Source of the DNA: Desulfobacterales bacterium
GTDB taxonomy: Bacteria; Desulfobacterota; Desulfobacteria; Desulfobacterales; SpSt-501
Direction of reading: 5' to 3'
DNA length: 64,000 nt
Assembly (NCBI GenBank): GCA_030834695.1
Contig: JAUQXK010000127.1
Location: forward strand, 70,827-134,826
The notes beneath the pieces are model-generated. The model worked only from the letters and a program-made list of their open reading frames with translations. It ran no database searches and was not told where the DNA came from. How positions within the stretch are numbered: position 1 is the first letter of the stretch; every line of letters begins with the position of its first letter. This document shows positions 1-64,000 of this stretch, piece by piece. The position numbers and the translations under genes were made by a program.

Positions 1-191
1 TTTAAGAGCTTCCATTGGACGGTGGGCAGGTTCTGGACCCCGTCCAGTCCAATCAATTCCCATTGCGGCATCCGCTCTTTGACTGAAACGACGAATGGTC
101 TTCCCGGAAAGGCCAGTTCTCTTGCAATCACGGAAACCAGTTGTTCTCTGGTATTCTCCAGGCCCTCACAGGTTACCTCTTCCAAAGTCAT
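1..191 (-). CDS. possible 5' part of a hypothetical protein running off the window edge (MTLEEVTCEGLENTREQLVSVIARELAFPGRPF...)
   Basis: ATG at 189-191 (minus) opens a frame with no stop down to position 1. It is absent from the ORF track because it is truncated. No clear RBS and no family recognised. Confidence 0.2.
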   Translation of the reverse strand, partial: MTLEEVTCEGLENTREQLVSVIARELAFPGRPFVVSVKERMPQWELIGLDGVQNLPTVQWKLL

Positions 192-385
192 GTCTCGAAA
201 TTCGGCTTCGAAGACGGGTCGGATATCGGCACCTCGGCGATGCCGGGGCGGGACGTCGACGGCATCGCCTCCCGGGCGGTGGTGCGGCTGGAGCGGAGAG
301 CGGACGGACGCGGGGTAAAGGCCGGTGCTGCTGGGAGCCGGGATGCACGGGCTTCTGCCCGACTGCAGGCCGGACCCGGGCTGGC

Positions 386-1198
386 TCAGCCCAGGTCGCC
401 GAAGAAGGACTTGATGCCGGCGTAAAGGGACGCGGCGGCGGTGGCGGCGGGTGCTGCGACCTTCATCAGCTTGTCGATTTTCTTACCCGCCTTCTCGATG
501 CCCAGCTTGCCGTCCTCGTCCGGCGTCACCGCGCGGGCGACCAAGAGCAACACGCGGTGGGGCGGCGAGCCCTTTTCCTTGAACGCCGGAAGGAACTCCC
601 CCACCATGACGCCGGCGGCGAAGGCGAGGCCGATGCCGAGCACATACTCCGCAGTCTCGCGCAGGTCGCGCCCGTCCTGCGGCAGGACCGGGACCTTGTC
701 GATCGTGGCGGTGACCGCCAGCATCGCCCAGACTGCAGCCAGCGAGACGACGAAGCCCGCGCCGGCCGATTTCCAGAACCGCCCCGCGAAATGCGAGGCC
801 AGCAGGAAACCGAACGGCATCGGGATCAGGAGGGTGGCGACGCGCAGGATGAGCGGCTTGACGTCGAAGACGAAGAGCAGGACGCCATGCGCCGCGACCA
901 GCAGCGCGAAAGCCGGCAGCAGCGTCTTGAGCAGCGCGAGCGCATAGTCCGAGCGGGAACCTTCCACCTCCCCGCTCTCGACGGCGAGCTGCACCGGGAC
1001 CGCGCTGGCGGCCGCCTGCTTGAGTGCGGCCACCTCGGCCTCCAACGCCGCTATGCGCGTCTCCGCCCCCGCTGCAACCGCCTTCTCCAGCTGGGTAATC
1101 TTCTCCAGCAGCGGCTTGAACAGGTACAGGTCGTGCGCGCAGTGCGGGCAGGCGAGCGCCAAGTCGTCGATCTCGGAGATGCAGTAGGGGCATCGCAT
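386..1198 (-). CDS. zinc-ribbon / coiled-coil integral membrane protein, function unknown
   Basis: N-terminal CPYC-x12-CPHC zinc ribbon, an Ala/Glu coiled-coil stretch (AALEAEVAALKQ), then 4-5 hydrophobic helices. GC3-rich codons. Confidence 0.65.
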   Translation of the reverse strand: MRCPYCISEIDDLALACPHCAHDLYLFKPLLEKITQLEKAVAAGAETRIAALEAEVAALKQAAASAVPVQLAVESGEVEGSRSDYALALLKTLLPAFALLVAAHGVLLFVFDVKPLILRVATLLIPMPFGFLLASHFAGRFWKSAGAGFVVSLAAVWAMLAVTATIDKVPVLPQDGRDLRETAEYVLGIGLAFAAGVMVGEFLPAFKEKGSPPHRVLLLVARAVTPDEDGKLGIEKAGKKIDKLMKVAAPAATAAASLYAGIKSFFGDLG

Positions 1199-1210
1199 CG
1201 GGTACCGTGC

Positions 1211-1657
1211 CTACTTCACTGTCAGCTTGAATTCGGTTTTTCCCTCGCGGCCCTCGGTGTCGCGCACCGAGACCCGGAACGCGTGCTCGCCCGCCGGCGC
1301 CTGCGCCGAGGCGACCTCGATGCCTTCGGGCTTGATGCTGGCCTTCAGGCGCGCGGTGAGGTCCACGCCGGAGCCCCGCAGGTACTCCACCTTGACGCTC
1401 GCCGGGTCGATCTTGGTGCCGCCGTGCGGGGCAAACGCGACCTTCAGGGGGAATGTGCCGGAGACGTTCTCGGGCGTGACGAGCTTGACGCCCGGGCCGC
1501 GCGTGATGGCGCGGGTGCCGGGCATGGCGGCGGAGGCGGGCAGCTTGGCCTCGTCGTCGGTGACCAGTTTGAGCGCCTGCGCCTGGGCGGCGCCGGCGGG
1601 GAGGGTGAAAACGGCGGCGAGGGTGAAAGCGGCGACTGTAAGGATGCGTAACAGCAT
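1211..1657 (-). CDS. small secreted beta-rich protein, function unknown
   Basis: Internal ATG (1655-1657) follows a GGAGGT RBS. Signal peptide MLLRILTVAAFTLAAVFTLPAGAAQA. The gene ends 12 nt upstream of the next gene. The longest ORF (to 1945) is probably an over-extension. Confidence 0.65.
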   Translation of the reverse strand: MLLRILTVAAFTLAAVFTLPAGAAQAQALKLVTDDEAKLPASAAMPGTRAITRGPGVKLVTPENVSGTFPLKVAFAPHGGTKIDPASVKVEYLRGSGVDLTARLKASIKPEGIEVASAQAPAGEHAFRVSVRDTEGREGKTEFKLTVK

Positions 1658-2289
1658 GGCTACCTCCTGAGTTTGATTGAGATTGGTCAGCCCTGCTTGA
1701 ACGAAACCAGTTCGACGCGCTCGGCGTGCATTAGGTTGTTGTTGAAGCGGCGGTATTCCTCTCGCACCAGCGTCCGCGCACCAACGCCGGGGTGTGCTAC
1801 CCCGTGACTTCAATGGGATATAAGCCTGCTTTTGAAGGACGGTGGTTGCCCAAAGGTATGATTGCGGTCCGGAAACCATCCTACCCCAAAATATGGGTCG
1901 CCCGATTTCTCTATACTGGAAGTACTCTCGTACCACTATCGTCATGAGCCGTCAATAAGGGGACGGCCTAACTGCTTTTTCTAACATCAGTCATTGGTTG
2001 TATCGGCGATGATCCTCAACTTTCGCTTAGCGGCAGGTCCGAACTGCTAATCTCATCGACTGTCACGAGTCATTCTATGCCTCGGCGAAGGGTATTCCTG
2101 CCATTAAGATGAAATTTTCTGCGCCGATAAAAATTTCATATTCCCAACCACTTTCTATCACCTAAAAACCGTTGGGCTGTGTTTGGGGATACTGACAGCG
2201 ACAGTGGATATATCAAGTTTCAAAAACCGTGAGGTAGGCAGAGTCCATCCCTGGTAAAGGGACTATTTGATTTGAGTATTTAATTTGAG

Positions 2290-2318
2290 TTGACATGGGC
2301 TGCCCGGAAATAGATGAT
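2290..2318 (+). promoter_or_regulatory. candidate sigma70 promoter for the aldo/keto reductase gene
   Basis: TTGACA (2290-2295), a 17-nt spacer, then GATGAT (2313-2318), about 45 nt upstream of the ATG. It is preceded by ATTTGAG direct repeats. Confidence 0.3.
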
Positions 2319-2362
2319 TGAAGAGCCGCCCAGAAGACTCGATTTAAGGGAAGACTGAACTT

Positions 2363-3565
2363 ATGGATTACGAAAAAGATTTCTCACGCCGGGATTTTCT
2401 GAAAACCACCGGAGCGGCCGGCCTCGGCCTGCTGGCGGCGGCCGCGGTTCCGCCGCCGCTGGGCGCGCAGGACCCCGGCCGGGTGGGCACCCGGCCGTTC
2501 GGAAAAACCGGCGAGCAGGTCGCCATTTTATCGCTGGGCGGGATGTTCGACATCCCCAGCAACCAGCTCATGCTGCGGCAGGCGGTCAAGTGGGGCGTCA
2601 CGTACTGGGACACCGCCAATTCCTACGAAGGCGGCAACAGCGAGCTCGGCATCGGCAAGTACTTCGCGAAATATCCGGAGGACCGCAAAAGCATTTTTCT
2701 CGTGACCAAGTCGACCGCCTGGACGCTCAAGGGCATGACCGAGCACCTCGATCTTTCACTCGAGCGCATGCGCACGGATCATGTCGACCTGTTCTTCGTC
2801 CACGCCATCCGCAGCATTTCCAGCATGAACAAGGACATGCGGGCGTGGGGCGAAACGGCCAAGGCCCAGGGCAAGATCCGCTTCTTCGGATTCAGCACCC
2901 ACAGCAACATGGAGGAATGCCTGCTCGGAGCGGCCCCCCTGGGGTGGATCGACGGCATCATGATGACCTACAACTACCGCCTGATGCACACCGACGCCAT
3001 GCGCCGGGCGGTGGATGCCTGTGCCAAGGCCGGAATCGGGCTGACCGCCATGAAGACCCAGGGCGGCGGACAGGTTCTGACCAGCGGCGCCAACGAACTC
3101 AACCTGGGCGGGCGTTTCCTCCAAAGCGGCTATACGCAGGGTCAGGCCAAGCTCAAGGCGGTGTGGGAAAACGCCCAGATCGCCTGCATCTGCGCGCAGA
3201 TGCCGACCATGGCGCTGCTTTCCGAAAACGCCGCGGCGGCCATGAACAAAACGCGCCTGTCCGCTCTTGAACGGGAGGCCTTGGCCGGCGACGCATTGGC
3301 CGGCGCCTCCGGCTACTGCGCCGGGTGCACCCGCTTCTGCGAGCCGGCCCTGGCCGGCGCCGTTCCGGTGGGGAAGGTGATGCGCTACCTCATGTACAGC
3401 CGCAGCTACGGCAACCGCGATTATGCCCGGAGCCGCTTCCATTCCATCGCTCCGGAGGCCCGCGCCGCCATGGCGAGGCTGGACTACGCCGCCGCGGAAA
3501 AACGCTGCCCGCACGGGATGCCGATCGGCCGGCTGATGAATGAAGCGCTGATCGAACTCGCCTAA
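2363..3565 (+). CDS. Tat-exported aldo/keto reductase with C-terminal Cys-rich (Fe-S-like) extension
   Basis: RRDFLKTTGAAGLGLLAAAA twin-arginine signal. AKR core motifs (YWDTANSYEGGNSE, VDLFFVHA). C-terminal CAGCTRFCE...C cluster. Confidence 0.85.
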   Translation: MDYEKDFSRRDFLKTTGAAGLGLLAAAAVPPPLGAQDPGRVGTRPFGKTGEQVAILSLGGMFDIPSNQLMLRQAVKWGVTYWDTANSYEGGNSELGIGKYFAKYPEDRKSIFLVTKSTAWTLKGMTEHLDLSLERMRTDHVDLFFVHAIRSISSMNKDMRAWGETAKAQGKIRFFGFSTHSNMEECLLGAAPLGWIDGIMMTYNYRLMHTDAMRRAVDACAKAGIGLTAMKTQGGGQVLTSGANELNLGGRFLQSGYTQGQAKLKAVWENAQIACICAQMPTMALLSENAAAAMNKTRLSALEREALAGDALAGASGYCAGCTRFCEPALAGAVPVGKVMRYLMYSRSYGNRDYARSRFHSIAPEARAAMARLDYAAAEKRCPHGMPIGRLMNEALIELA

Positions 3566-3592
3566 GGTCTCCCGCCCGACGCGGCATCCGAC

Positions 3593-3734
3593 CGCAGTTA
3601 TTAAGGGTCTCATAATTGTCTTTACGTTGTCATTCCGGCATGCTTTTAGCCGGAATCCAGTAAATTCAACCCATTCTGGATGCCGGACAAGCCTGCCCCG
3701 GAAGTTATTGATCCGGGGTCCGGCATGACGGTAC
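3593..3734 (+). repeat. intergenic REP-like element, family 1 type B
   Basis: GCAGTTATTAAGGGTCTCATAA module, then GTCATTCCGGC...GCCGGAATCCAG hairpin, then GGATGCCGGAC...GTCCGGCATGACGGTAC hairpin. Copies also at 44531 and 45249. Confidence 0.85.
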
Positions 3735-3750
3735 TATTTCGCGACGATTC

Positions 3751-4341
3751 TTACGTGTCTGAGTCGCGCTGCGACGACAACTGCAGCTCGGAAAACGCTC
3801 GTTCCAGCTTCCGCTCCCTCAGCAGCGCCTGAGCCCGGCTGCGGAGGGCCTGCCGGGGATCCTGGGCCGGCGCCGGGTCGACGAACGCGAAATACAGCGC
3901 CTGGATCAGGAAAAACATCCATAGCCCCAGCGCCCAACCTGCAATGCCCGACGGCCGCAGCACGCCGCATAGCGCCAGACCGGCCGCCATCGTGAGGATT
4001 TCGGCGGCGGCTCGGCGGACGACCGGCCCCGGAAAGCAGACCCCGCTGCGGATCCAGGCCAGGCCGGCGGCGGCCGGGATCACGAACCCGGTGACGGAAT
4101 CGGCGCTGGCCAGGACGGCCGAAAGCAGCAGAAGTGGGGCTGCGAGCGCCCGGCCGGGCTTTCCACTCAACCGCGCGAGCAATGCCGCGTAAGCCGCCAG
4201 GCACAGGAACAGCGCTGTGTTCAACCGGGCCGGCCACGCAGCGAAGTGAAGCGGCAGGCTGATCGCGCCGGCCGACAGCAGGGCGGCGGCCCCGCCGAAT
4301 ATCGCCGTTGCCGTGATGGGCGAGATTCTGTTCATGGGCAT
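3751..4341 (-). CDS. polytopic membrane protein, function unknown
   Basis: 196-aa ORF that is almost entirely hydrophobic helices, 8 nt downstream of the VWA gene on the same strand. Confidence 0.6.
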   Translation of the reverse strand: MPMNRISPITATAIFGGAAALLSAGAISLPLHFAAWPARLNTALFLCLAAYAALLARLSGKPGRALAAPLLLLSAVLASADSVTGFVIPAAAGLAWIRSGVCFPGPVVRRAAAEILTMAAGLALCGVLRPSGIAGWALGLWMFFLIQALYFAFVDPAPAQDPRQALRSRAQALLRERKLERAFSELQLSSQRDSDT

Positions 4342-4349
4342 TCTCCTAT

Positions 4350-5777
4350 CTACGGGGTGCGCCGGTTCGAATAGCCCTCATACTGCAGCGACTTGGCGCT
4401 CGACTTCTGTTTTTCCATGACGGCGGCCGGAGCGCCCAGGAAGGTTTCGTCAACGCGCTGGCGGAGTTCGCTCACATCCTTTTCCAGATTGCGGCTGACC
4501 TCCGGCGACCGAACCGTGGCGTTCAATGCGCGCTGCTCGGAATGGTAGGTGTCGATACGTTTCATGGCCTCCTCCCGGCTGCCGGCGCTGATCTCGGCCG
4601 CAACCTCCTGCTTCAGGCGATTGTAATCATCGGTCAGAACCTTTTGCTCCCAGCGCGTGCGGTCGATGGAAGAGAGCACCCGGGCTTCGTCGCCGACGCA
4701 GGCCACCTGGAGAGGGTGCTCCAGTGCGGTTTCGCGCGTCTCGCCCTGGTGCTGGTAGCGCGCGGAGACACGGCCGAGATCGATGCTGTTTTCCCTGTCC
4801 GTCGGCACTTGGAGGGTCAGGAACAGCCGCCGGGTTTGACCGGGCTTCAGGCTGCCGGGGTGGAACACGGCCCGGTTGCCCGTCACGGCGACAGGGTATC
4901 CGGACGCATCCACGAGACGCCCGCCGGCGGGCAAATCCACCTGGACGGTGATCCCGGTGACCCAAGCCGATTGGACGGCGCGAAATTCCATCTGGAACAC
5001 CTCGGCAAAAGCCGCCGGATTCTCAAGGTAATAATAGGAGCCGGCGCCGCGGTCGGCGATCTGGGTCATCAGGAACTCGTTGAAGTCGGCGCCCACGCCC
5101 ACCGTGCTGACGCCGAACTCCTTTCCGGCCGCCGCCGCTGCCATGCGGCCCAGTGCGGCCGGATCCGTCAGCCCGCGGTTGGCGAGGCCGTCGGAGATCA
5201 GGATCACCCGCCCCGCCCGGCCCGGATTTCCGGAAGCCGTGATCAGGTCGATGCCCGCCCGCAAACCCTCTCCCAGGTTGGTGGCGCCGTTTGCGGAGAT
5301 GCCGTTCACGGCGGCGTGCATCAGGCCGCGGTTGAGATCGTTGACCGGAAGCAGGTCGCAGTGTTTTTGAACGGCGTCCGAGTAGCTGAAAAGCGCGAAA
5401 CGGTCGCGCTCGGTAAGCCCGGGCAGCAGCCGGTGAAGCGACTGGCGGGCATGCTCCAATTTGGCGCCCTGCATGGAGCCGCTGCGGTCCAGGACCACCA
5501 CCAGATCGACGCCGCGCGGGACAGCGGTCGCCTCCTCCGTGCCCCGGCCGGCGGCCAGGACGAGTTCGAGGCTGACCCTTCCCGGCGAGCCCTTCAGCAC
5601 ATGGGTTTGAACCAGGTGGCCGGAGAGGGATAGGACGTTGTCGGCGGAAGCGACGAGCAGCGGTGGTGGCGACTGGGGTGCGCCCGGTTTGGCTTTGCCG
5701 GCGGTGGCCATGGCAGCCCCGGTCGCGATGATCAGGGCCAGGACCAGCATTACGGGTTTTGCATGCGGTTTTTTCAT
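4350..5777 (-). CDS. secreted von Willebrand factor type A (VWA) domain protein
   Basis: Signal peptide. MIDAS motif VVVLDRSGSMQG (DxSxS). ILISDGLAN motif. Long C-terminal extension. Confidence 0.85.
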   Translation of the reverse strand: MKKPHAKPVMLVLALIIATGAAMATAGKAKPGAPQSPPPLLVASADNVLSLSGHLVQTHVLKGSPGRVSLELVLAAGRGTEEATAVPRGVDLVVVLDRSGSMQGAKLEHARQSLHRLLPGLTERDRFALFSYSDAVQKHCDLLPVNDLNRGLMHAAVNGISANGATNLGEGLRAGIDLITASGNPGRAGRVILISDGLANRGLTDPAALGRMAAAAAGKEFGVSTVGVGADFNEFLMTQIADRGAGSYYYLENPAAFAEVFQMEFRAVQSAWVTGITVQVDLPAGGRLVDASGYPVAVTGNRAVFHPGSLKPGQTRRLFLTLQVPTDRENSIDLGRVSARYQHQGETRETALEHPLQVACVGDEARVLSSIDRTRWEQKVLTDDYNRLKQEVAAEISAGSREEAMKRIDTYHSEQRALNATVRSPEVSRNLEKDVSELRQRVDETFLGAPAAVMEKQKSSAKSLQYEGYSNRRTP

Positions 5778-5952
5778 GAAGAACTCCTTTCGTTGGGTTG
5801 AAGTGCCGTCCGAACAGGCATCCTTGTCCGATGGCCCCTATTTTCGGGCTAAACGCGGCGCAGCTCAATTCAAAGAACCGCAAAAAGATTAGCTGAAATT
5901 TTTACAAAACTTTTGCTTTTATCCCGGTGCCCGCCGGGATAAAATAATTTGG

Positions 5953-6651
5953 ATGAAACAACCCAAAGCCCATATTCTGGTGGTCGAAGACGACGACGCT
6001 CTCCGGCAGGGCCTCCTGGACGTGCTGGTCTTTAACGGATACGCGGTGCGGGGGGTCGCCGACGGCGGCCAGGCGCTCCCGGCGATGCTGGAGGGCCCCT
6101 GCGACCTGGTCCTGCTCGATGTGATGCTCCCCGGCCTGGACGGGCTCTCCGTCTGCCGGGAGATTCGGCGGCGAAAACCGAACCAGGCCGTGGTCATGAT
6201 CACCGCCAAGGGTGCCGAGGACGACATCGTCGCCGGATTCAAGGCCGGTGCGGACGACTATGTTCCAAAACCCTTTTCGCTGCGGGAGCTGATGGTCCGG
6301 GTGGAGGCCGTGCTGCGGCGGGCCGGGAAAAATGCCGACGGCCAGCCGATCACGCTGGGCGACATCCGTTTCGACGGCCGGCAGCTCGTCGCCGAATGCC
6401 GCGGCCGCACGGTCGAGATCACCCGGCGGGAAATGGACATCGTCGTCTACCTGCACCGGCACTCGGGCCGCATCGTCAGCCGGAAGGAGCTGCTCACCGA
6501 AGTATGGCAGTACGCCGACGCCGGAATCGAGACCCGCACGGTGGACATCCACATGCTGAAGCTTCGCAAGAAAATCGCTGCTCTGACGGAGAACGCAGTG
6601 TTCATCACCACCGTCCGGGGCGAAGGCTACCGGCTGGAGCCTGCGCCATGA
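5953..6651 (+). CDS. OmpR/PhoB-family response regulator
   Basis: Receiver domain (ILVVEDDD, LLDVMLPGLDG, TAKG) plus winged-helix output (TVRGEGYRL). Confidence 0.9.
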   Translation: MKQPKAHILVVEDDDALRQGLLDVLVFNGYAVRGVADGGQALPAMLEGPCDLVLLDVMLPGLDGLSVCREIRRRKPNQAVVMITAKGAEDDIVAGFKAGADDYVPKPFSLRELMVRVEAVLRRAGKNADGQPITLGDIRFDGRQLVAECRGRTVEITRREMDIVVYLHRHSGRIVSRKELLTEVWQYADAGIETRTVDIHMLKLRKKIAALTENAVFITTVRGEGYRLEPAP

Positions 6652-8513
6652 AGTCCCTGAGACGCCTGATTCTGATATTCGCCGTCGGCCTCGCATGGCC
6701 GCTCGGCTACCTGGGAGTCCAGGCCTACCGCAGCCTGGACGCCGAGGAAGCCGCCACGTTCGGCTTTTTCGCGGAGGCGCTCTTCGATGCGATGCAGGCC
6801 TCCGCCGCCGAGTTGATCCGTCGCGAGGAAGCCCGCCCCGTCGATGCCTACGCCGGTCCGGCCGCATCGGCGCTCTCCGGACTTCCGGTCGAGGATTACA
6901 TCCGGGGTTATTTCCAGAACGATCCGGACGGCGGGTTTCAGACGCCGCACCGGTCATCGGCTCCGGCGGCTCCGCGGGAGTTGGCCTCGCGGCTGGCCGA
7001 ATTAGAAGAAGCCAACCGCGTGTTCAACCGCAAGCGGGCGGACGGGACGGATCGGGTGCGGGCGGAAACGGCCGGTACGGTCAGTGATGAGAAGCGCAGG
7101 GACCCGGCACGCTTTTCCGAAAAATACCTCGACCTGTCCCGCTCCCAGCGGTCCAAGAGCTACCTCGGCGAAAAGGACAGCCGCGTTCAGACAGTCACCC
7201 CGGAGCAGGCGTTCAACCTGTCCGGGGTTGAGAAAAAACAGGTGCCCCTGCAGCCGGCGCCCGCGGCCGGTGCGCCCGAACGAGAGCGCCGCAAGGCGGA
7301 GGCTCCGGCGGCGATCGCGCGGGAACCGGCGGTTTCCGCTTCGACCGCCGATCGCACCGCGGAGGCCGGAACGCCCGGAACGGAAGCGGAGTTGCAGGCG
7401 GAGGTGGCCCCGTTCCAATCGGTTTTCATCGACCCTGCGCGCGTGTTCGTCTTCCGCCGGATCCTGATCGAGGGCCGCATGTACCGCCAGGGGTTCGTGC
7501 TTCAGCTGGACCTTTTTTTGTCGCATCTGGCGCATACCCATTTCAGCCCGCAGCCGATGGCGGGCTTCGCGCACCTGCGGCTGAGAGCGGTCGATCAGGG
7601 CCGCGAAATGCGCACGAACGAGGCCGGAGCGTCCGCAGACCGGCCGCGCATCTCACTATCGCGCACCTTCCCGCCGCCGTTCGGCTTTGTGCAGGCGGCG
7701 CTGGCCTGCAACGACATTCCGCCCTCCGCCGGACGCGGCACGCTCAACCTGGCCTTGGCGGTCCTGGCCGGGGTCGTCGTGCTGGGCTTGCTGGCCATCT
7801 ACCACAGCACCGGTAAAATCCTCGATTTTTCCGACCGCCAATCCCGGTTCGTCTCCGCGGTGACGCACGAGCTCAAAACCCCGCTCACCAACATCCGCAT
7901 GTACATCGAGATGCTGGAACAGGGCATGGCCCGGGACCCCGAACGCGAGCAGGAGTATTTCCGGATCCTGCAGTCCGAGGGGGCCCGCCTGACGCGCCTG
8001 ATCACCAATGTGCTCGAGCTCGCCAAACTCGAAAAAAAGCACCGCCGGCCGAACCTGCAGAAAGGCGGCTTCGCCGAGGTGCTGGCGGACGTCGAAGACC
8101 TGATGCAGACCGCGCTCCAGCAGGCGGGGTTCCGGCTGAAGATCGAAAACACCCTGCGCGAACCGTTTCGCTACGACCGCGAGATCATGGTCCAGGTCCT
8201 GATCAATCTGATCGAAAACAGCCTGAAATTCGGCCGGTCATCGCCGGTAAAAGAGATCACCCTGCGCCTCAGTGAGGCGGGCGACCATGTCGGGATCGAA
8301 GTGGCCGACACCGGTCCCGGCATCCCGGCCGGAGACCTGAAGAAGGTCTTCACCGATTTCTACCGAGCCGACAATGCCGTAACCTCCGCCGCGGGGGGAA
8401 CCGGCATCGGGTTGGCGCTGGTCCGGCGCTTCGTGGCCCTGCTGGGCGGAAGGATCGCAGCGGCCAACAATACGGGTACCGGGTGCACCATCCGAATCGA
8501 TCTCCCGCGATGA
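6648..8513 (+). CDS. sensor histidine kinase
   Basis: ATG 6648 overlaps the regulator stop (ATGA). Two TM segments. H-box SAVTHELKTPLT. N and G boxes (LINLIENSLKF, DTGPGI, GGTGIGLAL). The longest ORF from 6396 overlaps the regulator and is rejected. Confidence 0.85.
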   Translation: MKSLRRLILIFAVGLAWPLGYLGVQAYRSLDAEEAATFGFFAEALFDAMQASAAELIRREEARPVDAYAGPAASALSGLPVEDYIRGYFQNDPDGGFQTPHRSSAPAAPRELASRLAELEEANRVFNRKRADGTDRVRAETAGTVSDEKRRDPARFSEKYLDLSRSQRSKSYLGEKDSRVQTVTPEQAFNLSGVEKKQVPLQPAPAAGAPERERRKAEAPAAIAREPAVSASTADRTAEAGTPGTEAELQAEVAPFQSVFIDPARVFVFRRILIEGRMYRQGFVLQLDLFLSHLAHTHFSPQPMAGFAHLRLRAVDQGREMRTNEAGASADRPRISLSRTFPPPFGFVQAALACNDIPPSAGRGTLNLALAVLAGVVVLGLLAIYHSTGKILDFSDRQSRFVSAVTHELKTPLTNIRMYIEMLEQGMARDPEREQEYFRILQSEGARLTRLITNVLELAKLEKKHRRPNLQKGGFAEVLADVEDLMQTALQQAGFRLKIENTLREPFRYDREIMVQVLINLIENSLKFGRSSPVKEITLRLSEAGDHVGIEVADTGPGIPAGDLKKVFTDFYRADNAVTSAAGGTGIGLALVRRFVALLGGRIAAANNTGTGCTIRIDLPR

Positions 8514-8621
8514 AAACGGAATCCTCAAACCGATTGGCCAAATTTTATTGTCGTACGCCATGAAAGTTGATATGGAGTTTGCTGCCGATCCGAGCGAAGG
8601 CATGCCGACAGAAAAACCGTT

Positions 8622-8763
8622 TCAATGATGATGAACTCGTAACACGTCGGAAACACTTTTTTTGTCATTCCGGCGAAAGCCGGAATCCATTTATTTCATA
8701 ATGTTCTGGACCCCGGCGTTCGCCGGGGTGGCGACCCAAATGGCTTTTTACGATTTCTCAATG
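8622..8763 (+). repeat. intergenic REP-like element, family 1 type A
   Basis: GATGAACTCGTAA... module, then GTCATTCCGGCGAAAGCCGGAATCC hairpin, then CCCCGGCGTTCGCCGGGG hairpin and a TTTTTACGA tail. Confidence 0.85.
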
Positions 8764-8810
8764 ATATCGATAATTTCGAATTCCGATTGAGGGGCATTCA
8801 AAGGGGGACG

Positions 8811-9293
8811 ATGACGATGCGCAAGACGGCCTGGTTGATCATGATCGTAGCGGCGGTTGGACTGATCGGTGGCGTGAAAGCCTTCTCGGGCGCAGCGGCG
8901 CCGGAGGATATGTGCGTTCCGATGGGCAAGATCGTCCTCAAGGCGCCGGATGGGGTTCAGTCCAAGCGGTCGGCCGTGGAATTCCCGCATGCCCGGCATT
9001 TCGATATCGCCTGTATCACCTGCCACCACACTTGGGGCCTGACCGAGCCGATCGCCGGGTGCATGACCTCCGGGTGCCACGATCTGGCTGAAATCGCAAA
9101 ACCCAAGCCCGGCCAGCCTCGCGACGACGGGACCGACATCACCTACTTCAGGGCCGCCTACCACAAGCTGTGCATCAACTGCCACAAAGAGGCCAAGATC
9201 AAGAGTCTGGCCCTGCAGAAGGCTCTCAAGACGTCGAGCAAGCCGATGCCGAAAACGGGCCCGACCTCCTGCTCGGAATGCCACCCCAAATAA
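8811..9293 (+). CDS. periplasmic tetraheme cytochrome c3-family protein
   Basis: Four heme-binding motifs in 160 aa: CITCH, CMTSGCH (CX4CH), CINCH, CSECH. Signal peptide. ATG 8811 follows a GGGGGA RBS. Confidence 0.85.
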   Translation: MTMRKTAWLIMIVAAVGLIGGVKAFSGAAAPEDMCVPMGKIVLKAPDGVQSKRSAVEFPHARHFDIACITCHHTWGLTEPIAGCMTSGCHDLAEIAKPKPGQPRDDGTDITYFRAAYHKLCINCHKEAKIKSLALQKALKTSSKPMPKTGPTSCSECHPK

Positions 9294-9294
9294 A

Positions 9295-9657
9295 TCAGTG
9301 CAGACGGCTTCGCCGCAAGCGCGTGAGGTCTTCCAGGGAGGCGGTGAATTTTTGACACGGCCTCCCCCGACCGCGGGTGAACACGGACAGGTTGAGCCCT
9401 TCGTCGTCGAAGTTCAAGAAAAAACCGGCGACATCCTCATCCCCTGGACTGCGGCCGGCCGGCCCGGCTGACCGGCTGCCGGCGCTCATGAGCCTTTGCA
9501 GCGCCTGAACCGCCGGCGACGAACCCTCCTGAACGCTTTGCGCCTGGCTCCAATCCCCCAGCGAATAGGCATCGATCATCCGCCGGAGCACCCGTGACAG
9601 CGTGGTTCCCCCCGCGAAACATCCGACCCCGGTCATCCGAATATCGGCATTGTTCAT
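9295..9657 (-). CDS. hypothetical protein (120 aa), second gene of a two-gene cassette
   Basis: ATG preceded by a GGAGGG RBS that overlaps the stop of the upstream small ORF. GC3-rich. No family recognised. Confidence 0.5.
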   Translation of the reverse strand: MNNADIRMTGVGCFAGGTTLSRVLRRMIDAYSLGDWSQAQSVQEGSSPAVQALQRLMSAGSRSAGPAGRSPGDEDVAGFFLNFDDEGLNLSVFTRGRGRPCQKFTASLEDLTRLRRSRLH

Positions 9658-9672
9658 TTGGGTCCGCCCTCC

Positions 9673-9843
9673 TCAATCCACGCAGGCCGCGTTGAAATAG
9701 TCGGCGGCCTCCTCGACGGTGTCGAAGATGAGCCAGTCCCGCCAGACCGTCTCGCCGGCCTGGGTGCGGGTGTGCTCGATCTGGGTGCTGCCATGATACT
9801 CGTAGCAGTCGCAATACGCCTCGCTGGTCATGTGCCGAGTCAT
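9673..9843 (-). CDS. unlisted small ORF, 56 aa (MTRHMTSEAYCDCYEYHGSTQIEHTRTQAGETVWRDWLIFDTVEEAADYFNAACVD)
   Basis: AAAGGAGG RBS 4 nt before the ATG (9841-9843). About 88 percent G/C at codon position 3 by hand count. TGA at 9673-9675. Below the 60-aa cutoff of the ORF track. Confidence 0.55.
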   Translation of the reverse strand: MTRHMTSEAYCDCYEYHGSTQIEHTRTQAGETVWRDWLIFDTVEEAADYFNAACVD

Positions 9844-9916
9844 GTGGCCTCCTTTAAAAAGTTTTGTGGACTGGGACGAAAACTCGATTCTTTTGGAGGA
9901 GACTCTAACAGGGCTG

Positions 9917-9935
9917 TGTGACAGATCCGGTCACA
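9917..9935. promoter_or_regulatory. palindrome TGTGAC-N7-GTCACA, candidate operator
   Basis: Perfect 6-bp inverted arms in the divergent region between the small-ORF cassette (start 9843) and the WYL regulator gene. Confidence 0.3.
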
Positions 9936-9970
9936 GTTGCGAAAGAATTTGCACGATTTTCAAAATCCCC

Positions 9971-10105
9971 GATGAACTCGTAAAAAGTCTGAAAATGCCG
10001 TTTCAGTCATTCCGGCGAAAGCCGGAATCAAGCTTTTACATGCAGTTATGCGCACGGACTCCGGCTTTCGCCGGAGTGACGGCTTCTTACAAAGTCATCA
10101 AAAGC
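9971..10105 (+). repeat. intergenic REP-like element, family 1 type A
   Basis: GATGAACTCGTAAAAAGTCTGAAAATGC, then GTCATTCCGGCGAAAGCCGGAATCAAGC, then CTCCGGCTTTCGCCGGAGTGACG. Near-identical copy at 11279. Confidence 0.9.
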
Positions 10106-10283
10106 CTCGACTCCACGATGTTGGAACACGGCGCGCAGCCATGAACCGATGCAGCCCTATGATGATCTTTTCTTTTCATCCCGAATCCAGTATCCAGTAT
10201 CGAGCATCCCGCCGAAAACTGATTCCTTCGGTGAGAACACGCGGTTGGGGTTTGGGCCGGATATCTACACAGGGGAGTCTTGG

Positions 10284-11282
10284 ATGGCACGCGGCGACCA
10301 GCTGGCGCGGCAGTGGAAGATCATTCAAGCGCTGATTGCATCCCGGCGCGGCAAATCGGTCCCGGAGCTGGCGGAAATGGTCGAATGCCATACCCGCACC
10401 GTATACCGGGACCTCGAGGCCCTGCAGGTTGCGGGGTTTCCGGTGACCACCGAGCGGGACGGGCACCGGATGGTCTGGTCGCTTCTGGCCGGGGCCCAGC
10501 AGACCCTGCCCATTCCCCTGAGTCTGCCGGAACTGCTAGCGCTATACTTCGGGAGGCGGTTGGCGGGCGTGTTGAGGGGCACCGTATTCCATGATGCCCT
10601 TGAATCCCTTTTCGAAAAAATCAAGGCGCTGCTGCCGGGGGAAATGATTCAAGAGCTCGAGCGGGCGCAGGCGGGGCTGGCGGTCGGAGCAACTCCGGTC
10701 AAGCCGCACGCGGCCTACCGCGGCACGATCGACACCGTAAACCAGGCCGTTTCTCAGCGGCGCCGTCTCGACATGATCTACCGTTCCATGCGCGACAGGG
10801 CCGAAACCCGCCGACAGGTCGCCCCCTACCGGCTGCTGTTTTTCGACGGTGCGTTTTACGTGATCGGGTATTGCGGTCTGCGCCAGGACATCCGGGTCTT
10901 CGCCCTGGACCGCATTAAGCGCCTCGACCTCACGGATGAGCCGTTCGACCTGCCGGCCGATATGATCCTCGACGATTTCCTGAAACCCAGCTTCGGTGTG
11001 TTCCTGGGCCCGCCCACGAAAGTGCGGGTGCGCTTCGCATCGGAGGTCGCCGGTTATCTGTCTGAAAAAACCTGGCACGCGAGCCAGAAGTTGACGCCGC
11101 AAAAGGACGGCTCCGTCGTTTTCGAGGCCGAGGTGGCCGGGACCGAGGAAATTAAACGCTGGATCCTGACGTGGGGCGCCCATGCGGTCGTTCTATCACC
11201 CGATTCCCTGCGGGAGGGACTGCGACGGGAGGCGGACGCGATGAAACGAAACTACCGCAACTCAAAAATGATGGTTTTGTAA
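10284..11282 (+). CDS. HTH-WYL-WCX domain transcriptional regulator (YafY/PafBC/BrxR-like architecture)
   Basis: ATG 10284 follows an AGGGGAG RBS. N-terminal wHTH (SVPELAEMVECHTRTVYRDLEALQVAGFPV). WYL core (YRLLFFDGAFYVIGYCGLRQDIRVFALDRIKRL). C-terminal extension. Confidence 0.85.
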   Translation: MARGDQLARQWKIIQALIASRRGKSVPELAEMVECHTRTVYRDLEALQVAGFPVTTERDGHRMVWSLLAGAQQTLPIPLSLPELLALYFGRRLAGVLRGTVFHDALESLFEKIKALLPGEMIQELERAQAGLAVGATPVKPHAAYRGTIDTVNQAVSQRRRLDMIYRSMRDRAETRRQVAPYRLLFFDGAFYVIGYCGLRQDIRVFALDRIKRLDLTDEPFDLPADMILDDFLKPSFGVFLGPPTKVRVRFASEVAGYLSEKTWHASQKLTPQKDGSVVFEAEVAGTEEIKRWILTWGAHAVVLSPDSLREGLRREADAMKRNYRNSKMMVL

Positions 11283-11408
11283 AAAGCCTGAAAATGCTCT
11301 TTTCTGTCATTCCGGCGGAAGCCGGAATCAAGCATTTACACGCAGTTGCAAATTCCCTGGACGCCGGCTTTCGCCGGAGTGACGACTTTTTACGAGTTCA
11401 TCAAAAAT
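11279..11408 (+). repeat. intergenic REP-like element, family 1 type A
   Basis: Same three modules as the copy at 9971. It spans from the WYL gene stop to the cutA RBS. Confidence 0.9.
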
Positions 11409-11420
11409 GGAGGGCATTCC

Positions 11421-11738
11421 ATGCCGATCCGATTCGTCTATATGACGGCCGGCAGCCTGGAGGAGGCCCGGCGCATCGGCCGGGAGTTGGTTTCCGCTCA
11501 CCTGGCGGCCTGCGTCAACATCCTCCCGCAGATGCAGTCGATCTATGTTTGGGAGGGCCAGCTTCAAGAAGACGCCGAGGTGGTCATGATCGCCAAAACA
11601 ACCGCCGCGCGCGCCGCCGAGCTCATTGCGAAAGTGAAGTCCCTCCACAGCTACAGCGTGCCCTGCATCGTCAGCCTGGCGGTTGAGGACGGCCACCCGC
11701 CGTTTCTGGAGTGGGTCGCCCAGAGCGTCGAGAGTTAG
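11421..11738 (+). CDS. cutA: divalent-cation tolerance protein CutA
   Basis: 105 aa. LAACVNILPQMQSIYVWEGQL...HSYSVPCIV pattern typical of CutA1. GGAGGG RBS. Confidence 0.85.
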   Translation: MPIRFVYMTAGSLEEARRIGRELVSAHLAACVNILPQMQSIYVWEGQLQEDAEVVMIAKTTAARAAELIAKVKSLHSYSVPCIVSLAVEDGHPPFLEWVAQSVES

Positions 11739-11762
11739 TATTATTAGTGCGGCAAGTAAATA

Positions 11763-12009
11763 GGTTCAACTTTAGCCGAGGTCCGGCGGGGCGGGTTTTC
11801 GGCCGCAGCGCACCGCAACCCATTTTTCAGGCGACCCTGCCACGCCCCCAAGCCGTCGAGAGGAACCTCAGACAGGCAGATACGGCTAGCGACTGCGTGG
11901 GCATCGGTCCTCCGGGGCTGTCCGGAACCATATGAAGCGGGCTTGCTGCCGTACGCTAGTTCGTTGAACGGATGGTTGCGGCGCGCTGCGGCCGAAAACC
12001 CGCCTCGCC
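11763..12009. repeat. family 3 element: about 35-nt inverted repeat arms enclosing a 153-nt core
   Basis: Arm 11786-11820 (GGCGGGGCGGGTTTTCGGCCGCAGCGCACCGCAACC) is the reverse complement, with few mismatches, of 11974-12009. The left end is repeated at 32958. Confidence 0.8.
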
Positions 12010-12211
12010 GATGAGCGATATGGCCGCAATTGAATATATTTTGTTGCCGGTTCAATAACTATAAAATTATTATGAATAGAATCCAGAGGATTATTGAAGC
12101 GGGGTGTATCCCTGATAATTCATCCATAAATTTGTGTGCAAATATGTTGCATGTACGGATAAAAGTCAAGCCCATCTAAAAACTCCGCAAGACGGTTCCG
12201 GGGAGGATGAA

Positions 12212-13606
12212 TTACGGCTTCAGAAGCTTCATCCCGTCGCGGGTGTCCTTGACGATGTAGCCCAAGTTCTGGATCGCGTCGCGCAGCCGGTCGGACTCGG
12301 CCCAGTTCTTGGACTCCCGCGCTCGGCGTCGGGCTTCGACCAGCCGCTGGACTTCGGCCGACAACTCTTCACGCTGGTCAACCTGGTCCAGGCCCAGGCC
12401 CAGCACGCGGTCGAACTCCAGAATGGTACCGTGCTTCTCGCTTGGTGGGATATCGCTTTTCAGCATTTCCTGCACCACCGCCAGGGCACGCGGCATGTTC
12501 AGGTCATCGTTGACGGCTTCCAGGAATTTTTCGCGGTGAGCGGAGCTGACGCCCCCGGAGGCGGAATTACCGCCATTTGTCACCTCCCGCACCTGGTTGC
12601 AGAGATGTTCGAGGCCGTTCTTGGCCGCCTGAATGGACTCGTCGCTGTACTCCATGGGCTTGCGGTAATGGGTCAGGAAAGCCGCGAATCGATAGGCCAG
12701 CGGCGGGATGCCGCGCTTGATGAGAGCGTTATCCAGCGTGAGAAAATTCTCCTCGCTTTTGGCCATCTTCTTGCCGCCCTGAATGTTGAGAAAGGCCCCG
12801 TGCATCCAAAAATTGAAGAACTTCCGGCCGGTGGCCGCCTCGGACTGGGCGATCTCGTTGGTGTGGTGGATGTCGATGTGATCGATCCCGCCGCAGTGGA
12901 TGTCGAGCTGGTCCCCGAGGAACTGCGCGCTCATGGCCGAACACTCGATGTGCCATCCGGGAAAACCGACCCCCCACGGGGAGTCCCACTCCATCTGGCG
13001 TCGGGCGCCGGGCGGGGAAAACTTCCACAAGGCAAAATCCGTCGCGTTGCGCTTCTCCGGGTTTTTCTCCACCCGGGCCCCTTCCTGCAGGGCTTCCAGG
13101 TTTTGATTCGACAGTCTCGCGTATCCCGGAAACTTGGCAGTGTCGAAATAAATGCCATCCCGGGTTTGGTATGTGAATCCCTTCTCTTCCAAGATGCGGA
13201 TGAGGTCGATCTGCTCGGGAATGCTGTCGGTCGCCTTGCACCAGATGGTGGGCTCCAGGATGTTCAGCCGGGCGATGTCCTGCTTGAAAGCATGGGTGTA
13301 GAACTCGGCGATGCCCCAGGCTGTCTTGCCCTCGCGCCGGGACCCGGCCTCCATTTTGTCCTCTCCCATGTCACGATCGCCGGTCAAATGGCCGACGTCG
13401 GTGATGTTCATGACATGGCGCACCGAGTAGCCGTTGAACGTGAGCACCCGCTTCAGGATGTCTTCGAAGATGTAGGTGCGCAGGTTGCCGATGTGGGCAA
13501 AGTTGTATACGGTCGGCCCGCAGGTGTAGAGGCCGACCTCGCCGGATCGGATGGGAACGAATTCTTCTTTTTGCCGCGTCAGGGTGTTGTACAGGCAAAG
13601 CTGCAT
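12212..13606 (-). CDS. cysS: cysteine--tRNA ligase
   Basis: Class I aaRS motifs HIGN (FAHIGNL) and KMAKS. Start [16 protein letters not shown] at the internal ATG 13604-13606. Confidence 0.95.
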
Positions 13607-13687
13607 GCGTCGTCTCCGTGAAGGAATTCGCCGGCTGATGTAGCACACCCTGCCGCGGCACTCAACCCGTGCGAACGCAATGGGCCC

Positions 13688-14212
13688 CTAATTTACCACC
13701 CCGCAGCCCATGCGCGCGCCGCCGCCCCCCAAAGGCTCCGGTTGATCCGAAAAGTTGTCGCCCCCGGCGTGCACCATAAGGCTCCGACCTTTGACATCCG
13801 TTACTTTCAGCCGCGGCGCCAGCACCGGGAGCGTGGATTTGCCCTGAGCGTCGACGAACAGCGGCGGCAGGTCCCCCAAGTGCCCGTCTGCGTAAGGTCC
13901 CAGGTGCTTGCCGGTTTTTGCCGGGTCGTAGTGGCCGCCGGCGCCGAGCGAGGGGACCGGCTTGCCGTCCTTGTCCATGGGAGCGCAGCTGGGGTGTTCA
14001 TGCACATGGAAGCCATGGATTCCGGGGGGCAGGCCGCTCAGGTTCGGGGTGAACAGAGTGCCGTACGGAGTCGCGGTTATCGTGACGGTGCCGAGCATCG
14101 CACCGGGCCCGGAAGGCTCGGCGGCGCGGATTTCGACAACCGTCGATTGCGCGTGCGCATAACCGAAAAACGTCGCCAGGGCAAAGAGGTTCACGATCAA
14201 GACCTTTTTCAT
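13688..14212 (-). CDS. sodC: periplasmic Cu/Zn superoxide dismutase
   Basis: Signal peptide. GFHVHE, GGHYDP, HLGDLP and VHAGGDN motifs. AAGGAG RBS. Confidence 0.9.
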   Translation of the reverse strand: MKKVLIVNLFALATFFGYAHAQSTVVEIRAAEPSGPGAMLGTVTITATPYGTLFTPNLSGLPPGIHGFHVHEHPSCAPMDKDGKPVPSLGAGGHYDPAKTGKHLGPYADGHLGDLPPLFVDAQGKSTLPVLAPRLKVTDVKGRSLMVHAGGDNFSDQPEPLGGGGARMGCGVVN

Positions 14213-14392
14213 AGAATGACTCCTTTCATGGGCAGGGCATTAGGTGGTTCCAGCCCGGCTGCTTCCGGCGGGTGAACCAGGCCATCGCGTGGAGCGGATT
14301 TGAAAGTCGACCGGTCGCTGGTGGCTTAAAGGATAATACACAAATCCTGACTGCAAAGACGGGCGCAATGGCGCTGGGGAGAACCGGCAGGT

Positions 14393-16090
14393 TCAGAGTT
14401 TGCCCTTCTTGAGAATGGCTACGAGCAGCCAGATGCCCATGAGGGCGGCCGCCAGAAAGCCGATGATGCCGATGAGCGAAATGCCGTAGAACAGCGGGGG
14501 CGTTCGGGAGATGACGATCAGGGCCGAGCCGACGATGAGGGCGGCGATGATGATGGCGAAGGCAATGCGGTTGCTGATCTGGTCGTGGGTAGCCAAGACC
14601 TTTTCGAGGCCGTCGTGTCTGATTTTCAGGCTGAGTTTCTGCTGTCGCAGCAGCCCCGCCAGGTCGAGCAGCTCCTTGGGAAACTGGTTCAGAAACGTGA
14701 GCATCCGCCCCGCCAGGTCGCCCACGGTTTCGGCCACCCGCTGCGGCTTGAAACGGTCCATGAGCACCTGCTCGATGAAGGGCGCCGCTTTGGCGATCAT
14801 GTCGAAATCCGGGTCGAGCATCCGACCGACCGCCTCCACGGTGCTGATGGCCTTAAGCATCAGGAAAATATCCGGCGGAAGGCGCAGCTGAAACCGGGTG
14901 GCGATCTCCAGGAGATCCTGCAGGAGCTTGCCGACCTCGATGTCCTTGAGCGGGCGGAAAAGATGCCGGCCCATGAATTCCGACAGCTCGCGCTCCAGCT
15001 GCCGCAGATCGGGCGACTGCTCCCAGCTGGTCAGCTGCAGAAGCACCTGAGCCGCTCGGACTTCGTTGCGCCGCACGACGCTGTCCACCAATTCGACGAA
15101 TATCTCCCGCGTCTGGCGGTCCACCACTCCCACCATGCCGAAATCCAGGAGACAGATCACGTTGCCCGGCAATGCAAATATATTCCCGGGATGCGGGTCC
15201 GCGTGGAAGAACCCGAGGTTGAACACCTGCTTGAGGACGATGTCGGCGCCGCGCGAGCAAAGCAGCCGGCGGTCATAGCCGGCGGCATCCAGCTGGTCGA
15301 TATTCGAAATCTTGATGCCTTCGACGAATTCGGTGGTGAGGATGCCGGCGGAGCAAAACTCCCGATAGACGGCTGGAATATAGACCGTCGGGTCGCCGAG
15401 AAACCCCTGGGCGATCCGGTCGATGTGAGTGGCCTCGATGCGGTAATCGATTTCCTTCTCCAGGGTGCGGGCAAACTCCTCGACGATTTTGACCGGTTTG
15501 TGCAGAGCCAGCTCCTCCACATGCCGTTCCGCCAGGGTGGCCAGATGCAACATGATTTCAAGGTCCACTTCGATGAGCGCGCGGATGCCGGGGCGCTGGA
15601 TCTTGACGGCGACCGCTTCGCCGTTTTTCAGCCGTGCGCGGTGCACCTGGCCGATGGACGCCGAGGCCGCCGGTTCCATGTCGATGCCTTCAAACACATC
15701 GGAGGACGGTGCACCCAGCTCACGTTGAATAATCGTCTCGGCTTCGTCGAAGGAAAACGGTGGGACGCTGTCCTGAAGCTTGGAGAGTTCGTGGATGAAC
15801 TCCACGGGAATGAGGTCCGGTCGGGTCGAGAGCACTTGACCCAGTTTGATGTAGGTGGGGCCAAGCTCCTCGAGGGCCATCCGCACCCGCTGGGGCCGTG
15901 TCAGCGGCTCCTCGCGCGGCGCCCGTTTCTTCGAAATCATTTGAAGACCGACTTCGAGGTACTGGTCGATCTTCAACGACTCCACGAGCTCACCGAACCC
16001 GTGCTTCAGCAGCACCGCCAGGATATGGCGGTAGCGATTGAGATGGCGGTACGTCCTGCTGATGACACCTATTTTGCGGATGCTCAGCAT
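14393..16090 (-). CDS. ubiB: ABC1/UbiB-family atypical kinase
   Basis: ABC1 kinase-like core (AASIGQVHRARLKNGEAVAVKIQRP, FFHADPHPGNIF, LLDFGMVG). Two C-terminal TM helices. Start at the internal ATG (MLSIRKIG). Confidence 0.85.
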   Translation of the reverse strand: MLSIRKIGVISRTYRHLNRYRHILAVLLKHGFGELVESLKIDQYLEVGLQMISKKRAPREEPLTRPQRVRMALEELGPTYIKLGQVLSTRPDLIPVEFIHELSKLQDSVPPFSFDEAETIIQRELGAPSSDVFEGIDMEPAASASIGQVHRARLKNGEAVAVKIQRPGIRALIEVDLEIMLHLATLAERHVEELALHKPVKIVEEFARTLEKEIDYRIEATHIDRIAQGFLGDPTVYIPAVYREFCSAGILTTEFVEGIKISNIDQLDAAGYDRRLLCSRGADIVLKQVFNLGFFHADPHPGNIFALPGNVICLLDFGMVGVVDRQTREIFVELVDSVVRRNEVRAAQVLLQLTSWEQSPDLRQLERELSEFMGRHLFRPLKDIEVGKLLQDLLEIATRFQLRLPPDIFLMLKAISTVEAVGRMLDPDFDMIAKAAPFIEQVLMDRFKPQRVAETVGDLAGRMLTFLNQFPKELLDLAGLLRQQKLSLKIRHDGLEKVLATHDQISNRIAFAIIIAALIVGSALIVISRTPPLFYGISLIGIIGFLAAALMGIWLLVAILKKGKL

Positions 16091-16118
16091 GGTCAGCCGG
16101 GCGCCGAAGCACCTGTCT

Positions 16119-16490
16119 TCAGGAAGAAGGTTTGGCTTTGGATCGACCCTTGGAGGAAGCGGACTTTCCGGGCTTCGCTTCCTTGGATGCACGGGCCGCC
16201 TTGAGCTCCTTCCGGAGGCCCTGGATCTCCCGCTTGAGGGACTTCACGTCGTCGCTGGTCGCGATGTCGGCTTTCTTGAGGACGTCCTTGACTAAACGAT
16301 GGGCCTGCATCTCCATTTTCTTCTGGGCCTCCTCGTAACTCTTCTTCAAATTTTTGAGAAGTTGACCGGCGTCTTTTTCGGAGAGCTGGGCTTTTTTGAT
16401 GATGTCCTTTCCCGCGGCCTCGACTTCCGTCCAGGTCTTGAGAGCCAGGCCGACCCCTGTCGTCAACGCTTTCTTTAGTTGTTCGATCAT
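16119..16490 (-). CDS. phasin-like coiled-coil protein (COG3937-type)
   Basis: 123-aa Lys/Glu-rich helical protein directly upstream of the ubiB-like gene. Lys/Ser-rich tail. Confidence 0.6.
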   Translation of the reverse strand: MIEQLKKALTTGVGLALKTWTEVEAAGKDIIKKAQLSEKDAGQLLKNLKKSYEEAQKKMEMQAHRLVKDVLKKADIATSDDVKSLKREIQGLRKELKAARASKEAKPGKSASSKGRSKAKPSS

Positions 16491-16559
16491 ACCCGCTGGT
16501 CCTTTCGTGTACGAGTCCTTCGGTTAATATCCCATCCGTGCCCGACCGCCGCAACCTTG

Positions 16560-16680
16560 GATGAACTCGCAAAAGCCGCGCTGAGCAAACTGTCATTTCG
16601 ACCAGCGGGAGAAATCTATTCTTGATTGCGCTGTAACCGAAAGATTTCTCGCTTCGCTCGAAATGGCATGTGCTCGGGGT
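16560..16680 (+). repeat. family 2 palindromic MITE-like element
   Basis: GTCATTTCGACCAGCGGGAGAAATC ... GATTTCTCGCTTCGCTCGAAATGGC terminal inverted repeats, preceded by a GATGAACTCGCAAAAGCC module shared with family 1. Confidence 0.85.
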
Positions 16681-16702
16681 CTTTTTGAGGGTTCCGTAAC
16701 CG

Positions 16703-17857
16703 TTACTTCAACTTGCCGAGCACCGCACTGGCGATGGTGTTCTTCTGGATCTCCTTAGTGCCTTCGTAGATCTCGGTGATTTTGGCATCGCGGTAAAAGC
16801 GCTCCACCTCGTACTCGGTCATGTAGCCGTATCCCCCCAGCAATTGGATGGCCTCGTCGGCCACCTCGACCGCCGTTCGTGCGGCGTACATTTTGGCCAT
16901 GGAGGTGAGCTTGGGATCCATGCGGCCCTGATCGAAGTTCCAAGCCGCTTTGTACGTCATCAGCCGCGCCAGCTCGATTTTGGTGGCCATGTCCGCCAGC
17001 TTGTGCTGCGTCACCTGGAAATCGGCGAGCCGCCGGCCGAACTGCTGCCGCTCTTTGACGTAGGCCAACGCACGCTCGAAAGCGCCCTGGGCGATTCCCA
17101 GGGCCTGGGCGGCGACCAGGATCCGGCTCTCATCGAAGAACTCGAGCACCTGGTAGAACCCGCGGCCCTCCTTGCCGATCAGGTTGGAAACCGGCACCCG
17201 CACGTCCTTATAGTTCACTTCGGCCGTGGCCATCATATGAATGCCCATCTTCTCGCCGACGTCGGCGGTGGTCAGCCCCGGCCGGTCGGCTTCCACCAGA
17301 ATCATGCTGATCCCGCGGTAGGCCGGCTGGACGGCCGCGTCGGTCTGGCACAAGGTGCAGTAGAAACCCGCCAGCCCGCCGTTGGTGATAAAGGTCTTGG
17401 TGCCGTTGATGATCCACTCGTCGCCGTGCCGCACGGCCAGCGTATCCAAAGACGTGATGTCGGATCCATGGCCGGGCTCTGTGAAGGAACCGCCCGATAG
17501 CATTTTGCCTTCGGCCACCAGCGGCAGGAATTTTCTTTTCTGTTCCTCGCTGCCGAACCGCAGCACACATTCGGATGCGAAACTCGCCAGGATCACGGCG
17601 CTGCCGATGCCCGAATCCCGGGCGCAGAATTCCTCGGCGATCAGAATATTCTCCAGGACACCGAGCCCCTGGCCGGAAAACTGTTCCGGATAGTGCACAC
17701 CCACAAAGCCGAGCTCGGCCGCCTTCTGCCATATCTTCCTGGGGAACTCGTGCTTGCGGTCCCATTCAAGTGCTAGCTCTTTGTCGAATTCACCCTTGGC
17801 AAATTCCCGGGCGGCTTTCTGAATCTCTTTCTGCGGCTTGCTGAGTTCGAAATCCAT
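16703..17857 (-). CDS. acyl-CoA dehydrogenase
   Basis: 384 aa from the internal ATG (MDFELSKPQKEI). ACAD motifs (GSDITSL, FITNGG, YEGTKEIQ). Confidence 0.9.
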   Translation of the reverse strand: MDFELSKPQKEIQKAAREFAKGEFDKELALEWDRKHEFPRKIWQKAAELGFVGVHYPEQFSGQGLGVLENILIAEEFCARDSGIGSAVILASFASECVLRFGSEEQKRKFLPLVAEGKMLSGGSFTEPGHGSDITSLDTLAVRHGDEWIINGTKTFITNGGLAGFYCTLCQTDAAVQPAYRGISMILVEADRPGLTTADVGEKMGIHMMATAEVNYKDVRVPVSNLIGKEGRGFYQVLEFFDESRILVAAQALGIAQGAFERALAYVKERQQFGRRLADFQVTQHKLADMATKIELARLMTYKAAWNFDQGRMDPKLTSMAKMYAARTAVEVADEAIQLLGGYGYMTEYEVERFYRDAKITEIYEGTKEIQKNTIASAVLGKLK

Positions 17858-18073
17858 CGTTCTCTCCCCTGTTCGTTTTTGCGCGTGGGTTCCCACCGTG
17901 TGCCTGGTTTGCGCTTAGCATAGGCATGCAGCCATTTCAAGGCATTTGCAGCGGGTACCGTTCGGCGCGGCTGGCCCCTGAGAGCCTGGATAGAAGCGTC
18001 TTGACTGTTGCAAAAAACTGGCCTAAGAATTACGGATCCGAGACGGCCCCTGCACGGGGCCGGCAGTCGGATG

Positions 18074-18099
18074 TTATCCATCGAGACATTATCCATCGA
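18074..18099 (+). repeat. tandem direct repeat TTATCCATCGA x2 (15-nt period) next to the cooC-like start
   Basis: Exact 11-mers at 18074-18084 and 18089-18099, 19 nt upstream of ATG 18118. Confidence 0.8.
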
Positions 18100-18117
18100 A
18101 AGGAAACCCGAATACGC

Positions 18118-18867
18118 ATGGCGTTCTCAATCGCCTTAGCCGGCAAGGGCGGCACCGGAAAAACCACTCTGGCGGGTCTTCTGGTGAAATACCTCATCAA
18201 ACACAACAAGACCCCGGTGTTGGCGGTGGATGCCGACAGCAACTCCAACTTGAACGAAGTGCTGGGCGTCGCCGTCTGCGGTACTCTCGGAAATGCCCGT
18301 GAAGACATGAAGAAGGGCCACGTCCCCAGCGGCATGACCAAGGACGTCTTTATGTCCATGAAGCTGGAGCAGGCCGTGGTGGAGTCCGAGAGCTTCGACC
18401 TGGTCGTCATGGGCCGGCCCGAGGGCGCGGGCTGTTACTGCGCCGCCAACTCGCTGCTGACCGGATTTCTGGAAAAGCTGGTTGACAACTACCCGTACAT
18501 TGTCATGGACAACGAGGCCGGCATGGAGCACGTCAGCCGGCTCACCACCAAGAACGTCAACATTCTCCTGCTGGTGTCCGACCCGTCGCGGCGCGGGCTC
18601 CAGGCGGCGCTTCGGATCGAAGAGTTGGCCCGGGAGCTGAGGATCGGGGTCGGCAAGAGCTGCCTCGTCATCAACCAGGTCAAGGAACCGCCTTCGGCCG
18701 GGCTTCTCAAGATGATCGCCGACGCAGGCGTGGAACTGGCCGGCACCGTTCCGGCGGACGAAACCGTTTACGATTTCGACTACCGGGGCCGTCCGACCAG
18801 CCAAATGCCGGAAACCAGCCCCAGCGTTCAAGCGGCGTTTGCGATCTTCGACCGAATCGTTTCTTGA
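18118..18867 (+). CDS. CooC/AcsF-type MinD-family nickel-insertion ATPase
   Basis: MAFSIALAGKGGTGKTT deviant Walker A. VDADSNSNL. CYCAAN CxC motif. 249 aa from the internal ATG. Confidence 0.8.
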   Translation: MAFSIALAGKGGTGKTTLAGLLVKYLIKHNKTPVLAVDADSNSNLNEVLGVAVCGTLGNAREDMKKGHVPSGMTKDVFMSMKLEQAVVESESFDLVVMGRPEGAGCYCAANSLLTGFLEKLVDNYPYIVMDNEAGMEHVSRLTTKNVNILLLVSDPSRRGLQAALRIEELARELRIGVGKSCLVINQVKEPPSAGLLKMIADAGVELAGTVPADETVYDFDYRGRPTSQMPETSPSVQAAFAIFDRIVS

Positions 18868-18933
18868 CCGGCGCGTGCCGTCTGGTCGCTGCGGCAGGGT
18901 TGCAAGGCTCACGCTCAAAAAGGACGAAAGCCG

Positions 18934-19884
18934 ATGAAGCGAACGGGTTTTCTCTACGATGAACGCTACCTGCTCCATAAAACCGGCCCCTACCACCCGG
19001 AAGTCCCCGAACGGCTCACCGCCATTTATGAAGGCCTTGCGCAGGGCGGCCTGCTCGACCAGCTGACCCGAGTACCCGCCGCGCCGGCCGACCTGCAGTG
19101 GATTATCCATGTGCACACCACCGAATACGTCAAACGCTTCGAGGCCGCCTGCCGCGCCGGCAAGCAAATGTTCGATTCGCCCGACAACCAGATGTGCGCC
19201 CAGACCTATGAGACCGCCCTCTTGGCGGTCGGCGGGATTCTGGAGGCCTGCCGCCAAGTCATGGAGGGCCGGTTGGACAACGCGTTCTGCGCGGTCCGCC
19301 CCCCCGGACACCATGCGGAGGCCAGCCGCGCCATGGGCTTTTGCTATTTCAACAACGTAGCGATCGCCGCGCGTTTCCTTCAGAAACAGTTCGGCCTGGC
19401 TCGGGTGGGCATCGTGGATTTTGATGTGCACCACGGCAACGGCACCCAGCACATTTTCGAGGACGATCCGGCCGTTTACTATTACAGCATCCATCAGCAT
19501 CCCTCCTTTGCGTATCCGGGCACCGGCCGGGAGTTTGAATACGGCCGGGGAGACGGGTACGGGTTCACGAAGAACTCACCGGTGCTGCCGGGGCAGGGGG
19601 ACGAGGACTATCGGCGCCTCTTGGAACGCGACCTCTTTCCGGCGTTCGCCGATTACAAACCCGAGGCCATCATCGTATCGGCCGGCTTCGACGGCCACCG
19701 CGATGACGACATGTCCGACACGAAGCTTTCCACCGAATTCTACACCTGGATGATGCAGCAGATCATGGCGATGGCCGAAACCTATTCCTCGGGCCGTTTG
19801 GTATCGGTGCTGGAGGGCGGATATTGCCTGCGCCGGCTGCCGGAGCTCGCGCGCCATCACGTGGAGATTCTGTTGAACGGCTGA
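18934..19884 (+). CDS. histone deacetylase-family (AcuC/AphA-like) Zn amidohydrolase
   Basis: RPPGHHA, DFDVHHGNGT and EGGY motifs. Confidence 0.9.
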   Translation: MKRTGFLYDERYLLHKTGPYHPEVPERLTAIYEGLAQGGLLDQLTRVPAAPADLQWIIHVHTTEYVKRFEAACRAGKQMFDSPDNQMCAQTYETALLAVGGILEACRQVMEGRLDNAFCAVRPPGHHAEASRAMGFCYFNNVAIAARFLQKQFGLARVGIVDFDVHHGNGTQHIFEDDPAVYYYSIHQHPSFAYPGTGREFEYGRGDGYGFTKNSPVLPGQGDEDYRRLLERDLFPAFADYKPEAIIVSAGFDGHRDDDMSDTKLSTEFYTWMMQQIMAMAETYSSGRLVSVLEGGYCLRRLPELARHHVEILLNG

Positions 19885-19919
19885 GGGGGCTAACCTTCTA
19901 GATAGAACAGGGGGATACT

Positions 19920-20621
19920 ATGTTTGTCAGCAGATCGATGACCCGCCGGGTCGTTACCATTGGTCCTGAAGCATCGATTTTTGAAGCCCAGGAGCTGATG
20001 GCTAAAAACAGGGTTCGGCATATTCCGGTGGTCGAAGAGGGCGACATGCTGGTCGGCATCGTCAGCGACAGGGACTTGCGCAGCGCTCTGCCTTTTCGCT
20101 ACTTCAAGGAAGGCATCAGCCCGGAGGAAAAGTCCAAGCTTCAGGACCTGTGCGTCAGGGATATCATGACTCGCAAGGTGTTCACCATTTCGCCGGGCTA
20201 CACCATTCAGGATGCCCTGCTGGTGATCCAAAACTCCAAGGTCGGCGCGCTTCCGGTAGTGGATGAAAGCGGCCGCCTGAAAGGGATCCTGTCGGTTCGG
20301 GACCTTTTGCGGGCCTTCATCAACGTCCTGGGGATCGGCCAGCCCGGCACCCTGCTGTGCATCCTGGTCGAGGAGAAAGTCGGCCAGCTCAAGAAGATCG
20401 TCGACGCCATTACGGAGATGGGAGTTTCCTTCGGCAGCGTCCTGGTGGCCCGCTACTGGGAGGAAGACAAGCGCGCGGTGTTCCCCTACCTCCTCACCCA
20501 GAACGTGGCCCACGTCAAAAAGAAACTGAAAGAGATGGGTTACACGCTGCTCGATCCGATGCAGTGGTACATGGACCAGTTGCCGGAAGAAGACCGGCCG
20601 CCGGACCAACCGAAGTCCTAA
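19920..20621 (+). CDS. CBS-pair + ACT domain protein (AcuB-like)
   Basis: Two CBS motifs (RHIPVVEEGDMLVGIVSDRDL; GALPVVDESGRLKGILSVRDL) and a C-terminal ACT-like region. Confidence 0.8.
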   Translation: MFVSRSMTRRVVTIGPEASIFEAQELMAKNRVRHIPVVEEGDMLVGIVSDRDLRSALPFRYFKEGISPEEKSKLQDLCVRDIMTRKVFTISPGYTIQDALLVIQNSKVGALPVVDESGRLKGILSVRDLLRAFINVLGIGQPGTLLCILVEEKVGQLKKIVDAITEMGVSFGSVLVARYWEEDKRAVFPYLLTQNVAHVKKKLKEMGYTLLDPMQWYMDQLPEEDRPPDQPKS

Positions 20622-20628
20622 CCCCGGC

Positions 20629-21483
20629 ATGCCCAGCCCTTACGCGGAGTTGTACATTTACCAGCTGGAAGGCCGGCTGGACAATCATGTTGCGATCGAA
20701 GCCGCTGCGTTCCTGGGCCACTGGCAGGAGGAGGATTCGGCTTTCCTGTTTTTCTCGGCACCCATGGCAGCTTTGGTTGAGGACCTTCTGCGCCGGCAGC
20801 CTCATCTTCGTCTGATCGACAGCACCTGCATGGCTTACGATCAATGGCAGGGGTCGGTCTCCGGCGACGAACGCATCGGCCGGTTTCACGTCATCACCCC
20901 GTGGGACGCCGCGGCCGAATCGGTGGATCCCGATGCTCCCGATGTGATCCCCATCCTGATGGACCCCGGCCTGGTCTTCGGCGCCGGAACCCATCCCACG
21001 ACCCGCGACTGCTTGAAGGCGCTGGAGCTGGCGGCCGCCGGCGGCAGCATCCGGACCGTCATGGATCTGGGGACGGGAACCGGCATCCTGGCGCTTGCAG
21101 CGGCCAAACGGCTGGGCGCCAAGGTCCTGGCGATAGACCTCAACTATCTGGCGGCCCGAACGGCGGCACGCAACGTCCGGCTGAACCGGCTCGGCGACCG
21201 CATTTTGGTGGCCCAGGGACGGGCCGAGGACGCCATCGGCGGTCCGGCGGACCTCGTGGCCGCCAACCTTCATGCAGAGGTGATGCTGCGAATAATGGAC
21301 ACGCCGGGCTTCCGGAGGAAACGGCGGTTCATCCTCTCCGGCCTGATGCGCAGCGACGCCAAGGAAGTCAGGCGCCGGCTCTCCGTATCGGGCATCGGCA
21401 TCCGGGAGGAGTGGACCCGCGACGGCGTCTGGCACACCTACTACGCCGAGCATCCTGCACCCTTTGAACCTTCAGGCCTTTGA
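20629..21483 (+). CDS. prmA: ribosomal protein L11 methyltransferase-like SAM methyltransferase
   Basis: FGAGTHPTTRDCL and VMDLGTGTGILALAAAKLGA motifs typical of PrmA. Confidence 0.8.
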   Translation: MPSPYAELYIYQLEGRLDNHVAIEAAAFLGHWQEEDSAFLFFSAPMAALVEDLLRRQPHLRLIDSTCMAYDQWQGSVSGDERIGRFHVITPWDAAAESVDPDAPDVIPILMDPGLVFGAGTHPTTRDCLKALELAAAGGSIRTVMDLGTGTGILALAAAKRLGAKVLAIDLNYLAARTAARNVRLNRLGDRILVAQGRAEDAIGGPADLVAANLHAEVMLRIMDTPGFRRKRRFILSGLMRSDAKEVRRRLSVSGIGIREEWTRDGVWHTYYAEHPAPFEPSGL

Positions 21484-21498
21484 ACCCCTTGGGGCATT

Positions 21499-22245
21499 AT
21501 GAATGCACTCATCGCACGCGCGATCAACGATCTTTCACCCGCCCGCCAAGCGGTCGCCCTGACCGGCGCGGGCATCTCCATCGACAGCGGCATCCCGCCG
21601 TTCCGAGGCAAGGGCGGGCTTTGGGAGCGGTTCGACCCGATGGAGATCGCCCACATCGATTCCTTCCTGCGCAACCCGGCCATGGTTTGGAAGGTACTGG
21701 TCAAGGATTTGAAGGACATCATCGACATCGCCCGCCCCAACGACGGGCACCGGGGCATCGCCCGCCTCGAACAGCTCGGCATTCTTAAGTCCGTCATCAC
21801 CCAGAACATCGACGGGCTGCACCAGATGGCCGGCAACACCGATGTCATCGAGTTCCACGGCACGTTCGCCTGGCAGCGCTGCATGAAGTGCGACCGGCGC
21901 ATTGAAACCAGCAAGGTCGATGCCAGCGAGCTGCCGCCGCACTGCGCGTGCAGCGGCATCCTGCGCCCGGACGCGGTTTTCTTCGGCGAGATGATCCCCC
22001 CGGTCGCGCTGTGGCGCTCGCAGGAGGTCGCATCGCGCTGCGACGTCATGCTGGTGGTCGGAACCTCGGCCGTCGTCCAACCGGCCGCCAGCATGCCCGT
22101 CATCGCCAAACAGTCCGGCGCCATCGTCATCGAAATCAACCCGGAGCCGACCGCCTTGACCGGCATGATCAGCGATTATCTGATCCCGGGCCGGGCCGCC
22201 GATGTCATGAACCGGATCATCTCCGGGTTGGAAGGAAAGCGGTGA
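21499..22245 (+). CDS. cobB: NAD-dependent protein deacylase (Sir2/CobB)
   Basis: GAGISIDSGIPPFRG, QNIDGLH, zinc ribbon CMKC...CAC, VVGTSAVV. Confidence 0.9.
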   Translation: MNALIARAINDLSPARQAVALTGAGISIDSGIPPFRGKGGLWERFDPMEIAHIDSFLRNPAMVWKVLVKDLKDIIDIARPNDGHRGIARLEQLGILKSVITQNIDGLHQMAGNTDVIEFHGTFAWQRCMKCDRRIETSKVDASELPPHCACSGILRPDAVFFGEMIPPVALWRSQEVASRCDVMLVVGTSAVVQPAASMPVIAKQSGAIVIEINPEPTALTGMISDYLIPGRAADVMNRIISGLEGKR

Positions 22246-23792
22246 GCACCGCTCCCGCGCCGTGGGTCCGTCTCGTCGTTCTGCCGACCCCGACGATTAA
22301 AAACAACACGGCCGACGCTGACCGCCTCGTCGCTGCGTTGGCCCAAGCGCTCCCGGCGGAGACGGTCGACATCGAGTTCGGCATCGATCTTCTCAGGCAA
22401 TTGCCGGCGCTGGTGCGTGAATCCGGGTACCGGTTGCGCTGCACGCTGTTCCGCGAGCGCGATCGATGGATGTTGACCGGCATCTCCGGCGCGGATGACA
22501 TACGGACCGTAGCCGGCCTGGCCGTGGATCTCGGCACCACGCGCGTGGTGCTGCGGCTGATCGATCTCGTGAACGGCGCTGCCCTCGCCGAACAGGCTTT
22601 CGACAATCCCCAGTCCGACGTCGGACCGGATGTCCTGACCCGCATCCATCATGCCGACACTCCCGCCGGCTTGCGCCATCTCAATGCGCTTATTATCAAC
22701 GGCCTCAACCGCGCGATCGACACCATTTGCCGCACCGCTGGCCTGCAACCGCGGGACATCAGCGCGCTGACGATCGCCGGCAATACCTGCATGACCCATC
22801 TTTTCCTGGGGCTTGAGCCGCGCTGGATCATCCGGGAACCCTACATCCCGGTGGTCAACCGGCCGGGCGTGCTCAGGGCCTCCGACCTTGGAATCCAGGT
22901 AAGCCCTTTCGCACGGGCGCTGGTCTTCCCCAACATCGGCAGCTACTTCGGCGGCGACCTCATCGCCGGCATCCTGTTTTCAAAGCTGCACCGGCGCCGT
23001 GACACGGCCATTCTGGTCGACGTCGGCACCAACGCCGAGGTGGTCCTGGGGAACCGCGACTGGCTCATCGGCTGTGCCGGCGCGGCCGGGCCGGCACTTG
23101 AAAGCGGAGTGACCCGCATGGGCATGCTGGCCGGTCCCGGCGTGGTGGACCGGGTATCGATCGACCCGGCAACCGGCGCCTTCGATATCCATACGATCGC
23201 AGAAAAGACGCCCCGAGGAATCTGCGGCTCGGGGGTGATCGATCTGGCCGCCCAGCTTTTTCTGAGCGGCATGATCGACCTCCGCGGGAAGCTGATTCCC
23301 GCGCGCTGCGGCGGGCGCCTGGAAGTAATTGACGACGTCCGGCACCTTGTTGTCGTCCCGGCCGAGCAATCCGCCACCGGCGAAAATCTCACCATCAGCC
23401 AGGCGGATCTCGACAGCCTGATCCGCTCCAAGGCGGCCATGTACACCATCCTTGAAACTCTCGCCATGACCGTCGGCCTCAACCTGAACGAGTTGGGTGC
23501 GTTTTACGTGGCCGGCACCTTCGGTTGCTTCATCAACCCGCGCTCGGCCATTGCTATCGGCATGCTGCCGGACCTCCCGCTCGAACGCTATGTCCCCATC
23601 GGCAACAGCTCGCTCGAGGGTGCGGCCCTGGCTTTGACCTCCGCCTCCGCCATCGACGAGATCGACCACATCCGTGACCGCATCACCTACCTCGAGCTCA
23701 ACGTCAACCAGGACTTCATGAACCGCTTCAGCGCCGCCAAGTTCCTGCCGCACACGGATGTCGGACGGTTTCCTTCGGTGAAACAGGGATAG
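22242..23792 (+). CDS. ASKHA-fold DUF4445 protein (RACo-type ATPase module without the ferredoxin domain)
   Basis: GTG 22242 overlaps the cobB stop (GTGA). GLAVDLGTTRVVL phosphate-1 motif. C-terminal GNSSLEGA. Confidence 0.7.
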   Translation: MSTAPAPWVRLVVLPTPTIKNNTADADRLVAALAQALPAETVDIEFGIDLLRQLPALVRESGYRLRCTLFRERDRWMLTGISGADDIRTVAGLAVDLGTTRVVLRLIDLVNGAALAEQAFDNPQSDVGPDVLTRIHHADTPAGLRHLNALIINGLNRAIDTICRTAGLQPRDISALTIAGNTCMTHLFLGLEPRWIIREPYIPVVNRPGVLRASDLGIQVSPFARALVFPNIGSYFGGDLIAGILFSKLHRRRDTAILVDVGTNAEVVLGNRDWLIGCAGAAGPALESGVTRMGMLAGPGVVDRVSIDPATGAFDIHTIAEKTPRGICGSGVIDLAAQLFLSGMIDLRGKLIPARCGGRLEVIDDVRHLVVVPAEQSATGENLTISQADLDSLIRSKAAMYTILETLAMTVGLNLNELGAFYVAGTFGCFINPRSAIAIGMLPDLPLERYVPIGNSSLEGAALALTSASAIDEIDHIRDRITYLELNVNQDFMNRFSAAKFLPHTDVGRFPSVKQG

Positions 23793-23948
23793 GTCCGACC
23801 AGCGGCCGGAGTCGACCCGCCCGAATTCGAGGTTGACCGAAACCCCGCCGCGACGAGCCGTGGCTTAAGTTGCATCTATTGACGCGCCGGAGTAATAATA
23901 CAGCGCTCAGTGTCGGCTCAAAATGGACCCCGCTGACGGAGGACCCAA

Positions 23949-24437
23949 ATGCCCGACATGCTCGTCAAACTTTACGGCCTGCCCGATCTTCACGAACCCA
24001 TGAAGAAGACCGAACGGCAGAACATCCGGATCCGCCGCCCCGCTCCCTGGGAAAAGGCCATCCTCGCCGATTGGGTGTCCCGCCGATTCAGCCGGGTTTG
24101 GACCTTGGAGTGCGAAGTCGCCTTCACCGCGAATCCCGCATCCTGTTTTATTGCGGTTCAAAAGGATGCGTTGATCGGTTTCGCGTGCTACGACTGCACG
24201 CGCAAAAATTTCTTCGGCCCGACCGCCGTCGCTGAAGAAGGAAGAGGCAAAGGCATCGGGCTGGCGCTGCTGCTCTCCTGCCTGCACGCCATGCGGGACA
24301 ACGGTTACGCCTATGCCATCGTCGGCGGCGTGGGCCCGGGCGAGTACTATGCGAAAACGGTGGGAGCTACGATGATCGAGGGCTCTTCACCGGGGGTCTA
24401 TGACTTCGGGCTGCTGCGAAAAGAGCACGGACCTTGA
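23949..24437 (+). CDS. GNAT-family N-acetyltransferase
   Basis: 162 aa. Acetyl-CoA pocket motif RGKGIGLALLLSCL. GGAGGA RBS. Confidence 0.75.
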   Translation: MPDMLVKLYGLPDLHEPMKKTERQNIRIRRPAPWEKAILADWVSRRFSRVWTLECEVAFTANPASCFIAVQKDALIGFACYDCTRKNFFGPTAVAEEGRGKGIGLALLLSCLHAMRDNGYAYAIVGGVGPGEYYAKTVGATMIEGSSPGVYDFGLLRKEHGP

Positions 24438-24513
24438 AGACGGAATCCAGGATTGCTACAGTGGCTTGCGAAAGACCCTGCCCACCTGCAATTCTAAACG
24501 GTGAGAGAGAACC

Positions 24514-25071
24514 ATGGACGACCGGATCGCCCTTATACTCGTCGATATCCAGAACGACTATTTCTCCGGTGGCAAGATGCCCCTGGAAGGCGTCGAAGCG
24601 GCGAGCATTAATGCTTCCCGGCTGCTGAGCCGGTTTCGCGAAAGGGGGCTGCCGGTCTTTCACATCCGGCACCTCTCCATCCGTTCGGGGGCCGGCTTCT
24701 TTCTGCCGGACACGTCCGGCTCCGAGATCCACCCGTTGGTGGCGCCCATGGCGGATGAAACCGTGATCGTGAAACACTTCCCGAACAGCTTCCGGGAAAC
24801 GTCCCTGCTGGGTCGATTGCATGAGGCCGGAGTCGCCGCGCTGGTCGTCTGCGGCGCCATGAGCCACATGTGCATCGACGCCACGGTGCGTGCGGCCTGC
24901 GATCTTGGGTTTCAGTGCCGGGTCGCTCAGGATGCATGTGCGACGCGTGCGCTGGCGTTCGGGCCGGAGGCCGTACCGGCGACCAAGGTCCACGCCGCAT
25001 TCATGGCAGCGTTGTCCGCTGCCTACGCCGAAGTTCTGTCGACGGAAGCGCTGATTCAGAAAATCCCATGA
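24514..25071 (+). CDS. isochorismatase-family cysteine hydrolase (nicotinamidase-like)
   Basis: LILVDIQNDYF; catalytic Cys context VVCGAMSHMCIDAT. Confidence 0.85.
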   Translation: MDDRIALILVDIQNDYFSGGKMPLEGVEAASINASRLLSRFRERGLPVFHIRHLSIRSGAGFFLPDTSGSEIHPLVAPMADETVIVKHFPNSFRETSLLGRLHEAGVAALVVCGAMSHMCIDATVRAACDLGFQCRVAQDACATRALAFGPEAVPATKVHAAFMAALSAAYAEVLSTEALIQKIP

Positions 25072-25478
25072 CGGGTCCCCCTCATAGACCGCTTCGTCTG
25101 CGGGCCCTGCTGTGCCTGCCGATCGTTTTCTGTGCCGCTGCGGCGGCATTGCCCCTCTCGGCGACGGCGGGAGAGTTGGCGGCGGAGGAGGCCGCGAGGA
25201 TCGAGGCCCTGATTGCTGCGGTCGAGCACCTCGGCGACGCGGCCTTCATCCGCAACGGTCAGGCTCACGATTCGGCTGTAGCCGCGGAATTTCTGCGCCG
25301 CAAGTGGCAGGCGCAGGCCGCGCAGGTTGGCTCCGTGGAGGATTTCATTGAGAAGGTGGCCTCCTTTTCCTCGACCTCGGGCCGGCCTTACCTCATCCGG
25401 TTCGGGGATGGCCGTGAACTCCCATGTTCGGTTTTTCTCCGGGCGGAACGAGCCAAGCTCCAACGAACTAGGCAGTAG
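25068..25478 (+). CDS. secreted DUF5329-like protein
   Basis: ATG 25068 overlaps the preceding stop (ATGA). Signal peptide. EIEALI...FIRNGQAHDSAVAAEFLRRK pattern. Confidence 0.55.
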   Translation: MTGPPHRPLRLRALLCLPIVFCAAAAALPLSATAGELAAEEAARIEALIAAVEHLGDAAFIRNGQAHDSAVAAEFLRRKWQAQAAQVGSVEDFIEKVASFSSTSGRPYLIRFGDGRELPCSVFLRAERAKLQRTRQ

Positions 25479-25513
25479 GCTGAGTTCGTTTTGATTGAGG
25501 AAGGATTAGAAAG

Positions 25514-26677
25514 GTGAAACCGATCTACCTGGATTACAACGGCACCACACCCCACGACCCCGAAGTCATCGCCGCCATGCGGCCGTTTCTCGAAGAGGAG
25601 TTCGGCAACCCTTCCAGCGGTCATCTATACGCGGTGAAACCCCGCCAGGCTCTGGCCGCGGCCAGACGGCAGACGGCGGCGCTGCTGAACGGCTCTCCGG
25701 AGGAGATTATCTTTACCAGCGGCGGCACCGAGGCCAACAACTGGGCCATCATCGGCACGGCCCACGCCCTGCGCGGCCGGGGCCGGCACATCGTGACCTC
25801 GGCCTTCGAACACCCGGCGGTCATGAATGTCTGCGCGTTCTTGGAAAAGGAAGGGTTCGAAATCACCTATCTTCCGGTAGGCGAATTCGGCATGGTGGAG
25901 GCTGCGGACGTCCGGGCCGCGCTGAGGCCCGACACGATCCTGGTCACGATCATGCACGCCAACAACGAAGTGGGCACCATCCAGCCGATTGCAGAGATTG
26001 CCGCCCTCGCCCGCTCCCGCGGCATCCGGATGCACACCGATGCCGCCCAGTCGCTCGGCAAGATTTCGGTGGATGCAAACGCGTTGGGAGTCGACCTGCT
26101 CTCGGTGGCCGGCCATAAGCTCTATGCGCCCAAGGGCGTGGGCGCTCTCTACGTCCGCAGGGGCGTAACGCTGGAGACGTTCATGTACGGCGCCGGTCAG
26201 GAAATGGGACGTCGCGCGGGGACTGAAAACATCCTGGAAATCGTGGGGTTCGGAAAGGCCTGCGAAGTCGCCGCTCGAAATCTGGAGCAAAACCGCCGGC
26301 ACATGCAGGCGATGCGCGACCGGCTGCACGTCACGATCGCATCCGGCTTAACGGAGGTGCGCCTGAACGGCCACCCGGAAAAGCGCCTGCCCAATACCTT
26401 GAGCCTTTCCTTCCGTGAACTGGAGGCCAACCGGATTTTGGAAGCGATCGGTCTGGAGGTGGCGGCCTCGGCCGGCGCCGCCTGCCATTCGGACAGCGTC
26501 GAGATTTCGCATGTGCTCAAGGCCATGGCCGTGCCCGTGGAATGGGCCAAGGGCACGCTGCGCCTGACCACCGGACGGATGACGACGGTGTCGGAAATCG
26601 ACCGGGCCGCAGACGTCATTGTTCAAGCGGTTAAAGCGATGCAAGAAAAGCCGGGGCATGATGAAGGGGGTGGGTGA
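25514..26677 (+). CDS. cysteine desulfurase (NifS/IscS class V aminotransferase)
   Basis: GTG start. IYLDYNGTTP; PLP lysine context SVAGHKLYAPKGVGALY; active-site loop SAGAACHS. Confidence 0.9.
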   Translation: MKPIYLDYNGTTPHDPEVIAAMRPFLEEEFGNPSSGHLYAVKPRQALAAARRQTAALLNGSPEEIIFTSGGTEANNWAIIGTAHALRGRGRHIVTSAFEHPAVMNVCAFLEKEGFEITYLPVGEFGMVEAADVRAALRPDTILVTIMHANNEVGTIQPIAEIAALARSRGIRMHTDAAQSLGKISVDANALGVDLLSVAGHKLYAPKGVGALYVRRGVTLETFMYGAGQEMGRRAGTENILEIVGFGKACEVAARNLEQNRRHMQAMRDRLHVTIASGLTEVRLNGHPEKRLPNTLSLSFRELEANRILEAIGLEVAASAGAACHSDSVEISHVLKAMAVPVEWAKGTLRLTTGRMTTVSEIDRAADVIVQAVKAMQEKPGHDEGGG

Positions 26678-26698
26678 GCCCCACCCCCTTTTGGAGAG

Positions 26699-28006
26699 CT
26701 AGAAGAAACGGTATTGAATGCCGAGAGCCACGCCCCAAACATCCTTGTCGTATTCGGTGTCGGCCGGGGCCCTGGACGAGTTCGCATCCGTTTTCACGGA
26801 TTGGTACCAGACCTTAAGCGCGCTGGCCGTGATGCTCAAACGCTCAACCGGGCTCCAGACAACGCCCAAACCGATCGTGTCGGCATCCAGCTCCGGCGCT
26901 TCCGGCAGCAGATCCACCGAATCCATGCCCTTGATTTCGGTGTGCATGTAGCCCACGCTGAACTTCCACTGTGGGTTCAAGATATACTCCAGCGCGACGC
27001 CCATGTCGTAGCTGTTGCCGGGCATGGAGTCCTGAAAGCGGCTACCCTCCATTTTGGCCTGCTTCTCCAGATAATACGTCAAGTTCGGCTCAATCCGAAG
27101 AGTACCCGGAATGATGAAATAGGAGACGCCGACCCCGACGTAACCCGGCAGGTCCTCCCGCTCGTGGGTTCCATCCTCCCAGCCGACGCTTCGGGAGATG
27201 GCTTGGGTAGGCGAGGTATCCTTGGTTTCCGCTTTAAAATTGAGAGGCGTGTTGGACATGTAGGTTAAACCGATGTTGAGATCCTTGATCGGAGCATAAT
27301 CGAGTCCAAGAAAGTAATTGAAGGCCTCGTCCGTGCGTTCGATCTTGACGTCGACCGTGTTGATGGCCCCCTGGGCCTTGCCCTTGAACTTCTGGTAGGC
27401 ATCGACATAACGCACGCCGCCGCCGAGCGACAGCGAATCGAAGATCTTGAAAGCGCCTCCCAGGCTGTAACCGACATAGTAACTGTCGGCTTCTATGGAC
27501 TGGTCTATGTTGTTTGGATTTCCGGTAGGTCCGCCCAGGTAAGTGCCCAAGCCGCCAAAGGCGCCGGGAAGAGACAGCATGGTCGTGCGCGCATTGCCGT
27601 CGTTATAATTGACCTGCCCGCCGCCGCCGGGGATGGTGACATCAAAAAAGACAGACCAGCGGTCTTGCTTGTACACCGCAAACAAACCGGGAATGATGGA
27701 CGGTTCGTCTGAGTCCAGTGTGCCGCCGGTCAATGAAAGCGGCCCGATGGCGCTGGGCAGTTGGTTGGAATAATCTTTCATCAAATAAATCACATCCGCC
27801 TTCATGTAGAGGCCGTCCTGCATCATCGCCGTGCCGGCCGGGTTGTATACGGCGGCATCGGCCATATCCGTGGCGGCGTTGCGGTTCAACGTGCGGATGT
27901 AATCGGCACTCAGATTCTGTTTGTTGATGACGCCACCGGCCTGAAGCGATGACGCCAGACCGACCATTAGCAAGACCACACCGACCGCGATAAACCTTTT
28001 TCTCAT
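26699..28006 (-). CDS. FadL/TodX-family outer-membrane hydrophobic-compound channel
   Basis: Internal ATG (MRKRFIAVGVVLLMVGLASSLQA signal) after a GGAGGGAGGA RBS. Beta-strand periodicity. C-terminal ...GIQYRFF. Confidence 0.8.
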   Translation of the reverse strand: MRKRFIAVGVVLLMVGLASSLQAGGVINKQNLSADYIRTLNRNAATDMADAAVYNPAGTAMMQDGLYMKADVIYLMKDYSNQLPSAIGPLSLTGGTLDSDEPSIIPGLFAVYKQDRWSVFFDVTIPGGGGQVNYNDGNARTTMLSLPGAFGGLGTYLGGPTGNPNNIDQSIEADSYYVGYSLGGAFKIFDSLSLGGGVRYVDAYQKFKGKAQGAINTVDVKIERTDEAFNYFLGLDYAPIKDLNIGLTYMSNTPLNFKAETKDTSPTQAISRSVGWEDGTHEREDLPGYVGVGVSYFIIPGTLRIEPNLTYYLEKQAKMEGSRFQDSMPGNSYDMGVALEYILNPQWKFSVGYMHTEIKGMDSVDLLPEAPELDADTIGLGVVWSPVERLSITASALKVWYQSVKTDANSSRAPADTEYDKDVWGVALGIQYRFF

Positions 28007-28540
28007 AATCTCCTCCCTCCTTTTTGCCCGATGAAATGCCTGGGTTCCGTTTGCGCTGCTTCTCCTGCCGTCATTGCAGAGGTTCACGGGAATATTCGCT
28101 CCCGACTGATTGGTTACGTTCATTAAAGGCCGGTGGTTGGGCGGATGGCTCGGGTTTACGAGCTTTTCGGGCCTGTTTCCGTCGCAGTTCTGAAAACGAT
28201 GCGTCAATTTGTCTGGAATTGAGAGCCCGCACGATAATGCGCTCACAAAAGCGATGGAGGGTTTAAGCGATGCTATAAAGTGCCGAGGATTATTACCGGG
28301 AAAAAATCAGCCATGCAAGAGCAAATTTAACTTCTTTTCAATTTTAATAGACTAAACCATTATATTTTTATGAAGAAGATTCTGCCAGGCAATACGGTAT
28401 TTCCACACCCGCAAATGCATAGTCAGACGGTCTGGAACTTCCTCTCTCCAAACTGTTTGCGGTACCGGCAAGCTCATTATATAAGTGGGCCGTTTATCCA
28501 ATTTTCCGCACCATAGGCAGGGAAGGATACCTCAAGCCGC

Positions 28541-29356
28541 ATGGACTTCTTGCTGTTGCTTAAAGCTGCTCTATTGGGAATCGTCGAGGGTGTGACGGAG
28601 TTTATCCCGGTATCCTCCACGGGGCATCTGATTCTGAGCCAGGACCTGCTTGGCTTCACCGGCCGCAAGGAGAATGCCTTCATCATTTTCATCCAACTCG
28701 GCGCCATTCTGGCGGTTGTATGGCTCTATCGCAGAAAATTCATTGATGTCGTCCTGAACTTGCGTCGCGAGCCCACCGCGCGCGGCCTGGTTACGAACCT
28801 CATCGTCGCTACCCTTCCGGCCGTTGTGATCGGCCTTCCTACCGAAAAATGGATCGAATCCAATCTATTCCGCCCGATTCCGGTCGGCCTGGCATTTGCC
28901 ATGGGCGGGCTGGCGATCCTGTTGATCGAACGCTGGTGCAAGACTCCCAGCGTGCAAAGCGTCGACCATATTCCGCTGAAGAAGGCCTTCGGGGTGGGAT
29001 TGATCCAGGTCTTGGCCATCCTTTTCCCCGGCGTATCGCGCTCAGGCGCCACCATCATGGGCGGGCTGGCGCTGAATCTCTCGCGCACGGCTGCAACCGA
29101 GTTTTCCTTCTTTCTGGCAATCCCGGCCATGTTGGGGGCCTCGCTCATCAAGCTCATCAAAGTGAAAGACCTATTGTCGGCGGCGGACATCCCCGTATTC
29201 ACCTTAGGATTTGTCGTTTCCTTTCTTTCCGCGTTAATGGTCATACGCCGTCTGTTGTCCTACGTTTCGCGTCGGTCCTTCGTCCCGTTCGCATGGTATC
29301 GCATCTTTTTCGGTGCATTGATCCTCATCCTGTATTGGAATCGTAGCACCTTCTGA
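28541..29356 (+). CDS. uppP: undecaprenyl-diphosphate phosphatase
   Basis: BacA family signature GIVEGVTEFIPVSSTGHL; PGVSRSGATI; about 8 TM helices. Confidence 0.95.
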   Translation: MDFLLLLKAALLGIVEGVTEFIPVSSTGHLILSQDLLGFTGRKENAFIIFIQLGAILAVVWLYRRKFIDVVLNLRREPTARGLVTNLIVATLPAVVIGLPTEKWIESNLFRPIPVGLAFAMGGLAILLIERWCKTPSVQSVDHIPLKKAFGVGLIQVLAILFPGVSRSGATIMGGLALNLSRTAATEFSFFLAIPAMLGASLIKLIKVKDLLSAADIPVFTLGFVVSFLSALMVIRRLLSYVSRRSFVPFAWYRIFFGALILILYWNRSTF

Positions 29357-29644
29357 AGAAAGACATGAACTGATTTACCCAAAATTGGCCGTTTAGATAC
29401 CCAATCTCAAGCAGGCCAAGCTCACTCCGCATCATAATCGATTGATATTAAAAGTTATTAGTGCACACACGCTATGTGTGCATGTATTTTGCTTTCAGCG
29501 TCAATATTATTGAGGAGTTAAATCCTCAATGCCCTCATAATGAGCAGCTTGCTTCTCGGATGCACGTGCATCTTTCATGGGTGACTTTCACAACCGCAGA
29601 TTGAAAGCTCATCGCAGGAAACAACGGCATCCCTGGAAGCCAAG

Positions 29645-29686
29645 GAAGGGGCAGAGATCGTACGATCCCTGCCCTTCTTTTTTACC
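29645..29686 (+). terminator. strong Rho-independent terminator
   Basis: GAAGGGGCAGAGATCG-TA-CGATCCCTGCCCTTC hairpin (about 14 bp, one bulge) followed by TTTTTT. It lies 290 nt after uppP and 110 nt before the next ATG. Confidence 0.7.
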
Positions 29687-29795
29687 AAACCCTTAGCGTC
29701 GCTGATCCCCTGGCAAAAGACAACCGGCCGTGTTAAAAAGATCGTCGGGTTCCCGACCCCGGCGCACCGCACCCTGTCCGGCGCAAATTCTGATT

Positions 29796-32700
29796 ATGAA
29801 ACTCTGTCCGACTTGCGGCCAACCTGTCGCAGAGGAAATCGCTGCCTGCCCGGCCTGCGGCAGAGACCTGAGCGAGCGTCGCCAAACCATCGATGATTAC
29901 CGCATCGTCGATGTGCTCCACGAGGGCTATTCTACTTTTCTCTGCCGAGCCGTCCGTGAACGCACGGATGAGCACGTGATGATCCGTCTGTTCACCCCGC
30001 GGGCGGGGGTGAGTCCCGAGGTCGCTGCTCGCCTCCAACGGGAACTGGAAGAACTGAAGAAGCTTCCCGGCGAAGGTTTCGTGCGCCACCACGCGATCCG
30101 GCGCTCCCCGGATGGTCTGTGGTACCGCATCAGCGAGTGGGTGGAAACCGAAAGCTGGGGATCGCTGCTCGCCTCCGGGCGGCTGCAACGCCGCTCCGTG
30201 CTGCTCGGCCTCTTCCGCCAGATGGCCGAGATTTTGACGGTCCTGCACGCGCATGGGCATTTCATCCCCCACCTGATCCTCAACGACATCATGGTCGTTC
30301 CCGGAGATGGCGGCGACCTGCGCATCAAGATCGATTACAAGCTCTCCCGCTTCATCGACCCCAAGCTGGACCGGCCGGCACCGATGCTGAAAAAGCTGCT
30401 CGCCGGCCATCCGGATATCGTCAACCAGCGGCCGCTCGATTTCCGCAGCGATATCTGGTCCCTCGGGAAAGTATTCGTCGAACTGCTCGCCGGCGACCTC
30501 GATATTAACGACATCGAGGGACGGGTCGACGATCTCGACATACCGGAGGACCTCAAGGTCTTGCTGCGGGTCATGCTGGCCGACGACCCGGATCTGAGGC
30601 CGCAATCCATGGCGGAAATCTCCGAATCGTTAAGGCGCATCGGACAGATTCCAGAACCTCCTCTCGTTCCGGAAAAGCCCTCGGAATCGGCATCCCCGCC
30701 GGCGGGTCTGATCCGGCGGCTTCAGAAGCGGGTCCGACTGCTGGCGGGAGCCTTCGTGTTGCTGATCGCCGCCGGTGTGCTGGCATGGTTTTACCTGGAC
30801 CGTGAACGCCGCGACACCGAGAACGTACTGGAGGGCTACGCCAATCAGTATGCTCCCGCGGTCGGGTTCGTCTTGGCGGAATACTGGCTTGAGGCCGACG
30901 GAACCCGGGTTTTTCGCAATGTGGCCGAAGGTACGGCGTTCCTGGTGGACCGGGAGGGCCACCTCCTCACCAGCCGCCATGTGGTCTGCCCCTGGCTCGA
31001 GGACCCCCGCTTTGCGGGCGCCGTCCAGTATTTGCGGATGAGAAGCATCGAACCCGTCATGGGCTACCGCCTCTATCTATGGTTCGAGGGGACCCGGGCG
31101 TTCAACCCGGCCGGACGGGTGATCGAGGGCGCGGATATCGCGGACATTTATTTCACCGAGAACGCTTACAGTACGGACGGCTGGCCCCGGGTCGAAATTT
31201 CAGGAGTGGCGCGGCCGCCGGTGCGCACCCGTCAGTTGATGAAGTCCCCGCTCAAAGATGACGTCGCCGTGCTGAAAGTCGACCGGCTGGCGGAAGGCCT
31301 CGCCCCGCTGCCCCTGGATTTGGCCATGGACCCGCTCAAGCTGCCCAAGCTCAGCCGGGTGATTGCCTTGGGGTTCCCGCTGGGAAGCCGCACCCAGGTC
31401 GACACGGTCAATGCCAGCGTCGTGCGGGGGAACGTGCGCCGGGCCTTCGAGAATATGTTTCAGATCGACGCTTCGCTGCACGGCGGCAACAGCGGAGGGC
31501 CGGTGATTGACGCCCGCGGCAAGGTCATCGGCATCGTATCGGCCGTGGCCATGGATTTCAGCCAGGGCCTGGTGCCAATGGCGACCCCGGTGTGGGACAT
31601 CGGGCTGATCCTGCCGATTACCGGCGCCGTCCAGTTGCTGCGGGATTTCAAGGCCGGCCAGGCCAAGTGGAACGGCGTGATCGACTTTTCCGTAGAAGCC
31701 TCCCTGGCCAAGATTCGCGAAACCGCCGCCCAGGAACGCTGGGCCGAAGCCATGTCAGCGGCCGATGAAAAACTGGGCCGCAATCCACAGCCGGTCATGG
31801 TAGCCGCCGCCGGCATGCTGCATTTCTGTAACGCCAATTATCCCGGCGCCCGCCAGCGATTCACCCAGTCGCTTTCCATGGACCCGGAGGACGATCAGGC
31901 CCGCCTGATGCTGGCCCTGATTGACTGGCTGACGGATAGCCGGAACGAAAAGGACTATCATCGGTATCTTGCGGAAGCCGACTGGCGCAGCCCGGCCGAA
32001 TTTCAAGGCTACCTGCTCCAGGTGCTGGAGGGCCGGGTGGAGGTACCGGCGGCCTTGAACGCCTGGACCGGTTCCTCGGAAAGAAGCTGGCTGCATTACA
32101 TCTGCGGCCTCCTGCGCCTGCGCGAGGGCCGGGTGGAAGAAGCGGAGAGCCTGATCGAACAGGCCGTTCTCTCCGCCGACCCCGACTCATGGGAATTCCT
32201 GCTGGCGCGGGCCAAACTGGACGAGCTTCGCAAGCGCCGCCGCACCGTGTTCAAAACCAACGATCAATGGAGCGCCTACAGCGTCCATATGCAGCAATTC
32301 GACCACCGGCTGAAGGAAGCTCTGGAGGCCAAGAAGAAGCGTCAGGAGGAGTTGTCTCCCCTGATGGTCAAGCTGACACAGGGGGACATCCCGATCGAAG
32401 AGAAGAGCGAGACGCTCCAAAAAATCATCGAACGGGACCCGGAGAACCGCGCCGCCGTGGGCGCCCTGGCGTATGCCCGTGCGGCGGAGGAAGCCTTTCC
32501 GGAGGCCCTGGACGCGCTGCGGGCCTATCTGAAGATCGAAGGGCGGCAGACGGCCATGCGCTTGGGCCTGGGTTTGCTGGAAGCAGAAATTTTGCACTAC
32601 CAGGGCCGTCATGAAGAAGCGAGCGAATGTCTGGCAGACTATGCCCGCCGTACGCGGGATCCATGGTTTCTGACTCTATGCGACTATCTTCGGGGGCAGC

Positions 32701-32915
32701 AGACGGAGGGCGACCTGCGCCGACGGGCCGGGGACGCACCCGAAAACCTTCTCACGGCTTTCACCGCTGCGGGTTTCTGGGCCGAGGGGTCCGGGGACAA
32801 GAAAAACGCCATCCGCTTTTACCGCGAGGCTCTCGGAACCTTTCTCGACAATTGGATCGAATACGATTGGGTGCGGGAGCGCGTCAAACGGTTGAAGCGC
32901 TCGGCGGGTGAATGA
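29796..32915 (+). CDS. zinc-ribbon / degenerate Ser-Thr kinase-like domain / TM / trypsin-like serine protease / TPR multidomain protein
   Basis: CPTC-x10-CPAC. Kinase fold retained (DIWSLGKVFVELLAG) but with VMIR in place of VAIK, IPHLILND in place of HRDLKPxN, and DYK in place of DFG. TM segment LLAGAFVLLIAAGVLAWFYL. Protease triad contexts LTSRHVV, DDVAVLKV, GNSGGPVID. C-terminal TPR-like repeats. Confidence 0.85.
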   Translation: MKLCPTCGQPVAEEIAACPACGRDLSERRQTIDDYRIVDVLHEGYSTFLCRAVRERTDEHVMIRLFTPRAGVSPEVAARLQRELEELKKLPGEGFVRHHAIRRSPDGLWYRISEWVETESWGSLLASGRLQRRSVLLGLFRQMAEILTVLHAHGHFIPHLILNDIMVVPGDGGDLRIKIDYKLSRFIDPKLDRPAPMLKKLLAGHPDIVNQRPLDFRSDIWSLGKVFVELLAGDLDINDIEGRVDDLDIPEDLKVLLRVMLADDPDLRPQSMAEISESLRRIGQIPEPPLVPEKPSESASPPAGLIRRLQKRVRLLAGAFVLLIAAGVLAWFYLDRERRDTENVLEGYANQYAPAVGFVLAEYWLEADGTRVFRNVAEGTAFLVDREGHLLTSRHVVCPWLEDPRFAGAVQYLRMRSIEPVMGYRLYLWFEGTRAFNPAGRVIEGADIADIYFTENAYSTDGWPRVEISGVARPPVRTRQLMKSPLKDDVAVLKVDRLAEGLAPLPLDLAMDPLKLPKLSRVIALGFPLGSRTQVDTVNASVVRGNVRRAFENMFQIDASLHGGNSGGPVIDARGKVIGIVSAVAMDFSQGLVPMATPVWDIGLILPITGAVQLLRDFKAGQAKWNGVIDFSVEASLAKIRETAAQERWAEAMSAADEKLGRNPQPVMVAAAGMLHFCNANYPGARQRFTQSLSMDPEDDQARLMLALIDWLTDSRNEKDYHRYLAEADWRSPAEFQGYLLQVLEGRVEVPAALNAWTGSSERSWLHYICGLLRLREGRVEEAESLIEQAVLSADPDSWEFLLARAKLDELRKRRRTVFKTNDQWSAYSVHMQQFDHRLKEALEAKKKRQEELSPLMVKLTQGDIPIEEKSETLQKIIERDPENRAAVGALAYARAAEEAFPEALDALRAYLKIEGRQTAMRLGLGLLEAEILHYQGRHEEASECLADYARRTRDPWFLTLCDYLRGQQTEGDLRRRAGDAPENLLTAFTAAGFWAEGSGDKKNAIRFYREALGTFLDNWIEYDWVRERVKRLKRSAGE

Positions 32916-32957
32916 GCGGCCGCCAGGCGCCGTCCGTTGTAATTACTCCGGCCGGTG

Positions 32958-32997
32958 CAACTTGAGCCGAGGTCCGGCGGGGCGGGGTTTCGGCTGC
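32958..32997 (+). repeat. family 3 repeat, solo copy
   Basis: CAACTTGAGCCGAGGTCCGGCGGGGCGGGGTTTCGGCTGC matches 11768-11806 (CAACTTTAGCCGAGGTCCGGCGGGGCGGGTTTTCGGCCGC). Confidence 0.8.
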
Positions 32998-33007
32998 CCA
33001 CATCAAT

Positions 33008-33036
33008 TTGACATCACCGGCGGCGGCGCTTATGTT
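33008..33036 (+). promoter_or_regulatory. near-consensus sigma70 promoter
   Basis: TTGACA (33008-33013), a 17-nt spacer, then TATGTT (33031-33036), 50 nt upstream of ATG 33086. Confidence 0.55.
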
Positions 33037-33085
33037 GAAAACGGAATCTCGATGAAAATGGATCGATCCGAACGGAGGCGCATCA

Positions 33086-33763
33086 ATGTCGTTTGAAACC
33101 AGAGAAGAGGTATTCGAAAAGGTAATGGCCCTGCCGCGGCCCAAATGCCCGCATTGCGGCGTGGAAATGAGCCTGTGGGAGGAGCCGCCCATGCGCATGG
33201 GCGACGGGCTCGGCTGGGGGACTCCTTACCTGTTCGTGTGTTTCAACGACGAATGCCCGCTGTTTCAATCCGGCTGGAAGCATATCGAGGAAAGCTATGC
33301 CCACCGCGCCTCCTACCGCTGCATGAACTACCCGGGCAGCGAGGTCTACGAATGCGTCCCGGTATTCAGCGATATGGGCATGCGCGGGCAGATCGTGGAC
33401 GATCAGGCGGTGGCCGAGCAGGAAGCGCTGAAGGAAGCCATCAAGCGCGGATTCAATCTGTTGGCCGATTACTACACCACCAGGGACGGCCCGGCCATTT
33501 TACAGCTGTTGCAGGACCCCCTCGAGCCCGCCCGCGTCCGGCTCAAGGCCGCGGAGATGATCGGAGACATCGGGGAAGCCGAAGCCATCGAGCCCATGCG
33601 CAACATGCGCTTCCCCAACGAAATCATCCGGAAAAAAGTGGATGAGGCCGTCGCCAAGATTCATGCGCGGCACTTCACTCGCGAGTGCCCGTTCTGTGCG
33701 GAAATCATCAAGCAACGGGCCAATATCTGCAAACACTGCGGCAAGGATGTAGCCGGCGCTTAG
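33086..33763 (+). CDS. zinc-ribbon / HEAT-repeat protein, function unknown
   Basis: N-terminal CPHC...C-x3-C. Central HEAT/PBS-lyase-like repeat (RVRLKAAEMIGDIGEAEAIEPM). C-terminal CPFC-x9-CKHC zinc ribbon. Confidence 0.7.
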   Translation: MSFETREEVFEKVMALPRPKCPHCGVEMSLWEEPPMRMGDGLGWGTPYLFVCFNDECPLFQSGWKHIEESYAHRASYRCMNYPGSEVYECVPVFSDMGMRGQIVDDQAVAEQEALKEAIKRGFNLLADYYTTRDGPAILQLLQDPLEPARVRLKAAEMIGDIGEAEAIEPMRNMRFPNEIIRKKVDEAVAKIHARHFTRECPFCAEIIKQRANICKHCGKDVAGA

Positions 33764-33782
33764 ATCTCAGCGAACTCGTTCG

Positions 33783-35558
33783 ATGCCTTCTTCGCATAAG
33801 CGTATGGCTGCACCCGTCACCCCCTGCCCCGCTTCGGACCGAATCGATTTTAGGGCCCGGTGCTTCGTTCGGCTGCTCACGACGATTGTTTTTTTCAGCT
33901 TTCTAGCGGCGCCGGCGGCCGAGGGTTCGGCCGCCCCTCCCGACGATACCATTGCCCGGAAGCTACAAGCCAGAATTGCGGCCGCCCAAACCGCCAACCG
34001 CCTGGTGTGCGCGGGCGAACTCGTCTGCGGCATCGCCGAGCTGCCGCGATTTTACGCGCGGCGGGATTATCGACCGGCCTGGATCACGACGGATGATGGG
34101 GCCTTCGCGTTGGCGGATGAGATGGTGCAGCAAGCTGAGGATGCCCGCTACGACGGCCTGCCTCCTCAGCACTATCATCTAGATTCCATCCGATCGCTTC
34201 TGCAAACAGCCAAGCAGCAGACGGCGGCGAGCCGGCCGCCGGATCCGGACGTTCACGCGGATCTGGAATTCCTCCTGACCGACGCCTTTTTAATGCTGGG
34301 CTCCCACCTGCGGGCCGGCCGGGTGAACCCGGAAACCCTTGAAAACGAATGGCTGGTCCACATCGATTCGCAGGGTGATCTGGCCCAGGTCCTCGAGCGT
34401 GCGATCGAATCCCGGCGCATCGACGAGGCCCTCGACGGGCTCCGGCCGCCGCATCCGGAATACACGGCACTTCGGGGGGCTCTGAAAAGCCATCGCACCC
34501 GCGGAGAGGCTGCCGAATGGCCCCGGCTGCCGGAAAAGGCATCCTGGGAAAGAGGGCAAAGCGGGGCGATGGCCGATCTGCTGCGCGAGCGGCTGCGGCT
34601 TTCAGGCGACCTGCCGCAGACCCCGGAAGGAGTCGGCGCGGATGCCGACGTTGAGTTGTTCGAAGGGCTGCGTCGCTTTCAGGAGCGGCACGGTTTGGAG
34701 GCCGACGGGCGCATGGGGCCTCAAACCGTGCAGGCCTTGAACATTTCTTTGGAAGAACGCGCCCGCCAGGTCGAACTGAACCTGGAGCGCTGGCGCTGGC
34801 TGCCGCACGATTTGGGGGGGCGTCACATCCGGGTGAATGTGCCGCAGTTCGATCTGGCCGTGATCGAGGATGGCCGGGAAGTCATGCGCATGCGAGTGGT
34901 CGTAGGCCGCCACTATCGCCGCACCCCGGTGTTCAGCAGCTTTTTGGATCACCTCATTTTCAACCCGGACTGGAACATTCCCACCCGCATCGCCGTCGAG
35001 GACATTCTTCCGAAGGCCCGCAGGGACTCGGCTTATCTGCGCCGCGAGAAAATCCGTGTCTTCGAAAGCTGGGACCGGGGCGCTGCCGAACTCGACCCGG
35101 ACCGCATCGACTGGACCGAGGTGGCGGGCCAGGGATTTCGTTACAAGTTCAAGAAAGACCCCGGACCCCACAACGACCTCGGCCGCGTCAAATTCACGTT
35201 TCCCAACAATTTTGCGGTCTACCTGCACGACACCCTGTCGAAGCGGCTTTTCGATCGCAGCATGCGCGGCTTCAGCTCCGGGTGCATCCGCATCGAAAAG
35301 CCCATTGACTTGGCCGAATACGCTCTGAGGGATTCCGCCGGATGGTCCCGCGAGACCGTGATCGCCGCCATGGATTCCGGGGCGAATCGCACCGTCCGTC
35401 TGCTTTATAAAATACCCTTGCACTTGATTTACATGACGGCTGGGGTGAACGCCGAGGGACGGCTTCGGTTTTGGCCGGACATCTACCAACGCGACCCGAC
35501 GCTCGACCGGGCGTTGCAGAAAGCGCCTCTGCGGGATTCCGACCTGTTTGGAAAGTAA
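33783..35558 (+). CDS. YcbB/LdtD-type L,D-transpeptidase with peptidoglycan-binding domain
   Basis: PG_binding_1 (LRRFQERHGLEADGRMGPQTVQALN). YkuD catalytic motif YLHDT...SSGCIRIEKP. Confidence 0.85.
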   Translation: MPSSHKRMAAPVTPCPASDRIDFRARCFVRLLTTIVFFSFLAAPAAEGSAAPPDDTIARKLQARIAAAQTANRLVCAGELVCGIAELPRFYARRDYRPAWITTDDGAFALADEMVQQAEDARYDGLPPQHYHLDSIRSLLQTAKQQTAASRPPDPDVHADLEFLLTDAFLMLGSHLRAGRVNPETLENEWLVHIDSQGDLAQVLERAIESRRIDEALDGLRPPHPEYTALRGALKSHRTRGEAAEWPRLPEKASWERGQSGAMADLLRERLRLSGDLPQTPEGVGADADVELFEGLRRFQERHGLEADGRMGPQTVQALNISLEERARQVELNLERWRWLPHDLGGRHIRVNVPQFDLAVIEDGREVMRMRVVVGRHYRRTPVFSSFLDHLIFNPDWNIPTRIAVEDILPKARRDSAYLRREKIRVFESWDRGAAELDPDRIDWTEVAGQGFRYKFKKDPGPHNDLGRVKFTFPNNFAVYLHDTLSKRLFDRSMRGFSSGCIRIEKPIDLAEYALRDSAGWSRETVIAAMDSGANRTVRLLYKIPLHLIYMTAGVNAEGRLRFWPDIYQRDPTLDRALQKAPLRDSDLFGK

Positions 35559-35581
35559 ACGGAAGCAGGGAATGCGGCCGG

Positions 35582-36172
35582 CTACCAGGACCGGACCCGG
35601 CCGATGTCCACATGGACAAAGTCGGGCTGGGGATAGTACCCGACCCCGCCGGCGGCGAGCTCAAGGGCGAGCGTCTTCAGCTCACCGGTGCGGATCCCCG
35701 GCATACGAATGTCGATGGCCTGGCCGACCATATGCAGGCTCTGCGAGGCCACGCCCCGGCTCTTGCTGTGCAGCACGGCATTGGTTTCCGCCGACCGGTA
35801 GCCGGAGATGATATGGAAGGGCTGCGCGGTTTCAACGCGCAGGCGGAGGCGGTGCAGGAGGTCTAATAGATCCGTGGCGATGGCGCCCACCTCGCCGGTA
35901 CGGTGATCTCTCAAAATGTGGTTGATGTCCTTGAGGCTGCTGGGATCGTAGCGGCCGGCTCTACAGTAACAGGTCTCCAGCCGTTCGCCGGTGTGGGTGT
36001 TGAAGAATGTCAGACGCCGCTCGGGTGCAGGAGCCGGTTCGGAGACGGCCGCGCTTAGAACGCGGGGAGCTAAAAGAGCGGAAGCCGCCGCCAATCCCCA
36101 TCGCAGGAACCGGCGGCGATGAATGAATCGGGATGGAACTGAAACATCGGTATGTCGCTCGGCATGCGGCAA
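35582..36172 (-). CDS. Tat-exported DUF882 / peptidase M15A (MepK/YcbK-like murein endopeptidase)
   Basis: RRRFLRWGLAAASALLAP Tat signal. LTFFNTHTGE; SGYRSAETN; SLHMVGQAIDIR; FVHVD. Confidence 0.8.
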   Translation of the reverse strand: MPHAERHTDVSVPSRFIHRRRFLRWGLAAASALLAPRVLSAAVSEPAPAPERRLTFFNTHTGERLETCYCRAGRYDPSSLKDINHILRDHRTGEVGAIATDLLDLLHRLRLRVETAQPFHIISGYRSAETNAVLHSKSRGVASQSLHMVGQAIDIRMPGIRTGELKTLALELAAGGVGYYPQPDFVHVDIGRVRSW

Positions 36173-36245
36173 AACAGTGCGTGCTCCTCCTGATCTCTTT
36201 AAACCCTACCCCGATCCCCGCGCCGTGTCAACGCATGGGCGGCGA

Positions 36246-36794
36246 TCAACTCTCGGTCCAGCGCCGGGCCCGGTTGACACCTTCACGGTCATAGGTGCGA
36301 AAAATAAGCTGTTCACGCTGCCGCCGGTCCGGCGGCAGCGTCTTGAATTCAAGCGCCGGCAGCTGCGCTTCCATCTCGATCCGGGCCGGAATGGCTTCCA
36401 GGCCGGCGCCGACCCTGCGGCCGGAGGCCGTATCGAGCACGACGGCGTCCCGGCCGTCCGAAGCGGCGGCCCAGGGGATCTGGTAGTCGTTCAGCAGTCG
36501 GGCGGCAGCCAGGATCTCCCGCTCGTAGGAGCCGATCGACCCGGCTGCGCATCTGAAAGCGACCATCCGTCGGCCTCTCACCCCGGCCACCAGATCCACG
36601 GCCGACCGATAGCGCTCTCCGGCGACGTCCATTTCGATCGGCACATCCACCTCGATGTCCTCGCGAGCATAGCCTTTGCGCTCCACCAGGTAGCGCTCCA
36701 GGAGCTGACGGTTCTCTTCGGCGCCGATGTTCGGAACGACTCGGCCGGAAATGAAATCCTTCAGCGTCGTAAACGGTTTGAGGGTGTCGGGCAT
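36246..36794 (-). CDS. HsdR_N-like (PD-(D/E)xK fold) small protein, orphan
   Basis: 182 aa. EENRQLLERYLVERKGYAREDIEVD...RSAVDLV pattern resembles the type I restriction R-subunit N-terminal domain family. No R-M partner genes nearby. Confidence 0.5.
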   Translation of the reverse strand: MPDTLKPFTTLKDFISGRVVPNIGAEENRQLLERYLVERKGYAREDIEVDVPIEMDVAGERYRSAVDLVAGVRGRRMVAFRCAAGSIGSYEREILAAARLLNDYQIPWAAASDGRDAVVLDTASGRRVGAGLEAIPARIEMEAQLPALEFKTLPPDRRQREQLIFRTYDREGVNRARRWTES

Positions 36795-36845
36795 GGCGAT
36801 GGGGGGCTCCTAGTCTCGATGGACCCTTGAAAAGGCCACAAACAT

Positions 36846-36921
36846 GTCATTTCGAGCGCAGCGAGAAATTTTTCGGATGCCACGCGTTAAAAGTTCGATT
36901 TCTGCCGATGGTCGAAATGAC
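36846..36921 (+). repeat. family 2 palindromic MITE-like element
   Basis: GTCATTTCGAGCGCAGCGAGAAAT ... GATTTCTGCCGATGGTCGAAATGAC. Confidence 0.85.
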
Positions 36922-36950
36922 CGATTCACCCAGGACGACTTCTTGCAGGT

Positions 36951-37361
36951 TCATTCGTCTTCATGGCCCGGACGCCGCGTTCTTCCGCCGGACGCCGGTT
37001 TCGGGCTCGCTGCGGCGGGAATCGGAATCCGCCGGGCGTCGTGCCACAAACCTTCCAAATCGTAGAACGACCGCACCGACTCGAAGAACACGTGAACGAT
37101 CACGTGGCCGTAGTCCATCAGCACCCAATGCCCCTCGGTGGTCCCCTCGACGCTGAGCGGCTTGATCTTGTGCTTCCGCATCTGCCTCTCGATGTGCTCG
37201 GCGATAGCGACCACCTGGCGGTTCGAGCGCCCGCTGCAGATGATGAACACATCGGCAATCGAGGTAAGCTCGCGCATGTCCAGGGCCACCACGTGGGCGG
37301 CCTTCTTGCCGAGCACCGCCTGGATGAAAAGGCTCAACGTGGCGTCCAGATCGTCGGTCAT
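36951..37361 (-). CDS. rsfS: ribosome silencing factor RsfS (iojap)
   Basis: ALDMRELTSIADVFIICSGRSNRQV...HWVLMDYGHVIVHVF. Start at internal Met 12. Coordinates derive from the ORF track; my reading of the printed sequence is offset by 1 nt here. Confidence 0.9.
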   Translation of the reverse strand: MTDDLDATLSLFIQAVLGKKAAHVVALDMRELTSIADVFIICSGRSNRQVVAIAEHIERQMRKHKIKPLSVEGTTEGHWVLMDYGHVIVHVFFESVRSFYDLEGLWHDARRIPIPAAASPKPASGGRTRRPGHEDE

Positions 37362-38023
37362 GAATAGAGTCCTTTGGTTTGGATGCAGTCGCACACGGCC
37401 GCAGGCGCCAGAAACCGAATCGAACGGCCCGCGTGCACCAGGCCCCGGATCCGGCTGCTGGAGATATCCAGGGCCGTCACGGCAAACAGGCTGACCCCCC
37501 GGATGCCGGTGCCTCTGAAAATGGCAGGGAACCCGGACACGGCCACATCCCTCGATACCCGGGACTGCAGGAAGCCTGCCAGCGCTTCGCCGCCGCGATC
37601 GGCCTTCGGCCCATCGCCGTCCGGCCGGGAGATGACGATTACCGAAACGAGCGACAAAAGCTCACGGAAGGATTTCCAGGTATCGATTTCCAGAAACGCA
37701 TCCAGCCCCATGATGAGGAAAATATCGGCCGTATCGGCGACCTCCCGATAAAAATGCCGAACCGTGTCGATGGTATAGGACGGGCCTTCGCGGCAGATCT
37801 CCACATCGGATGCCGTCAGGCCCGGTTCGCCTGCCACGGCCAGCTGGATCATGTGCAGTCGATCAGCCGCCGGAGCGACCCCTTCGCGGGTTTTGTGAGG
37901 CGGAATGGCGGCCGGGATGAGAAACACCCGGTCCAGCCCGAATCCCTCCCTCACTTCCAGGGCCGCCCGCAGGTGCCCGAAGTGAATCGGATCAAAAGTT
38001 CCGCCAAACAACCCGATGCGCAT
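37358..38023 (-). CDS. nadD: nicotinate-nucleotide adenylyltransferase
   Basis: MRIGLFGGTFDPIHFGH; ISSSRIR. Stop overlaps the rsfS start. Confidence 0.9.
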   Translation of the reverse strand: MRIGLFGGTFDPIHFGHLRAALEVREGFGLDRVFLIPAAIPPHKTREGVAPAADRLHMIQLAVAGEPGLTASDVEICREGPSYTIDTVRHFYREVADTADIFLIMGLDAFLEIDTWKSFRELLSLVSVIVISRPDGDGPKADRGGEALAGFLQSRVSRDVAVSGFPAIFRGTGIRGVSLFAVTALDISSSRIRGLVHAGRSIRFLAPAAVCDCIQTKGLYS

Positions 38024-38101
38024 AGTCGAATCCACCGCCTGGCGATTGCCGGACGGGCTCGCAAAAAAATCATCCTAACCGATGGCCGCTTTACGAAGCC
38101 A

Positions 38102-39357
38102 TCATTCCCTGACTTGGCCGCTGCCGAACACCACAAACTTGCTCGTGGTCAACTCCTCCAGTCCCATCGGACCGAAGGCATGCAGCTTCGAGGTGCTGAT
38201 CCCGATCTCGGCGCCGAGGCCGAGCTGGCCGCCGTCGTTGAAGCGGGTCGAGGCATTCACCAGCACCACGGAGGCGTCGACTTCGCGCACAAACCGCCGC
38301 GCCCGGTCATAGTCGTGCGTGACGATGGCCTCGGTATGATTCGATCCATAAGCGCCGATGTGGGCGATGGCTTCGTCCAGTCCGCCCACCACCCGCACCG
38401 CCAGAATCAGATCCAGGTATTCGGCCGACCAGTCCGCCTCGGAGGCTGGGACGGCGTCCGGCACCAGTCGCCGCGTCTGCTCACACCCCCGCAGCTGGAC
38501 CCCGGCCGCACGGAACCGCCGGGCCATCGCCGGCAGGAATCGCTCGGCCTCCGACCGGTGCACGAGCAAGGTTTCCATCGCGTTGCACACACCGGGTCGC
38601 TGGACCTTGGCATTGAAACACACCTCCTCGGCCATGGATAGGTCCGCGCCCTCGTCCACAAAGACATGGCAGACGCCCTTGTAATGCTTGAGCACGGGGA
38701 TTCGCGAGTGGGCCACCACGAACCGGATGAGCTCCTCGCCGCCGCGCGGGATGATCAGGTCGATGAATTCCTCCTGACGGAGCAGGGCGTTCACGGCTTC
38801 CCGGTCCTTCACGGGAATCACCTGCACGGCGGCCTCCGGAAGCCCGCTGTCCGCAAGGCTTCGGGCGATGACCGCCGCCAGAGCGCAGTTGGAGTGAAAG
38901 GCTTCGGACCCGCCGCGCAGGATCGCCGCATTGCCGGCTTTGAGGCACAGGCCGGCCGCGTCCACGGTGACATTGGGCCGTGACTCGTAGATGATCCCGA
39001 TCACGCCCAGCGGGATCCGCATGCGCGCGACCTGCAGGCCGTTGGGCCGGATCGAGGCGGGGCCCAGGCTGCCCACGGGGTCCGGCAGCTGCGCCACCTC
39101 CCGCAGCCCCTGGGCCATGGCGGCAAGGGTGGCGTCTTTCATGGCCAACCGGTCGAGCATGGCCGCCGAAAGGCCCGACGCGCGCGCCGCATCAAGATCC
39201 TTTCGATTCGCTTCCCGGATAACATCGGCCTGCTGGAGGATTCCATCCGCCATGCGTTCAAGCGCCGCGTTTTTTTGCGGAGCGGAACAGCATGCGATGG
39301 CCCGGGACGCCCGCCGGGCGGTCTGAGCCATCGCCGTTATGGTTTGTTCAATAGCCG

Positions 39358-39361
<4 letters not shown>
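38102..39361 (-). CDS. proA: glutamate-5-semialdehyde dehydrogenase
   Basis: ALDH fold with ProA motifs ([20 protein letters not shown]). Overlaps proB by 4 nt. Confidence 0.95.
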
Positions 39362-41760
<2,399 letters not shown>

Positions 41761-41780
41761 CTTTCTACTCCTTGGGCGGG

Positions 41781-41894
41781 TTCGTAGAAAGCCCAACTTC
41801 TGCGTTGCACGTCATCCCGCGCTCACGGCGGCGTACTCAAGCGCGCCTCGTTCAGCGGGATTCGTGCGCCTTGAAGTTGGCCTTTTTACGAATC
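41781..41894 (+). repeat. REP-like element (family 1 variant) inside the rplU-rpmA spacer
   Basis: TCGTAGAAAGCCCAACTTCTGC module, then GTCATCCCGCG...CAGCGGGATTCG hairpin and a TTTTTACGAATC tail. Plus orientation, although the operon is on the minus strand. Confidence 0.7.
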
Positions 41895-41921
41895 CGCCGG
41901 ATCGTTGACGAAAATAGTTCG

Positions 41922-42233
41922 TTATGCTTCGATGCCGTCGATGCGAATCGCAGTGTAGGGTTGACGATGGCCCTGTTTCCGGCGATAACGCTTACGGCGC
42001 TTGTACTTGAAAACGAGGATTTTCTTGGCCTTGTCCTGCTCGACGATGCTGGCCAGCACCGCTGCTTTTTCCAAAAGCGGCTGGCCCAGGCGGACGTTTT
42101 CGCCATCCGCCACCATGAGCACCTTGTCGAAGGTCACCTGGCTGCCGACCTCGCCGGGAATTTTCTCAATCCGCAGGGTCTCGCCCTTTTGGACTTTGTA
42201 TTGTTTTCCGCCTGTGTTTACGACCGCGTACAT
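41922..42233 (-). CDS. rplU: 50S ribosomal protein L21
   Basis: MYAVVNTGGKQYKVQKGETL. Confidence 0.95.
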   Translation of the reverse strand: MYAVVNTGGKQYKVQKGETLRIEKIPGEVGSQVTFDKVLMVADGENVRLGQPLLEKAAVLASIVEQDKAKKILVFKYKRRKRYRRKQGHRQPYTAIRIDGIEA

Positions 42234-42273
42234 CCGGAGGCCTCCTAAAAAATAGTATCATAAAAACCGGTAA

Positions 42274-42301
42274 ATATTAGATGATGCGAAAAAAATGTCA
42301 A
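42274..42301 (-). promoter_or_regulatory. sigma70 promoter of the rplU-rpmA-obg-proBA-nadD-rsfS operon
   Basis: On the minus strand: TTGACA, a 16-nt spacer, then TAATAT, about 40 nt upstream of the rplU ATG. Confidence 0.6.
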
Positions 42302-42416
42302 CAAAAAAATGGGTTGGCCTAAAACATGCCGGAAAAGGCCTCATTTTCCCTGGGGCTTGTCTTTGCCATCGGCCAGACCCTGTGCTTCCAACAACCTTTT
42401 AGGATCAGGAGGAATA

Positions 42417-43277
42417 GTGAACGCGTCCATCCCTCAGCCGGTCACTCTGTTCGACCGCAGTGGAACCACTTCCTTGGACGTAGAGTTGTTGGGAGAGGAG
42501 CCGCTGTCCATCCGGGTGGAAGGCAAGCCCTACGCGGTCATCATGCGCACGCCGGGAGAGGAAATCGCCCATGTCGCCGGGTTCTGCCTCGGCGAGGGCA
42601 TTATCGACTCACCGGCCGACTACGCCTCCATCGCCTACTGCGATGCTGAAAGCACCAACGTGGTCACGGTGACGCTGGACCCGTCTCGCCGGAAATCCAT
42701 CGGCGGGATTCTCGACCGCCGCAGTTACGTCAGCCAGACGAGCTGCGGGCTGTGCGGCAAGGAACTGGTCCAGGACCTCTATCAGGAGATCCGACCCATG
42801 CCGGCCGGCGCGGCCGTCCCTGTCTCCATGGCGCTCAGGGGGCTGGATTCCCTGTCCGTCCACCAGCCGCTCAGGAGCCGCACGCACGCCTCGCATGCCG
42901 CCTCTCTCTGGAATGCGCACGGCAATCTCGTTGCGGTGGCCGAAGACATCGGCCGCCACAACGCCCTGGACAAAGCCATCGGCAAGGCTTTCCTCGACGG
43001 CCGGCTTCCGCAGATCGCCTTCCTGATCATGTCTTCTCGAATCAGCTACGAACTCGTGCAGAAGGCCGCCCGCGCGCGGATTCCGGTCATTCTGTCCGTG
43101 TCCCGGCCGACCGGCTTGGCGGTTGAGCTGGCCGCTCGCCTCAACATGGGGATTGCCTGCCTGGCCCCCAGAGAAGGGGTATACGTGTTCTGCGGCCATG
43201 AACGGTTCCGGCTGGATGAGATATCACCTCGCCCGGACCAGCCGGAGCCAAATACGAAATTCGGGGCACGAAACTAG
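42417..43277 (+). CDS. fdhD: formate dehydrogenase accessory sulfurtransferase FdhD
   Basis: GTG 42417 follows a GGAGGA RBS. SCGLCGKE motif. GRHNALDKAIG. Confidence 0.85.
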   Translation: MNASIPQPVTLFDRSGTTSLDVELLGEEPLSIRVEGKPYAVIMRTPGEEIAHVAGFCLGEGIIDSPADYASIAYCDAESTNVVTVTLDPSRRKSIGGILDRRSYVSQTSCGLCGKELVQDLYQEIRPMPAGAAVPVSMALRGLDSLSVHQPLRSRTHASHAASLWNAHGNLVAVAEDIGRHNALDKAIGKAFLDGRLPQIAFLIMSSRISYELVQKAARARIPVILSVSRPTGLAVELAARLNMGIACLAPREGVYVFCGHERFRLDEISPRPDQPEPNTKFGARN

Positions 43278-43306
43278 AAACAATTTCGTATGTTCAAAAC
43301 GGATCC

Positions 43307-43325
43307 CGCCGGTCTCCGACCGGCG
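43307..43325. terminator. hairpin between convergent fdhD and the permease gene
   Basis: CGCCGGTC-TCC-GACCGGCG, a perfect 8-bp stem. No strong U tract on either side. Confidence 0.35.
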
Positions 43326-43338
43326 CTTCGGCGCATCC

Positions 43339-44502
43339 TCAGCCGGCTCCGCTGCACGGTGCCGCTGACGTCAGAGGGCTGACCGGCGGGGGAGTCGCCA
43401 GGGCAGCGGCTGCCGGAGGTTCGGTCGCCTTCTTTTTTTCAAGCAACGATTTCAGTTTCAGCGCGGTCGGCTTGATCGAAATGGCGACGATCAGCAGGGC
43501 CGCCACCCACTGCAGCCATCCCGGAATGATTTCCGCGGCCTGCCCGGCCGCGGCCCTGGCCGAAATTCCCATCGCCGCATAGGCCTGGTCCACCGCCCAG
43601 CCCATAAGAACCGAACAAACCGCGATGGCCGACAGATAGATGACGACCGCCCGTTTGCCCAAGGTTCCAACCAGCACGGTTATCGCTGCCATATTCGTCG
43701 CCGGACCCGCGAGCAGAAACACCAGGGCGACGCCCGGGCTCACCCCTTTCAGGATCAGGGCTGCGGCGATGGGCGTCGAGGCCGTGGCGCAGATGTAAAG
43801 CGGAATGCCCACCGCCAGCATCAGCAACATGGCCGGCAGGCCCGATCCCAGGTGGCGGCTGAAAAAATCGTCGGGGATGAGGACCGTGATCAGGCCGGCC
43901 AGCAGAAGTCCGAAGAAGAACCATGGCGCGATGTCGCCCCACAGGTCGGTGGCGGCAAATCGGAGCCCGGCCCGCAGCTTCTCGTGGAACCTGTGATGGT
44001 TCCGGTGAACCTGGGGATCGCAGTTGAGGCCGTCGCAGCATCCGTCCACCGGGCAGGTCAGGTCCGGGGCCACCGGCGCCGCGTCCTTGCGATAGCCGAA
44101 GAGATTTTCGGTGATCCCCGCCGCGAAAGCGGTCAAAAAGGCCGAGACGGGCCGCGCCACGGTCATGACCGGATCCATCATGGCGTATGTCACGGCGATC
44201 GAGTCCACTCCCGATTCCGGAGTAGAAATCAAAAAGGCAGTGGTGGCGCCCTTGGTGGCGCCTTGTTTACGCAGCGACACGGCTGCGGGCAGCACTCCGC
44301 ATGATCAGAGCGGGATCGGCACACCGATCAGGGCTGCCTTGAACACCGACGAAAAGCGGCCCCTGCCCAGGTGCTGGGCGATGGAGTTCGGATTGAGAAA
44401 CACCCGGAAAAGCCCGCTTACCAGAAGACCGAAAAGAATGTACACTGCGGCATCCAGCAGCAGATGCCGGGATTCGCTCAGCACCTCAACGATGAATTCC
44501 AT
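43339..44502 (-). CDS. COG0701/DUF318 (ArsP / SO_0444-like) metal(loid) permease; candidate selenoprotein with in-frame TGA at 44305-44307
   Basis: Two same-frame ORFs (44305-44502 and 43339-44295) are interrupted only by one TGA. The joined sequence reads ALIGVPIPL-[TGA]-SCGVLPAAVSLRKQGATKGATTAFLISTPESGVD. It has a Cys/His-rich loop CPVDGCCDGLNCDPQVHRNHHRFH and an ArsR gene upstream. Confidence 0.6.
44270..44287 (-). other. SECIS-like hairpin downstream of the in-frame UGA
   Basis: RNA CGCAGC-CGUGUC-GCUGCG (6-bp stem, GU in the loop) starts 17 nt after the UGA. Confidence 0.35.
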
Positions 44503-44530
44503 GACGAAGTCCTCTTGAAGATGTCGTCTT

Positions 44531-44643
44531 TGTTGCTTCTGCAGTTATTAACCGTCTCATAACAACCCTTAGGTTGTCATTCCGGCGGAAGCCGGAATCC
44601 AGTGGCTTTCTAGATGCCGGATCCAGTCCGGCATGACGGTACT
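44531..44643 (+). repeat. REP-like element, family 1 type B
   Basis: TGCTTCTGCAGTTATTAACCGTCTCATAA module, then GTCATTCCGGCGGAAGCCGGAATCCAG, then GATGCCGGATCCAGTCCGGCATGACGGTAC. Confidence 0.85.
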
Positions 44644-44672
44644 AGTTCTGGGCAGGTAATAATTCGGAAAAC

Positions 44673-45050
44673 CTATTTTTCACGGATGTGCCGCAGTCCG
44701 ATGTCGAGCAGCAGCACCACGTGCTTGTCATCCAACGCATAGTAGACGACCTGGCCGTCCCGCCGGCTGCGCACCAGGGATAGGTCCTTGAGCCGGCGCA
44801 GTTGGTGCGAAACGGCCGATTCGCTGATGCCGGTCAGCGCCGCCAGATCGCAGACGCACATCTCGTCCCGGCGCAATGCCATGAGAATCTTCAGCCGGCT
44901 CGGATCCCCGAGGACCCGATAGATCATGGATAGCGCTGCCAGCTCGTGATCCGGGGATGCCTCGCGGCAGGCGCTTCTCACCCGCTCGGGATGAACGATC
45001 CTCAGCCGGTTGACGGCGTCCTGCTTTTCAATAGGGTCTGGCTGGGGCAT
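44673..45050 (-). CDS. ArsR/SmtB-family metalloregulator
   Basis: wHTH (LGDPSRLKILMAL...CVCDLAALTGISESAVSHQLRRL) with a CVC metal site. Start moved to ATG 45048-45050 (CAGAGG RBS) because the longer ORF runs through the operator palindrome. Confidence 0.85.
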   Translation of the reverse strand: MPQPDPIEKQDAVNRLRIVHPERVRSACREASPDHELAALSMIYRVLGDPSRLKILMALRRDEMCVCDLAALTGISESAVSHQLRRLKDLSLVRSRRDGQVVYYALDDKHVVLLLDIGLRHIREK

Positions 45051-45058
45051 AGCGCCTC

Positions 45059-45088
45059 TGTATGAATATTTGAGCATATGTTCATACA
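45059..45088. promoter_or_regulatory. ArsR/SmtB-type operator palindrome
   Basis: TGTATGAATAT-TTGAGC-ATATGTTCATACA, an imperfect 11-12-nt inverted repeat with TGAA/TTCA cores, immediately upstream of the arsR start. Confidence 0.5.
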
Positions 45089-45125
45089 TAAGGCCACCCG
45101 CAAGGGTGTCAACCCCACGCGGCGT

Positions 45126-45158
45126 TTAACCATAATCTAACCGGGTCCTAACCGTGTG
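45126..45158 (+). promoter_or_regulatory. three phased direct repeats TTAACC / CTAACC / CTAACC (11-bp period), Pho-box-like
   Basis: Hexamers start at 45126, 45137 and 45148. They are oriented toward phoB (ATG 45421). Confidence 0.5.
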
Positions 45159-45248
45159 CCAATCATAGACAAATAAATTGATCGTTGTTTGAAATACCGC
45201 TAAGCTGGTCATCGCTGTTCTGGGCGTTTTTCGCATCATGATGATTTT

Positions 45249-45368
45249 ATTGCTTCGGCAGTTAATTAGGCCAAAATTCGTCCTTCCGGCGAACCCTGGA
45301 TCAGATCCAGGGCAAGCCCCGGAATCCAGGCCGAAAGTGGATGCCGGATCAAGTCCAGCATGACGGCA
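45249..45368 (+). repeat. REP-like element, family 1 type B (degenerate)
   Basis: TTGCTTCGGCAGTTAATTAGG module ... CCCCGGAATCCAGG ... GGATGCCGGATCAAGTCCAGCATGACGGCA. Confidence 0.7.
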
Positions 45369-45420
45369 TTTGCGTATACAGCTGCCTGTACAACAATCAA
45401 CCCCGGCAGGAAGAAATCAT

Positions 45421-46113
45421 ATGGCTAAAGAGCGCATTCTGGTCGTTGACGACGAAGAAGATATCTTGGAGTTGATCCGCTTTCATCTATCGCGTGAAGG
45501 TTATCAGCTGGTGCTGGCGGCTACCGGCGAGGAAGCCCTGAAGAAGGCCGGCCGGGAGGCGTTCGACCTGGTTGTGTTGGACTTGATGCTGCCCGGCCTG
45601 GACGGGTTGGAAGTGGCCAAAGCTTTGAAGGCGGAAACCAGGACCAGGACCCTGCCGATCATCATGCTCACGGCCAAGGGCGAGGATGCGGATATCGTCA
45701 GCGGCCTGGAAATCGGGGCGGACGACTATATCACCAAACCCTTCAGCCCGCGGGTGCTGACCGCGCGCGTCAAGGCGGTGTTGCGGCGGCGTTCCCGCGC
45801 AGGGGTAGACGACACCCGGGTTATTGTGATCCACGAACTCGAGATCCATCCCGGACGCCGCACCGTGCTCGCCGGCGGCAATGCCTTGGACCTGACGTTC
45901 ACGGAGTTCCAGCTGCTTTGCGTGCTGGCGCGCCGGCCCGGCTGGGTGTTCACGCGCTCGCAGATCGTCGATGCCGTGCGCGGCAGCGACTACCCGGTCA
46001 CCGACCGCAGCGTCGATGTCCAGGTGGTCGGCCTTCGAAAAAAATTGGGAGAGCACGGGCATTACATCGAAACCGTGCGCGGGGTCGGTTATCGCTTCAG
46101 GGAAACGGCATGA
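45421..46113 (+). CDS. phoB: PhoB-type response regulator
   Basis: ILVVDDEEDI; LDLMLPGLDG; LTAKG; VRGVGYRF. Adjacent to a PAS histidine kinase and the pst genes. Confidence 0.75.
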   Translation: MAKERILVVDDEEDILELIRFHLSREGYQLVLAATGEEALKKAGREAFDLVVLDLMLPGLDGLEVAKALKAETRTRTLPIIMLTAKGEDADIVSGLEIGADDYITKPFSPRVLTARVKAVLRRRSRAGVDDTRVIVIHELEIHPGRRTVLAGGNALDLTFTEFQLLCVLARRPGWVFTRSQIVDAVRGSDYPVTDRSVDVQVVGLRKKLGEHGHYIETVRGVGYRFRETA

Positions 46114-47903
46114 AGAAGCGCAAAAAATTCATCTGGCGCCTGTTCTTCTCCTATATCTTTATTGCGATCGGCGCCCTGTTGGCGGCCGGGTGGTATTTCG
46201 TGCATTCGCTGGACGCGTTTCTCCATGACTTGGTCGTGGTCGAGCTTTCCGAACGCGCCGTTCTGCTCCAAAACCAGGTCCTTCCCCACCTGGATCCGCT
46301 GGATCCGGCGGCCGTCGACGCCATCTGCAAGCAGTCCGGCAAAGCCTCGGAAACACGCTTCACCGTCATTCTGCCCTCCGGCGCCGTCATCGGCGATACA
46401 TGGGAGAGCCCCCCAAACATGGACAACCACGGAGGCCGGCCGGAGATTGCCGGTGCCCTGGCAAGCGGCCAGGCAGCGTCGAAGCGCTTCAGCAACACTC
46501 TCCAGCAGAACGTCGTCTATGCAGCGGTTGCCGTCCGGAAGGAGTCCCGGACGATCGGCGTGGTGCGGGCGTCCATTCCGCTGGCGCGCATGGAAAAGCA
46601 GCTTGCACGAATCCGTGGCGAATTCTGGGGCATCGGCGGATTCGTGGCCCTCCTGGCGTTGGGGGTGACCTTCGCCATCTCCCGGCAATACGGCCGGAAG
46701 ATGCAGGAGCTCAAACAAAGCGCCGCACGCCTGGCCGAGGGCGAACTCGCGCACCGCCTGGCGATTCCCGATTCCGATGAGCTGGCCGGCCTGGCCGAAT
46801 CCCTGAACCGAATGGCGGCTCAGCTGGAAAACCGCATGCAAACCGTCGTCAGCCAGCGCAACCAGATGGAAGCCGTGCTTTCGAGTATGCTCGAGGGCGT
46901 CATCGCGGTCAGCCGCGACGAGCGCATCCTCAGCATCAATCAGGCCGCCGCCCGATGGTTCGAACTCGATCCTGAAAAAGTCCGCGACCGCAGCATCCCG
47001 GAAGCGATCCGCAACCTGGCCATCCAGAAGTTCGTCACGCGGTCCCTGAAAAGCCGCGCCCCGGTGGAGGACGATGTCGCGGTTTACCGCAGCGGCGAAC
47101 GCATCCTGAACATCAAGAGCGCGCCGCTGCTCGACGTGGGGCCGGAGCCGATCGGCATCCTCATCGTCTTCAGCGATGTGACCCAGCTGCGCCGCCTGGA
47201 AGACATGCGCCGGGAGTTTGTGGCCAACGTTTCCCATGAAATTAGAACCCCCCTGACGGCGATCAAGGGGTTTGTAGAAACGCTTTGCCACAACATCGTC
47301 GAAACTCCGGAGGAGGCCCGGCGGTTTCTCGGCATCATCGCCAAGCACGTGGACCGGCTGAACACCATTATCGAAGACCTGCTGATGCTCTCACGGATTG
47401 AAACCGAGGGGGAGCGCGGCGCCATCCAGCGCGAAACGACCCGTTTGCGGGACATTTTCCAGAACGCCGTGCAGATCTGCCGGCCGCAGGCCGACGAAAA
47501 ACGCATCCGGATCGAACTCGCAGGGGACGAGGGGCTTGAGGCGACGGTCGACCCGGTCCTTCTGGAACAGGCCGTCGTCAACCTCTTGGACAATGCCGTC
47601 AAGTACAGTGATTCCGAAAAAACCGTCCGGGTCCTGGCCCGAGCCGTCGACGATGAAATCCAGATCCAGGTGCAGGACCACGGGATCGGCATCGAGGAAA
47701 AGCACCGGCCGCGGCTGTTCGAGCGCTTTTACCGGGTCGACAAGGCCCGCAGCCGGGCACAGGGAGGCACGGGGCTGGGCCTGGCTATCGTCAAGCACAT
47801 CGCCCAGGCCCACGGCGGCCATGTCACGGTGGAAAGCCGGCTGGGTGAAGGCAGCCGGTTCACCATCCACCTCCCGCGCGGCCCGGAGCATGTCTCGTCT
47901 TAG
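46110..47903 (+). CDS. phoR: PhoR-type sensor histidine kinase (TM-HAMP-PAS-HisKA-HATPase)
   Basis: ATG overlaps the phoB stop (ATGA). H-box NVSHEIRTPLT. NLLDNAVKY; DHGIGI; GGTGLGLAIV. Confidence 0.75.
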   Translation: MKKRKKFIWRLFFSYIFIAIGALLAAGWYFVHSLDAFLHDLVVVELSERAVLLQNQVLPHLDPLDPAAVDAICKQSGKASETRFTVILPSGAVIGDTWESPPNMDNHGGRPEIAGALASGQAASKRFSNTLQQNVVYAAVAVRKESRTIGVVRASIPLARMEKQLARIRGEFWGIGGFVALLALGVTFAISRQYGRKMQELKQSAARLAEGELAHRLAIPDSDELAGLAESLNRMAAQLENRMQTVVSQRNQMEAVLSSMLEGVIAVSRDERILSINQAAARWFELDPEKVRDRSIPEAIRNLAIQKFVTRSLKSRAPVEDDVAVYRSGERILNIKSAPLLDVGPEPIGILIVFSDVTQLRRLEDMRREFVANVSHEIRTPLTAIKGFVETLCHNIVETPEEARRFLGIIAKHVDRLNTIIEDLLMLSRIETEGERGAIQRETTRLRDIFQNAVQICRPQADEKRIRIELAGDEGLEATVDPVLLEQAVVNLLDNAVKYSDSEKTVRVLARAVDDEIQIQVQDHGIGIEEKHRPRLFERFYRVDKARSRAQGGTGLGLAIVKHIAQAHGGHVTVESRLGEGSRFTIHLPRGPEHVSS

Positions 47904-47911
47904 GCCTGCGG

Positions 47912-49024
47912 CTAAAAACGGCAGCAGGGCTGGCAAGCACCGTATTTGGTTAGCACGATCTGCCACACCTGGTTGCTGCGCGCCCGAAATGCGCCGGCGC
48001 AGGAAAGCAGGTAGTACTCCCACATCCGCTTGAACTTCTCGTCGTATCTCACCTGGAGCCCGGGCCATGCCTTCTGGAAATTGCTGTTCCAGGCCATGAG
48101 GGTCTGGTCGTAGTGCGGCCCCAAATTGTGCCAGTCTTCCACCGCAAACAGCCCCTCGATGGATCGGCTGATCTGGGCGATGCTGGGCAGCATGCCGTTG
48201 GGGAAGATGTACTTGGTGATCCAGGGGTCGCACATGCGGGTGGATTCGTTTCCGCCGATGGTGTGCAACAAAAATATGCCGTTGTCGTTCAGGCAGCGGT
48301 GTACGACCCGCATGAACGTCCGGTAATTTTTCCATCCGACATGCTCGAACATGCCGACCGAAACGATTTTATCGAATCGCCCCTGGAGCTCCCGGTAGTC
48401 GCACTCCAGAAAGCGCACGGGCAAGCCTCTGCAGAATTCGGCGGCGTACTGGATCTGCTCGCTCGAAATGTTGACGGCGGTCACTGTGCAGCCATAGATC
48501 TCTGCCGCGTATTTCGCAAACCCTCCCCAACCGCAGCCAATGTCCAGGACGCGGTCTGTTCGGGCCAGCGCCGTTTTACGGCAGATCAGATCGAGCTTTT
48601 TCTGCTGGGCTTGGTCCAAGTCGGCGGTGCCTTCGAAGTAGGCGCAGCTATACTGGTTGTAGGAGTCGAGAAATGAAAGGAACAGGTCGTTGTCGAGCTC
48701 GTAGTGGCGTTTGGCAACGATGCGCGCGCGCGCTTTCGACTGGAGGTTCAACAGGAGGCCGGGCAGCAGCAGTGGAAGGTATTTCACCCCCCCTTTTAAA
48801 GACACATCCAGCTGCGATCTCAGGATGCGGCATATGAATTCATCCGTCCGGCTGCAGTCCCACCACCCGTCCATGTATGCTTCGCCGAGCCCCAGATTCT
48901 TCTCCCGCAGGGCGCGTGCGAAAAAGCGCTCGTCGTGGACGGTGATGTCCCAAGGGTTCGTCCCGCCGATGGCCACCCCGGCCCGGGAAAGCAGGTTTTC
49001 GACCATCTGCCGGTGACGGGTCAT
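47912..49024 (-). CDS. cfa: cyclopropane-fatty-acyl-phospholipid synthase
   Basis: HYELDNDLFLSFLD; SAM motif VLDIGCGWGG; GAAGGAGG RBS. Confidence 0.9.
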   Translation of the reverse strand: MTRHRQMVENLLSRAGVAIGGTNPWDITVHDERFFARALREKNLGLGEAYMDGWWDCSRTDEFICRILRSQLDVSLKGGVKYLPLLLPGLLLNLQSKARARIVAKRHYELDNDLFLSFLDSYNQYSCAYFEGTADLDQAQQKKLDLICRKTALARTDRVLDIGCGWGGFAKYAAEIYGCTVTAVNISSEQIQYAAEFCRGLPVRFLECDYRELQGRFDKIVSVGMFEHVGWKNYRTFMRVVHRCLNDNGIFLLHTIGGNESTRMCDPWITKYIFPNGMLPSIAQISRSIEGLFAVEDWHNLGPHYDQTLMAWNSNFQKAWPGLQVRYDEKFKRMWEYYLLSCAGAFRARSNQVWQIVLTKYGACQPCCRF

Positions 49025-49194
49025 GTGGCACCTCCTTCATTCTGCGGAACCAAAAACAATGAGGGTTCCTCCAGCAATAAGGAAAATCAGCCGTTGTTTT
49101 CAAAGTCACCGAATCGTTGAGCAGATTGCTTTCGAGGGAAGAAAGATCGTGTGTGCCGTATTATCTCGCCGAACCAACAGCAGATCAAGTGGCT

Positions 49195-50049
49195 TCAGCC
49201 GAATCGCCCGGTGATGTAATCCTGCGTCAGCTCATGGCGGGGGTTGGTGAAAATGCGCTCGGTGGGGCCGACCTCGATCAGGTCGCCCAGGTGGAAATAG
49301 GCCGTCCGCTGGGAAACCCGCGCGGCCTGCTGCATGGAGTGGGTCACGATGCAGATGGAGTACTGGCTGCGCAGCTCGAAAATGAGATCCTCGATGACCG
49401 ACGTGGCGATCGGGTCCAGGGCCGAGCAGGGTTCGTCCATCAGAATGATCTCCGGGTTCACCGCGATGGTTCGGGCAATGCAAAGCCGCTGCTGCTGGCC
49501 GCCGGACAACCCGGTCCCGGGCTGATCCATGCGATCCTTGACCTCCTCCCACAGACCGGCCTTCTTGAGGGAGGTTTCGACCATCGCATCCAGCTCCGAT
49601 TTGTCCCGAGCCATCCCGTGAATCCGCGGCCCGTAGGCCACATTTTCGTAGATGGACTTCGGAAACGGGTTGGGCTTCTGAAACACCATGCCCACTTGGG
49701 CGCGCAACGGCACCACATCGACGTCCTTGTCGTGGATGTTGACACCGTCCAGAAGAATATCGCCGGTCACCCGGCAGCCTTCAATGGTATCGTTCATGCG
49801 GTTCAGGCAGCGGATGAAGGTGGACTTGCCGCAGCCCGAAGGCCCGATCATGGCCAGCACCTCGTTGCAGCCGATGTCGATCGAGACGTTCTTGATCGCT
49901 TGCTTGTCCCCGTAGTAGACGTTGACGTTGCGGCAGACCATGCGAGGGTTCTCGACCGTGACGGTCCCGACCGTCTCGCGCTTTTCGCGGCTGACCCGCG
50001 GTCTGCCCGCGTCCGTACCGCCTTTCGCTTTTAAATGGATCTCAGTCAT
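49195..50049 (-). CDS. pstB: phosphate ABC transporter ATP-binding protein
   Basis: Walker [10 protein letters not shown]; signature LSGGQQQRL; Walker B ILMDEP. Start at an internal ATG. Confidence 0.9.
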
Positions 50050-50138
50050 CGTGCCTGCCAAGGCCGTTTCGTCCACTCGCGTCAGTGTGAGCATATCTTG
50101 TTTTCCCGGAAGTTACTAATCGGTGCAGGATAAGTAAA

Positions 50139-50210
50139 GCCCGCCTTAAAGTCGGGCAGGCCAATGATGGTTTTGGCCCGCCCGTATTGAAATAGGCGGC
50201 GACGCCTATT
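50139..50210 (-). terminator. cluster of three hairpins immediately downstream of pstS (attenuator/terminator-like)
   Basis: On the minus-strand RNA: AAUAGGCG-UCGC-CGCCUAUU (spans the stop codon), GGGCGGGCC-N12-GGCCUGCCC, and GCCCG-N9-CGGGC followed by UUUACUUAU. Confidence 0.4.
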
Positions 50211-51258
50211 TCACCTCGGTTACCGTTTTCAATGCCTTGACGTTTTCACCCACCTGTTTACGCTCGGCCTCCGGCAGCGGAATCAAGCCTTTTTCGCTGA
50301 GGTAGCCGTCCTTGCCCCAGGCCTTCTCGCTCGTGAACTCGGCCAGATACTCTTTGATGCCGGGGATCACCCCCACGTGCGCCTTCTTGACATAGAAGAA
50401 CAGCGGGCGTGACAGCGGGTATTTGCCGCTGGCGATGTTCTCGAAGCTCGGCGGGTTGCCGTCCACAAAGGAGCCCTGGATCTTGTCGGTGTTCTGATCC
50501 AGGAAACTGAATCCGAAGACACCCAGCGCGTTCGGGTTCGCCCCCAGCTTCTGAACGATGAGGTTGTCGTTCTCGCCGGCTTCGACGTAGGCCCCGTCCT
50601 CGCGGATCGATGAAAACACCTTCTGGAATTTTTTCCCGTCCTCTTTGGAGAGCTTTTTCAATCCTTCGAACTTGAGGGCGCCCGATTCCATGGCCAGCTC
50701 CACAAAGGCGTCACGGGTGCCGGAAGTCGGTGGCGGACCCAAAACCTCGATCTTGACGTCCGGAAGCGATGGGTTGACGTCTTTCCAGGTCTTATAGGGG
50801 TTGGCCACCAGGCCCTCCCCTCCCTTGGGGTCCGGCACGTCCTTGGCCAGAGCCAGGAAGATGTCCTTGGTGGTCAGCTTCAGCCCCGCCGCTTTTTGGG
50901 AGTTGGCCACCACGATGCCGTCGTAGCCGATTTTCACTTCGACGATGTCCGTCACCCCGTTCTTCTGGCAGGTTTCGAACTCGGACGCCTTGATGGCGCG
51001 CGAGGCATTCGACATGTCGGGGTGCTGAACGCCGACCCCGCCGCAGAACAGCTTGAACCCGCCGCCGGTGCCGGTGGACTCGATTTTGGGAGACTTGAAC
51101 GACCCGGCCTTGCCGAACTTCTCGGCGACCACCGTGGCAAACGGGTAAACCGTCGAGGAGCCGACGATGCTGATGCTGTCCCGCTGTTGCGCCTGAACCA
51201 TTCCCGCCGTGGCCGCAATAAGCGCAACTACTATAGATAATACAACTGCTTTCTTCAT
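50206..51258 (-). CDS. pstS: phosphate ABC transporter substrate-binding protein
   Basis: Signal peptide. IVGSSTVYPF; TGTGGG. AAGGAGG RBS. Confidence 0.85.
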   Translation of the reverse strand: MKKAVVLSIVVALIAATAGMVQAQQRDSISIVGSSTVYPFATVVAEKFGKAGSFKSPKIESTGTGGGFKLFCGGVGVQHPDMSNASRAIKASEFETCQKNGVTDIVEVKIGYDGIVVANSQKAAGLKLTTKDIFLALAKDVPDPKGGEGLVANPYKTWKDVNPSLPDVKIEVLGPPPTSGTRDAFVELAMESGALKFEGLKKLSKEDGKKFQKVFSSIREDGAYVEAGENDNLIVQKLGANPNALGVFGFSFLDQNTDKIQGSFVDGNPPSFENIASGKYPLSRPLFFYVKKAHVGVIPGIKEYLAEFTSEKAWGKDGYLSEKGLIPLPEAERKQVGENVKALKTVTEVK

Positions 51259-51333
51259 TTCATTCCTCCTTGAGTTGGATGTCCAACACCATTTTTTTAT
51301 TGTTTGCTAAAATTTAAGTCCCGATTGAGAAAT

Positions 51334-51354
51334 GGTTGTTAACTTCATATTAGG
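51334..51354 (-). promoter_or_regulatory. Pho-box-like direct repeat CCTAATATGAAGTTAACAACC
   Basis: Half-sites CTAATA and TTAACA 11 bp apart on the minus strand, about 80 nt upstream of the pstS ATG. Confidence 0.45.
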
Positions 51355-51363
51355 ATTTCATTT

Positions 51364-51389
51364 GGTAAGCCGACGCACGTCGGCTTACC
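51364..51389 (-). terminator. perfect hairpin overlapping the pstA stop codon
   Basis: GGUAAGCCGAC-GUGC-GUCGGCUUACC (11-bp stem). Weak U tract (AAAUGAAAU). Confidence 0.45.
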
Positions 51390-52680
51390 ACCGGCGTTCG
51401 AATTTTTTCCGCAGGATGATGGCCCCGGCGTTCATTACCACCAGAAACGCCAGCAGCACCATGATGGCGGCCGAGGTCCGCTCCACGAAAGCCCGCTCCG
51501 GGCTGTCCGACCACAGGTAAATCTGCACCGGCAATACCGTTGCGGAGTCCGTGAAGCCTTTGGGGATATCCACGATAAACGCCACCATGCCGATCATTAG
51601 CAGCGGCGCGCTCTCGCCCAGCGCACGCGCCATGCCGATGATGGTGCCCGTCAGCATGCCCGGCAGGGCCAGCGGCAGCACGTGGTGTACCACCATCTGC
51701 ATCTTGGAGGCGCCCACGCCCAGGGCGGCCTCGCGGATGGACGGCGGAACGGCTTTCAGCGCCGAGCGGCTGGCGATGATGATGGTGGGTAGCGTCATGA
51801 GCGTCAGCACCAGTCCTCCGACCAGCGGCGCGGAGCGCGGCAGCCCGAAAAAATTCAGGAAAACCGCGAGCCCCAGCAGCCCGAACACGATCGAGGGCAC
51901 TGCAGCCAGATTGTTGATGTTGACTTCGATCAGGTCGGTCCAACGGTTCTTCCGGGCGAATTCCTCCAGGTAAACGGCGGCGGCCACCCCGATCGGAAAC
52001 GACAGACTCAAGGTGATCAGCAGGGTGAAAAACGAGCCGGAAACCGCACCCCAGACACCGGCCAGCTCCGGTTCGCGCGAGTCGCCGGCGCTGAGAAAGG
52101 TGGTGTTGAAGCGGCGCTCCAGGCGCCCCTCGGATTCGAGCTGTTCGATCCAGGCGATCTGCTTGTCCGACACGCGCCGCTCGGCTTCGGGCAGGTCGCG
52201 CCGGAAATGGCCCTTGATGAGCATATCGACATCGTCGTCGGCCAGCAGCCAGACCTCGGCCCCCCGGCCCACCAGATCGGGGTCCTTCAACACCATGTCC
52301 CGCAATCGGTAGACGCTGCCGCTGCTCATCAGCGCCGTCAGCTGACGCTTATCCTGTCGTCCGTCCACCTGCGGAAACTTTTTGAAGAGCGCTTCGCGCA
52401 CGAGGGCGGCGTAGTCCGCGTTCACCAGAGTGTCCTGCTGGATCACCGCCGGGTCGAAAACGATCGGCAGCCGGATGGACGTTTGCCAGAATGCCGAATA
52501 GCCCTTGGCGACGATGCTGACGAAGAGCAGCGCCAGGAACATCAGGCTCAGCACGATCGCGGCCAGTCCGTAGAAGCGAAACCGCCGTTCGGCGCGGTAG
52601 CGGCGCTTGAGGCTGCGATTGACGATATCGATGGTCCGCTGGGGTTCCGGAGCGGCTGCGGTGTCGATCGGGCTATTCAT
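51385..52680 (-). CDS. pstA: phosphate ABC transporter permease PstA (long form)
   Basis: Six or more TM helices. Permease core ...REAALGVGASKMQMV... . Overlaps pstC by 8 nt. Confidence 0.85.
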   Translation of the reverse strand: MNSPIDTAAAPEPQRTIDIVNRSLKRRYRAERRFRFYGLAAIVLSLMFLALLFVSIVAKGYSAFWQTSIRLPIVFDPAVIQQDTLVNADYAALVREALFKKFPQVDGRQDKRQLTALMSSGSVYRLRDMVLKDPDLVGRGAEVWLLADDDVDMLIKGHFRRDLPEAERRVSDKQIAWIEQLESEGRLERRFNTTFLSAGDSREPELAGVWGAVSGSFFTLLITLSLSFPIGVAAAVYLEEFARKNRWTDLIEVNINNLAAVPSIVFGLLGLAVFLNFFGLPRSAPLVGGLVLTLMTLPTIIIASRSALKAVPPSIREAALGVGASKMQMVVHHVLPLALPGMLTGTIIGMARALGESAPLLMIGMVAFIVDIPKGFTDSATVLPVQIYLWSDSPERAFVERTSAAIMVLLAFLVVMNAGAIILRKKFERRW

Positions 52681-54073
52681 ACTGTTCTCGGTATTTTCGG
52701 ACGACGTACAGGGCGATCACGTTGAGGCAAAGGGTGACGATGAACAGGATCAGCCCCAGCGCGAAGGCGGCCAATGTCTTGGGGCTGTCGAATTCCTGGT
52801 CGCCGACCAGCAGGGTTACGATTTGGACGGTCACCGTGGTCACCGCTTTGAGCGGGTTGACGGTCAGGTTGGCCGAAAGCCCGGCGGCCATGACCACGAT
52901 CATGGTCTCGCCGATGGCCCGCGACACCGCCAGCAGCACCCCGCCGATGATCCCCGGGATGGCGGCCGGCACGATCACCTGGCGGATGGTCTCCGACCGG
53001 GTGGCTCCCAGGCTGTAGGCTCCGTCGCGCAGCGACTGCGGCACGGCGTTGATGAAATCGTCGGACAGCGAGGATACGAAGGGAATGATCATGATGCCCA
53101 TGACCAGTCCGGCGGCCAGCGCGCTCTCCGAGGCGACGTCCAGGCCGAGCCGGCTGCCCCAGTCGCGGATGACGGGCGCCACCGTCAGGGCCGCGAAAAA
53201 CCCGTAGACCACCGTGGGGATTCCCGCGAGCACCTCGATCAGCGGTTTGGCGACGGCCCGCAGGCGCTTGCCGGCATATTCGGACAGATAAATGGCGGAC
53301 ATCAAGCCGATCGGAACCGCCACCACCATGGCGATGGCCGAAATCAGGATCGTGCCCAGGAAGACCGGAACGGCCCCGAAGGCGCCCGAGGATCCCACCT
53401 GGTCCGCGCGGATGGCCATCTGAGGGCTCCAGTCCAGACCGAACAGGAATTGGGTGATCGGGATCACCTTGAAAAACCGGATGGCTTCGTAGAGCACGGA
53501 CAGAATGATGCCGATCGTCGTAAAGATGGCGATGGTGGAGCAGGCCACGAGAAGGACGGTTAGAATAGCCTCCACCTGGTTACGCGCCCGCAGACCGGCT
53601 GTGATCCGGCCGCGAACCAGCACGGCGATAGCGGTCAGCAAAGCGATCGAGACCGCGGCCAGCGCATGGTTGCTGATGGACCGCAGCCGGTGGTAATGGT
53701 CGGCGGCGGCCTGGATGGCGGGCTCGGCGGCCTGCGAGGCAAAGCTGCCGCTCTCGATGTTGCGGATGTCGTTGATGACGAGGTTCATCCGATCCGGGGC
53801 CAGGCTGCGGATCGCTTCGGGCAGCTCCTTCACCACCAGGTGAGTGATGACCTGGTTCTCGAAGACCAGCCAGAATCCGAAGATGAGCAGGGCCGGGATG
53901 CCGCACCAGAGAGCGGTCAGCGCGCCGTGGTAGGTCGGTCGAGAGTGCAGCTTGGCCGCCCCTTCGGCGCGGCCGGATAGAGCGAAGGCCTTGCGGCGGC
54001 CGAAATAATAGGCTGCCGTAGAAAGCCCTAAGAGTGCAATCAGCAAATAGGCCGGAGGCATTGAAAACCCCAT
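52673..54073 (-). CDS. pstC: phosphate ABC transporter permease PstC (long form)
   Basis: Permease core ...RDGAYSLGATRSETI... . Start ambiguous (54073 or 54061). The longest ORF starts at 54124. Confidence 0.85.
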   Translation of the reverse strand: MGFSMPPAYLLIALLGLSTAAYYFGRRKAFALSGRAEGAAKLHSRPTYHGALTALWCGIPALLIFGFWLVFENQVITHLVVKELPEAIRSLAPDRMNLVINDIRNIESGSFASQAAEPAIQAAADHYHRLRSISNHALAAVSIALLTAIAVLVRGRITAGLRARNQVEAILTVLLVACSTIAIFTTIGIILSVLYEAIRFFKVIPITQFLFGLDWSPQMAIRADQVGSSGAFGAVPVFLGTILISAIAMVVAVPIGLMSAIYLSEYAGKRLRAVAKPLIEVLAGIPTVVYGFFAALTVAPVIRDWGSRLGLDVASESALAAGLVMGIMIIPFVSSLSDDFINAVPQSLRDGAYSLGATRSETIRQVIVPAAIPGIIGGVLLAVSRAIGETMIVVMAAGLSANLTVNPLKAVTTVTVQIVTLLVGDQEFDSPKTLAAFALGLILFIVTLCLNVIALYVVRKYREQYE

Positions 54074-54127
54074 CCTCGATGATGGCAAGATTGATGAGAC
54101 CGTAAAACGTCGTACCGGGTGCAATCG

Positions 54128-54203
54128 GTCATTTCGACCACAGGGAGAAATCCATTTTTTAGCGCGTCGCAGCCGAAAGACTCCTCGCTTCGCTCAAAAT
54201 GAC
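54128..54203 (+). repeat. family 2 palindromic MITE-like element in the pstC leader
   Basis: GTCATTTCGACCACAGGGAGAAATC ... CTCCTCGCTTCGCTCAAAATGAC. Confidence 0.85.
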
Positions 54204-54257
54204 ATGTGAGCGTGATCTGCTACGGAGCCATCGCGATTTCGGGTAAACGTATGCGCA

Positions 54258-54278
54258 GATTGTTAGAGCCATGTTAGG
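54258..54278 (-). promoter_or_regulatory. Pho-box-like direct repeat CCTAACATGGCTCTAACAATC
   Basis: CTAACA half-sites 11 bp apart on the minus strand upstream of pstC. A third inverted copy (CTAACA at 54285-54290) forms TGTTAG-N7-CTAACA. Confidence 0.5.
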
Positions 54279-54351
54279 ATTGGGCTAACATTTTATTAAT
54301 CAGCGGCAGGGCCATGACTCCGGCCGGCCGCCTTCTGCCGCATCACTGCCT

Positions 54352-54570
54352 TCACTCATAGAAAATCTCAGGACTTGCCGACAGGAAATGCGCCTGTCGT
54401 GACATCAAGGAAAATCTCGGCGCGGCTGACTCCAGGTCCGACCGGGAGGAGGCAAAGCACAAATCACGGCCCAACGCGGAAACGTAAACGACCCGTTTGC
54501 TGCATTTCAAGCATGTGGGATTGTTCTTGTCGGATTCACCCAAGAAACACGTGCGGCAAGGACTGGTCAT
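54352..54570 (-). CDS. small CxxC...CxxC zinc-ribbon protein (72 aa), function unknown
   Basis: MTSPCRTCFLGESDKNNPTCLKCSKR... . AGGAAGGA RBS before the internal ATG. Confidence 0.45.
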   Translation of the reverse strand: MTSPCRTCFLGESDKNNPTCLKCSKRVVYVSALGRDLCFASSRSDLESAAPRFSLMSRQAHFLSASPEIFYE

Positions 54571-54718
54571 GGATTCCTTCCTTTCGTTAGGAGACACCGG
54601 TTGACAAGAAACCGGCGTGGAGCTGCCGGTTTATGGAAACGAAGGTATCCGTTGGAGGTTATGCATTGATGAGCCCGGTGTGAGAAAACCATGCCCCTTC
54701 CGCTCAGGAAACCAAGAA

Positions 54719-54757
54719 TTAACCGCTGCCTAACCCGCGCAGAACAGTCTCCTGTCA
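54719..54757 (+). promoter_or_regulatory. four phased half-sites TTAACC / CTAACC / AGAACA / CTGTCA (11-bp period), Pho-box-like
   Basis: Hexamers start at 54719, 54730, 54741 and 54752, 40-75 nt upstream of ATG 54796. Confidence 0.5.
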
Positions 54758-54795
54758 AATGGATTCGATGCTCCAATCCCAGAACCGGAGGATGG

Positions 54796-57189
54796 ATGGG
54801 TTTTATCGTTGGATTCGAAAATTCGCAGGCGCTGGATCCGCGCATCGTTGGGCGCAAATTCGCAGCCTTGGCCAGGGCAGCGCGCGAAAACTTCGATGTG
54901 CCGGAGGCTGTAGCGATCGGAACCAAGGCGCATGCGCATTTCCTCGCTACCGGGAGCTGGCCCGACGGTTTGCGAGAGGAGGTGATCAATGCCGCCCTTC
55001 GGCTGGATATCTCACAAGGGCTCTCCATCCGTTCGTCGGCGACACTCGAGGACCTCGCCGGGCAGAGCTTCGCCGGTCAATACCGAACATTTCTGGAGGT
55101 GAACAGCGAGCGCGAACTCCTGCAGCGGATCGAGGAGTGCTGGGGCAGCGCCCGGTCCGAAACCGTGCGCAGCTACCTCCAGGCGCTGAACGTGCAGGGA
55201 ACCAATACCGAAACCCCTTTGTTGGCCGTCATCGTCCAACGCATGGTGAACGCATCGGTCGCCGGCGTGGCCTTCAGCCGCGACCCGCTGCGCCCTGACC
55301 GCGACGAAAGAGTCATCGAAGCCGTCAAGGGCCACGCCGAAGGACTGGTCAGCGGCCAGCGCTCCCCTTGCCGGGTGCGGGTTGGCCGCGATGGCCGAGT
55401 CTCCGTCGAAAGCCGTTCGACTTCTTATTTGCGGCTGTCCCGAAAAACCCCGTGGCGCGACATCGCCGGACTCATCGGGCGGCTGGAAAATTCCTATGGC
55501 GGGCAAGCGCTCGACGTGGAGTGGGCCGTCGATCACCGCAAGGCCCTCTGGTTGCTTCAGGTCCGGCCGATCACCACCTTGGCACAGGAGGGAATGCTGC
55601 CGCCGGCAGGCGCATGGACCCGCAAAATAGCTGATGATCTTTGGGCGGACCGGCTCGAACCCTTCATGGCCGAGGTGATGCTCAGCCATGCTCCGAGGTT
55701 CGATCTGTCGCGCATCAGCCGGCTGGCCGGCATAGAGCCGGTGCAGCCGGCCTTGTCAGTGATCAACGGCTATCTGTATGTCAATTGCGACAGCGTCCGA
55801 CGCCTCATCGCACATATTCCGGGGCCCCTGCGGTTCAAGGATCTGGGGACGTTGCTGCCCGCCGGCACGCGGATAGTCGACATTCCCCCGCCCCGTGCGT
55901 TGACCCTGGTGCGCCTTTTTCTCAGAGCGGTCCTCTTGCCTCTGAATGAACCCGGGGTGATCCCCTTCTTATGCCTGCGAAGCACCCCGCGCACCATCCG
56001 CCGGCTGCGAGCGCGCATGCACCCGGTGGAATCCAGCGCAAATGCCACCGCCGGCGCCCTGCTTCAGCGGCTGCGTCATGATGTCGAAACGTTGGCTCTG
56101 GTCCAGGAAAACAATCAATGGCCCTATTTTCATGCCACGCTCTTTGCCTGGATTCTGCGCTGGGTGTCCGTTGAGCGGTTGCAGATGACCGGATCCGGAT
56201 TCTTGGGGCTGATCAGTCGAGGTTCCGCCAACGTAACGATCGTCATCGAGAACTGGTTCCGCCGGACGGCGCAGCATATCGCCTCAAACCCTGCTCTGGC
56301 CGAACGATTTGTTGCCGATCCGCCCGAGGAATTAGTCCCCTCTTTGCCGGCCGAGCTTCGCGCAGAGATTCATTCATTCCTGCAGCGCTACGGTTTCCGG
56401 TCTCGGCATCGCACGCTGCTGATCAAGCGCTGGGCCGAAGCGCCGGAGGAAGTAATCGGCATCCTTCAGTCTCTGGTCCGTCATCCCCAGGGCGCGGAAG
56501 CAGCCCTGAAAAGCACCAAACACGGCCATCACGGACCATCGCCCAGCTGCGTCTTCGGGCCCGCCCTATGGCTGCTCGCGGTCTTGACCCGTCGCTTCTT
56601 GGACCTGCGGGAGGAGCTGCGCTTTTTGCTGGACGAAGTGCTTTACCGTATTCGCTGCGATCTGCTCGCCCTGGGAATGCATTCGGGGCTGGGCGATGCG
56701 ACATTCTTCATGAAGCCGCAGGAGATCGAGAAGATGGCCTTGGGTCAAATGGAGTTGCAGGAAGCGGCTCAACTGGCATCCCAGCGCCGGCGGCGCTTTT
56801 TGAATCCGGTCGAACCGAGCACCTTCTGGGTGGATGGCCGTCCCGAGTTTGATTTCTGCGCCGGCGGCACGGTCCTGCGGGGCATCGGAACCAGCCCCGG
56901 GCATGCCACCGGCCGGGCGGTCATCGTTGAAGACCCCGGCGCCAACAAAATCCGTCGAGGCGACGTCGTCGTGGCACGCCATACCGACCCGGGATGGACG
57001 CCTATCTTCAGCGTCATCGGCGGCATCGTCATGGAAGAGGGCGGCCTGCTCAACCACTGCTCCATCGTCGCTCGGGAGCTCGGCATCCCCTCCATCGTCG
57101 GAGTGGGCCGCGCCACCCAGCTCATTCCGGAAGGAGCGCGGGTGACCATTGACGGCGGAGCGGGAGTGGTGCGGATTGAGGAAGGATAG
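54796..57189 (+). CDS. PEP-utilising enzyme of rifampin-phosphotransferase-like architecture (ATP-grasp PPDK_N domain + central domain + swivelling His domain, no TIM barrel)
   Basis: N-terminal VGRKFAALARA...SIRSSATLEDLAGQSFAGQY. C-terminal GIGTSPGHATGRAVIV...ARHTDPGWTPIF...GGLLNHCSIVARELGIPSIVGV. ATG 54796 follows a GGAGGA RBS. Confidence 0.8.
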   Translation: MGFIVGFENSQALDPRIVGRKFAALARAARENFDVPEAVAIGTKAHAHFLATGSWPDGLREEVINAALRLDISQGLSIRSSATLEDLAGQSFAGQYRTFLEVNSERELLQRIEECWGSARSETVRSYLQALNVQGTNTETPLLAVIVQRMVNASVAGVAFSRDPLRPDRDERVIEAVKGHAEGLVSGQRSPCRVRVGRDGRVSVESRSTSYLRLSRKTPWRDIAGLIGRLENSYGGQALDVEWAVDHRKALWLLQVRPITTLAQEGMLPPAGAWTRKIADDLWADRLEPFMAEVMLSHAPRFDLSRISRLAGIEPVQPALSVINGYLYVNCDSVRRLIAHIPGPLRFKDLGTLLPAGTRIVDIPPPRALTLVRLFLRAVLLPLNEPGVIPFLCLRSTPRTIRRLRARMHPVESSANATAGALLQRLRHDVETLALVQENNQWPYFHATLFAWILRWVSVERLQMTGSGFLGLISRGSANVTIVIENWFRRTAQHIASNPALAERFVADPPEELVPSLPAELRAEIHSFLQRYGFRSRHRTLLIKRWAEAPEEVIGILQSLVRHPQGAEAALKSTKHGHHGPSPSCVFGPALWLLAVLTRRFLDLREELRFLLDEVLYRIRCDLLALGMHSGLGDATFFMKPQEIEKMALGQMELQEAAQLASQRRRRFLNPVEPSTFWVDGRPEFDFCAGGTVLRGIGTSPGHATGRAVIVEDPGANKIRRGDVVVARHTDPGWTPIFSVIGGIVMEEGGLLNHCSIVARELGIPSIVGVGRATQLIPEGARVTIDGGAGVVRIEEG

Positions 57190-57193
57190 AAGA

Positions 57194-57218
57194 GGAAGGC
57201 GGAAGTTGGAAGGCGGAA
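57194..57218 (+). repeat. purine-rich tandem repeat GGAAGGCGGAA x2 in a convergent gap
   Basis: Copies at 57194-57204 and 57208-57218, plus GGAAGG at 57225. No hairpin. Confidence 0.8.
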
Positions 57219-57234
57219 ATCAAAGGAAGGAGAG

Positions 57235-58287
57235 CTAACGGCGTGAGGGAAAGTCGAAAATAGTCTGGGCCCAGGCGCGGCCAGAAAGCCTTTCAACATC
57301 CTGCCATCGGCCCGCCCCGACCCAGTCCGCGATCATGCGGGCCACGTTGGGGTATCGTACGGCCGGAACCGGCCGATCAGCCAGAAAACCACCTACCGTA
57401 TCCGCATCTAGGCGCTGCATCACGACCCCCAGTTTCAGCTCCGCGAGCGCCTTGGCGTTGGACATTTGCTCCATCTGGCGAGCCAGCGGTTTGACCAGGA
57501 TTTTCTTGCATAGATGAAGCGCTTCGCTGGCCAGCTCGAACCCCGCATTGGTGATGACTCCGCCGCTCTCGGCGAGATCCTTCAGAAAACCTTGCCGCGA
57601 GTAAGTCCGCAGATGCAGATGGCCTTCGTCACTGGCAGCGGGAAGCTGGTGATAGATATAAAACTGGTAGTTCTCGAAAGGCGCCAGCAACTGTCGAATA
57701 TCCTCAATTTCTTCGAAAGGGAGGTATACGAGGATCTTGTTCGCAAGGGCCGGGGATTCAACCGGCATGTGCATCGGTATGACCGGCGGAAGGATCGGCT
57801 GGTCGAAGTGGTGCCAATGCAGACCCAGGCAATGGTCGGCGGGAGCGAAGTGACGGATGACATATTGCGCGACCGGGTCGAACCCCGCGATGGGGATCCG
57901 GTGGCGAAACGCATATTGGTGGCCGATGCCGATGGAGGGCAGTTGGTGGCGCCGGGCGATGCGGGCGGTGACCGGCTCGAAATCGGTGATCACCACATCG
58001 ACGTCTCGGGCGTCAAAGTAGCGGATATCGGAGTAAAAACGGAGAAGATTCAGGCGGCGGGCGGTCTGGAAGTATTGCAGGCGTCCGCGCCGGGTTGAAA
58101 ACGTCAGGCCCTCCATGGCGACGAAGGGCTCGAACACCTCCATCTCCCAGAGCAACGCCGGATCCCTCCCGCTGAGCACCACCTTTACGTCATGTCCGTC
58201 GGCTTTCAGATAACGGATGATTTCCCGAGAACGGCTGATGTGGCCGTTGCCGGTGCCCTGGACCCCGTATAGAATTCGCAAGCCCAC
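57235..58287 (-). CDS. MJ1255/TIGR00661-type glycosyltransferase (GT-B)
   Basis: MGLRILYGVQGTGNGHISRSREI N-terminus characteristic of this family. Confidence 0.75.
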   Translation of the reverse strand: MGLRILYGVQGTGNGHISRSREIIRYLKADGHDVKVVLSGRDPALLWEMEVFEPFVAMEGLTFSTRRGRLQYFQTARRLNLLRFYSDIRYFDARDVDVVITDFEPVTARIARRHQLPSIGIGHQYAFRHRIPIAGFDPVAQYVIRHFAPADHCLGLHWHHFDQPILPPVIPMHMPVESPALANKILVYLPFEEIEDIRQLLAPFENYQFYIYHQLPAASDEGHLHLRTYSRQGFLKDLAESGGVITNAGFELASEALHLCKKILVKPLARQMEQMSNAKALAELKLGVVMQRLDADTVGGFLADRPVPAVRYPNVARMIADWVGAGRWQDVERLSGRAWAQTIFDFPSRR

Positions 58288-58288
58288 T

Positions 58289-58816
58289 TCAACCCGCCGC
58301 TGCGATTCCGCACAGAGCGCTCAGGGTGCCGAGACACATGCCGGCCATCACGTCGGTCGGGTAGTGGACTCCCAGGTAAATGCGCGCCACTCCCACAGCC
58401 AGCGCCCACGAACCAACGACCGGGGAAAGATAGGGGTAGCAGTTGCCGATGAGGGTGGCGACCAGAAAAGCGGCCGCCGTGTGCCCGGAAGGGAAGCTGA
58501 ATCGGTCGCTGGGCTTCACCCGGCCTTGAACACCGGCCAGGGTTTCACAGGGCCGATCGCGTTTCACGAACTGTTTGACGGTTTTGTAGACGGGCAGCTC
58601 GATCGCAAAAGCCACAGCCGCCGCCGTCCAAAACGAGCGGCCGACCGCCGGATCCACGGCCAGCAGCACCATCGCCACCAACGGATAGAGGAAGCCGTCG
58701 GCGGTCCTGGAAATTCGCGGCATGGCGGCCGTCATCAGCCGTTGGCCGTGCAGGTCGAAGATCGCGCTCAGCCATACAACATCCCAACGCGTGATTCGAG
58801 CGACGAGGGTTCGCAT
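58289..58816 (-). CDS. PAP2-family lipid phosphatase
   Basis: KxxxxxxRP (KQFVKRDRP), PSGH (SFPSGHTA) and SRxxxxxHxxxD (ARIYLGVHYPTD) motifs. Confidence 0.85.
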   Translation of the reverse strand: MRTLVARITRWDVVWLSAIFDLHGQRLMTAAMPRISRTADGFLYPLVAMVLLAVDPAVGRSFWTAAAVAFAIELPVYKTVKQFVKRDRPCETLAGVQGRVKPSDRFSFPSGHTAAAFLVATLIGNCYPYLSPVVGSWALAVGVARIYLGVHYPTDVMAGMCLGTLSALCGIAAAG

Positions 58817-58866
58817 AGGCGACTCCTTATTGGATCGGAGTCTATCCCCTCCCGGTTAAGACCGGA

Positions 58867-60735
58867 TTAGGTCCCGGTTTTTTTCCTGCTAGCGGCGAGG
58901 GGCAGCGTCATCAGGGGATGGCCGGCGGCTCGTAGGATCTGAGTCGGCGCGGGGAGCACCCGGAGCTTATCGGATGTCACGCCTTTTTGCTCGAGGTCGC
59001 GCTGAACGTCAATCGATGGAACATAAACCGCATCCACCTGGTTGTAGAACCACACCAGGTACTTCCAGCTGAGGTCCTCGATCAACCCATCCCGGGTAAG
59101 GACCCGAGCCAGGCACGCCATGGCATCGGAATAGCTGGCCTCGACGGGGAGCTTCAGCGAGCGCGCGATTAAAAGACCGGCCAGGCCGGTCGGGCCGGCG
59201 CTGGCCAGATGAAGCCGGCGAATGTCGTTCTTGAAGCAGTGATCGAACATCTCAAGAACCGGCGGGTAGACCAGGCGCTGCCCCGGCAGGTCGCTGAACT
59301 CATAAACGCCGATCGGTGTGAAGGCATGCACACCGGGATGGCCGGCGGGATCGCAGGTGAGGATGACGCCATTTTCGAGGTTCGAGACCGCTGAAGAAAA
59401 ACCGATCGCGCTCCGGCCCTCTTCAAGCGTGTCGGCAAAAATGGCGCAGGCGGTGTTCGATTCGACGCCGGGTGTCTGGCTCAGTTGCGATTGGACCGCA
59501 CGGGAGAGCTGACGCTGTGCACGGTGGTGAGCGAACCCAACGAAGTAGGGGGCCAGCAGCGTGCACAACCCTCCGGCGGAGCCGATGGTGTGAAAGATGC
59601 TGAAGAGATTCGCTCCGGAAAAATGGCCGATGAGATGGTCGGCGAACCCCAGCAACATCCGGTTGGACATCTTGTTGATGAAGTGGAACCATCGTTCCTC
59701 CAGGCGCTGGGATAGGCGATCCCCCTTCCGGGGCAGCTCGAACAGTTCGGGTTCTTCTTCGATCAGCCGGGCGGACTCCTTCTTGAGCAGGTCCACCAGC
59801 GGCCCGGGGATGCTGCCTTTGATTTTCCGCAGGCGCCGGTACTGCCATAAAAAATGCAGACGGGAAAACAGTCCGCTGTCCTCCTCGCTCGTGCAGCGCA
59901 GGCTGCGATCGACATAGCGCAGGAGGAAATCCTGAGGGACCTGCGGCCCCAGGCTCAGCTTGTGCCGGTAGAACTGGTAGGCGATGCTGTAGAGGTTGTG
60001 GGCAAGCGCCTGGGGAGACGAGGGCCTCTGGATGGTTTCTGCGCGGCCGGCCTCGATCCCGTCCAGAAATCCGTCGACCGAGCCGGCGTCCGGTACTCGG
60101 GTATAGTTGCGCGCGATGCTGAGGGAGCTGTGGTCGTCGGATCCGCCGATGAAGTGCTTGATCCAGCTCTCCGGCCAGAGCGGGGCCAGGCGCTGCTGGT
60201 TCGCCAAGCGATCAATATCACCTGGGGTCAGGCGTTTGAGAATGTTCTCCAGACAGCGGTTGCTCTCGGCGTCGCTGTCGCCGTTCAATTCGAAGATGCG
60301 GAAGAGCAGCAGCAGTTTTTCAAAATGCTGCGGTGTCAGGCGGTCATTGACGGCATAGAACGGGTGAGCGAGCGCGCAGGTGATGGCGGCCTGCTGCAGG
60401 TAGCCGACCAGGTCATAAATACTGGCTCGCAGCTTCTGGATGTCGACATGCTGAGTCTCGGTGATGCGATAGACGAGTACGTGAACCTTGCAGCCGTCCT
60501 CCGGGAAATAGGAAGTGACCTCCTCGCTGATGAAGGTCCCCGGCAAATGCGCGATTTCTAATGCGCCGTCGATTTTGTTGTGGTCCGTGATCGTGACCAG
60601 CGTCATCCCCCGCCGCCGGGCGATATGGTAGACATGCAGCGGCTCGGTAAAGCTCTCCGGGCAGCCGATTTTCTGTAGAAACCACTGAGACGGACGAGTG
60701 GAATACCTTGAGTGTACGTGCAGGTCTGCTTTCAT
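58867..60735 (-). CDS. PHP-domain phosphoesterase fused to an N-terminal half of a GT4-like glycosyltransferase
   Basis: MKADLHVHSRYS...ITDHN PHP metal-binding motifs. C-terminal AGPTGLAGLLIARSLKLPV...KLRVLP resembles a Glyco_transf_4 subdomain, and the protein ends where the catalytic C-half normally starts. Confidence 0.7.
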   Translation of the reverse strand: MKADLHVHSRYSTRPSQWFLQKIGCPESFTEPLHVYHIARRRGMTLVTITDHNKIDGALEIAHLPGTFISEEVTSYFPEDGCKVHVLVYRITETQHVDIQKLRASIYDLVGYLQQAAITCALAHPFYAVNDRLTPQHFEKLLLLFRIFELNGDSDAESNRCLENILKRLTPGDIDRLANQQRLAPLWPESWIKHFIGGSDDHSSLSIARNYTRVPDAGSVDGFLDGIEAGRAETIQRPSSPQALAHNLYSIAYQFYRHKLSLGPQVPQDFLLRYVDRSLRCTSEEDSGLFSRLHFLWQYRRLRKIKGSIPGPLVDLLKKESARLIEEEPELFELPRKGDRLSQRLEERWFHFINKMSNRMLLGFADHLIGHFSGANLFSIFHTIGSAGGLCTLLAPYFVGFAHHRAQRQLSRAVQSQLSQTPGVESNTACAIFADTLEEGRSAIGFSSAVSNLENGVILTCDPAGHPGVHAFTPIGVYEFSDLPGQRLVYPPVLEMFDHCFKNDIRRLHLASAGPTGLAGLLIARSLKLPVEASYSDAMACLARVLTRDGLIEDLSWKYLVWFYNQVDAVYVPSIDVQRDLEQKGVTSDKLRVLPAPTQILRAAGHPLMTLPLAASRKKTGT

Positions 60736-60784
60736 CGGCTTTTCGCATCCATTGGTATGAGTTGGGGGATCGGCCCGCTCGTGC

Positions 60785-62647
60785 TTAACCCGCCTCGGAT
60801 TCATCCACAGAGACACCATGCGTGGTGGCCCCGGCTCCGTGGTAGGATAGAAACGTCGCGGCGCCGGCAACGCCCATATAGCGCTGGAGGGTCTTCACAT
60901 CGGTTTGAGTCAGATCCACCACGATCAGCCCATCCATCACGCGGCCGAAGGTTCGGTCGATGTTGAACGCCAGAAGCTGCCCACCGAGGTTCAGGTAGTG
61001 GCGCAGCAAGACCGGAACGTCGCGTTGTTTGAATTCGACATCCGCAATGACCGAGCACATCTCCTTGAAATCCTGAAAACAGCTGGGGGGCGGGCTGTGA
61101 CCGCACCCCCGCACCCGAACCGGCCGGAAATTCGCCGGATGTCGCGGTCGGACCATCACGGCGAGGTCTTTGGCTTGGCTGTGCTGCAGCAACGTGGTGG
61201 CGATCAGGTGGCGCGAAAGGTCGCTGTAATCGCGGCTGATGCTGACCGGTCCGAAGAGCATGCGGTAGCGGGGATGGCGGGCGATGAAGGCCCCGATCCC
61301 CTTCCACAGCAGCAGCAACGGTGAATAGGAACGCTGGTATTCCGGGCGCACGAACGAACGCCCCATTTCCAGGGCCGGGCCGAGCCGGCGGAAAAACTCC
61401 ATGCGGCTGTCGAAAAGGGTGCTCGAATAAAGTCCGCTGCGGCCGTGGCGTTCGATGATCCGGTCGGTGGCGCCGACGCGATAGGCGCCGACGATTTCAG
61501 CCGCCTCCGCATTCCAGATGAAAAGATGCCGGTAATGCGCGTCGAACCGGTCCAGGTCCAGGGGTTTGCCGGTGCCCTCGCTGGCCGCACGGAAGGTGAG
61601 CTCCCGCAGACGTCCGATCTCCTGCATGACGAGCGGGATCTGCTCCGCGGTCGCCTGCCAGACCGACTGGACGCCGCTTTGAGCGAGGCATTGGTCGGTC
61701 GGCAGCTGCTCGATTTCTCGACGGCAGGCGTTGGTCTCCGGCGGCGTCGCCAGGGGGCGAGTTTTTCGGAAGACGGCGATGGCCGCCGGCGTGGACCCCC
61801 GTTTTTCCCGCCGGGTCGGGTGGCCCAGAAGATAGGTTCGCCAGCGCAGGTACGCCATTAAATCCTCGTCGCCGGCATAACGCTGAAGCCAACGGAATGG
61901 GATCAGGCGGCCGATGTCGACCGGAACCGTGCGGCCGCGCATGCCCATGAGCTGCCGAGCCAGCAGCGCCGTGCGCAGCCGGGGATGAATGAGCCCGGCC
62001 GCCTGAAAGCCGGGGCCGTTGTGCCCCCGGAAGAACACCGGCAGGACCGGCGCGGCGGTGCGGCGGATGAGCCGGCCGATGGTGGGGCTCCAGGGCGGAT
62101 CGGCCACCTCAAGCGGAGACATTTTTAAATGCGAAACCTCTCCGGCCGGAAAGACGAGCAGCATGCCGCCGCTTCTGAGCCAGTGCAGGGCCTCCCGCAT
62201 GGGGCCGATATTGGTACGAGCCGACCCGCTGCGGTTGAACGGATCGACCGGGATGGTCAGATCGCGCAATTGTGGAATCCGGTTCAGAAGAAGGTTCGCC
62301 ACGATTTTCACATCCGGCCGGTGGCTCAGGAGGATGTCCGCCATGATGACGCCTTCAATTCCGCCGAACGGATGATTGCCGACGACGACGGCCGCGCCCT
62401 TCTTGGGGATATTCTCCAAATCCTCCGGTTTGACCTGCGGCCGGACATCCATTTGACGCAGAGCTTCATGCATGAACGCATGCGCGCTGCCGTGCGCCTG
62501 GATCCGATCGTACAATGCCGCGCATTGCCGCAGGCCGAGGAGATGTTCCAGCGGACCGGCCACGATCTCGAAAATCTTGCGGTGCTCCTTTGGCACCGCT
62601 TTTGGAACGATTGAAAAAATAGGGTCCTCGAAAAACGCTTCTTCCAT
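60785..62647 (-). CDS. bifunctional PlsC-like O-acyltransferase + OlsB-like GNAT N-acyltransferase (OlsF-type aminolipid synthase architecture)
   Basis: N-terminal half VVGNHPFGGIEG...FPAGEVSH. C-terminal half LRELTFRAASEGTGKPLDLDRFDAHYRHLFIW...IVGAYRV. Start taken at MEEAFFEDP (GGGAGGGG RBS). Confidence 0.75.
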   Translation of the reverse strand: MEEAFFEDPIFSIVPKAVPKEHRKIFEIVAGPLEHLLGLRQCAALYDRIQAHGSAHAFMHEALRQMDVRPQVKPEDLENIPKKGAAVVVGNHPFGGIEGVIMADILLSHRPDVKIVANLLLNRIPQLRDLTIPVDPFNRSGSARTNIGPMREALHWLRSGGMLLVFPAGEVSHLKMSPLEVADPPWSPTIGRLIRRTAAPVLPVFFRGHNGPGFQAAGLIHPRLRTALLARQLMGMRGRTVPVDIGRLIPFRWLQRYAGDEDLMAYLRWRTYLLGHPTRREKRGSTPAAIAVFRKTRPLATPPETNACRREIEQLPTDQCLAQSGVQSVWQATAEQIPLVMQEIGRLRELTFRAASEGTGKPLDLDRFDAHYRHLFIWNAEAAEIVGAYRVGATDRIIERHGRSGLYSSTLFDSRMEFFRRLGPALEMGRSFVRPEYQRSYSPLLLLWKGIGAFIARHPRYRMLFGPVSISRDYSDLSRHLIATTLLQHSQAKDLAVMVRPRHPANFRPVRVRGCGHSPPPSCFQDFKEMCSVIADVEFKQRDVPVLLRHYLNLGGQLLAFNIDRTFGRVMDGLIVVDLTQTDVKTLQRYMGVAGAATFLSYHGAGATTHGVSVDESEAG

Positions 62648-62722
62648 AGCCCCTCCCGGTTTTATCGGTGCCGTACGAAGCTCTTGTTGCCGGTTTAAAA
62701 ACGCTCCGATCATAAGGTCGGC

Positions 62723-62746
62723 GATTTAGGCGGGGATTAGAGAACC
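62723..62746 (-). promoter_or_regulatory. Pho-box-like direct repeat CTCTAATCCCCGCCTAAATC followed by TATGAT
   Basis: CTAATC and CTAAAT 11 bp apart on the minus strand. A TATGAT -10-like hexamer lies 9 nt downstream. About 80 nt upstream of the proposed olsF-like start. Confidence 0.4.
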
Positions 62747-62831
62747 GCTAAAAATGAGTGAATCCAGCACGGGTCAAGGAGGAAGCGGCAGCGCTTCCTG
62801 CCAACCGGGCAAACGATCCCCTCATCCGAAA

Positions 62832-62848
62832 CTAACCCGGCTCAAACC
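62832..62848 (+). promoter_or_regulatory. weaker Pho-box-like repeat CTAACCCGGCTCAAACC
   Basis: CTAACC and CAAACC 11 bp apart, oriented toward the LysE-like and MGDG-synthase-like genes. Confidence 0.3.
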
Positions 62849-62957
62849 TGGGCGCGATAGGCATAAACGAAGCCGCTCGCCTATTTTTCCGCCGATCGTC
62901 CCTCTTTTATAGAGGTGGACTCGGGGGATATTGAAATCGACGCCCCTGGAAGGATAG

Positions 62958-63587
62958 ATGGAAATCGCTTTCTGCTTGAAAGGAATCGCCGTAGGATTCG
63001 TGTTGTGCGCCCCGCTGGGCCCGGTCGGCGTTCTCTGTCTCCAGCGGACCATGGCTGCCGGCCGCCTGGCCGGATTCTTCTCAATCTTGGGCGCGGCCGT
63101 GGTCGACGGATTCTACGGGATGGTGGCCGGGTTCGGCATAAGCGTCATCGGAACCCTTCTGGATGAGGGTCGATTCTGGTTCCAGCTTTTCGGAGGGATG
63201 GTTCTGGTGGTGATGGGCATCCGGCTTTGCATGGCCGCGCCCGCATCCTGCCCTTCTCGGAACCATGGCAGAAGCCTGCTGGATGCGTTCCTTTCGACGG
63301 CCGCTCTGATGCTCTCGAACCCATTTCCGATCCTGGTCATCAGCGCCGCCCTGTCGGCCTTCACCGCCGGCGGACTCGGGAGCGGTATTGCGGATATTCC
63401 GCTGTTTGCGCTCGGTTTGTTCCTGGGCTCGTTGCTGTGGTCACCGCTCCTGGTGGGTGCGTCGTCCTGGGTCGGTCGCATGATTCAGCCGCATCACCTG
63501 AGGCTGATCAGCCGGGCCTGCGGAGCTGCCATGGTCTGCTGCGGGCTCCTGCTGGGTGCTGCGTCGCTGGCGGTTGCTTCGATGTAG
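62958..63587 (+). CDS. LysE/RhtB-family amino-acid exporter
   Basis: 209 aa with 5-6 TM helices. N-terminal GFVLCAPLGPVGVLCL pattern. Confidence 0.75.
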   Translation: MEIAFCLKGIAVGFVLCAPLGPVGVLCLQRTMAAGRLAGFFSILGAAVVDGFYGMVAGFGISVIGTLLDEGRFWFQLFGGMVLVVMGIRLCMAAPASCPSRNHGRSLLDAFLSTAALMLSNPFPILVISAALSAFTAGGLGSGIADIPLFALGLFLGSLLWSPLLVGASSWVGRMIQPHHLRLISRACGAAMVCCGLLLGAASLAVASM

Positions 63588-63660
63588 GCCCGATGGACCA
63601 CCTTTCGAACGTGTGCTATTTTATCGAAATCGATCGCATCGAGAAAAAAGGCCGGTATCC

Positions 63661-64000
63661 ATGGCGAAGGGTCGTCCAGCCAAAATTCTGATTCTATCCG
63701 CCTCCGTGGGCGGAGGCCATCTGCGGGCGGCCGAAGCCATGGAACTGGCGTTGCGGCAAACCGCCCCGGACGCTGCGATCCGCAACATCGACGTCCTGAC
63801 CCTGGCGAACAAGGCCTTTCGGCGCATCTACGGCAAAGGCTACCTGGACGTCGCCAGCCGCGCCCCGCATTTCCTCGGCTACGTCTATGATCTGCTCGAC
63901 CGCCCCAGGGAGAAGGATGGCGAATTCGAGCCCGACCGCCTGCGGGTTGCCCTGGAAAAGCTGAACATGCAGCCGTTTCTCAGGCTGCTGAAATCGGAGC
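63661..64000 (+). CDS. MGDG-synthase-family (GT28) diacylglycerol glycosyltransferase, N-terminal part (truncated by the window end)
   Basis: MAKGRPAKILILSASVGGGHLRAAEAMELAL... is the typical N-terminus of processive/monoglycosyl-DAG synthases. The frame stays open to 64000. Confidence 0.7.
   Translation, partial: MAKGRPAKILILSASVGGGHLRAAEAMELALRQTAPDAAIRNIDVLTLANKAFRRIYGKGYLDVASRAPHFLGYVYDLLDRPREKDGEFEPDRLRVALEKLNMQPFLRLLKSE

Follow-up and report, generated by a model that had tools for sequence, protein, structure and literature searches.

Phased TAAC-type direct repeats as predicted Pho boxes of phosphate-uptake and membrane-lipid genes in a Desulfobacterales bacterium

Introduction

The Pho-box consensus is not the same in all species (PMC4415409). 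In Escherichia coli, the box (CTGTCAT-N4-CTGTCAT) is built of direct 11-bp units, at least two per promoter, at the -35 position, about 10 bp before the -10 element (PMC4415409, PMC1906773). These sites are found at pst and at phoBR, hence autoregulation, and the OmpR-family regulator is paired with a PAS-HisKA kinase. In Bacillus subtilis, the PhoP box comprises TT(A/T/C)ACA repeats. The box of the cyanobacterial regulator SphR consists of three tandem CTTAACCT units separated by 3-bp linkers, and the residues that contact DNA in the E. coli protein are reportedly kept in SphR (PMC1906773). In Desulfovibrio vulgaris, a member of the phylum considered here, the box of PhoB (DVU1083) is (c/t)GT(n)AC, for example AGGTTACAGCATAGTTAC, forming phased direct repeats upstream of pst and phoB; it was validated by DAP-chip and EMSA (PMC3333781, PMC6456213), and no lipid-remodelling targets were reported for DVU1083. 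The literature search yielded no description of a Desulfobacterales variant of the box.

Lipidomic work has shown that phosphate-limited sulfate reducers replace their phospholipids wholesale by ornithine lipids and glycolipids, and the olsF and agt mutants of D. alaskensis G20 lose fitness under phosphate limitation (PMC5193443, PMC11181052). Pho-controlled lipid renovation, with an OlsF-type synthase and glycosyltransferases operating under scarce phosphate, has been described for S. meliloti, Agrobacterium, SAR11 and, in the case of olsF/agt, D. alaskensis G20 (PMC5193443); the Desulfatibacillum study (PMC11181052) makes no mention of olsF, gene clusters, operons or promoters.

Here, we consider a 64-kb stretch of DNA from a Desulfobacterales bacterium (hereinafter, the window), for which a preliminary description had proposed that phased repeats upstream of six transcription units form a non-canonical Pho box defining a local regulon.

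Results

Arrays in the window

All six reported sites were found in the window sequence, and Pfam supported the gene context suggested for them, that is, phoB-phoR, pstC-A-S-B, a PEP-utilising enzyme (PEPut), the OlsF-like operon and the LysE/MGDG-synthase unit. Two details had to be corrected, as the 20-mer at the OlsF promoter spans 62723-62742 rather than 62723-62746, and the TATGAT that indeed follows it is separated by 8 nt, not 9. The six promoters were borne out, but this total was too low, the window containing at least eight promoters with arrays, each oriented towards its gene:

45126..45179, plus strand: phoB promoter, units TTAACC 45126, CTAACC 45137, CTAACC 45148 and CCAATC 45159, -10-like TAAATT 45174-45179
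51311..51353, minus strand: pstS promoter, units CTAATA 51353, TTAACA 51342 and TTCTCA 51331, -10-like TAAATT 51316-51311
54246..54299, minus strand: pstC promoter, units TTAATA 54299, TTAGCC 54288, CTAACA 54277 and CTAACA 54266, -10-like TACGTT 54251-54246
54642..54684, minus strand: weak array of a small ORF, units CTCACA 54684, CTCATC 54673 and ATAACC 54662, -10-like TACCTT 54647-54642
54719..54772, plus strand: PEPut promoter, units TTAACC 54719, CTAACC 54730, AGAACA 54741 and CTGTCA 54752, -10-like GATGCT 54767-54772
58839..58870, minus strand: internal PAP2/GT1_3 promoter, units CTAATC 58870 and TTAACC 58859, -10-like TAGACT 58844-58839
62709..62762, minus strand: promoter of the OlsF-like operon, units TTCACT 62762, TTAGCG 62751, CTAATC 62740 and CTAAAT 62729, -10-like TATGAT 62714-62709
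62821..62863, plus strand: LysE/MGDG-synthase promoter, units CTCATC 62821, CTAACC 62832 and CAAACC 62843, -10-like TAGGCA 62858-62863

The PAP2 and small-ORF arrays are newly found; the former overlaps with the stop codon of the GT4-domain gene located upstream, and the latter precedes a conserved ORF of 72 aa, rich in Cys (54352-54570). pstA ends in a hairpin, and the pstS promoter follows it. At pstC, the units at 54299 and 54288 are weaker than the two CTAACA units. The true start of the PEPut gene is the ATG at 54796, yielding 797 aa, the length of the homologues, and the ORF start at 54691 was rejected; hence the boxes are truly upstream of this gene. The OlsF-like gene starts at ATG 62647, LysE at 62958 and MGDG synthase at 63661. 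A plus-strand dimer at 54285 (CTAACAttttaTTAATC) was rejected as a separate site directed to PEPut, since it is pstC units -1 and -2 read in reverse and points into the small ORF at its 3' end.

The arrays are described by the unit nn-[C/T]TAAC[A/C]-nnn with 11 bp per repeat. There are two to four direct units in this phase per promoter, three or four in most arrays and two in the PAP2 array. The gap between the last unit and the -10-like hexamer is 9 nt in each array, the hexamer (xAnnnT/A) starting at +15 from the start of the last unit in all eight promoters. Promoters activated by PhoB have this geometry. Two of the hexamers, GATGCT of PEPut and TAGGCA of LysE, are poor. If the two bases before the unit are included, the spacing to the -10-like hexamer is that of E. 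coli and agrees with the published rule of 10 bp between the Pho box and the -10 (PMC1906773).

A generic scan for sigma-70 promoters and terminators showed no enrichment; its sole match near a site, the minus-strand TTGGCA-17-TAGATT overlapping the phoB boxes, is possibly the arsR promoter. The Rfam scan of the whole window gave no matches at the gathering score. In the RNA-labelled public runs containing this DNA (X3, X4, X17) the depth along the contig was flat and undirected, and so carried no information on transcript ends or expression.

Periodicity and distribution of the motif

Over both strands of the window there are 24 strict half-sites YTAACM, and pairs of half-sites are observed four times at exactly 11 bp and never at other distances from 6 to 19 bp. 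Similarly, an unbiased scan of the window for exact 5-mer direct repeats yielded six TAAC-containing repeats with period 11 and zero or one with other periods, whereas in 300 runs of the Markov null the period-11 repeats average 0.07 and never exceed 2. Of the 24 strict half-sites, eleven lie inside 377 bp (0.6%) of promoter DNA, these intervals having been defined post hoc. All seven relaxed dimers of the window lie inside the Pho cluster, and no dimers were found in unrelated intergenic regions.

The repeats could be thought of as a chance clustering of AT-rich words, as intergenic DNA has a higher AT content than coding DNA, and chance often produces short two-copy repeats. However, the exclusive 11-bp spacing, the excess of six repeats over 0.07, the empty unrelated intergenic regions and the conservation in other genomes already refute this explanation, leaving it a negligible probability and bearing out the earlier argument that chance origin is unlikely.

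Conservation in relatives

The relatives are Desulfobacterota whose PEPut proteins are 71-93% identical to that of the window. In seven syntenic loci (132 kb, ~89% coding), 35 of the 36 motif dimers are intergenic, and the dimers face pstC, pstS, phoB, PEPut, PAP2, GT4L and the classical Pho genes phnH and phoU; no array was found within 170 nt upstream of phoH in relatives. Phylogenetic footprints cover every promoter of the window, and pstC, pstS and phoB, the core of the regulon, carry sites both in the window and in relatives. Thus, the motif is conserved in orthologous promoters while being absent from coding and unrelated DNA, and both computable checks of the Pho-box reading proposed in the preliminary description, distribution and conservation, argue for it at the level of sequence.

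A PWM built from other genomes only ranked pstC first and pstS second among its window matches. The phoB and PEPut sites score low despite the exact core, because the training relatives are AT-rich and both GC-rich linkers and the TAACC variant are penalised; core patterns and alignments were preferred to this PWM.

Among the strong arrays, the phoB block, including ACAAATAAATTGAT, is retained in three loci (L141, L143, L145), and in L030 the array reads CTAATA/TTAACA/TTAACT; a search for copies of the insertion in the phoB leader gave only a 27-nt partial match. The phase of the pstS array is retained in L139, L143, L145, L141 and L146, as well as in L011 and L026. The pstC block TTAAT-n-ATGTTAGC-CAA-nn-CTAACA-n5-CTAACAAT is nearly invariant in seven loci, and the array was also found in L001, L002, L005 and L030. 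PEPut units 1-3 (cTAACg-n5-CCTAACC-n5-gGAACA) are kept in eight loci, most relatives having GATTAT as the -10; the fourth unit, CTGTCA at 54752, is not kept, and its likeness to the E. coli box is probably coincidental.

Few strict half-sites are present in the window's own LysE, small-ORF and OlsF arrays: LysE has one, and a single strong unit, and the small ORF has none. Hence, PhoB could operate at the strong arrays only (phoB, pstC, pstS, PEPut), and the LysE and small-ORF arrays, perhaps together with those of OlsF and PAP2, could be ordinary conserved promoter elements whose likeness to the motif is superficial. LysE and the small ORF are not among the top matches of the independent PWM, and the PAP2 array, kept in L081, L084, L086, L141, L142 and L146, is missing in four of the eleven relatives (L139, L140, L143, L145), L139 and L140 being the two closest relatives. 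On the other hand, relatives preserve the phase, the register of units and the distance to the -10, and often have better units at equal positions: on the LysE side CTAACC/TTAGCT/CTAACC in the unchanged register followed by GATAGT, and at OlsF CTAACG/CTAAAA. The OlsF block TCACTCATTTTTAG-n6-tCTAAY-n6-CTAAA-n9-TACAAT is kept in nine of ten relatives, and the small-ORF block GTTTTCTCAyg..GCTCATCAA..CATAAC..CGGaTACC in five loci. The weak OlsF and LysE sites thus gain support from the conserved phase and -10 hexamer. Moreover, lipid-remodelling genes are under Pho control in other bacteria (PMC5193443; PMC11181052, ref. 57 therein). We consider restriction of PhoB to the strong arrays unlikely; assignment of the small-ORF array to PhoB is tentative.

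The OlsF-like protein has Pfam Acyltransferase and Acetyltransf_5 domains in the architecture of an O-acyltransferase at the N-terminus followed by an N-acyltransferase at the C-terminus. Its best match is the bifunctional ornithine lipid synthase OlsF (NF052615), with 398.9 bits against the cutoff of 620, hence the amino-acid substrate is not certain.

The regulator and its recognition helix

The candidate regulator and its kinase are encoded next to the first array:

45421..46113, plus strand: phoB, OmpR-family response regulator of 230 aa (Pfam Response_reg and Trans_reg_C)
46110..47903, plus strand: phoR-type histidine kinase, HAMP-PAS-HisKA-HATPase by Pfam, N-terminus MKKRKKF

The kinase gene overlaps the phoB stop codon. 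For the kinase, the NCBIfam PnpS equivalog scores 410.7 bits, above the cutoff of 400. The best NCBIfam match of PhoB, TIGR02154, scores 237.9 bits, below the equivalog cutoff of 296.2; functionally, the protein has what defines PhoB, that is, a REC domain with a winged helix, a co-operonic PhoR-type kinase and linkage to pst, the phoB-kinase-pst linkage being kept in L030, L141, L143 and L145. PhoB is 46% identical to that of E. coli; its recognition helix is DRSVDVQVVGLRKKL, with R200 replaced by V, R201 by G and H198 by Q. In the structure paper of Blanco (2002), R201 is said to make a guanine contact.

Across 44 loci, representing few independent lineages, the type of box changes together with the recognition helix of the PhoB linked to it, which carries VDVQVVGLRKKL beside TAAC-type boxes and VDVHIRRLRKAL beside CTGTCA boxes. 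Gly occupies the position of E. coli R201 in all eight loci having both TAAC boxes and a phoB gene (VDVQxxGLRKKL; in L131, IDVHVTGLRKKL), and none of approximately 35 loci whose PhoB keeps the HIRR-type helix, with Arg at this position, has TAAC-type dimers. Among 80 pstC loci, TAAC-type dimers were seen in Desulfobacterota, and CTGTCA-type dimers only in gamma- and alpha-proteobacteria. The R201G substitution cannot be the whole explanation of the changed specificity, since SphR reportedly keeps the E. coli contact residues and yet binds CTTAACCT (PMC1906773). All proteins returned by the search for PhoB homologues were at least 85% identical, so the search did not inform on the spread of helix variants. 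In the PDB search, the DNA-binding domain resembled several other OmpR-family domains about as much as E. coli PhoB, hence this comparison cannot assign specificity.

The sites could also be genuine and yet be bound not by the adjacent PhoB, but by another OmpR/winged-helix response regulator with its gene elsewhere in the genome, or by a cluster-specific factor. Compatible with this are the sub-cutoff equivalog score and the units that might suit a second factor, namely those of the CTCAT type (small ORF, LysE unit 1) and the conserved TCACTCATTTTTAG block of OlsF. Nevertheless, every relative has the sites at pst and also at phoB, direct repeats with the 11-bp phase are the signature of this regulator family, the box type follows the linked helix, and comparison of the cluster loci revealed no other consistently linked regulator. 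We consider a different regulator quite improbable.

Discussion

We interpret the arrays as Pho boxes, operators for phosphorylated PhoB encoded at 45421, with a probability of roughly 0.85. Compared to the E. coli system, the 11-bp direct units, their number and predicted placement, the sites at pst and phoBR, and the type of regulator and kinase are alike; however, the core is [C/T]TAAC[A/C] rather than the enterobacterial consensus CTGTCAT-N4-CTGTCAT, and nn[C/T]TAAC[A/C] shares with CTGTCATA only T4, A6 and A8. The term "non-canonical" holds in this comparison only, since the core equals that of the SphR box CTTAACCT (PMC1906773). The TTAACC/CTAACC/CTAACC array of phoB would pass as a cyanobacterial box, and both the phoB and PEPut arrays contain at least three tandem TTAACC-core units with 3-bp linkers and the 11-bp period, which is likeness of sequence, not ancestry. 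Unlike the SphR system, this one comes from Desulfobacterota, its pst promoters prefer CTAACA, and its PhoB does not retain the E. coli contact residues. The B. subtilis PhoP box is alike in the TTAACA-like hexamer and the 11-bp phase, and the kinase matches the Firmicute-type PnpS equivalog, but the phylogenetic distance is large. DVU1083 shares the phylum, repeat phasing and location of the sites, whereas its half-site is GTTAC(A) rather than CTAAC(A). On this reading, the system is a lineage-specific version of a well-known one, in an uncultured lineage of sulfate reducers.

Each 11-bp unit would be occupied by one winged-helix domain in a head-to-tail arrangement, with two to four units in phase. 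As the last unit starts 15 nt before the -10-like hexamer, it would sit at the position of the -35 element, and therefore PhoB~P would recruit sigma-70 RNA polymerase. We infer that low phosphate, sensed by PhoR, would lead to activation rather than repression of transcription by PhoB~P from these putative -10 elements. The predicted local regulon would comprise autoregulated phoBR; pstCA, plus pstS(B) from its own promoter; the Rph-like PEP-utilising enzyme; the OlsF-like/GT4 operon; PAP2 and GT1_3; LysE and MGDG synthase; and, possibly, the small CxxC protein. These genes would cover the uptake of phosphate with high affinity and the exchange of phospholipids for ornithine lipids and glycolipids, most probably tied into one starvation regulon. 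Unlike in the described lipid-renovation systems, here the genes are gathered in a single island next to pst and phoBR, with a separate predicted Pho box for each unit, and the island adds the Rph-like enzyme and the PAP2 phosphatase. We know of no role in the Pho response for an Rph-like PEP-utilising phosphotransferase, a PHP-GT4 fusion, a PAP2 phosphatase or a small CxxC protein.

A broader suggestion, to which we would give slightly less than even odds, is that the PhoB lineage of Desulfobacterales and Desulfobulbales with Gly for E. coli R201 (VDVQxxGLRKKL) forms a distinct specificity class whose operator was re-written from the CTGT type to the C/T-TAAC type, and that the regulon may define a compact "phosphate-starvation island" with the phosphorus-free-lipid genes of the order.

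Uncultured Desulfobacterota are abundant in sediments and bioreactors, and the operator model (nn[C/T]TAAC[A/C], 11-bp phase, -10 at +15) may be used to predict their Pho regulons. It would link to phosphate starvation a set of genes encoding the OlsF-like protein, the GT4 fusion, PAP2, GT1_3, MGDG synthase, LysE and the Rph-like enzyme, and the covariation of helix and box offers a natural test case for the evolution of PhoB specificity.

Phased repeats in promoter DNA

On its two strands together, the 64-kb window contains 24 copies of the strict half-site YTAACM, 11 of which fall within 377 bp of promoter DNA. Four pairs are spaced by exactly 11 bp (at 45126, 45137, 54719 and 54277); the remaining spacings between 6 and 19 bp yield no pair in the window. 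In an unbiased count over periods 7–16, six TAAC-containing exact 5-mer direct repeats were observed at period 11 and 0–1 at each of the others, the mean for period 11 under a Markov null being 0.07. The 11-bp phasing claimed in the preliminary description is real; the coordinates given there are also correct, apart from the end of the OlsF 20-mer, which is 62742, not 62746. The relaxed half-site YTAAYM brings in pstS (51353), the upstream pstC units read in reverse (54285) and, at 58870, a new site.

Two further features of the window are an orphan intergenic dimer, TTAACCgtctcATAACA, downstream of arsR (44548–44564, plus strand), followed by no plus-strand gene for about 870 nt, and a G+C content of 0.52 at 28001–30000 vs. 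approximately 0.61 elsewhere.

Gene layout

Gene layout from Pfam and NCBIfam scans of the window
44673–45089, minus: arsR
45421–46113, plus: phoB
46110–47903, plus: phoR
47912–49024, minus: cyclopropane-fatty-acid synthase
49195–50094, minus: pstB
50206–51258, minus: pstS
51385–52680, minus: pstA
52673–54124, minus: pstC
54352–54570, minus: conserved 72-aa CxxC ORF (small ORF)
54796–57189, plus: PEP-utilising, Rph-like enzyme (PEPut)
57235–58287, minus: GT1_3 glycosyltransferase
58289–58816, minus: PAP2 phosphatase
58867–60735, minus: PHP-like/GT4 fusion (GT4L)
60785–62647, minus: OlsF-like acyltransferase
62958–63587, plus: LysE
from 63661, plus: MGDG-synthase gene, cut by the window end

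The gene order pstC-pstA-pstS-pstB is unusual and, among the loci compared, common to those of Desulfobacterota only. PEPut is conserved as part of the phosphate island. It shows the domain architecture of rifampicin phosphotransferases (PPDK_N, Rph_4th PF27448 and a swivelling His domain) and reaches no NCBIfam equivalog cutoff; its start was set at 54796, since nearly all homologues have about 780–840 aa, the closest ones 796–797 aa. The 72-aa protein between pstC and PEPut (MTSPCRTC...CLKCSKRVVYV...) contains two CxxC pairs, matches no family in Pfam or NCBIfam, is 70–89% identical in four relatives and is preceded by a conserved block of its own. The N-terminus of GT4L is a CehA/McbA-like (PHP) metallohydrolase region.

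Promoter anatomy

Read toward the downstream gene, most promoters carry three or four hexamers in strict 11-bp phase, and PAP2 carries two.

Hexamer arrays and -10-like hexamers
phoB: TTAACC, CTAACC, CTAACC, CCAATC; TAAATT
pstS: CTAATA, TTAACA, TTCTCA; TAAATT
pstC: TTAATA, TTAGCC, CTAACA, CTAACA; TACGTT
PEPut: TTAACC, CTAACC, AGAACA, CTGTCA; GATGCT
PAP2: CTAATC, TTAACC; TAGACT
OlsF: TTCACT, TTAGCG, CTAATC, CTAAAT; TATGAT
LysE: CTCATC, CTAACC, CAAACC; TAGGCA
Small ORF: CTCACA, CTCATC, ATAACC; TACCTT

In all eight promoters (8/8) the -10-like hexamer starts 15 nt past the first base of the last unit. Setting the unit boundary two bases further upstream makes this +17, which is also the spacing in E. 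coli pstS. With these putative -10 hexamers, the arrays would fit the published rule that the -10 element lies 10 bp downstream of the Pho box (PMC1906773).

Several other elements lie near these promoters. Just ahead of the Pho box of pstS, a GC-rich hairpin without a U-tract (51364–51389, GGTAAGCCGACG...CGTCGGCTTACC) overlaps the stop codon of pstA. About 190 bp of the phoB leader (45195–45395, plus strand) are missing from the relatives L141, L143 and L145; this segment, which may be a small repeat-element insertion, contains a hairpin with a perfect 9-bp stem (45294–45312) and has a 27-nt partial copy at 44613–44639. On the minus strand, a sigma-70-like TTGGCA-17-TAGATT (45134–45162) overlaps with the Pho boxes of phoB, and an ArsR-operator-like palindrome (TGAATATTTGAGCATATGTTCATA) is situated at the arsR start (45062–45089, minus strand).

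Conservation in relatives

In a pstC-based scan of GTDB genomes (80 loci), CTAACA-N5-CTAACA-type dimers were observed in the pst cluster of Desulfobacterota (L001, L002, L005, L011, L026, L030), CTGTCAT-type dimers in gamma- and alpha-proteobacterial loci, and CTGTAAC hybrids in L009 and L020. L030 keeps the synteny of the window, with CTAATA/TTAACA/TTAACT before phoB. Further loci were collected via OlsF (L081–L090, metagenome) and PEPut homologues (L139–L143, L145, L146); these retain the whole island. The nearest relatives are uncultured Desulfobacterales; L139, labelled as genus SpSt-501, is 86–89% identical to the window at the DNA level.

In alignments, the arrays stand out as conserved blocks amid otherwise diverged intergenic DNA, and they are kept in relatives at every window promoter: PEPut (units 1–3, eight loci), pstC (seven), pstS (six), phoB (four), OlsF (9 of 10), PAP2 (7 of 11), the small ORF (five) and the LysE side, where three units keep the register.

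Seven syntenic loci, totalling 132 kb of which roughly 89% is coding, contain 36 relaxed dimers, of which 35 are intergenic. They face pstC, pstS, phoB, PEPut, PAP2, GT4L, phnH (L141, L145) and phoU (L142), the others being plus-strand reverse readings of upstream pstC units and one plus-strand match in the L143 pstS promoter; none in this set lies at an unrelated gene. The phnH and phoU dimers, of the TAAC type, are situated approximately 75–95 nt upstream of the gene (L141, 2902; L145, 3598; L142, 12148), hence the predicted regulon is larger than the set found in the window. Several relatives have a Pho box before GT4L and often phoH after it; the window has neither.

Candidate regulator

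Among regulators, consistent linkage to the island is seen for one alone, the OmpR-family protein encoded at 45421. Its best NCBIfam match is PhoB, under the equivalog cutoff, and it shares 46% identity with E. coli PhoB. The adjoining kinase passes the equivalog for PnpS, the pneumococcal Pho kinase. The recognition helix is DRSVDVQVVGLRKKL vs. DRTVDVHIRRLRKAL in E. coli PhoB.

All loci with TAAC-type boxes and a linked phoB (the window, L011, L026, L030, L141, L143, L145, L131) have Gly at the position of E. coli R201. Among approximately 35 loci with the HIRR-type helix (Arg at this position), none has a TAAC-type dimer, and any dimer seen is of the CTGT type. The box types differ most at unit positions 2–3 (TG vs. 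C/T-C), which are reportedly the bases read by R201 in the PhoB–DNA crystal structure. As this covariation involves few independent lineages, and SphR is said to retain the E. coli contact residues yet bind CTTAACCT (PMC1906773), the R201 substitution is only a suggestive, not a proven, cause of the change in box type.

Relation to known Pho systems

The arrays share the architecture of every described Pho box (PMC4415409). Their consensus differs from the enterobacterial one and is practically that of the cyanobacterial SphR box, three tandem copies of CTTAACCT (PMC1906773). A different PhoB box has been validated by experiment in D. vulgaris, (c/t)GT(n)AC, e.g. AGGTTACAGCATAGTTAC (PMC3333781, PMC6456213). 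No account of the variant from Desulfobacterales turned up in the literature searched.

Every computable test favours the proposed reading of the arrays as Pho boxes, and as predicted sites they are supported in this role. They are most probably a lineage-specific member of a well-known operator class, not a new kind of system.

In D. alaskensis, olsF and agt are needed under phosphate limitation (PMC5193443), and in Desulfatibacillum glycolipids and aminolipids, the genes for which were not named, replace nearly all phospholipids (PMC11181052). The putative target set of the island fits this lipid-replacement physiology of sulfate reducers. The predicted regulon is coherent and partly unexpected; the predicted operator helps annotation and provides a lead toward lipid-remodelling genes.

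Follow-up and report, generated by a model that had tools for sequence, protein, structure and literature searches.

A probable phosphate-linked membrane-lipid remodelling cluster with a conserved, truncated PHP-glycosyltransferase in a Desulfatibacillum-like bacterium

We analyzed a 64,000-nucleotide stretch of DNA (the window) from a Desulfatibacillum-like member of the Desulfobacterales and consider it fairly probable that its distal part holds a PhoB-controlled membrane-lipid remodelling cluster, joined to pstSCAB-phoBR, whose products would carry out a five-step pathway under phosphate limitation. The most likely function of this cluster is to swap phospholipids for ornithine lipids and glycolipids once phosphate is exhausted. 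The PHP-GT4 protein is a cut-down relative of Dde_3613, a genetically proven glycolipid synthase of Desulfovibrio (Oleidesulfovibrio) alaskensis G20, and the cluster varies a known strategy rather than representing a new kind. Exchanging phospholipids for phosphorus-free lipids is a major strategy against nutrient stress, and geochemists use these lipids to trace phosphate limitation in anoxic sediments. In sulfate reducers, only two genes have so far been tied to lipid replacement, both of them in D. alaskensis.

Four genes lie on the minus strand in the order OlsF-like acyltransferase, PHP-GT4 N-half, PAP2, and MJ1255-family glycosyltransferase, separated by 49, 50, and 1 nt, while the opposite strand carries a LysE exporter followed by a GT28 gene resembling MGDG synthases (Table 1). 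The ORFs and the Pfam and NCBIfam profiles agree with the gene set, the domains, and the tight packing (gaps of 1-50 nt) of the initial annotation, as do the domain profiles of all the neighbors that it had named (cfa, pst, and phoBR). The PPDK-like gene, with a probable start at ATG 54796, is the convergent neighbor of PAP2-MJ1255, and this arrangement is conserved in relatives.

Table 1. Genes and putative regulatory sites in the distal part of the window.
Feature	Position	Strand	Basis or remark
Pho-box-like repeats TTAACC-N5-CTAACC-N5-CTAACC, 5' of phoB	45126..45153	+	2-3 mismatches to CTAACA-N5-CTAACA; PWM 12.3 bits
phoB	45370-46113	+	Pfam Response_reg+Trans_reg_C
phoR	45918-47903	+	HAMP-PAS-HisKA-HATPase; two-component partner of phoB
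cfa, cyclopropane-fatty-acyl-phospholipid synthase family	47912..49024	-	PF02353 CMAS E 4e-82
pstB	49195-50094	-	Pfam ABC_tran
pstS	50206-51258	-	Pfam PBP_like_2
Pho box CTAATATGAAGTTAACAA, 5' of pstS	51336..51353	-	PWM 17.7 bits
pstA	51385-52680	-	Pfam DUF3333+BPD_transp_1
pstC	52673-54124	-	Pfam DUF3708+BPD_transp_1
Pho box CTAACATGGCTCTAACAA, 5' of pstC	54260..54277	-	0 mismatches; source of clade consensus
Small Cys-rich ORF	54352..54597	-	Present in relatives too; 0 Pfam matches
Pho-box-like repeats TTAACC-N5-CTAACC-N5-AGAACA, 5' of PPDK-like gene	54719..54746	+	Consensus comparison
PPDK_N + PEP-utilizer mobile-domain protein (Rph/PigC-like)	54796..57189	+	Pfam domains
MJ1255/VC2487-family GT-B glycosyltransferase, complete	57235..58287	-	TIGR00661, PF13528
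PAP2 lipid phosphatase	58289..58816	-	PF01569 E 2e-20, above cutoff
PHP + GT4 N-half	58867..60735	-	622 aa; Glyco_transf_4 = residues 504-640 of long ORF
OlsF-like O-/N-acyltransferase	60785-62713, probable start ATG 62647	-	Acyltransf_2/Acyltransferase + Acetyltransf_5
olsF promoter footprint with degenerate Pho-box repeats	62723..62762	-	Alignment of window, L005, L010, L012
Pho-box-like repeat CTAACC-N5-CAAACC, toward lysE/GT28	62832..62848	+	3 mismatches
LysE/RhtB-family exporter	62958..63587	+	PF01810 E 6e-16
GT28 MGDG-synthase/UgtP-like glycosyltransferase, N-terminus	63661..64000	+	113 aa before window end

The OlsF-like protein combines a PlsC-type O-acyltransferase N-half (PF19576/PF01553 at 78-296, GlsA-like) with an OlsB-like N-acyltransferase C-half (PF13444 at 369-470, GlsB/OlsB-like), the same architecture as OlsF of Serratia proteamaculans and Dde_3661. 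Its O-acyltransferase motif, NHPFGGIEG, differs from that of PlsC-type enzymes in having Glu in place of Asp. The OlsF profile NF052615 aligns over positions 17-569 of 570 (398.8 bits, E 4e-119), and since this score lies below the equivalog cutoff of 620, the match does not fix the amino-acid specificity of the enzyme. The gene most likely starts at ATG 62647 (Met23), where there is a conserved RBS and where homology in relatives begins. OlsF homologues are widespread in Desulfobacterales (PMC12971839), and we regard the protein, judging by its domains, as a candidate aminolipid synthase of the ornithine type.

The second gene encodes a PHP domain (residues ~1-235), a helical linker (236-425), and a vestigial GT4 N-half (~426-595). 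The Pfam PHP model gives no match on the window protein, but the fold is backed by an AlphaFold model (AF2, pLDDT 81.7), which has the RNase AM PHP domain, PsfC, TM0559, and BAD_1165 as Foldseek neighbors, and the PHP ligands H6, H8, D51/H52, E72, H85, H124, and D200/D201/H202 are invariant or nearly so in 55 sequences. The linker aligns throughout across the family and contains a conserved hydrophobic helix at 377-402, which suggests attachment of the protein to the membrane. The window protein stops exactly at the GT-B inter-domain junction; Pfam did not find Glycos_transf_1 (PF00534) in it, and the GT4 C-half is not encoded in any frame nearby. Since the sugar-donor half is lost, the window protein cannot itself be a glycosyltransferase. 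An upstream TTG taken earlier as the start of this gene was replaced by ATG 60735 (MKADLHVHS).

A full-length version of this fusion has a known mutant phenotype. In D. alaskensis G20, which belongs to the same phylum, phosphate-limited cells mutated in Dde_3613 ("Agt") form neither MGDG nor GADG; the gene is also required for growth when phosphate is low, and cells mutated in Dde_3661 (OlsF) are devoid of ornithine lipids (Bosak et al. 2016, PMC5193443). The PHP domain of Dde_3613 is absent from the main text of that paper. We identified Dde_3613 as P0219 (ABB40406.1, 816 aa, CP000112 at about 3.573 Mb), since its neighbors, a PP-loop ATPase, a TIGR00726 protein, and trpG, match Dde_3611, Dde_3616, and trpG in the S4 table (PMC5193443). 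Over 610 aa, the window protein and Dde_3613 share 44% identity; they have in common the PHP metal ligands, which are identical, a GT4 N-half, and a helical linker that contains a hydrophobic helix. On the other hand, Dde_3613 has a complete GT4 in its 816 aa, whereas the window protein (622 aa) lacks the donor-binding half, has degraded GT-N motifs, and is encoded next to PAP2 and an MJ1255-family glycosyltransferase. The two loci also differ in that the Dde_3613 gene adjoins neither olsF nor pst. Since Dde_3613 is a full-length PHP-GT4 fusion, the family is already tied experimentally to glycolipid synthesis, and the earlier suggestion that PHP-GT falls outside the described enzyme set is not supported in that form. 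What was validated as "Agt" is in fact a fusion of a phosphoesterase and a glycosyltransferase.

Scoring direct repeats with an 11-bp period in promoters as Pho boxes, we obtained a consensus for the clade, CTAAC[A/C]-N5-CTAAC[A/C], with boxes upstream of pstC, pstS, phoB, and the PPDK-like gene. The pstC box is identical in sequence and position in seven related loci (L001, L004, L009, L011, L013, L015, and L016), and equivalents of the PPDK-like gene boxes (GTTAG-N6-GTTAG) occur in L001, L009, and L011. The Pho-box-like repeats that the initial annotation had placed between the divergent genes hold up in part: those on the olsF side (CTAAT-N6-CTAAA at 62725-62740) are weak, with 3 mismatches to the clade consensus, and were missed by the PWM scan (<9 bits), but they fall within a 40-nt footprint kept in four loci. 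The repeat on the lysE/GT28 side is partially conserved in L010 and L012, and strong Pho boxes precede PHP-GT in relatives. Coverage was flat and DNA-like in the public RNA-labelled runs that hold the sequence. Together with the synteny with pst, phoH, phoU, and psiE conserved in relatives and the validated homologues Dde_3661 and Dde_3613, the Pho boxes support the original proposal of a phosphate-linked locus for phosphorus-free lipids.

In the pathway that we infer, including its induction by phosphate limitation, all of its substrates, and the pairing of phosphatases with transferases, PhoB would bind the CTAAC-type Pho boxes and switch on the olsF-PHP-PAP2-GT operon and probably also the divergent lysE-GT28 unit. 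The OlsF-like enzyme would then make an ornithine-type aminolipid. The PHP protein, as a putative Dde_3613-type descendant without the nucleotide-sugar-binding half, would be tethered to the membrane through the hydrophobic helix of its linker and retain metal-dependent phosphoesterase as its sole activity. Together with PAP2, it would strip phospholipids or phosphatidate of phosphate or of phospho-headgroups, yielding free phosphate and diacylglycerol (or ether-glycerol cores). To these, the MJ1255-family enzyme, tightly coupled to PAP2, and GT28 would add hexose or glucuronic acid, giving phosphorus-free glycolipids. When phosphate is limiting, the cultured relative D. alkenivorans replaces nearly all of its phospholipids with glucuronosyl-glycerolipids and an aminolipid; ornithine lipids are not among its reported lipids.

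The proposed pathway shares its logic with the PlcP-Agt system of Sinorhizobium, Agrobacterium, SAR11, and Pseudomonas aeruginosa, in which a Pho-controlled phosphoesterase removes the headgroup, a neighboring glycosyltransferase turns diacylglycerol into MGDG/GADG, and ornithine lipid synthesis is co-induced. It differs in that the candidate phosphoesterases of the window are the PHP domain and PAP2 and its candidate transferases are GT1-like (MJ1255 family) and GT28 enzymes, both probably inverting rather than retaining. Among the genes at 57235-64000, Pfam found no PlcP metallophosphoesterase (PF00149), and the locus has no intact GT4 Agt, only the GT4 N-half remnant. It is plausible that PHP and/or PAP2 replace PlcP. 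We would go further only tentatively: the PHP domain of this family may be an unrecognized membrane-bound phospholipid phosphoesterase, a non-homologous PlcP substitute that pairs with GT4, GT28, or MJ1255, with PAP2 and MJ1255 forming a second new glycolipid route. If so, the PHP module, fused or paired, would make diacylglycerol and free phosphate beside three unrelated glycosyltransferase families, and PAP2 with MJ1255 would yield glycosyl- or glucuronosyl-glycerolipids and may be the genetic basis of the Desulfatibacillum glucuronosyl ether/ester lipids. We know of no PHP-family enzyme that acts on glycerophospholipids, nor did a search of the literature turn one up.

Somewhat unlikely, but deserving weight, is the alternative that PHP recovers phosphate from soluble phosphoesters rather than lipids, such as phosphoethanolamine or glycerol-3-phosphate set free by a different phospholipase or the UDP/nucleotide by-products that glycosyl transfer leaves, with diacylglycerol coming from PAP2 or an unseen PlcP. 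Characterized PHP enzymes are phosphomonoesterases or nucleases with soluble substrates, the closest folds (RNase AM, PsfC, and TM0559) point the same way, and the PHP protein stands alone in some loci, with short forms lacking a nearby glycosyltransferase in L071, L089, and L091. A metallophosphoesterase also lies two genes from Dde_3613 in G20, but it is YfcE-like rather than PlcP-like and shows no fitness defect under phosphate limitation. Fusion or adjacency of PHP to three families of lipid glycosyltransferases (GT4, GT28, and MJ1255) and the membrane attachment suggested by the linker helix both speak for the lipid as substrate.

The PAP2 protein retains catalytic motifs C1-C3 (K81-x6-RP, P109-SGH, and R145-x5-H-x3-D; in letters K81QFVKRDRP, P109SGH, and A144RIYLGVHYPTD) and several hydrophobic segments. 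Like PgpB, LpxE, and BcrC, it is a small polytopic membrane protein with KX6RP, PSGH, and SRX5HX3D; unlike them, it is translationally coupled to a cytoplasmic GT-B glycosyltransferase, whose gene follows after a gap of 1 nt. In NCBIfam it scores highest against undecaprenyl-diphosphatases, PgpB, and LpxE, with no match above 55 bits, far short of the equivalog cutoffs of 177-261. The MJ1255 gene lies directly downstream of PAP2 in every case, and its product passes the TIGR00661 cutoff (201.6 bits vs 195.9; PF13528 E 8e-44). The model of this protein (AF2, pLDDT 85.8) shows a complete GT-B fold with two Rossmann halves and GT1-like Foldseek matches to OleD, SnogD, and YojK (E about 1e-12). 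We view it as a candidate lipid (diacylglycerol) glycosyltransferase, the first candidate function nominated for the widespread MJ1255/TIGR00661 family. A full-length orthologue of the GT28 gene (L012:6085-7254) has MGDG_synth and Glyco_tran_28_C, the domains of UgtP/YpfP and of the plant and cyanobacterial MGDG synthases, but scores below the equivalog cutoffs (217 bits against 500 for diglucosyl-DAG synthase).

Most PAP2 enzymes of similar size dephosphorylate undecaprenyl-PP, PGP, or lipid A, and their active sites lie in the periplasm. The pair could therefore act on another envelope lipid, for example, in undecaprenyl-PP recycling or in dephosphorylation and glycosylation of lipid A, and so lower the phosphate content of the outer membrane instead of producing glycosyl-diacylglycerol. 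Besides the PAP2 matches, a family without a characterized member and a GT1-like fold that takes many lipophilic acceptors would allow this. We judge it improbable, since PHP-GT, phoH, and pst always accompany the PAP2-MJ1255 pair, which is found where GT4 has lost its catalytic half, and since glucuronosyl-glycerolipids are abundant in relatives. The sugar additions known for lipid A, moreover, are made by periplasmic GT-C enzymes, not cytoplasmic GT-B ones.

The partial GT4 domain recorded in the initial annotation is an N-half only and can be described more sharply: it is a conserved, selected truncation and not an artefact. Short forms occur in at least three lineages of one clade, and a rough tree places at least three losses of the donor half, with truncation recurring at the same domain boundary. 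Their length is conserved across dozens of 50-90% identity clusters, and divergent short forms reach down to 33% identity. The ratio of GT-N-half to PHP identity is about 1.0 in long forms and 0.64-0.81 in short ones, where PHP and linker remain conserved and the residual GT half evolves faster. It is conceivable, though very unlikely, that the truncated protein is a functionless relic and that only olsF, PAP2-MJ1255, and GT28 count at the locus. The donor-binding half is gone, the GT-N motifs of the window protein are degraded (FTDTFYEVNGVA to FADTLEEGRSAIG; GTYHT to ASYSD), and in one relative that retains PAP2-MJ1255, the PHP gene is a 108-aa fragment. However, with dN/dS values of 0.12-0.31 in each of the three regions, the gene cannot be called a pseudogene, and the invariant PHP ligands, conserved length, repeated truncation, and divergence of the short forms argue likewise.

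Short forms mostly adjoin another complete glycosyltransferase: PAP2 and MJ1255 follow them in the window and in every locus of the window clade whose flank is long enough, and GT28 is the partner elsewhere, as in a distant short form with a GT28 gene 4 nt downstream, flanked by psiE and oprP/pstS. The lone short forms and the PAP2-MJ1255 pair beside the PHP fragment indicate that the modules are separable. Short forms are natural "domain deletion" variants that indicate a separate function for the phosphoesterase half.

Among 80 related loci, olsF was present in 16 and PAP2+MJ1255 in 12. An exopolysaccharide or cell-wall glycan cluster lying beside pst by chance, which database names ("glycosyltransferase involved in cell wall biosynthesis") and the frequency of GT4, GT1-like, and PAP2 proteins in such loci might suggest, is largely refuted and scarcely credible, given that the cluster has no flippase, polymerase, chain-length, or sugar-nucleotide genes, that homologues are not consistently embedded in unrelated loci of this kind but have pst or phoH at a distance of 10 kb or less in 32 of the 80 loci (40%, across many families), that Pho boxes are conserved, and that the G20 mutants are affected specifically in membrane glycolipids and ornithine lipids (PMC5193443).

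Two minor observations concern the neighboring genes. lysE also lies beside olsF in L006, L009, L010, and L011, and a link between the exporter and ornithine is pure speculation. The small Cys-rich ORF, placed between pstC and a Pho box, is retained in relatives.

Searches for open reading frames and domains upheld the gene and domain calls of the initial annotation, which had read the locus as an operon for phosphorus-free membrane lipids beside the Pho/Pst genes. The minus-strand set begins upstream with an OlsF-like gene, which is followed by genes for a PHP phosphoesterase joined through a linker to the N-half of a GT4 glycosyltransferase (PHP-GT), a PAP2 phosphatase, and an MJ1255/VC2487-family glycosyltransferase (MJ1255), with intergenic gaps of 49, 50, and 1 nt. 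A sigma-70/terminator scan of 57000-64000 found no terminator-like sites in these gaps, and its matches were not above expectation. Running divergently are genes for a LysE-family exporter, which is conserved as a cluster member in relatives, and for a GT28 MGDG-synthase/UgtP-like protein, whose full-length orthologue in the related locus L012 has MGDG_synth and Glyco_tran_28_C domains. Beyond the downstream end of the operon lie a PPDK_N/PEP-utilizer gene, pstC, pstA, pstS, pstB, cfa, phoR, and phoB. The cyclopropane-fatty-acid synthase gene (cfa) sits between pstB and phoR; it may share the regulation of the Pho genes, and an acyl-chain change may accompany headgroup exchange.

Coordinates of genes and candidate regulatory sites in the window and in two related loci
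Feature	Position	Strand	Remark
OlsF-like gene	60785-62713	minus	most likely true start ATG 62647
PHP/GT4-N protein gene	58867-60735	minus	
PAP2 phosphatase gene	58289-58816	minus	
MJ1255/VC2487-family glycosyltransferase gene	57235-58287	minus	
LysE-family exporter gene	62958-63587		divergent from olsF set
GT28 MGDG-synthase/UgtP-like gene	window end		first 113 codons; divergent from olsF set
PPDK-like gene	54796-57189	plus	with the box before it, true start then ATG 54796
Cys-rich small ORF	54352-54597	minus	between Pho box and pstC
Cyclopropane-fatty-acid synthase gene	47912-49024	minus	
Exact Pho box CTAACA-N5-CTAACA	54261-54277	minus	upstream of pstC
Pho-box variant	51336-51353		before pstS
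Pho-box variant	45126-45153		before phoB
Pho-box variant	54719-54746		before PPDK-like gene
40-nt olsF block	62723-62762	minus	~75-100 nt before ATG 62647
Weaker box	62832-62848		facing lysE
PIN-PhoH2 gene	L001:11979-13172		between PHP-GT and PAP2; equivalents in L004, L005, L009, L011-L013, L016, L060
Dde_3615 of G20	L084:13073-13789	minus	two genes downstream of Dde_3613

The Pfam PHP model does not match the window PHP-GT protein, and profile search gave GT4 C-domains only, so that fold search was needed. In the AlphaFold model (pLDDT 81.7, pTM 0.82), the N-domain resembles the RNase AM PHP domain, PsfC, TM0559, and BAD_1165, while the C-domain resembles the N-halves of GT4 enzymes, for example BshA, MshA, and GlgM. 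Since these fold matches are joined by an invariant ligand set in the alignment (HxH, DH, E, H, H, and DDH), we assign the protein to the PHP family. A PDB sequence search with the PHP+linker part and the MJ1255 glycosyltransferase as queries gave no usable match. Homologues fall into two length classes, one of ~615-635 aa with the GT4 N-half only and one of ~815 aa with a complete GT4, the latter including P0219 (ABB40406.1, 816 aa) of Oleidesulfovibrio (Desulfovibrio) alaskensis. On the G20 chromosome, P0219 has a PP-loop ATPase, a TIGR00726-type protein, and trpG as neighbors. Since Dde_3611, Dde_3616, and trpG are annotated in this way in table S4 of Bosak et al. 2016 (PMC5193443), we conclude that Dde_3613, the 'Agt' of G20, is a long-form PHP-GT4 fusion; the window protein shares 44% identity with Dde_3613 over 610 residues. 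Under phosphate limitation, a Dde_3613 transposon mutant grows poorly and produces neither MGDG nor GADG, and a mutant in Dde_3661 (OlsF) lacks ornithine lipids (PMC5193443). The PHP domain does not occur in the main text of that paper, and our literature search found no published discussion of it in Dde_3613.

Short PHP-GT proteins end exactly at the junction of the two GT-B Rossmann halves (protein alignment A1). An assembly or frameshift artefact can be dismissed, since no GT4 C-half is present in any frame near the short genes of the window and its clade, unlike in the related loci L047 and L079, which hold frameshifted long forms. The ratio of GT-N to PHP identity is ~1.0 in long forms and 0.64-0.81 in short forms, in which PHP and linker stay conserved, and in the window clade the N-half motifs are degraded from FTDTFYEVNGVA to FADTLEEGRSAIG and from GTYHT to ASYSD. 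With dN/dS values of 0.12-0.31 between close relatives in each of the three regions, the short protein is under purifying selection, and the residual GT-N half probably has a structural role. In a neighbor-joining tree of PHP+linker, built without bootstrap and giving an approximate count of truncations, short forms are spread over three or more lineages within a single clade, which they share with long forms. An exhaustive PHP+linker search returned 460 cluster representatives at E<=1e-30, many of them 590-670 aa long, down to 33% identity, and again with the GT4 N-half only. One further homologue, P0416 (603 aa), appears to be a mirror image of the window truncation, with PHP and linker followed directly by the GT4 C-half (Glycos_transf_1) and no detectable N-half.

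The other products of the operon were also compared with described families. PAP2 has all three catalytic motifs, and its relationship to undecaprenyl-diphosphatases, PgpB, and LpxE is no more than distant. MJ1255 is a complete GT-B enzyme (predicted structure, pLDDT 85.8), and the structures closest to it are those of GT1 enzymes glycosylating small lipophilic molecules, among them OleD, SnogD, CalG, YojK, and plant UGTs; no described function for any member of its family (PF13528/TIGR00661) was found in the literature searched. The OlsF model aligns with the OlsF-like protein over its whole length, at a score below the equivalog cutoff.

Genomic context was surveyed in 80 species-level loci. 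We found pst or phoH within 10 kb in 32 loci, an olsF-like gene in 16, and PAP2+MJ1255 in 12, frequencies far above chance for a gene set present once or twice per genome. Within the window clade (L001, L004-L012, L060, L086, and L087), PAP2 and MJ1255 come after every short form with enough flank; usually, a PIN-PhoH2 gene intervenes and a PPDK-like gene and pstCAS lie farther on. Since three long-form loci (L013, L015, and L016) share this PhoH-PAP2-MJ1255-PPDK-pst neighborhood, the PAP2/MJ1255 pair predates the loss of the GT4 half. Around the homologue P0336, the PHP-GT gene is a 108-aa Glyco_transf_4 fragment, with PhoU, PhoH, PAP2, MJ1255, alkaline phosphatase, and pstCASB kept, which looks like a further decay step of the fusion gene. 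The short form of a locus from a distant lineage, L090 (38% identity), has a GT28 MGDG-synthase-like gene 4 nt downstream that is homologous to the one at the window end (30% identity, E 9e-45); the order across L090:5567-12533 is psiE, short PHP-GT-N, GT28, Amphi-Trp protein, response regulator, OprO/P porin, and pstS. Here a truncated PHP-GT has been paired independently with a GT28 transferase, again among Pho genes. No glycosyltransferase was found near the short forms of L071, L089, and L091. The PIN-PhoH2 gene, which encodes an RNA helicase/nuclease-type PhoH and separates PHP-GT from PAP2 in most relatives, also directly follows long-form genes in other lineages (L003, L019, L065, and L078) and has no copy within the 64-kb window.

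The clade has its own Pho-box consensus, CTAAC[A/C]-N5-CTAAC[A/C], which is new. Seven orthologous loci have the box upstream of pstC at the corresponding position, and a conserved CATAC comes after it. Pho-box-like repeats had also been claimed for the divergent olsF/lysE region, and here the outcome is mixed. A 40-nt block upstream of olsF, TTCACTCAATTTTAGCGGTTCT-CTAAC-N6-CTAAA, is common to four loci while the spacer around it has diverged, and a weaker box facing lysE is partly conserved. However, neither divergent promoter region showed Pho-box-type repeats in a simple direct-repeat search, and a PWM trained on the pstC boxes nowhere reached 9 bits in the olsF/lysE intergenic region, so the candidate box there rests on conservation. 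Loose matches in the whole window numbered 18 versus 10.9 expected, with at least 18 in 3 of 100 shuffles, which alone is not significant. Where PHP-GT is divergent from olsF, a separate box precedes it, which reads TTAAT-N6-CTAAC in L001, L004, and L009 and consists of four 11-bp repeats in L013, L015, L016, and L060; the window olsF-PHP gap has no Pho box, which fits co-transcription. In a Desulfovibrionales MAG (L054:9700-10000), the spacer between divergent olsF and PHP-GT4 holds five to six GTCAY repeats spaced 11 bp apart, which are E. coli-type Pho boxes and differ from the CTAAC type of the window clade. Pho-box control of the cluster is a prediction from sequence; four 'METAGENOMIC RNA-Seq' runs with the sequence showed flat, low contig depth, equal over genes and spacers, and have no bearing on expression or operon structure.

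We propose that PhoB would switch on the cluster and that the OlsF-like enzyme would make an aminolipid, while PHP, anchored by its conserved hydrophobic linker helix, and PAP2 would take off phosphate or phospho-headgroups. This would yield diacylglycerol-type acceptors, to be glycosylated by MJ1255 and GT28, and would set free phosphate for uptake by the neighboring Pst system. In the main rival reading, PHP would recover phosphate from soluble esters, not lipids. A role for PHP in diacylglycerol supply is suggested by a 'Rosetta-stone' argument, since PHP occurs, always among Pho genes, either fused with or next to lipid glycosyltransferases of three unrelated families, and by its being kept under selection after the fused transferase was lost. 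The fused or adjacent arrangement parallels the plcP-agt operons of Proteobacteria. Literature searches on PHP with glycolipid, PlcP with Desulfovibrio, and PHP-family lipid phosphatases found nothing.

The lipid interpretation of the initial annotation is partly supported, and some of it was already known, namely the general phenomenon, OlsF in Desulfobacterales (PMC12971839), and the PHP-GT4 'Agt'. What is new is that the PHP domain was overlooked before and persists alone where the transferase half has repeatedly been lost. Also new is the pair of PAP2 and the MJ1255-family glycosyltransferase, likely a second glycolipid module. Desulfatibacillum alkenivorans, the closest cultured relative with lipid data, replaces phospholipids under phosphate limitation with glucuronosyl-glycerolipids (ester and ether cores) and a cysteine-containing aminolipid, to which no genes have been assigned. 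Since MAGs labelled Desulfatibacillum (L008 and L009) carry the cluster, it is an obvious candidate for this chemistry.

Three neighboring genes deserve mention. Dde_3615 encodes a 238-aa metallophosphoesterase (Metallophos_2) that we considered as a PlcP and rejected, since it is only weakly YfcE-type phosphodiesterase-like and, in the published fitness table, shows no defect when phosphate is low; it is thus unlikely to be the counterpart of PlcP. The PPDK_N and PEP-utilizer mobile-domain protein of the window is closer to rifampicin phosphotransferase and PigC/RedH than to true PEP synthase, and its gene is a conserved convergent neighbor of PAP2-MJ1255 in relatives, with alkaline phosphatase standing in its place in one of them. 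The Cys-rich small ORF, which starts MTSPCRTCFLGESDKNNPTCLKCSKR, has two CxxC pairs and no Pfam family was found for it; it is kept at the same place in L001, L004, L009, L011, L013, L015, and L016 and may encode a zinc-ribbon protein co-transcribed with pstCA.
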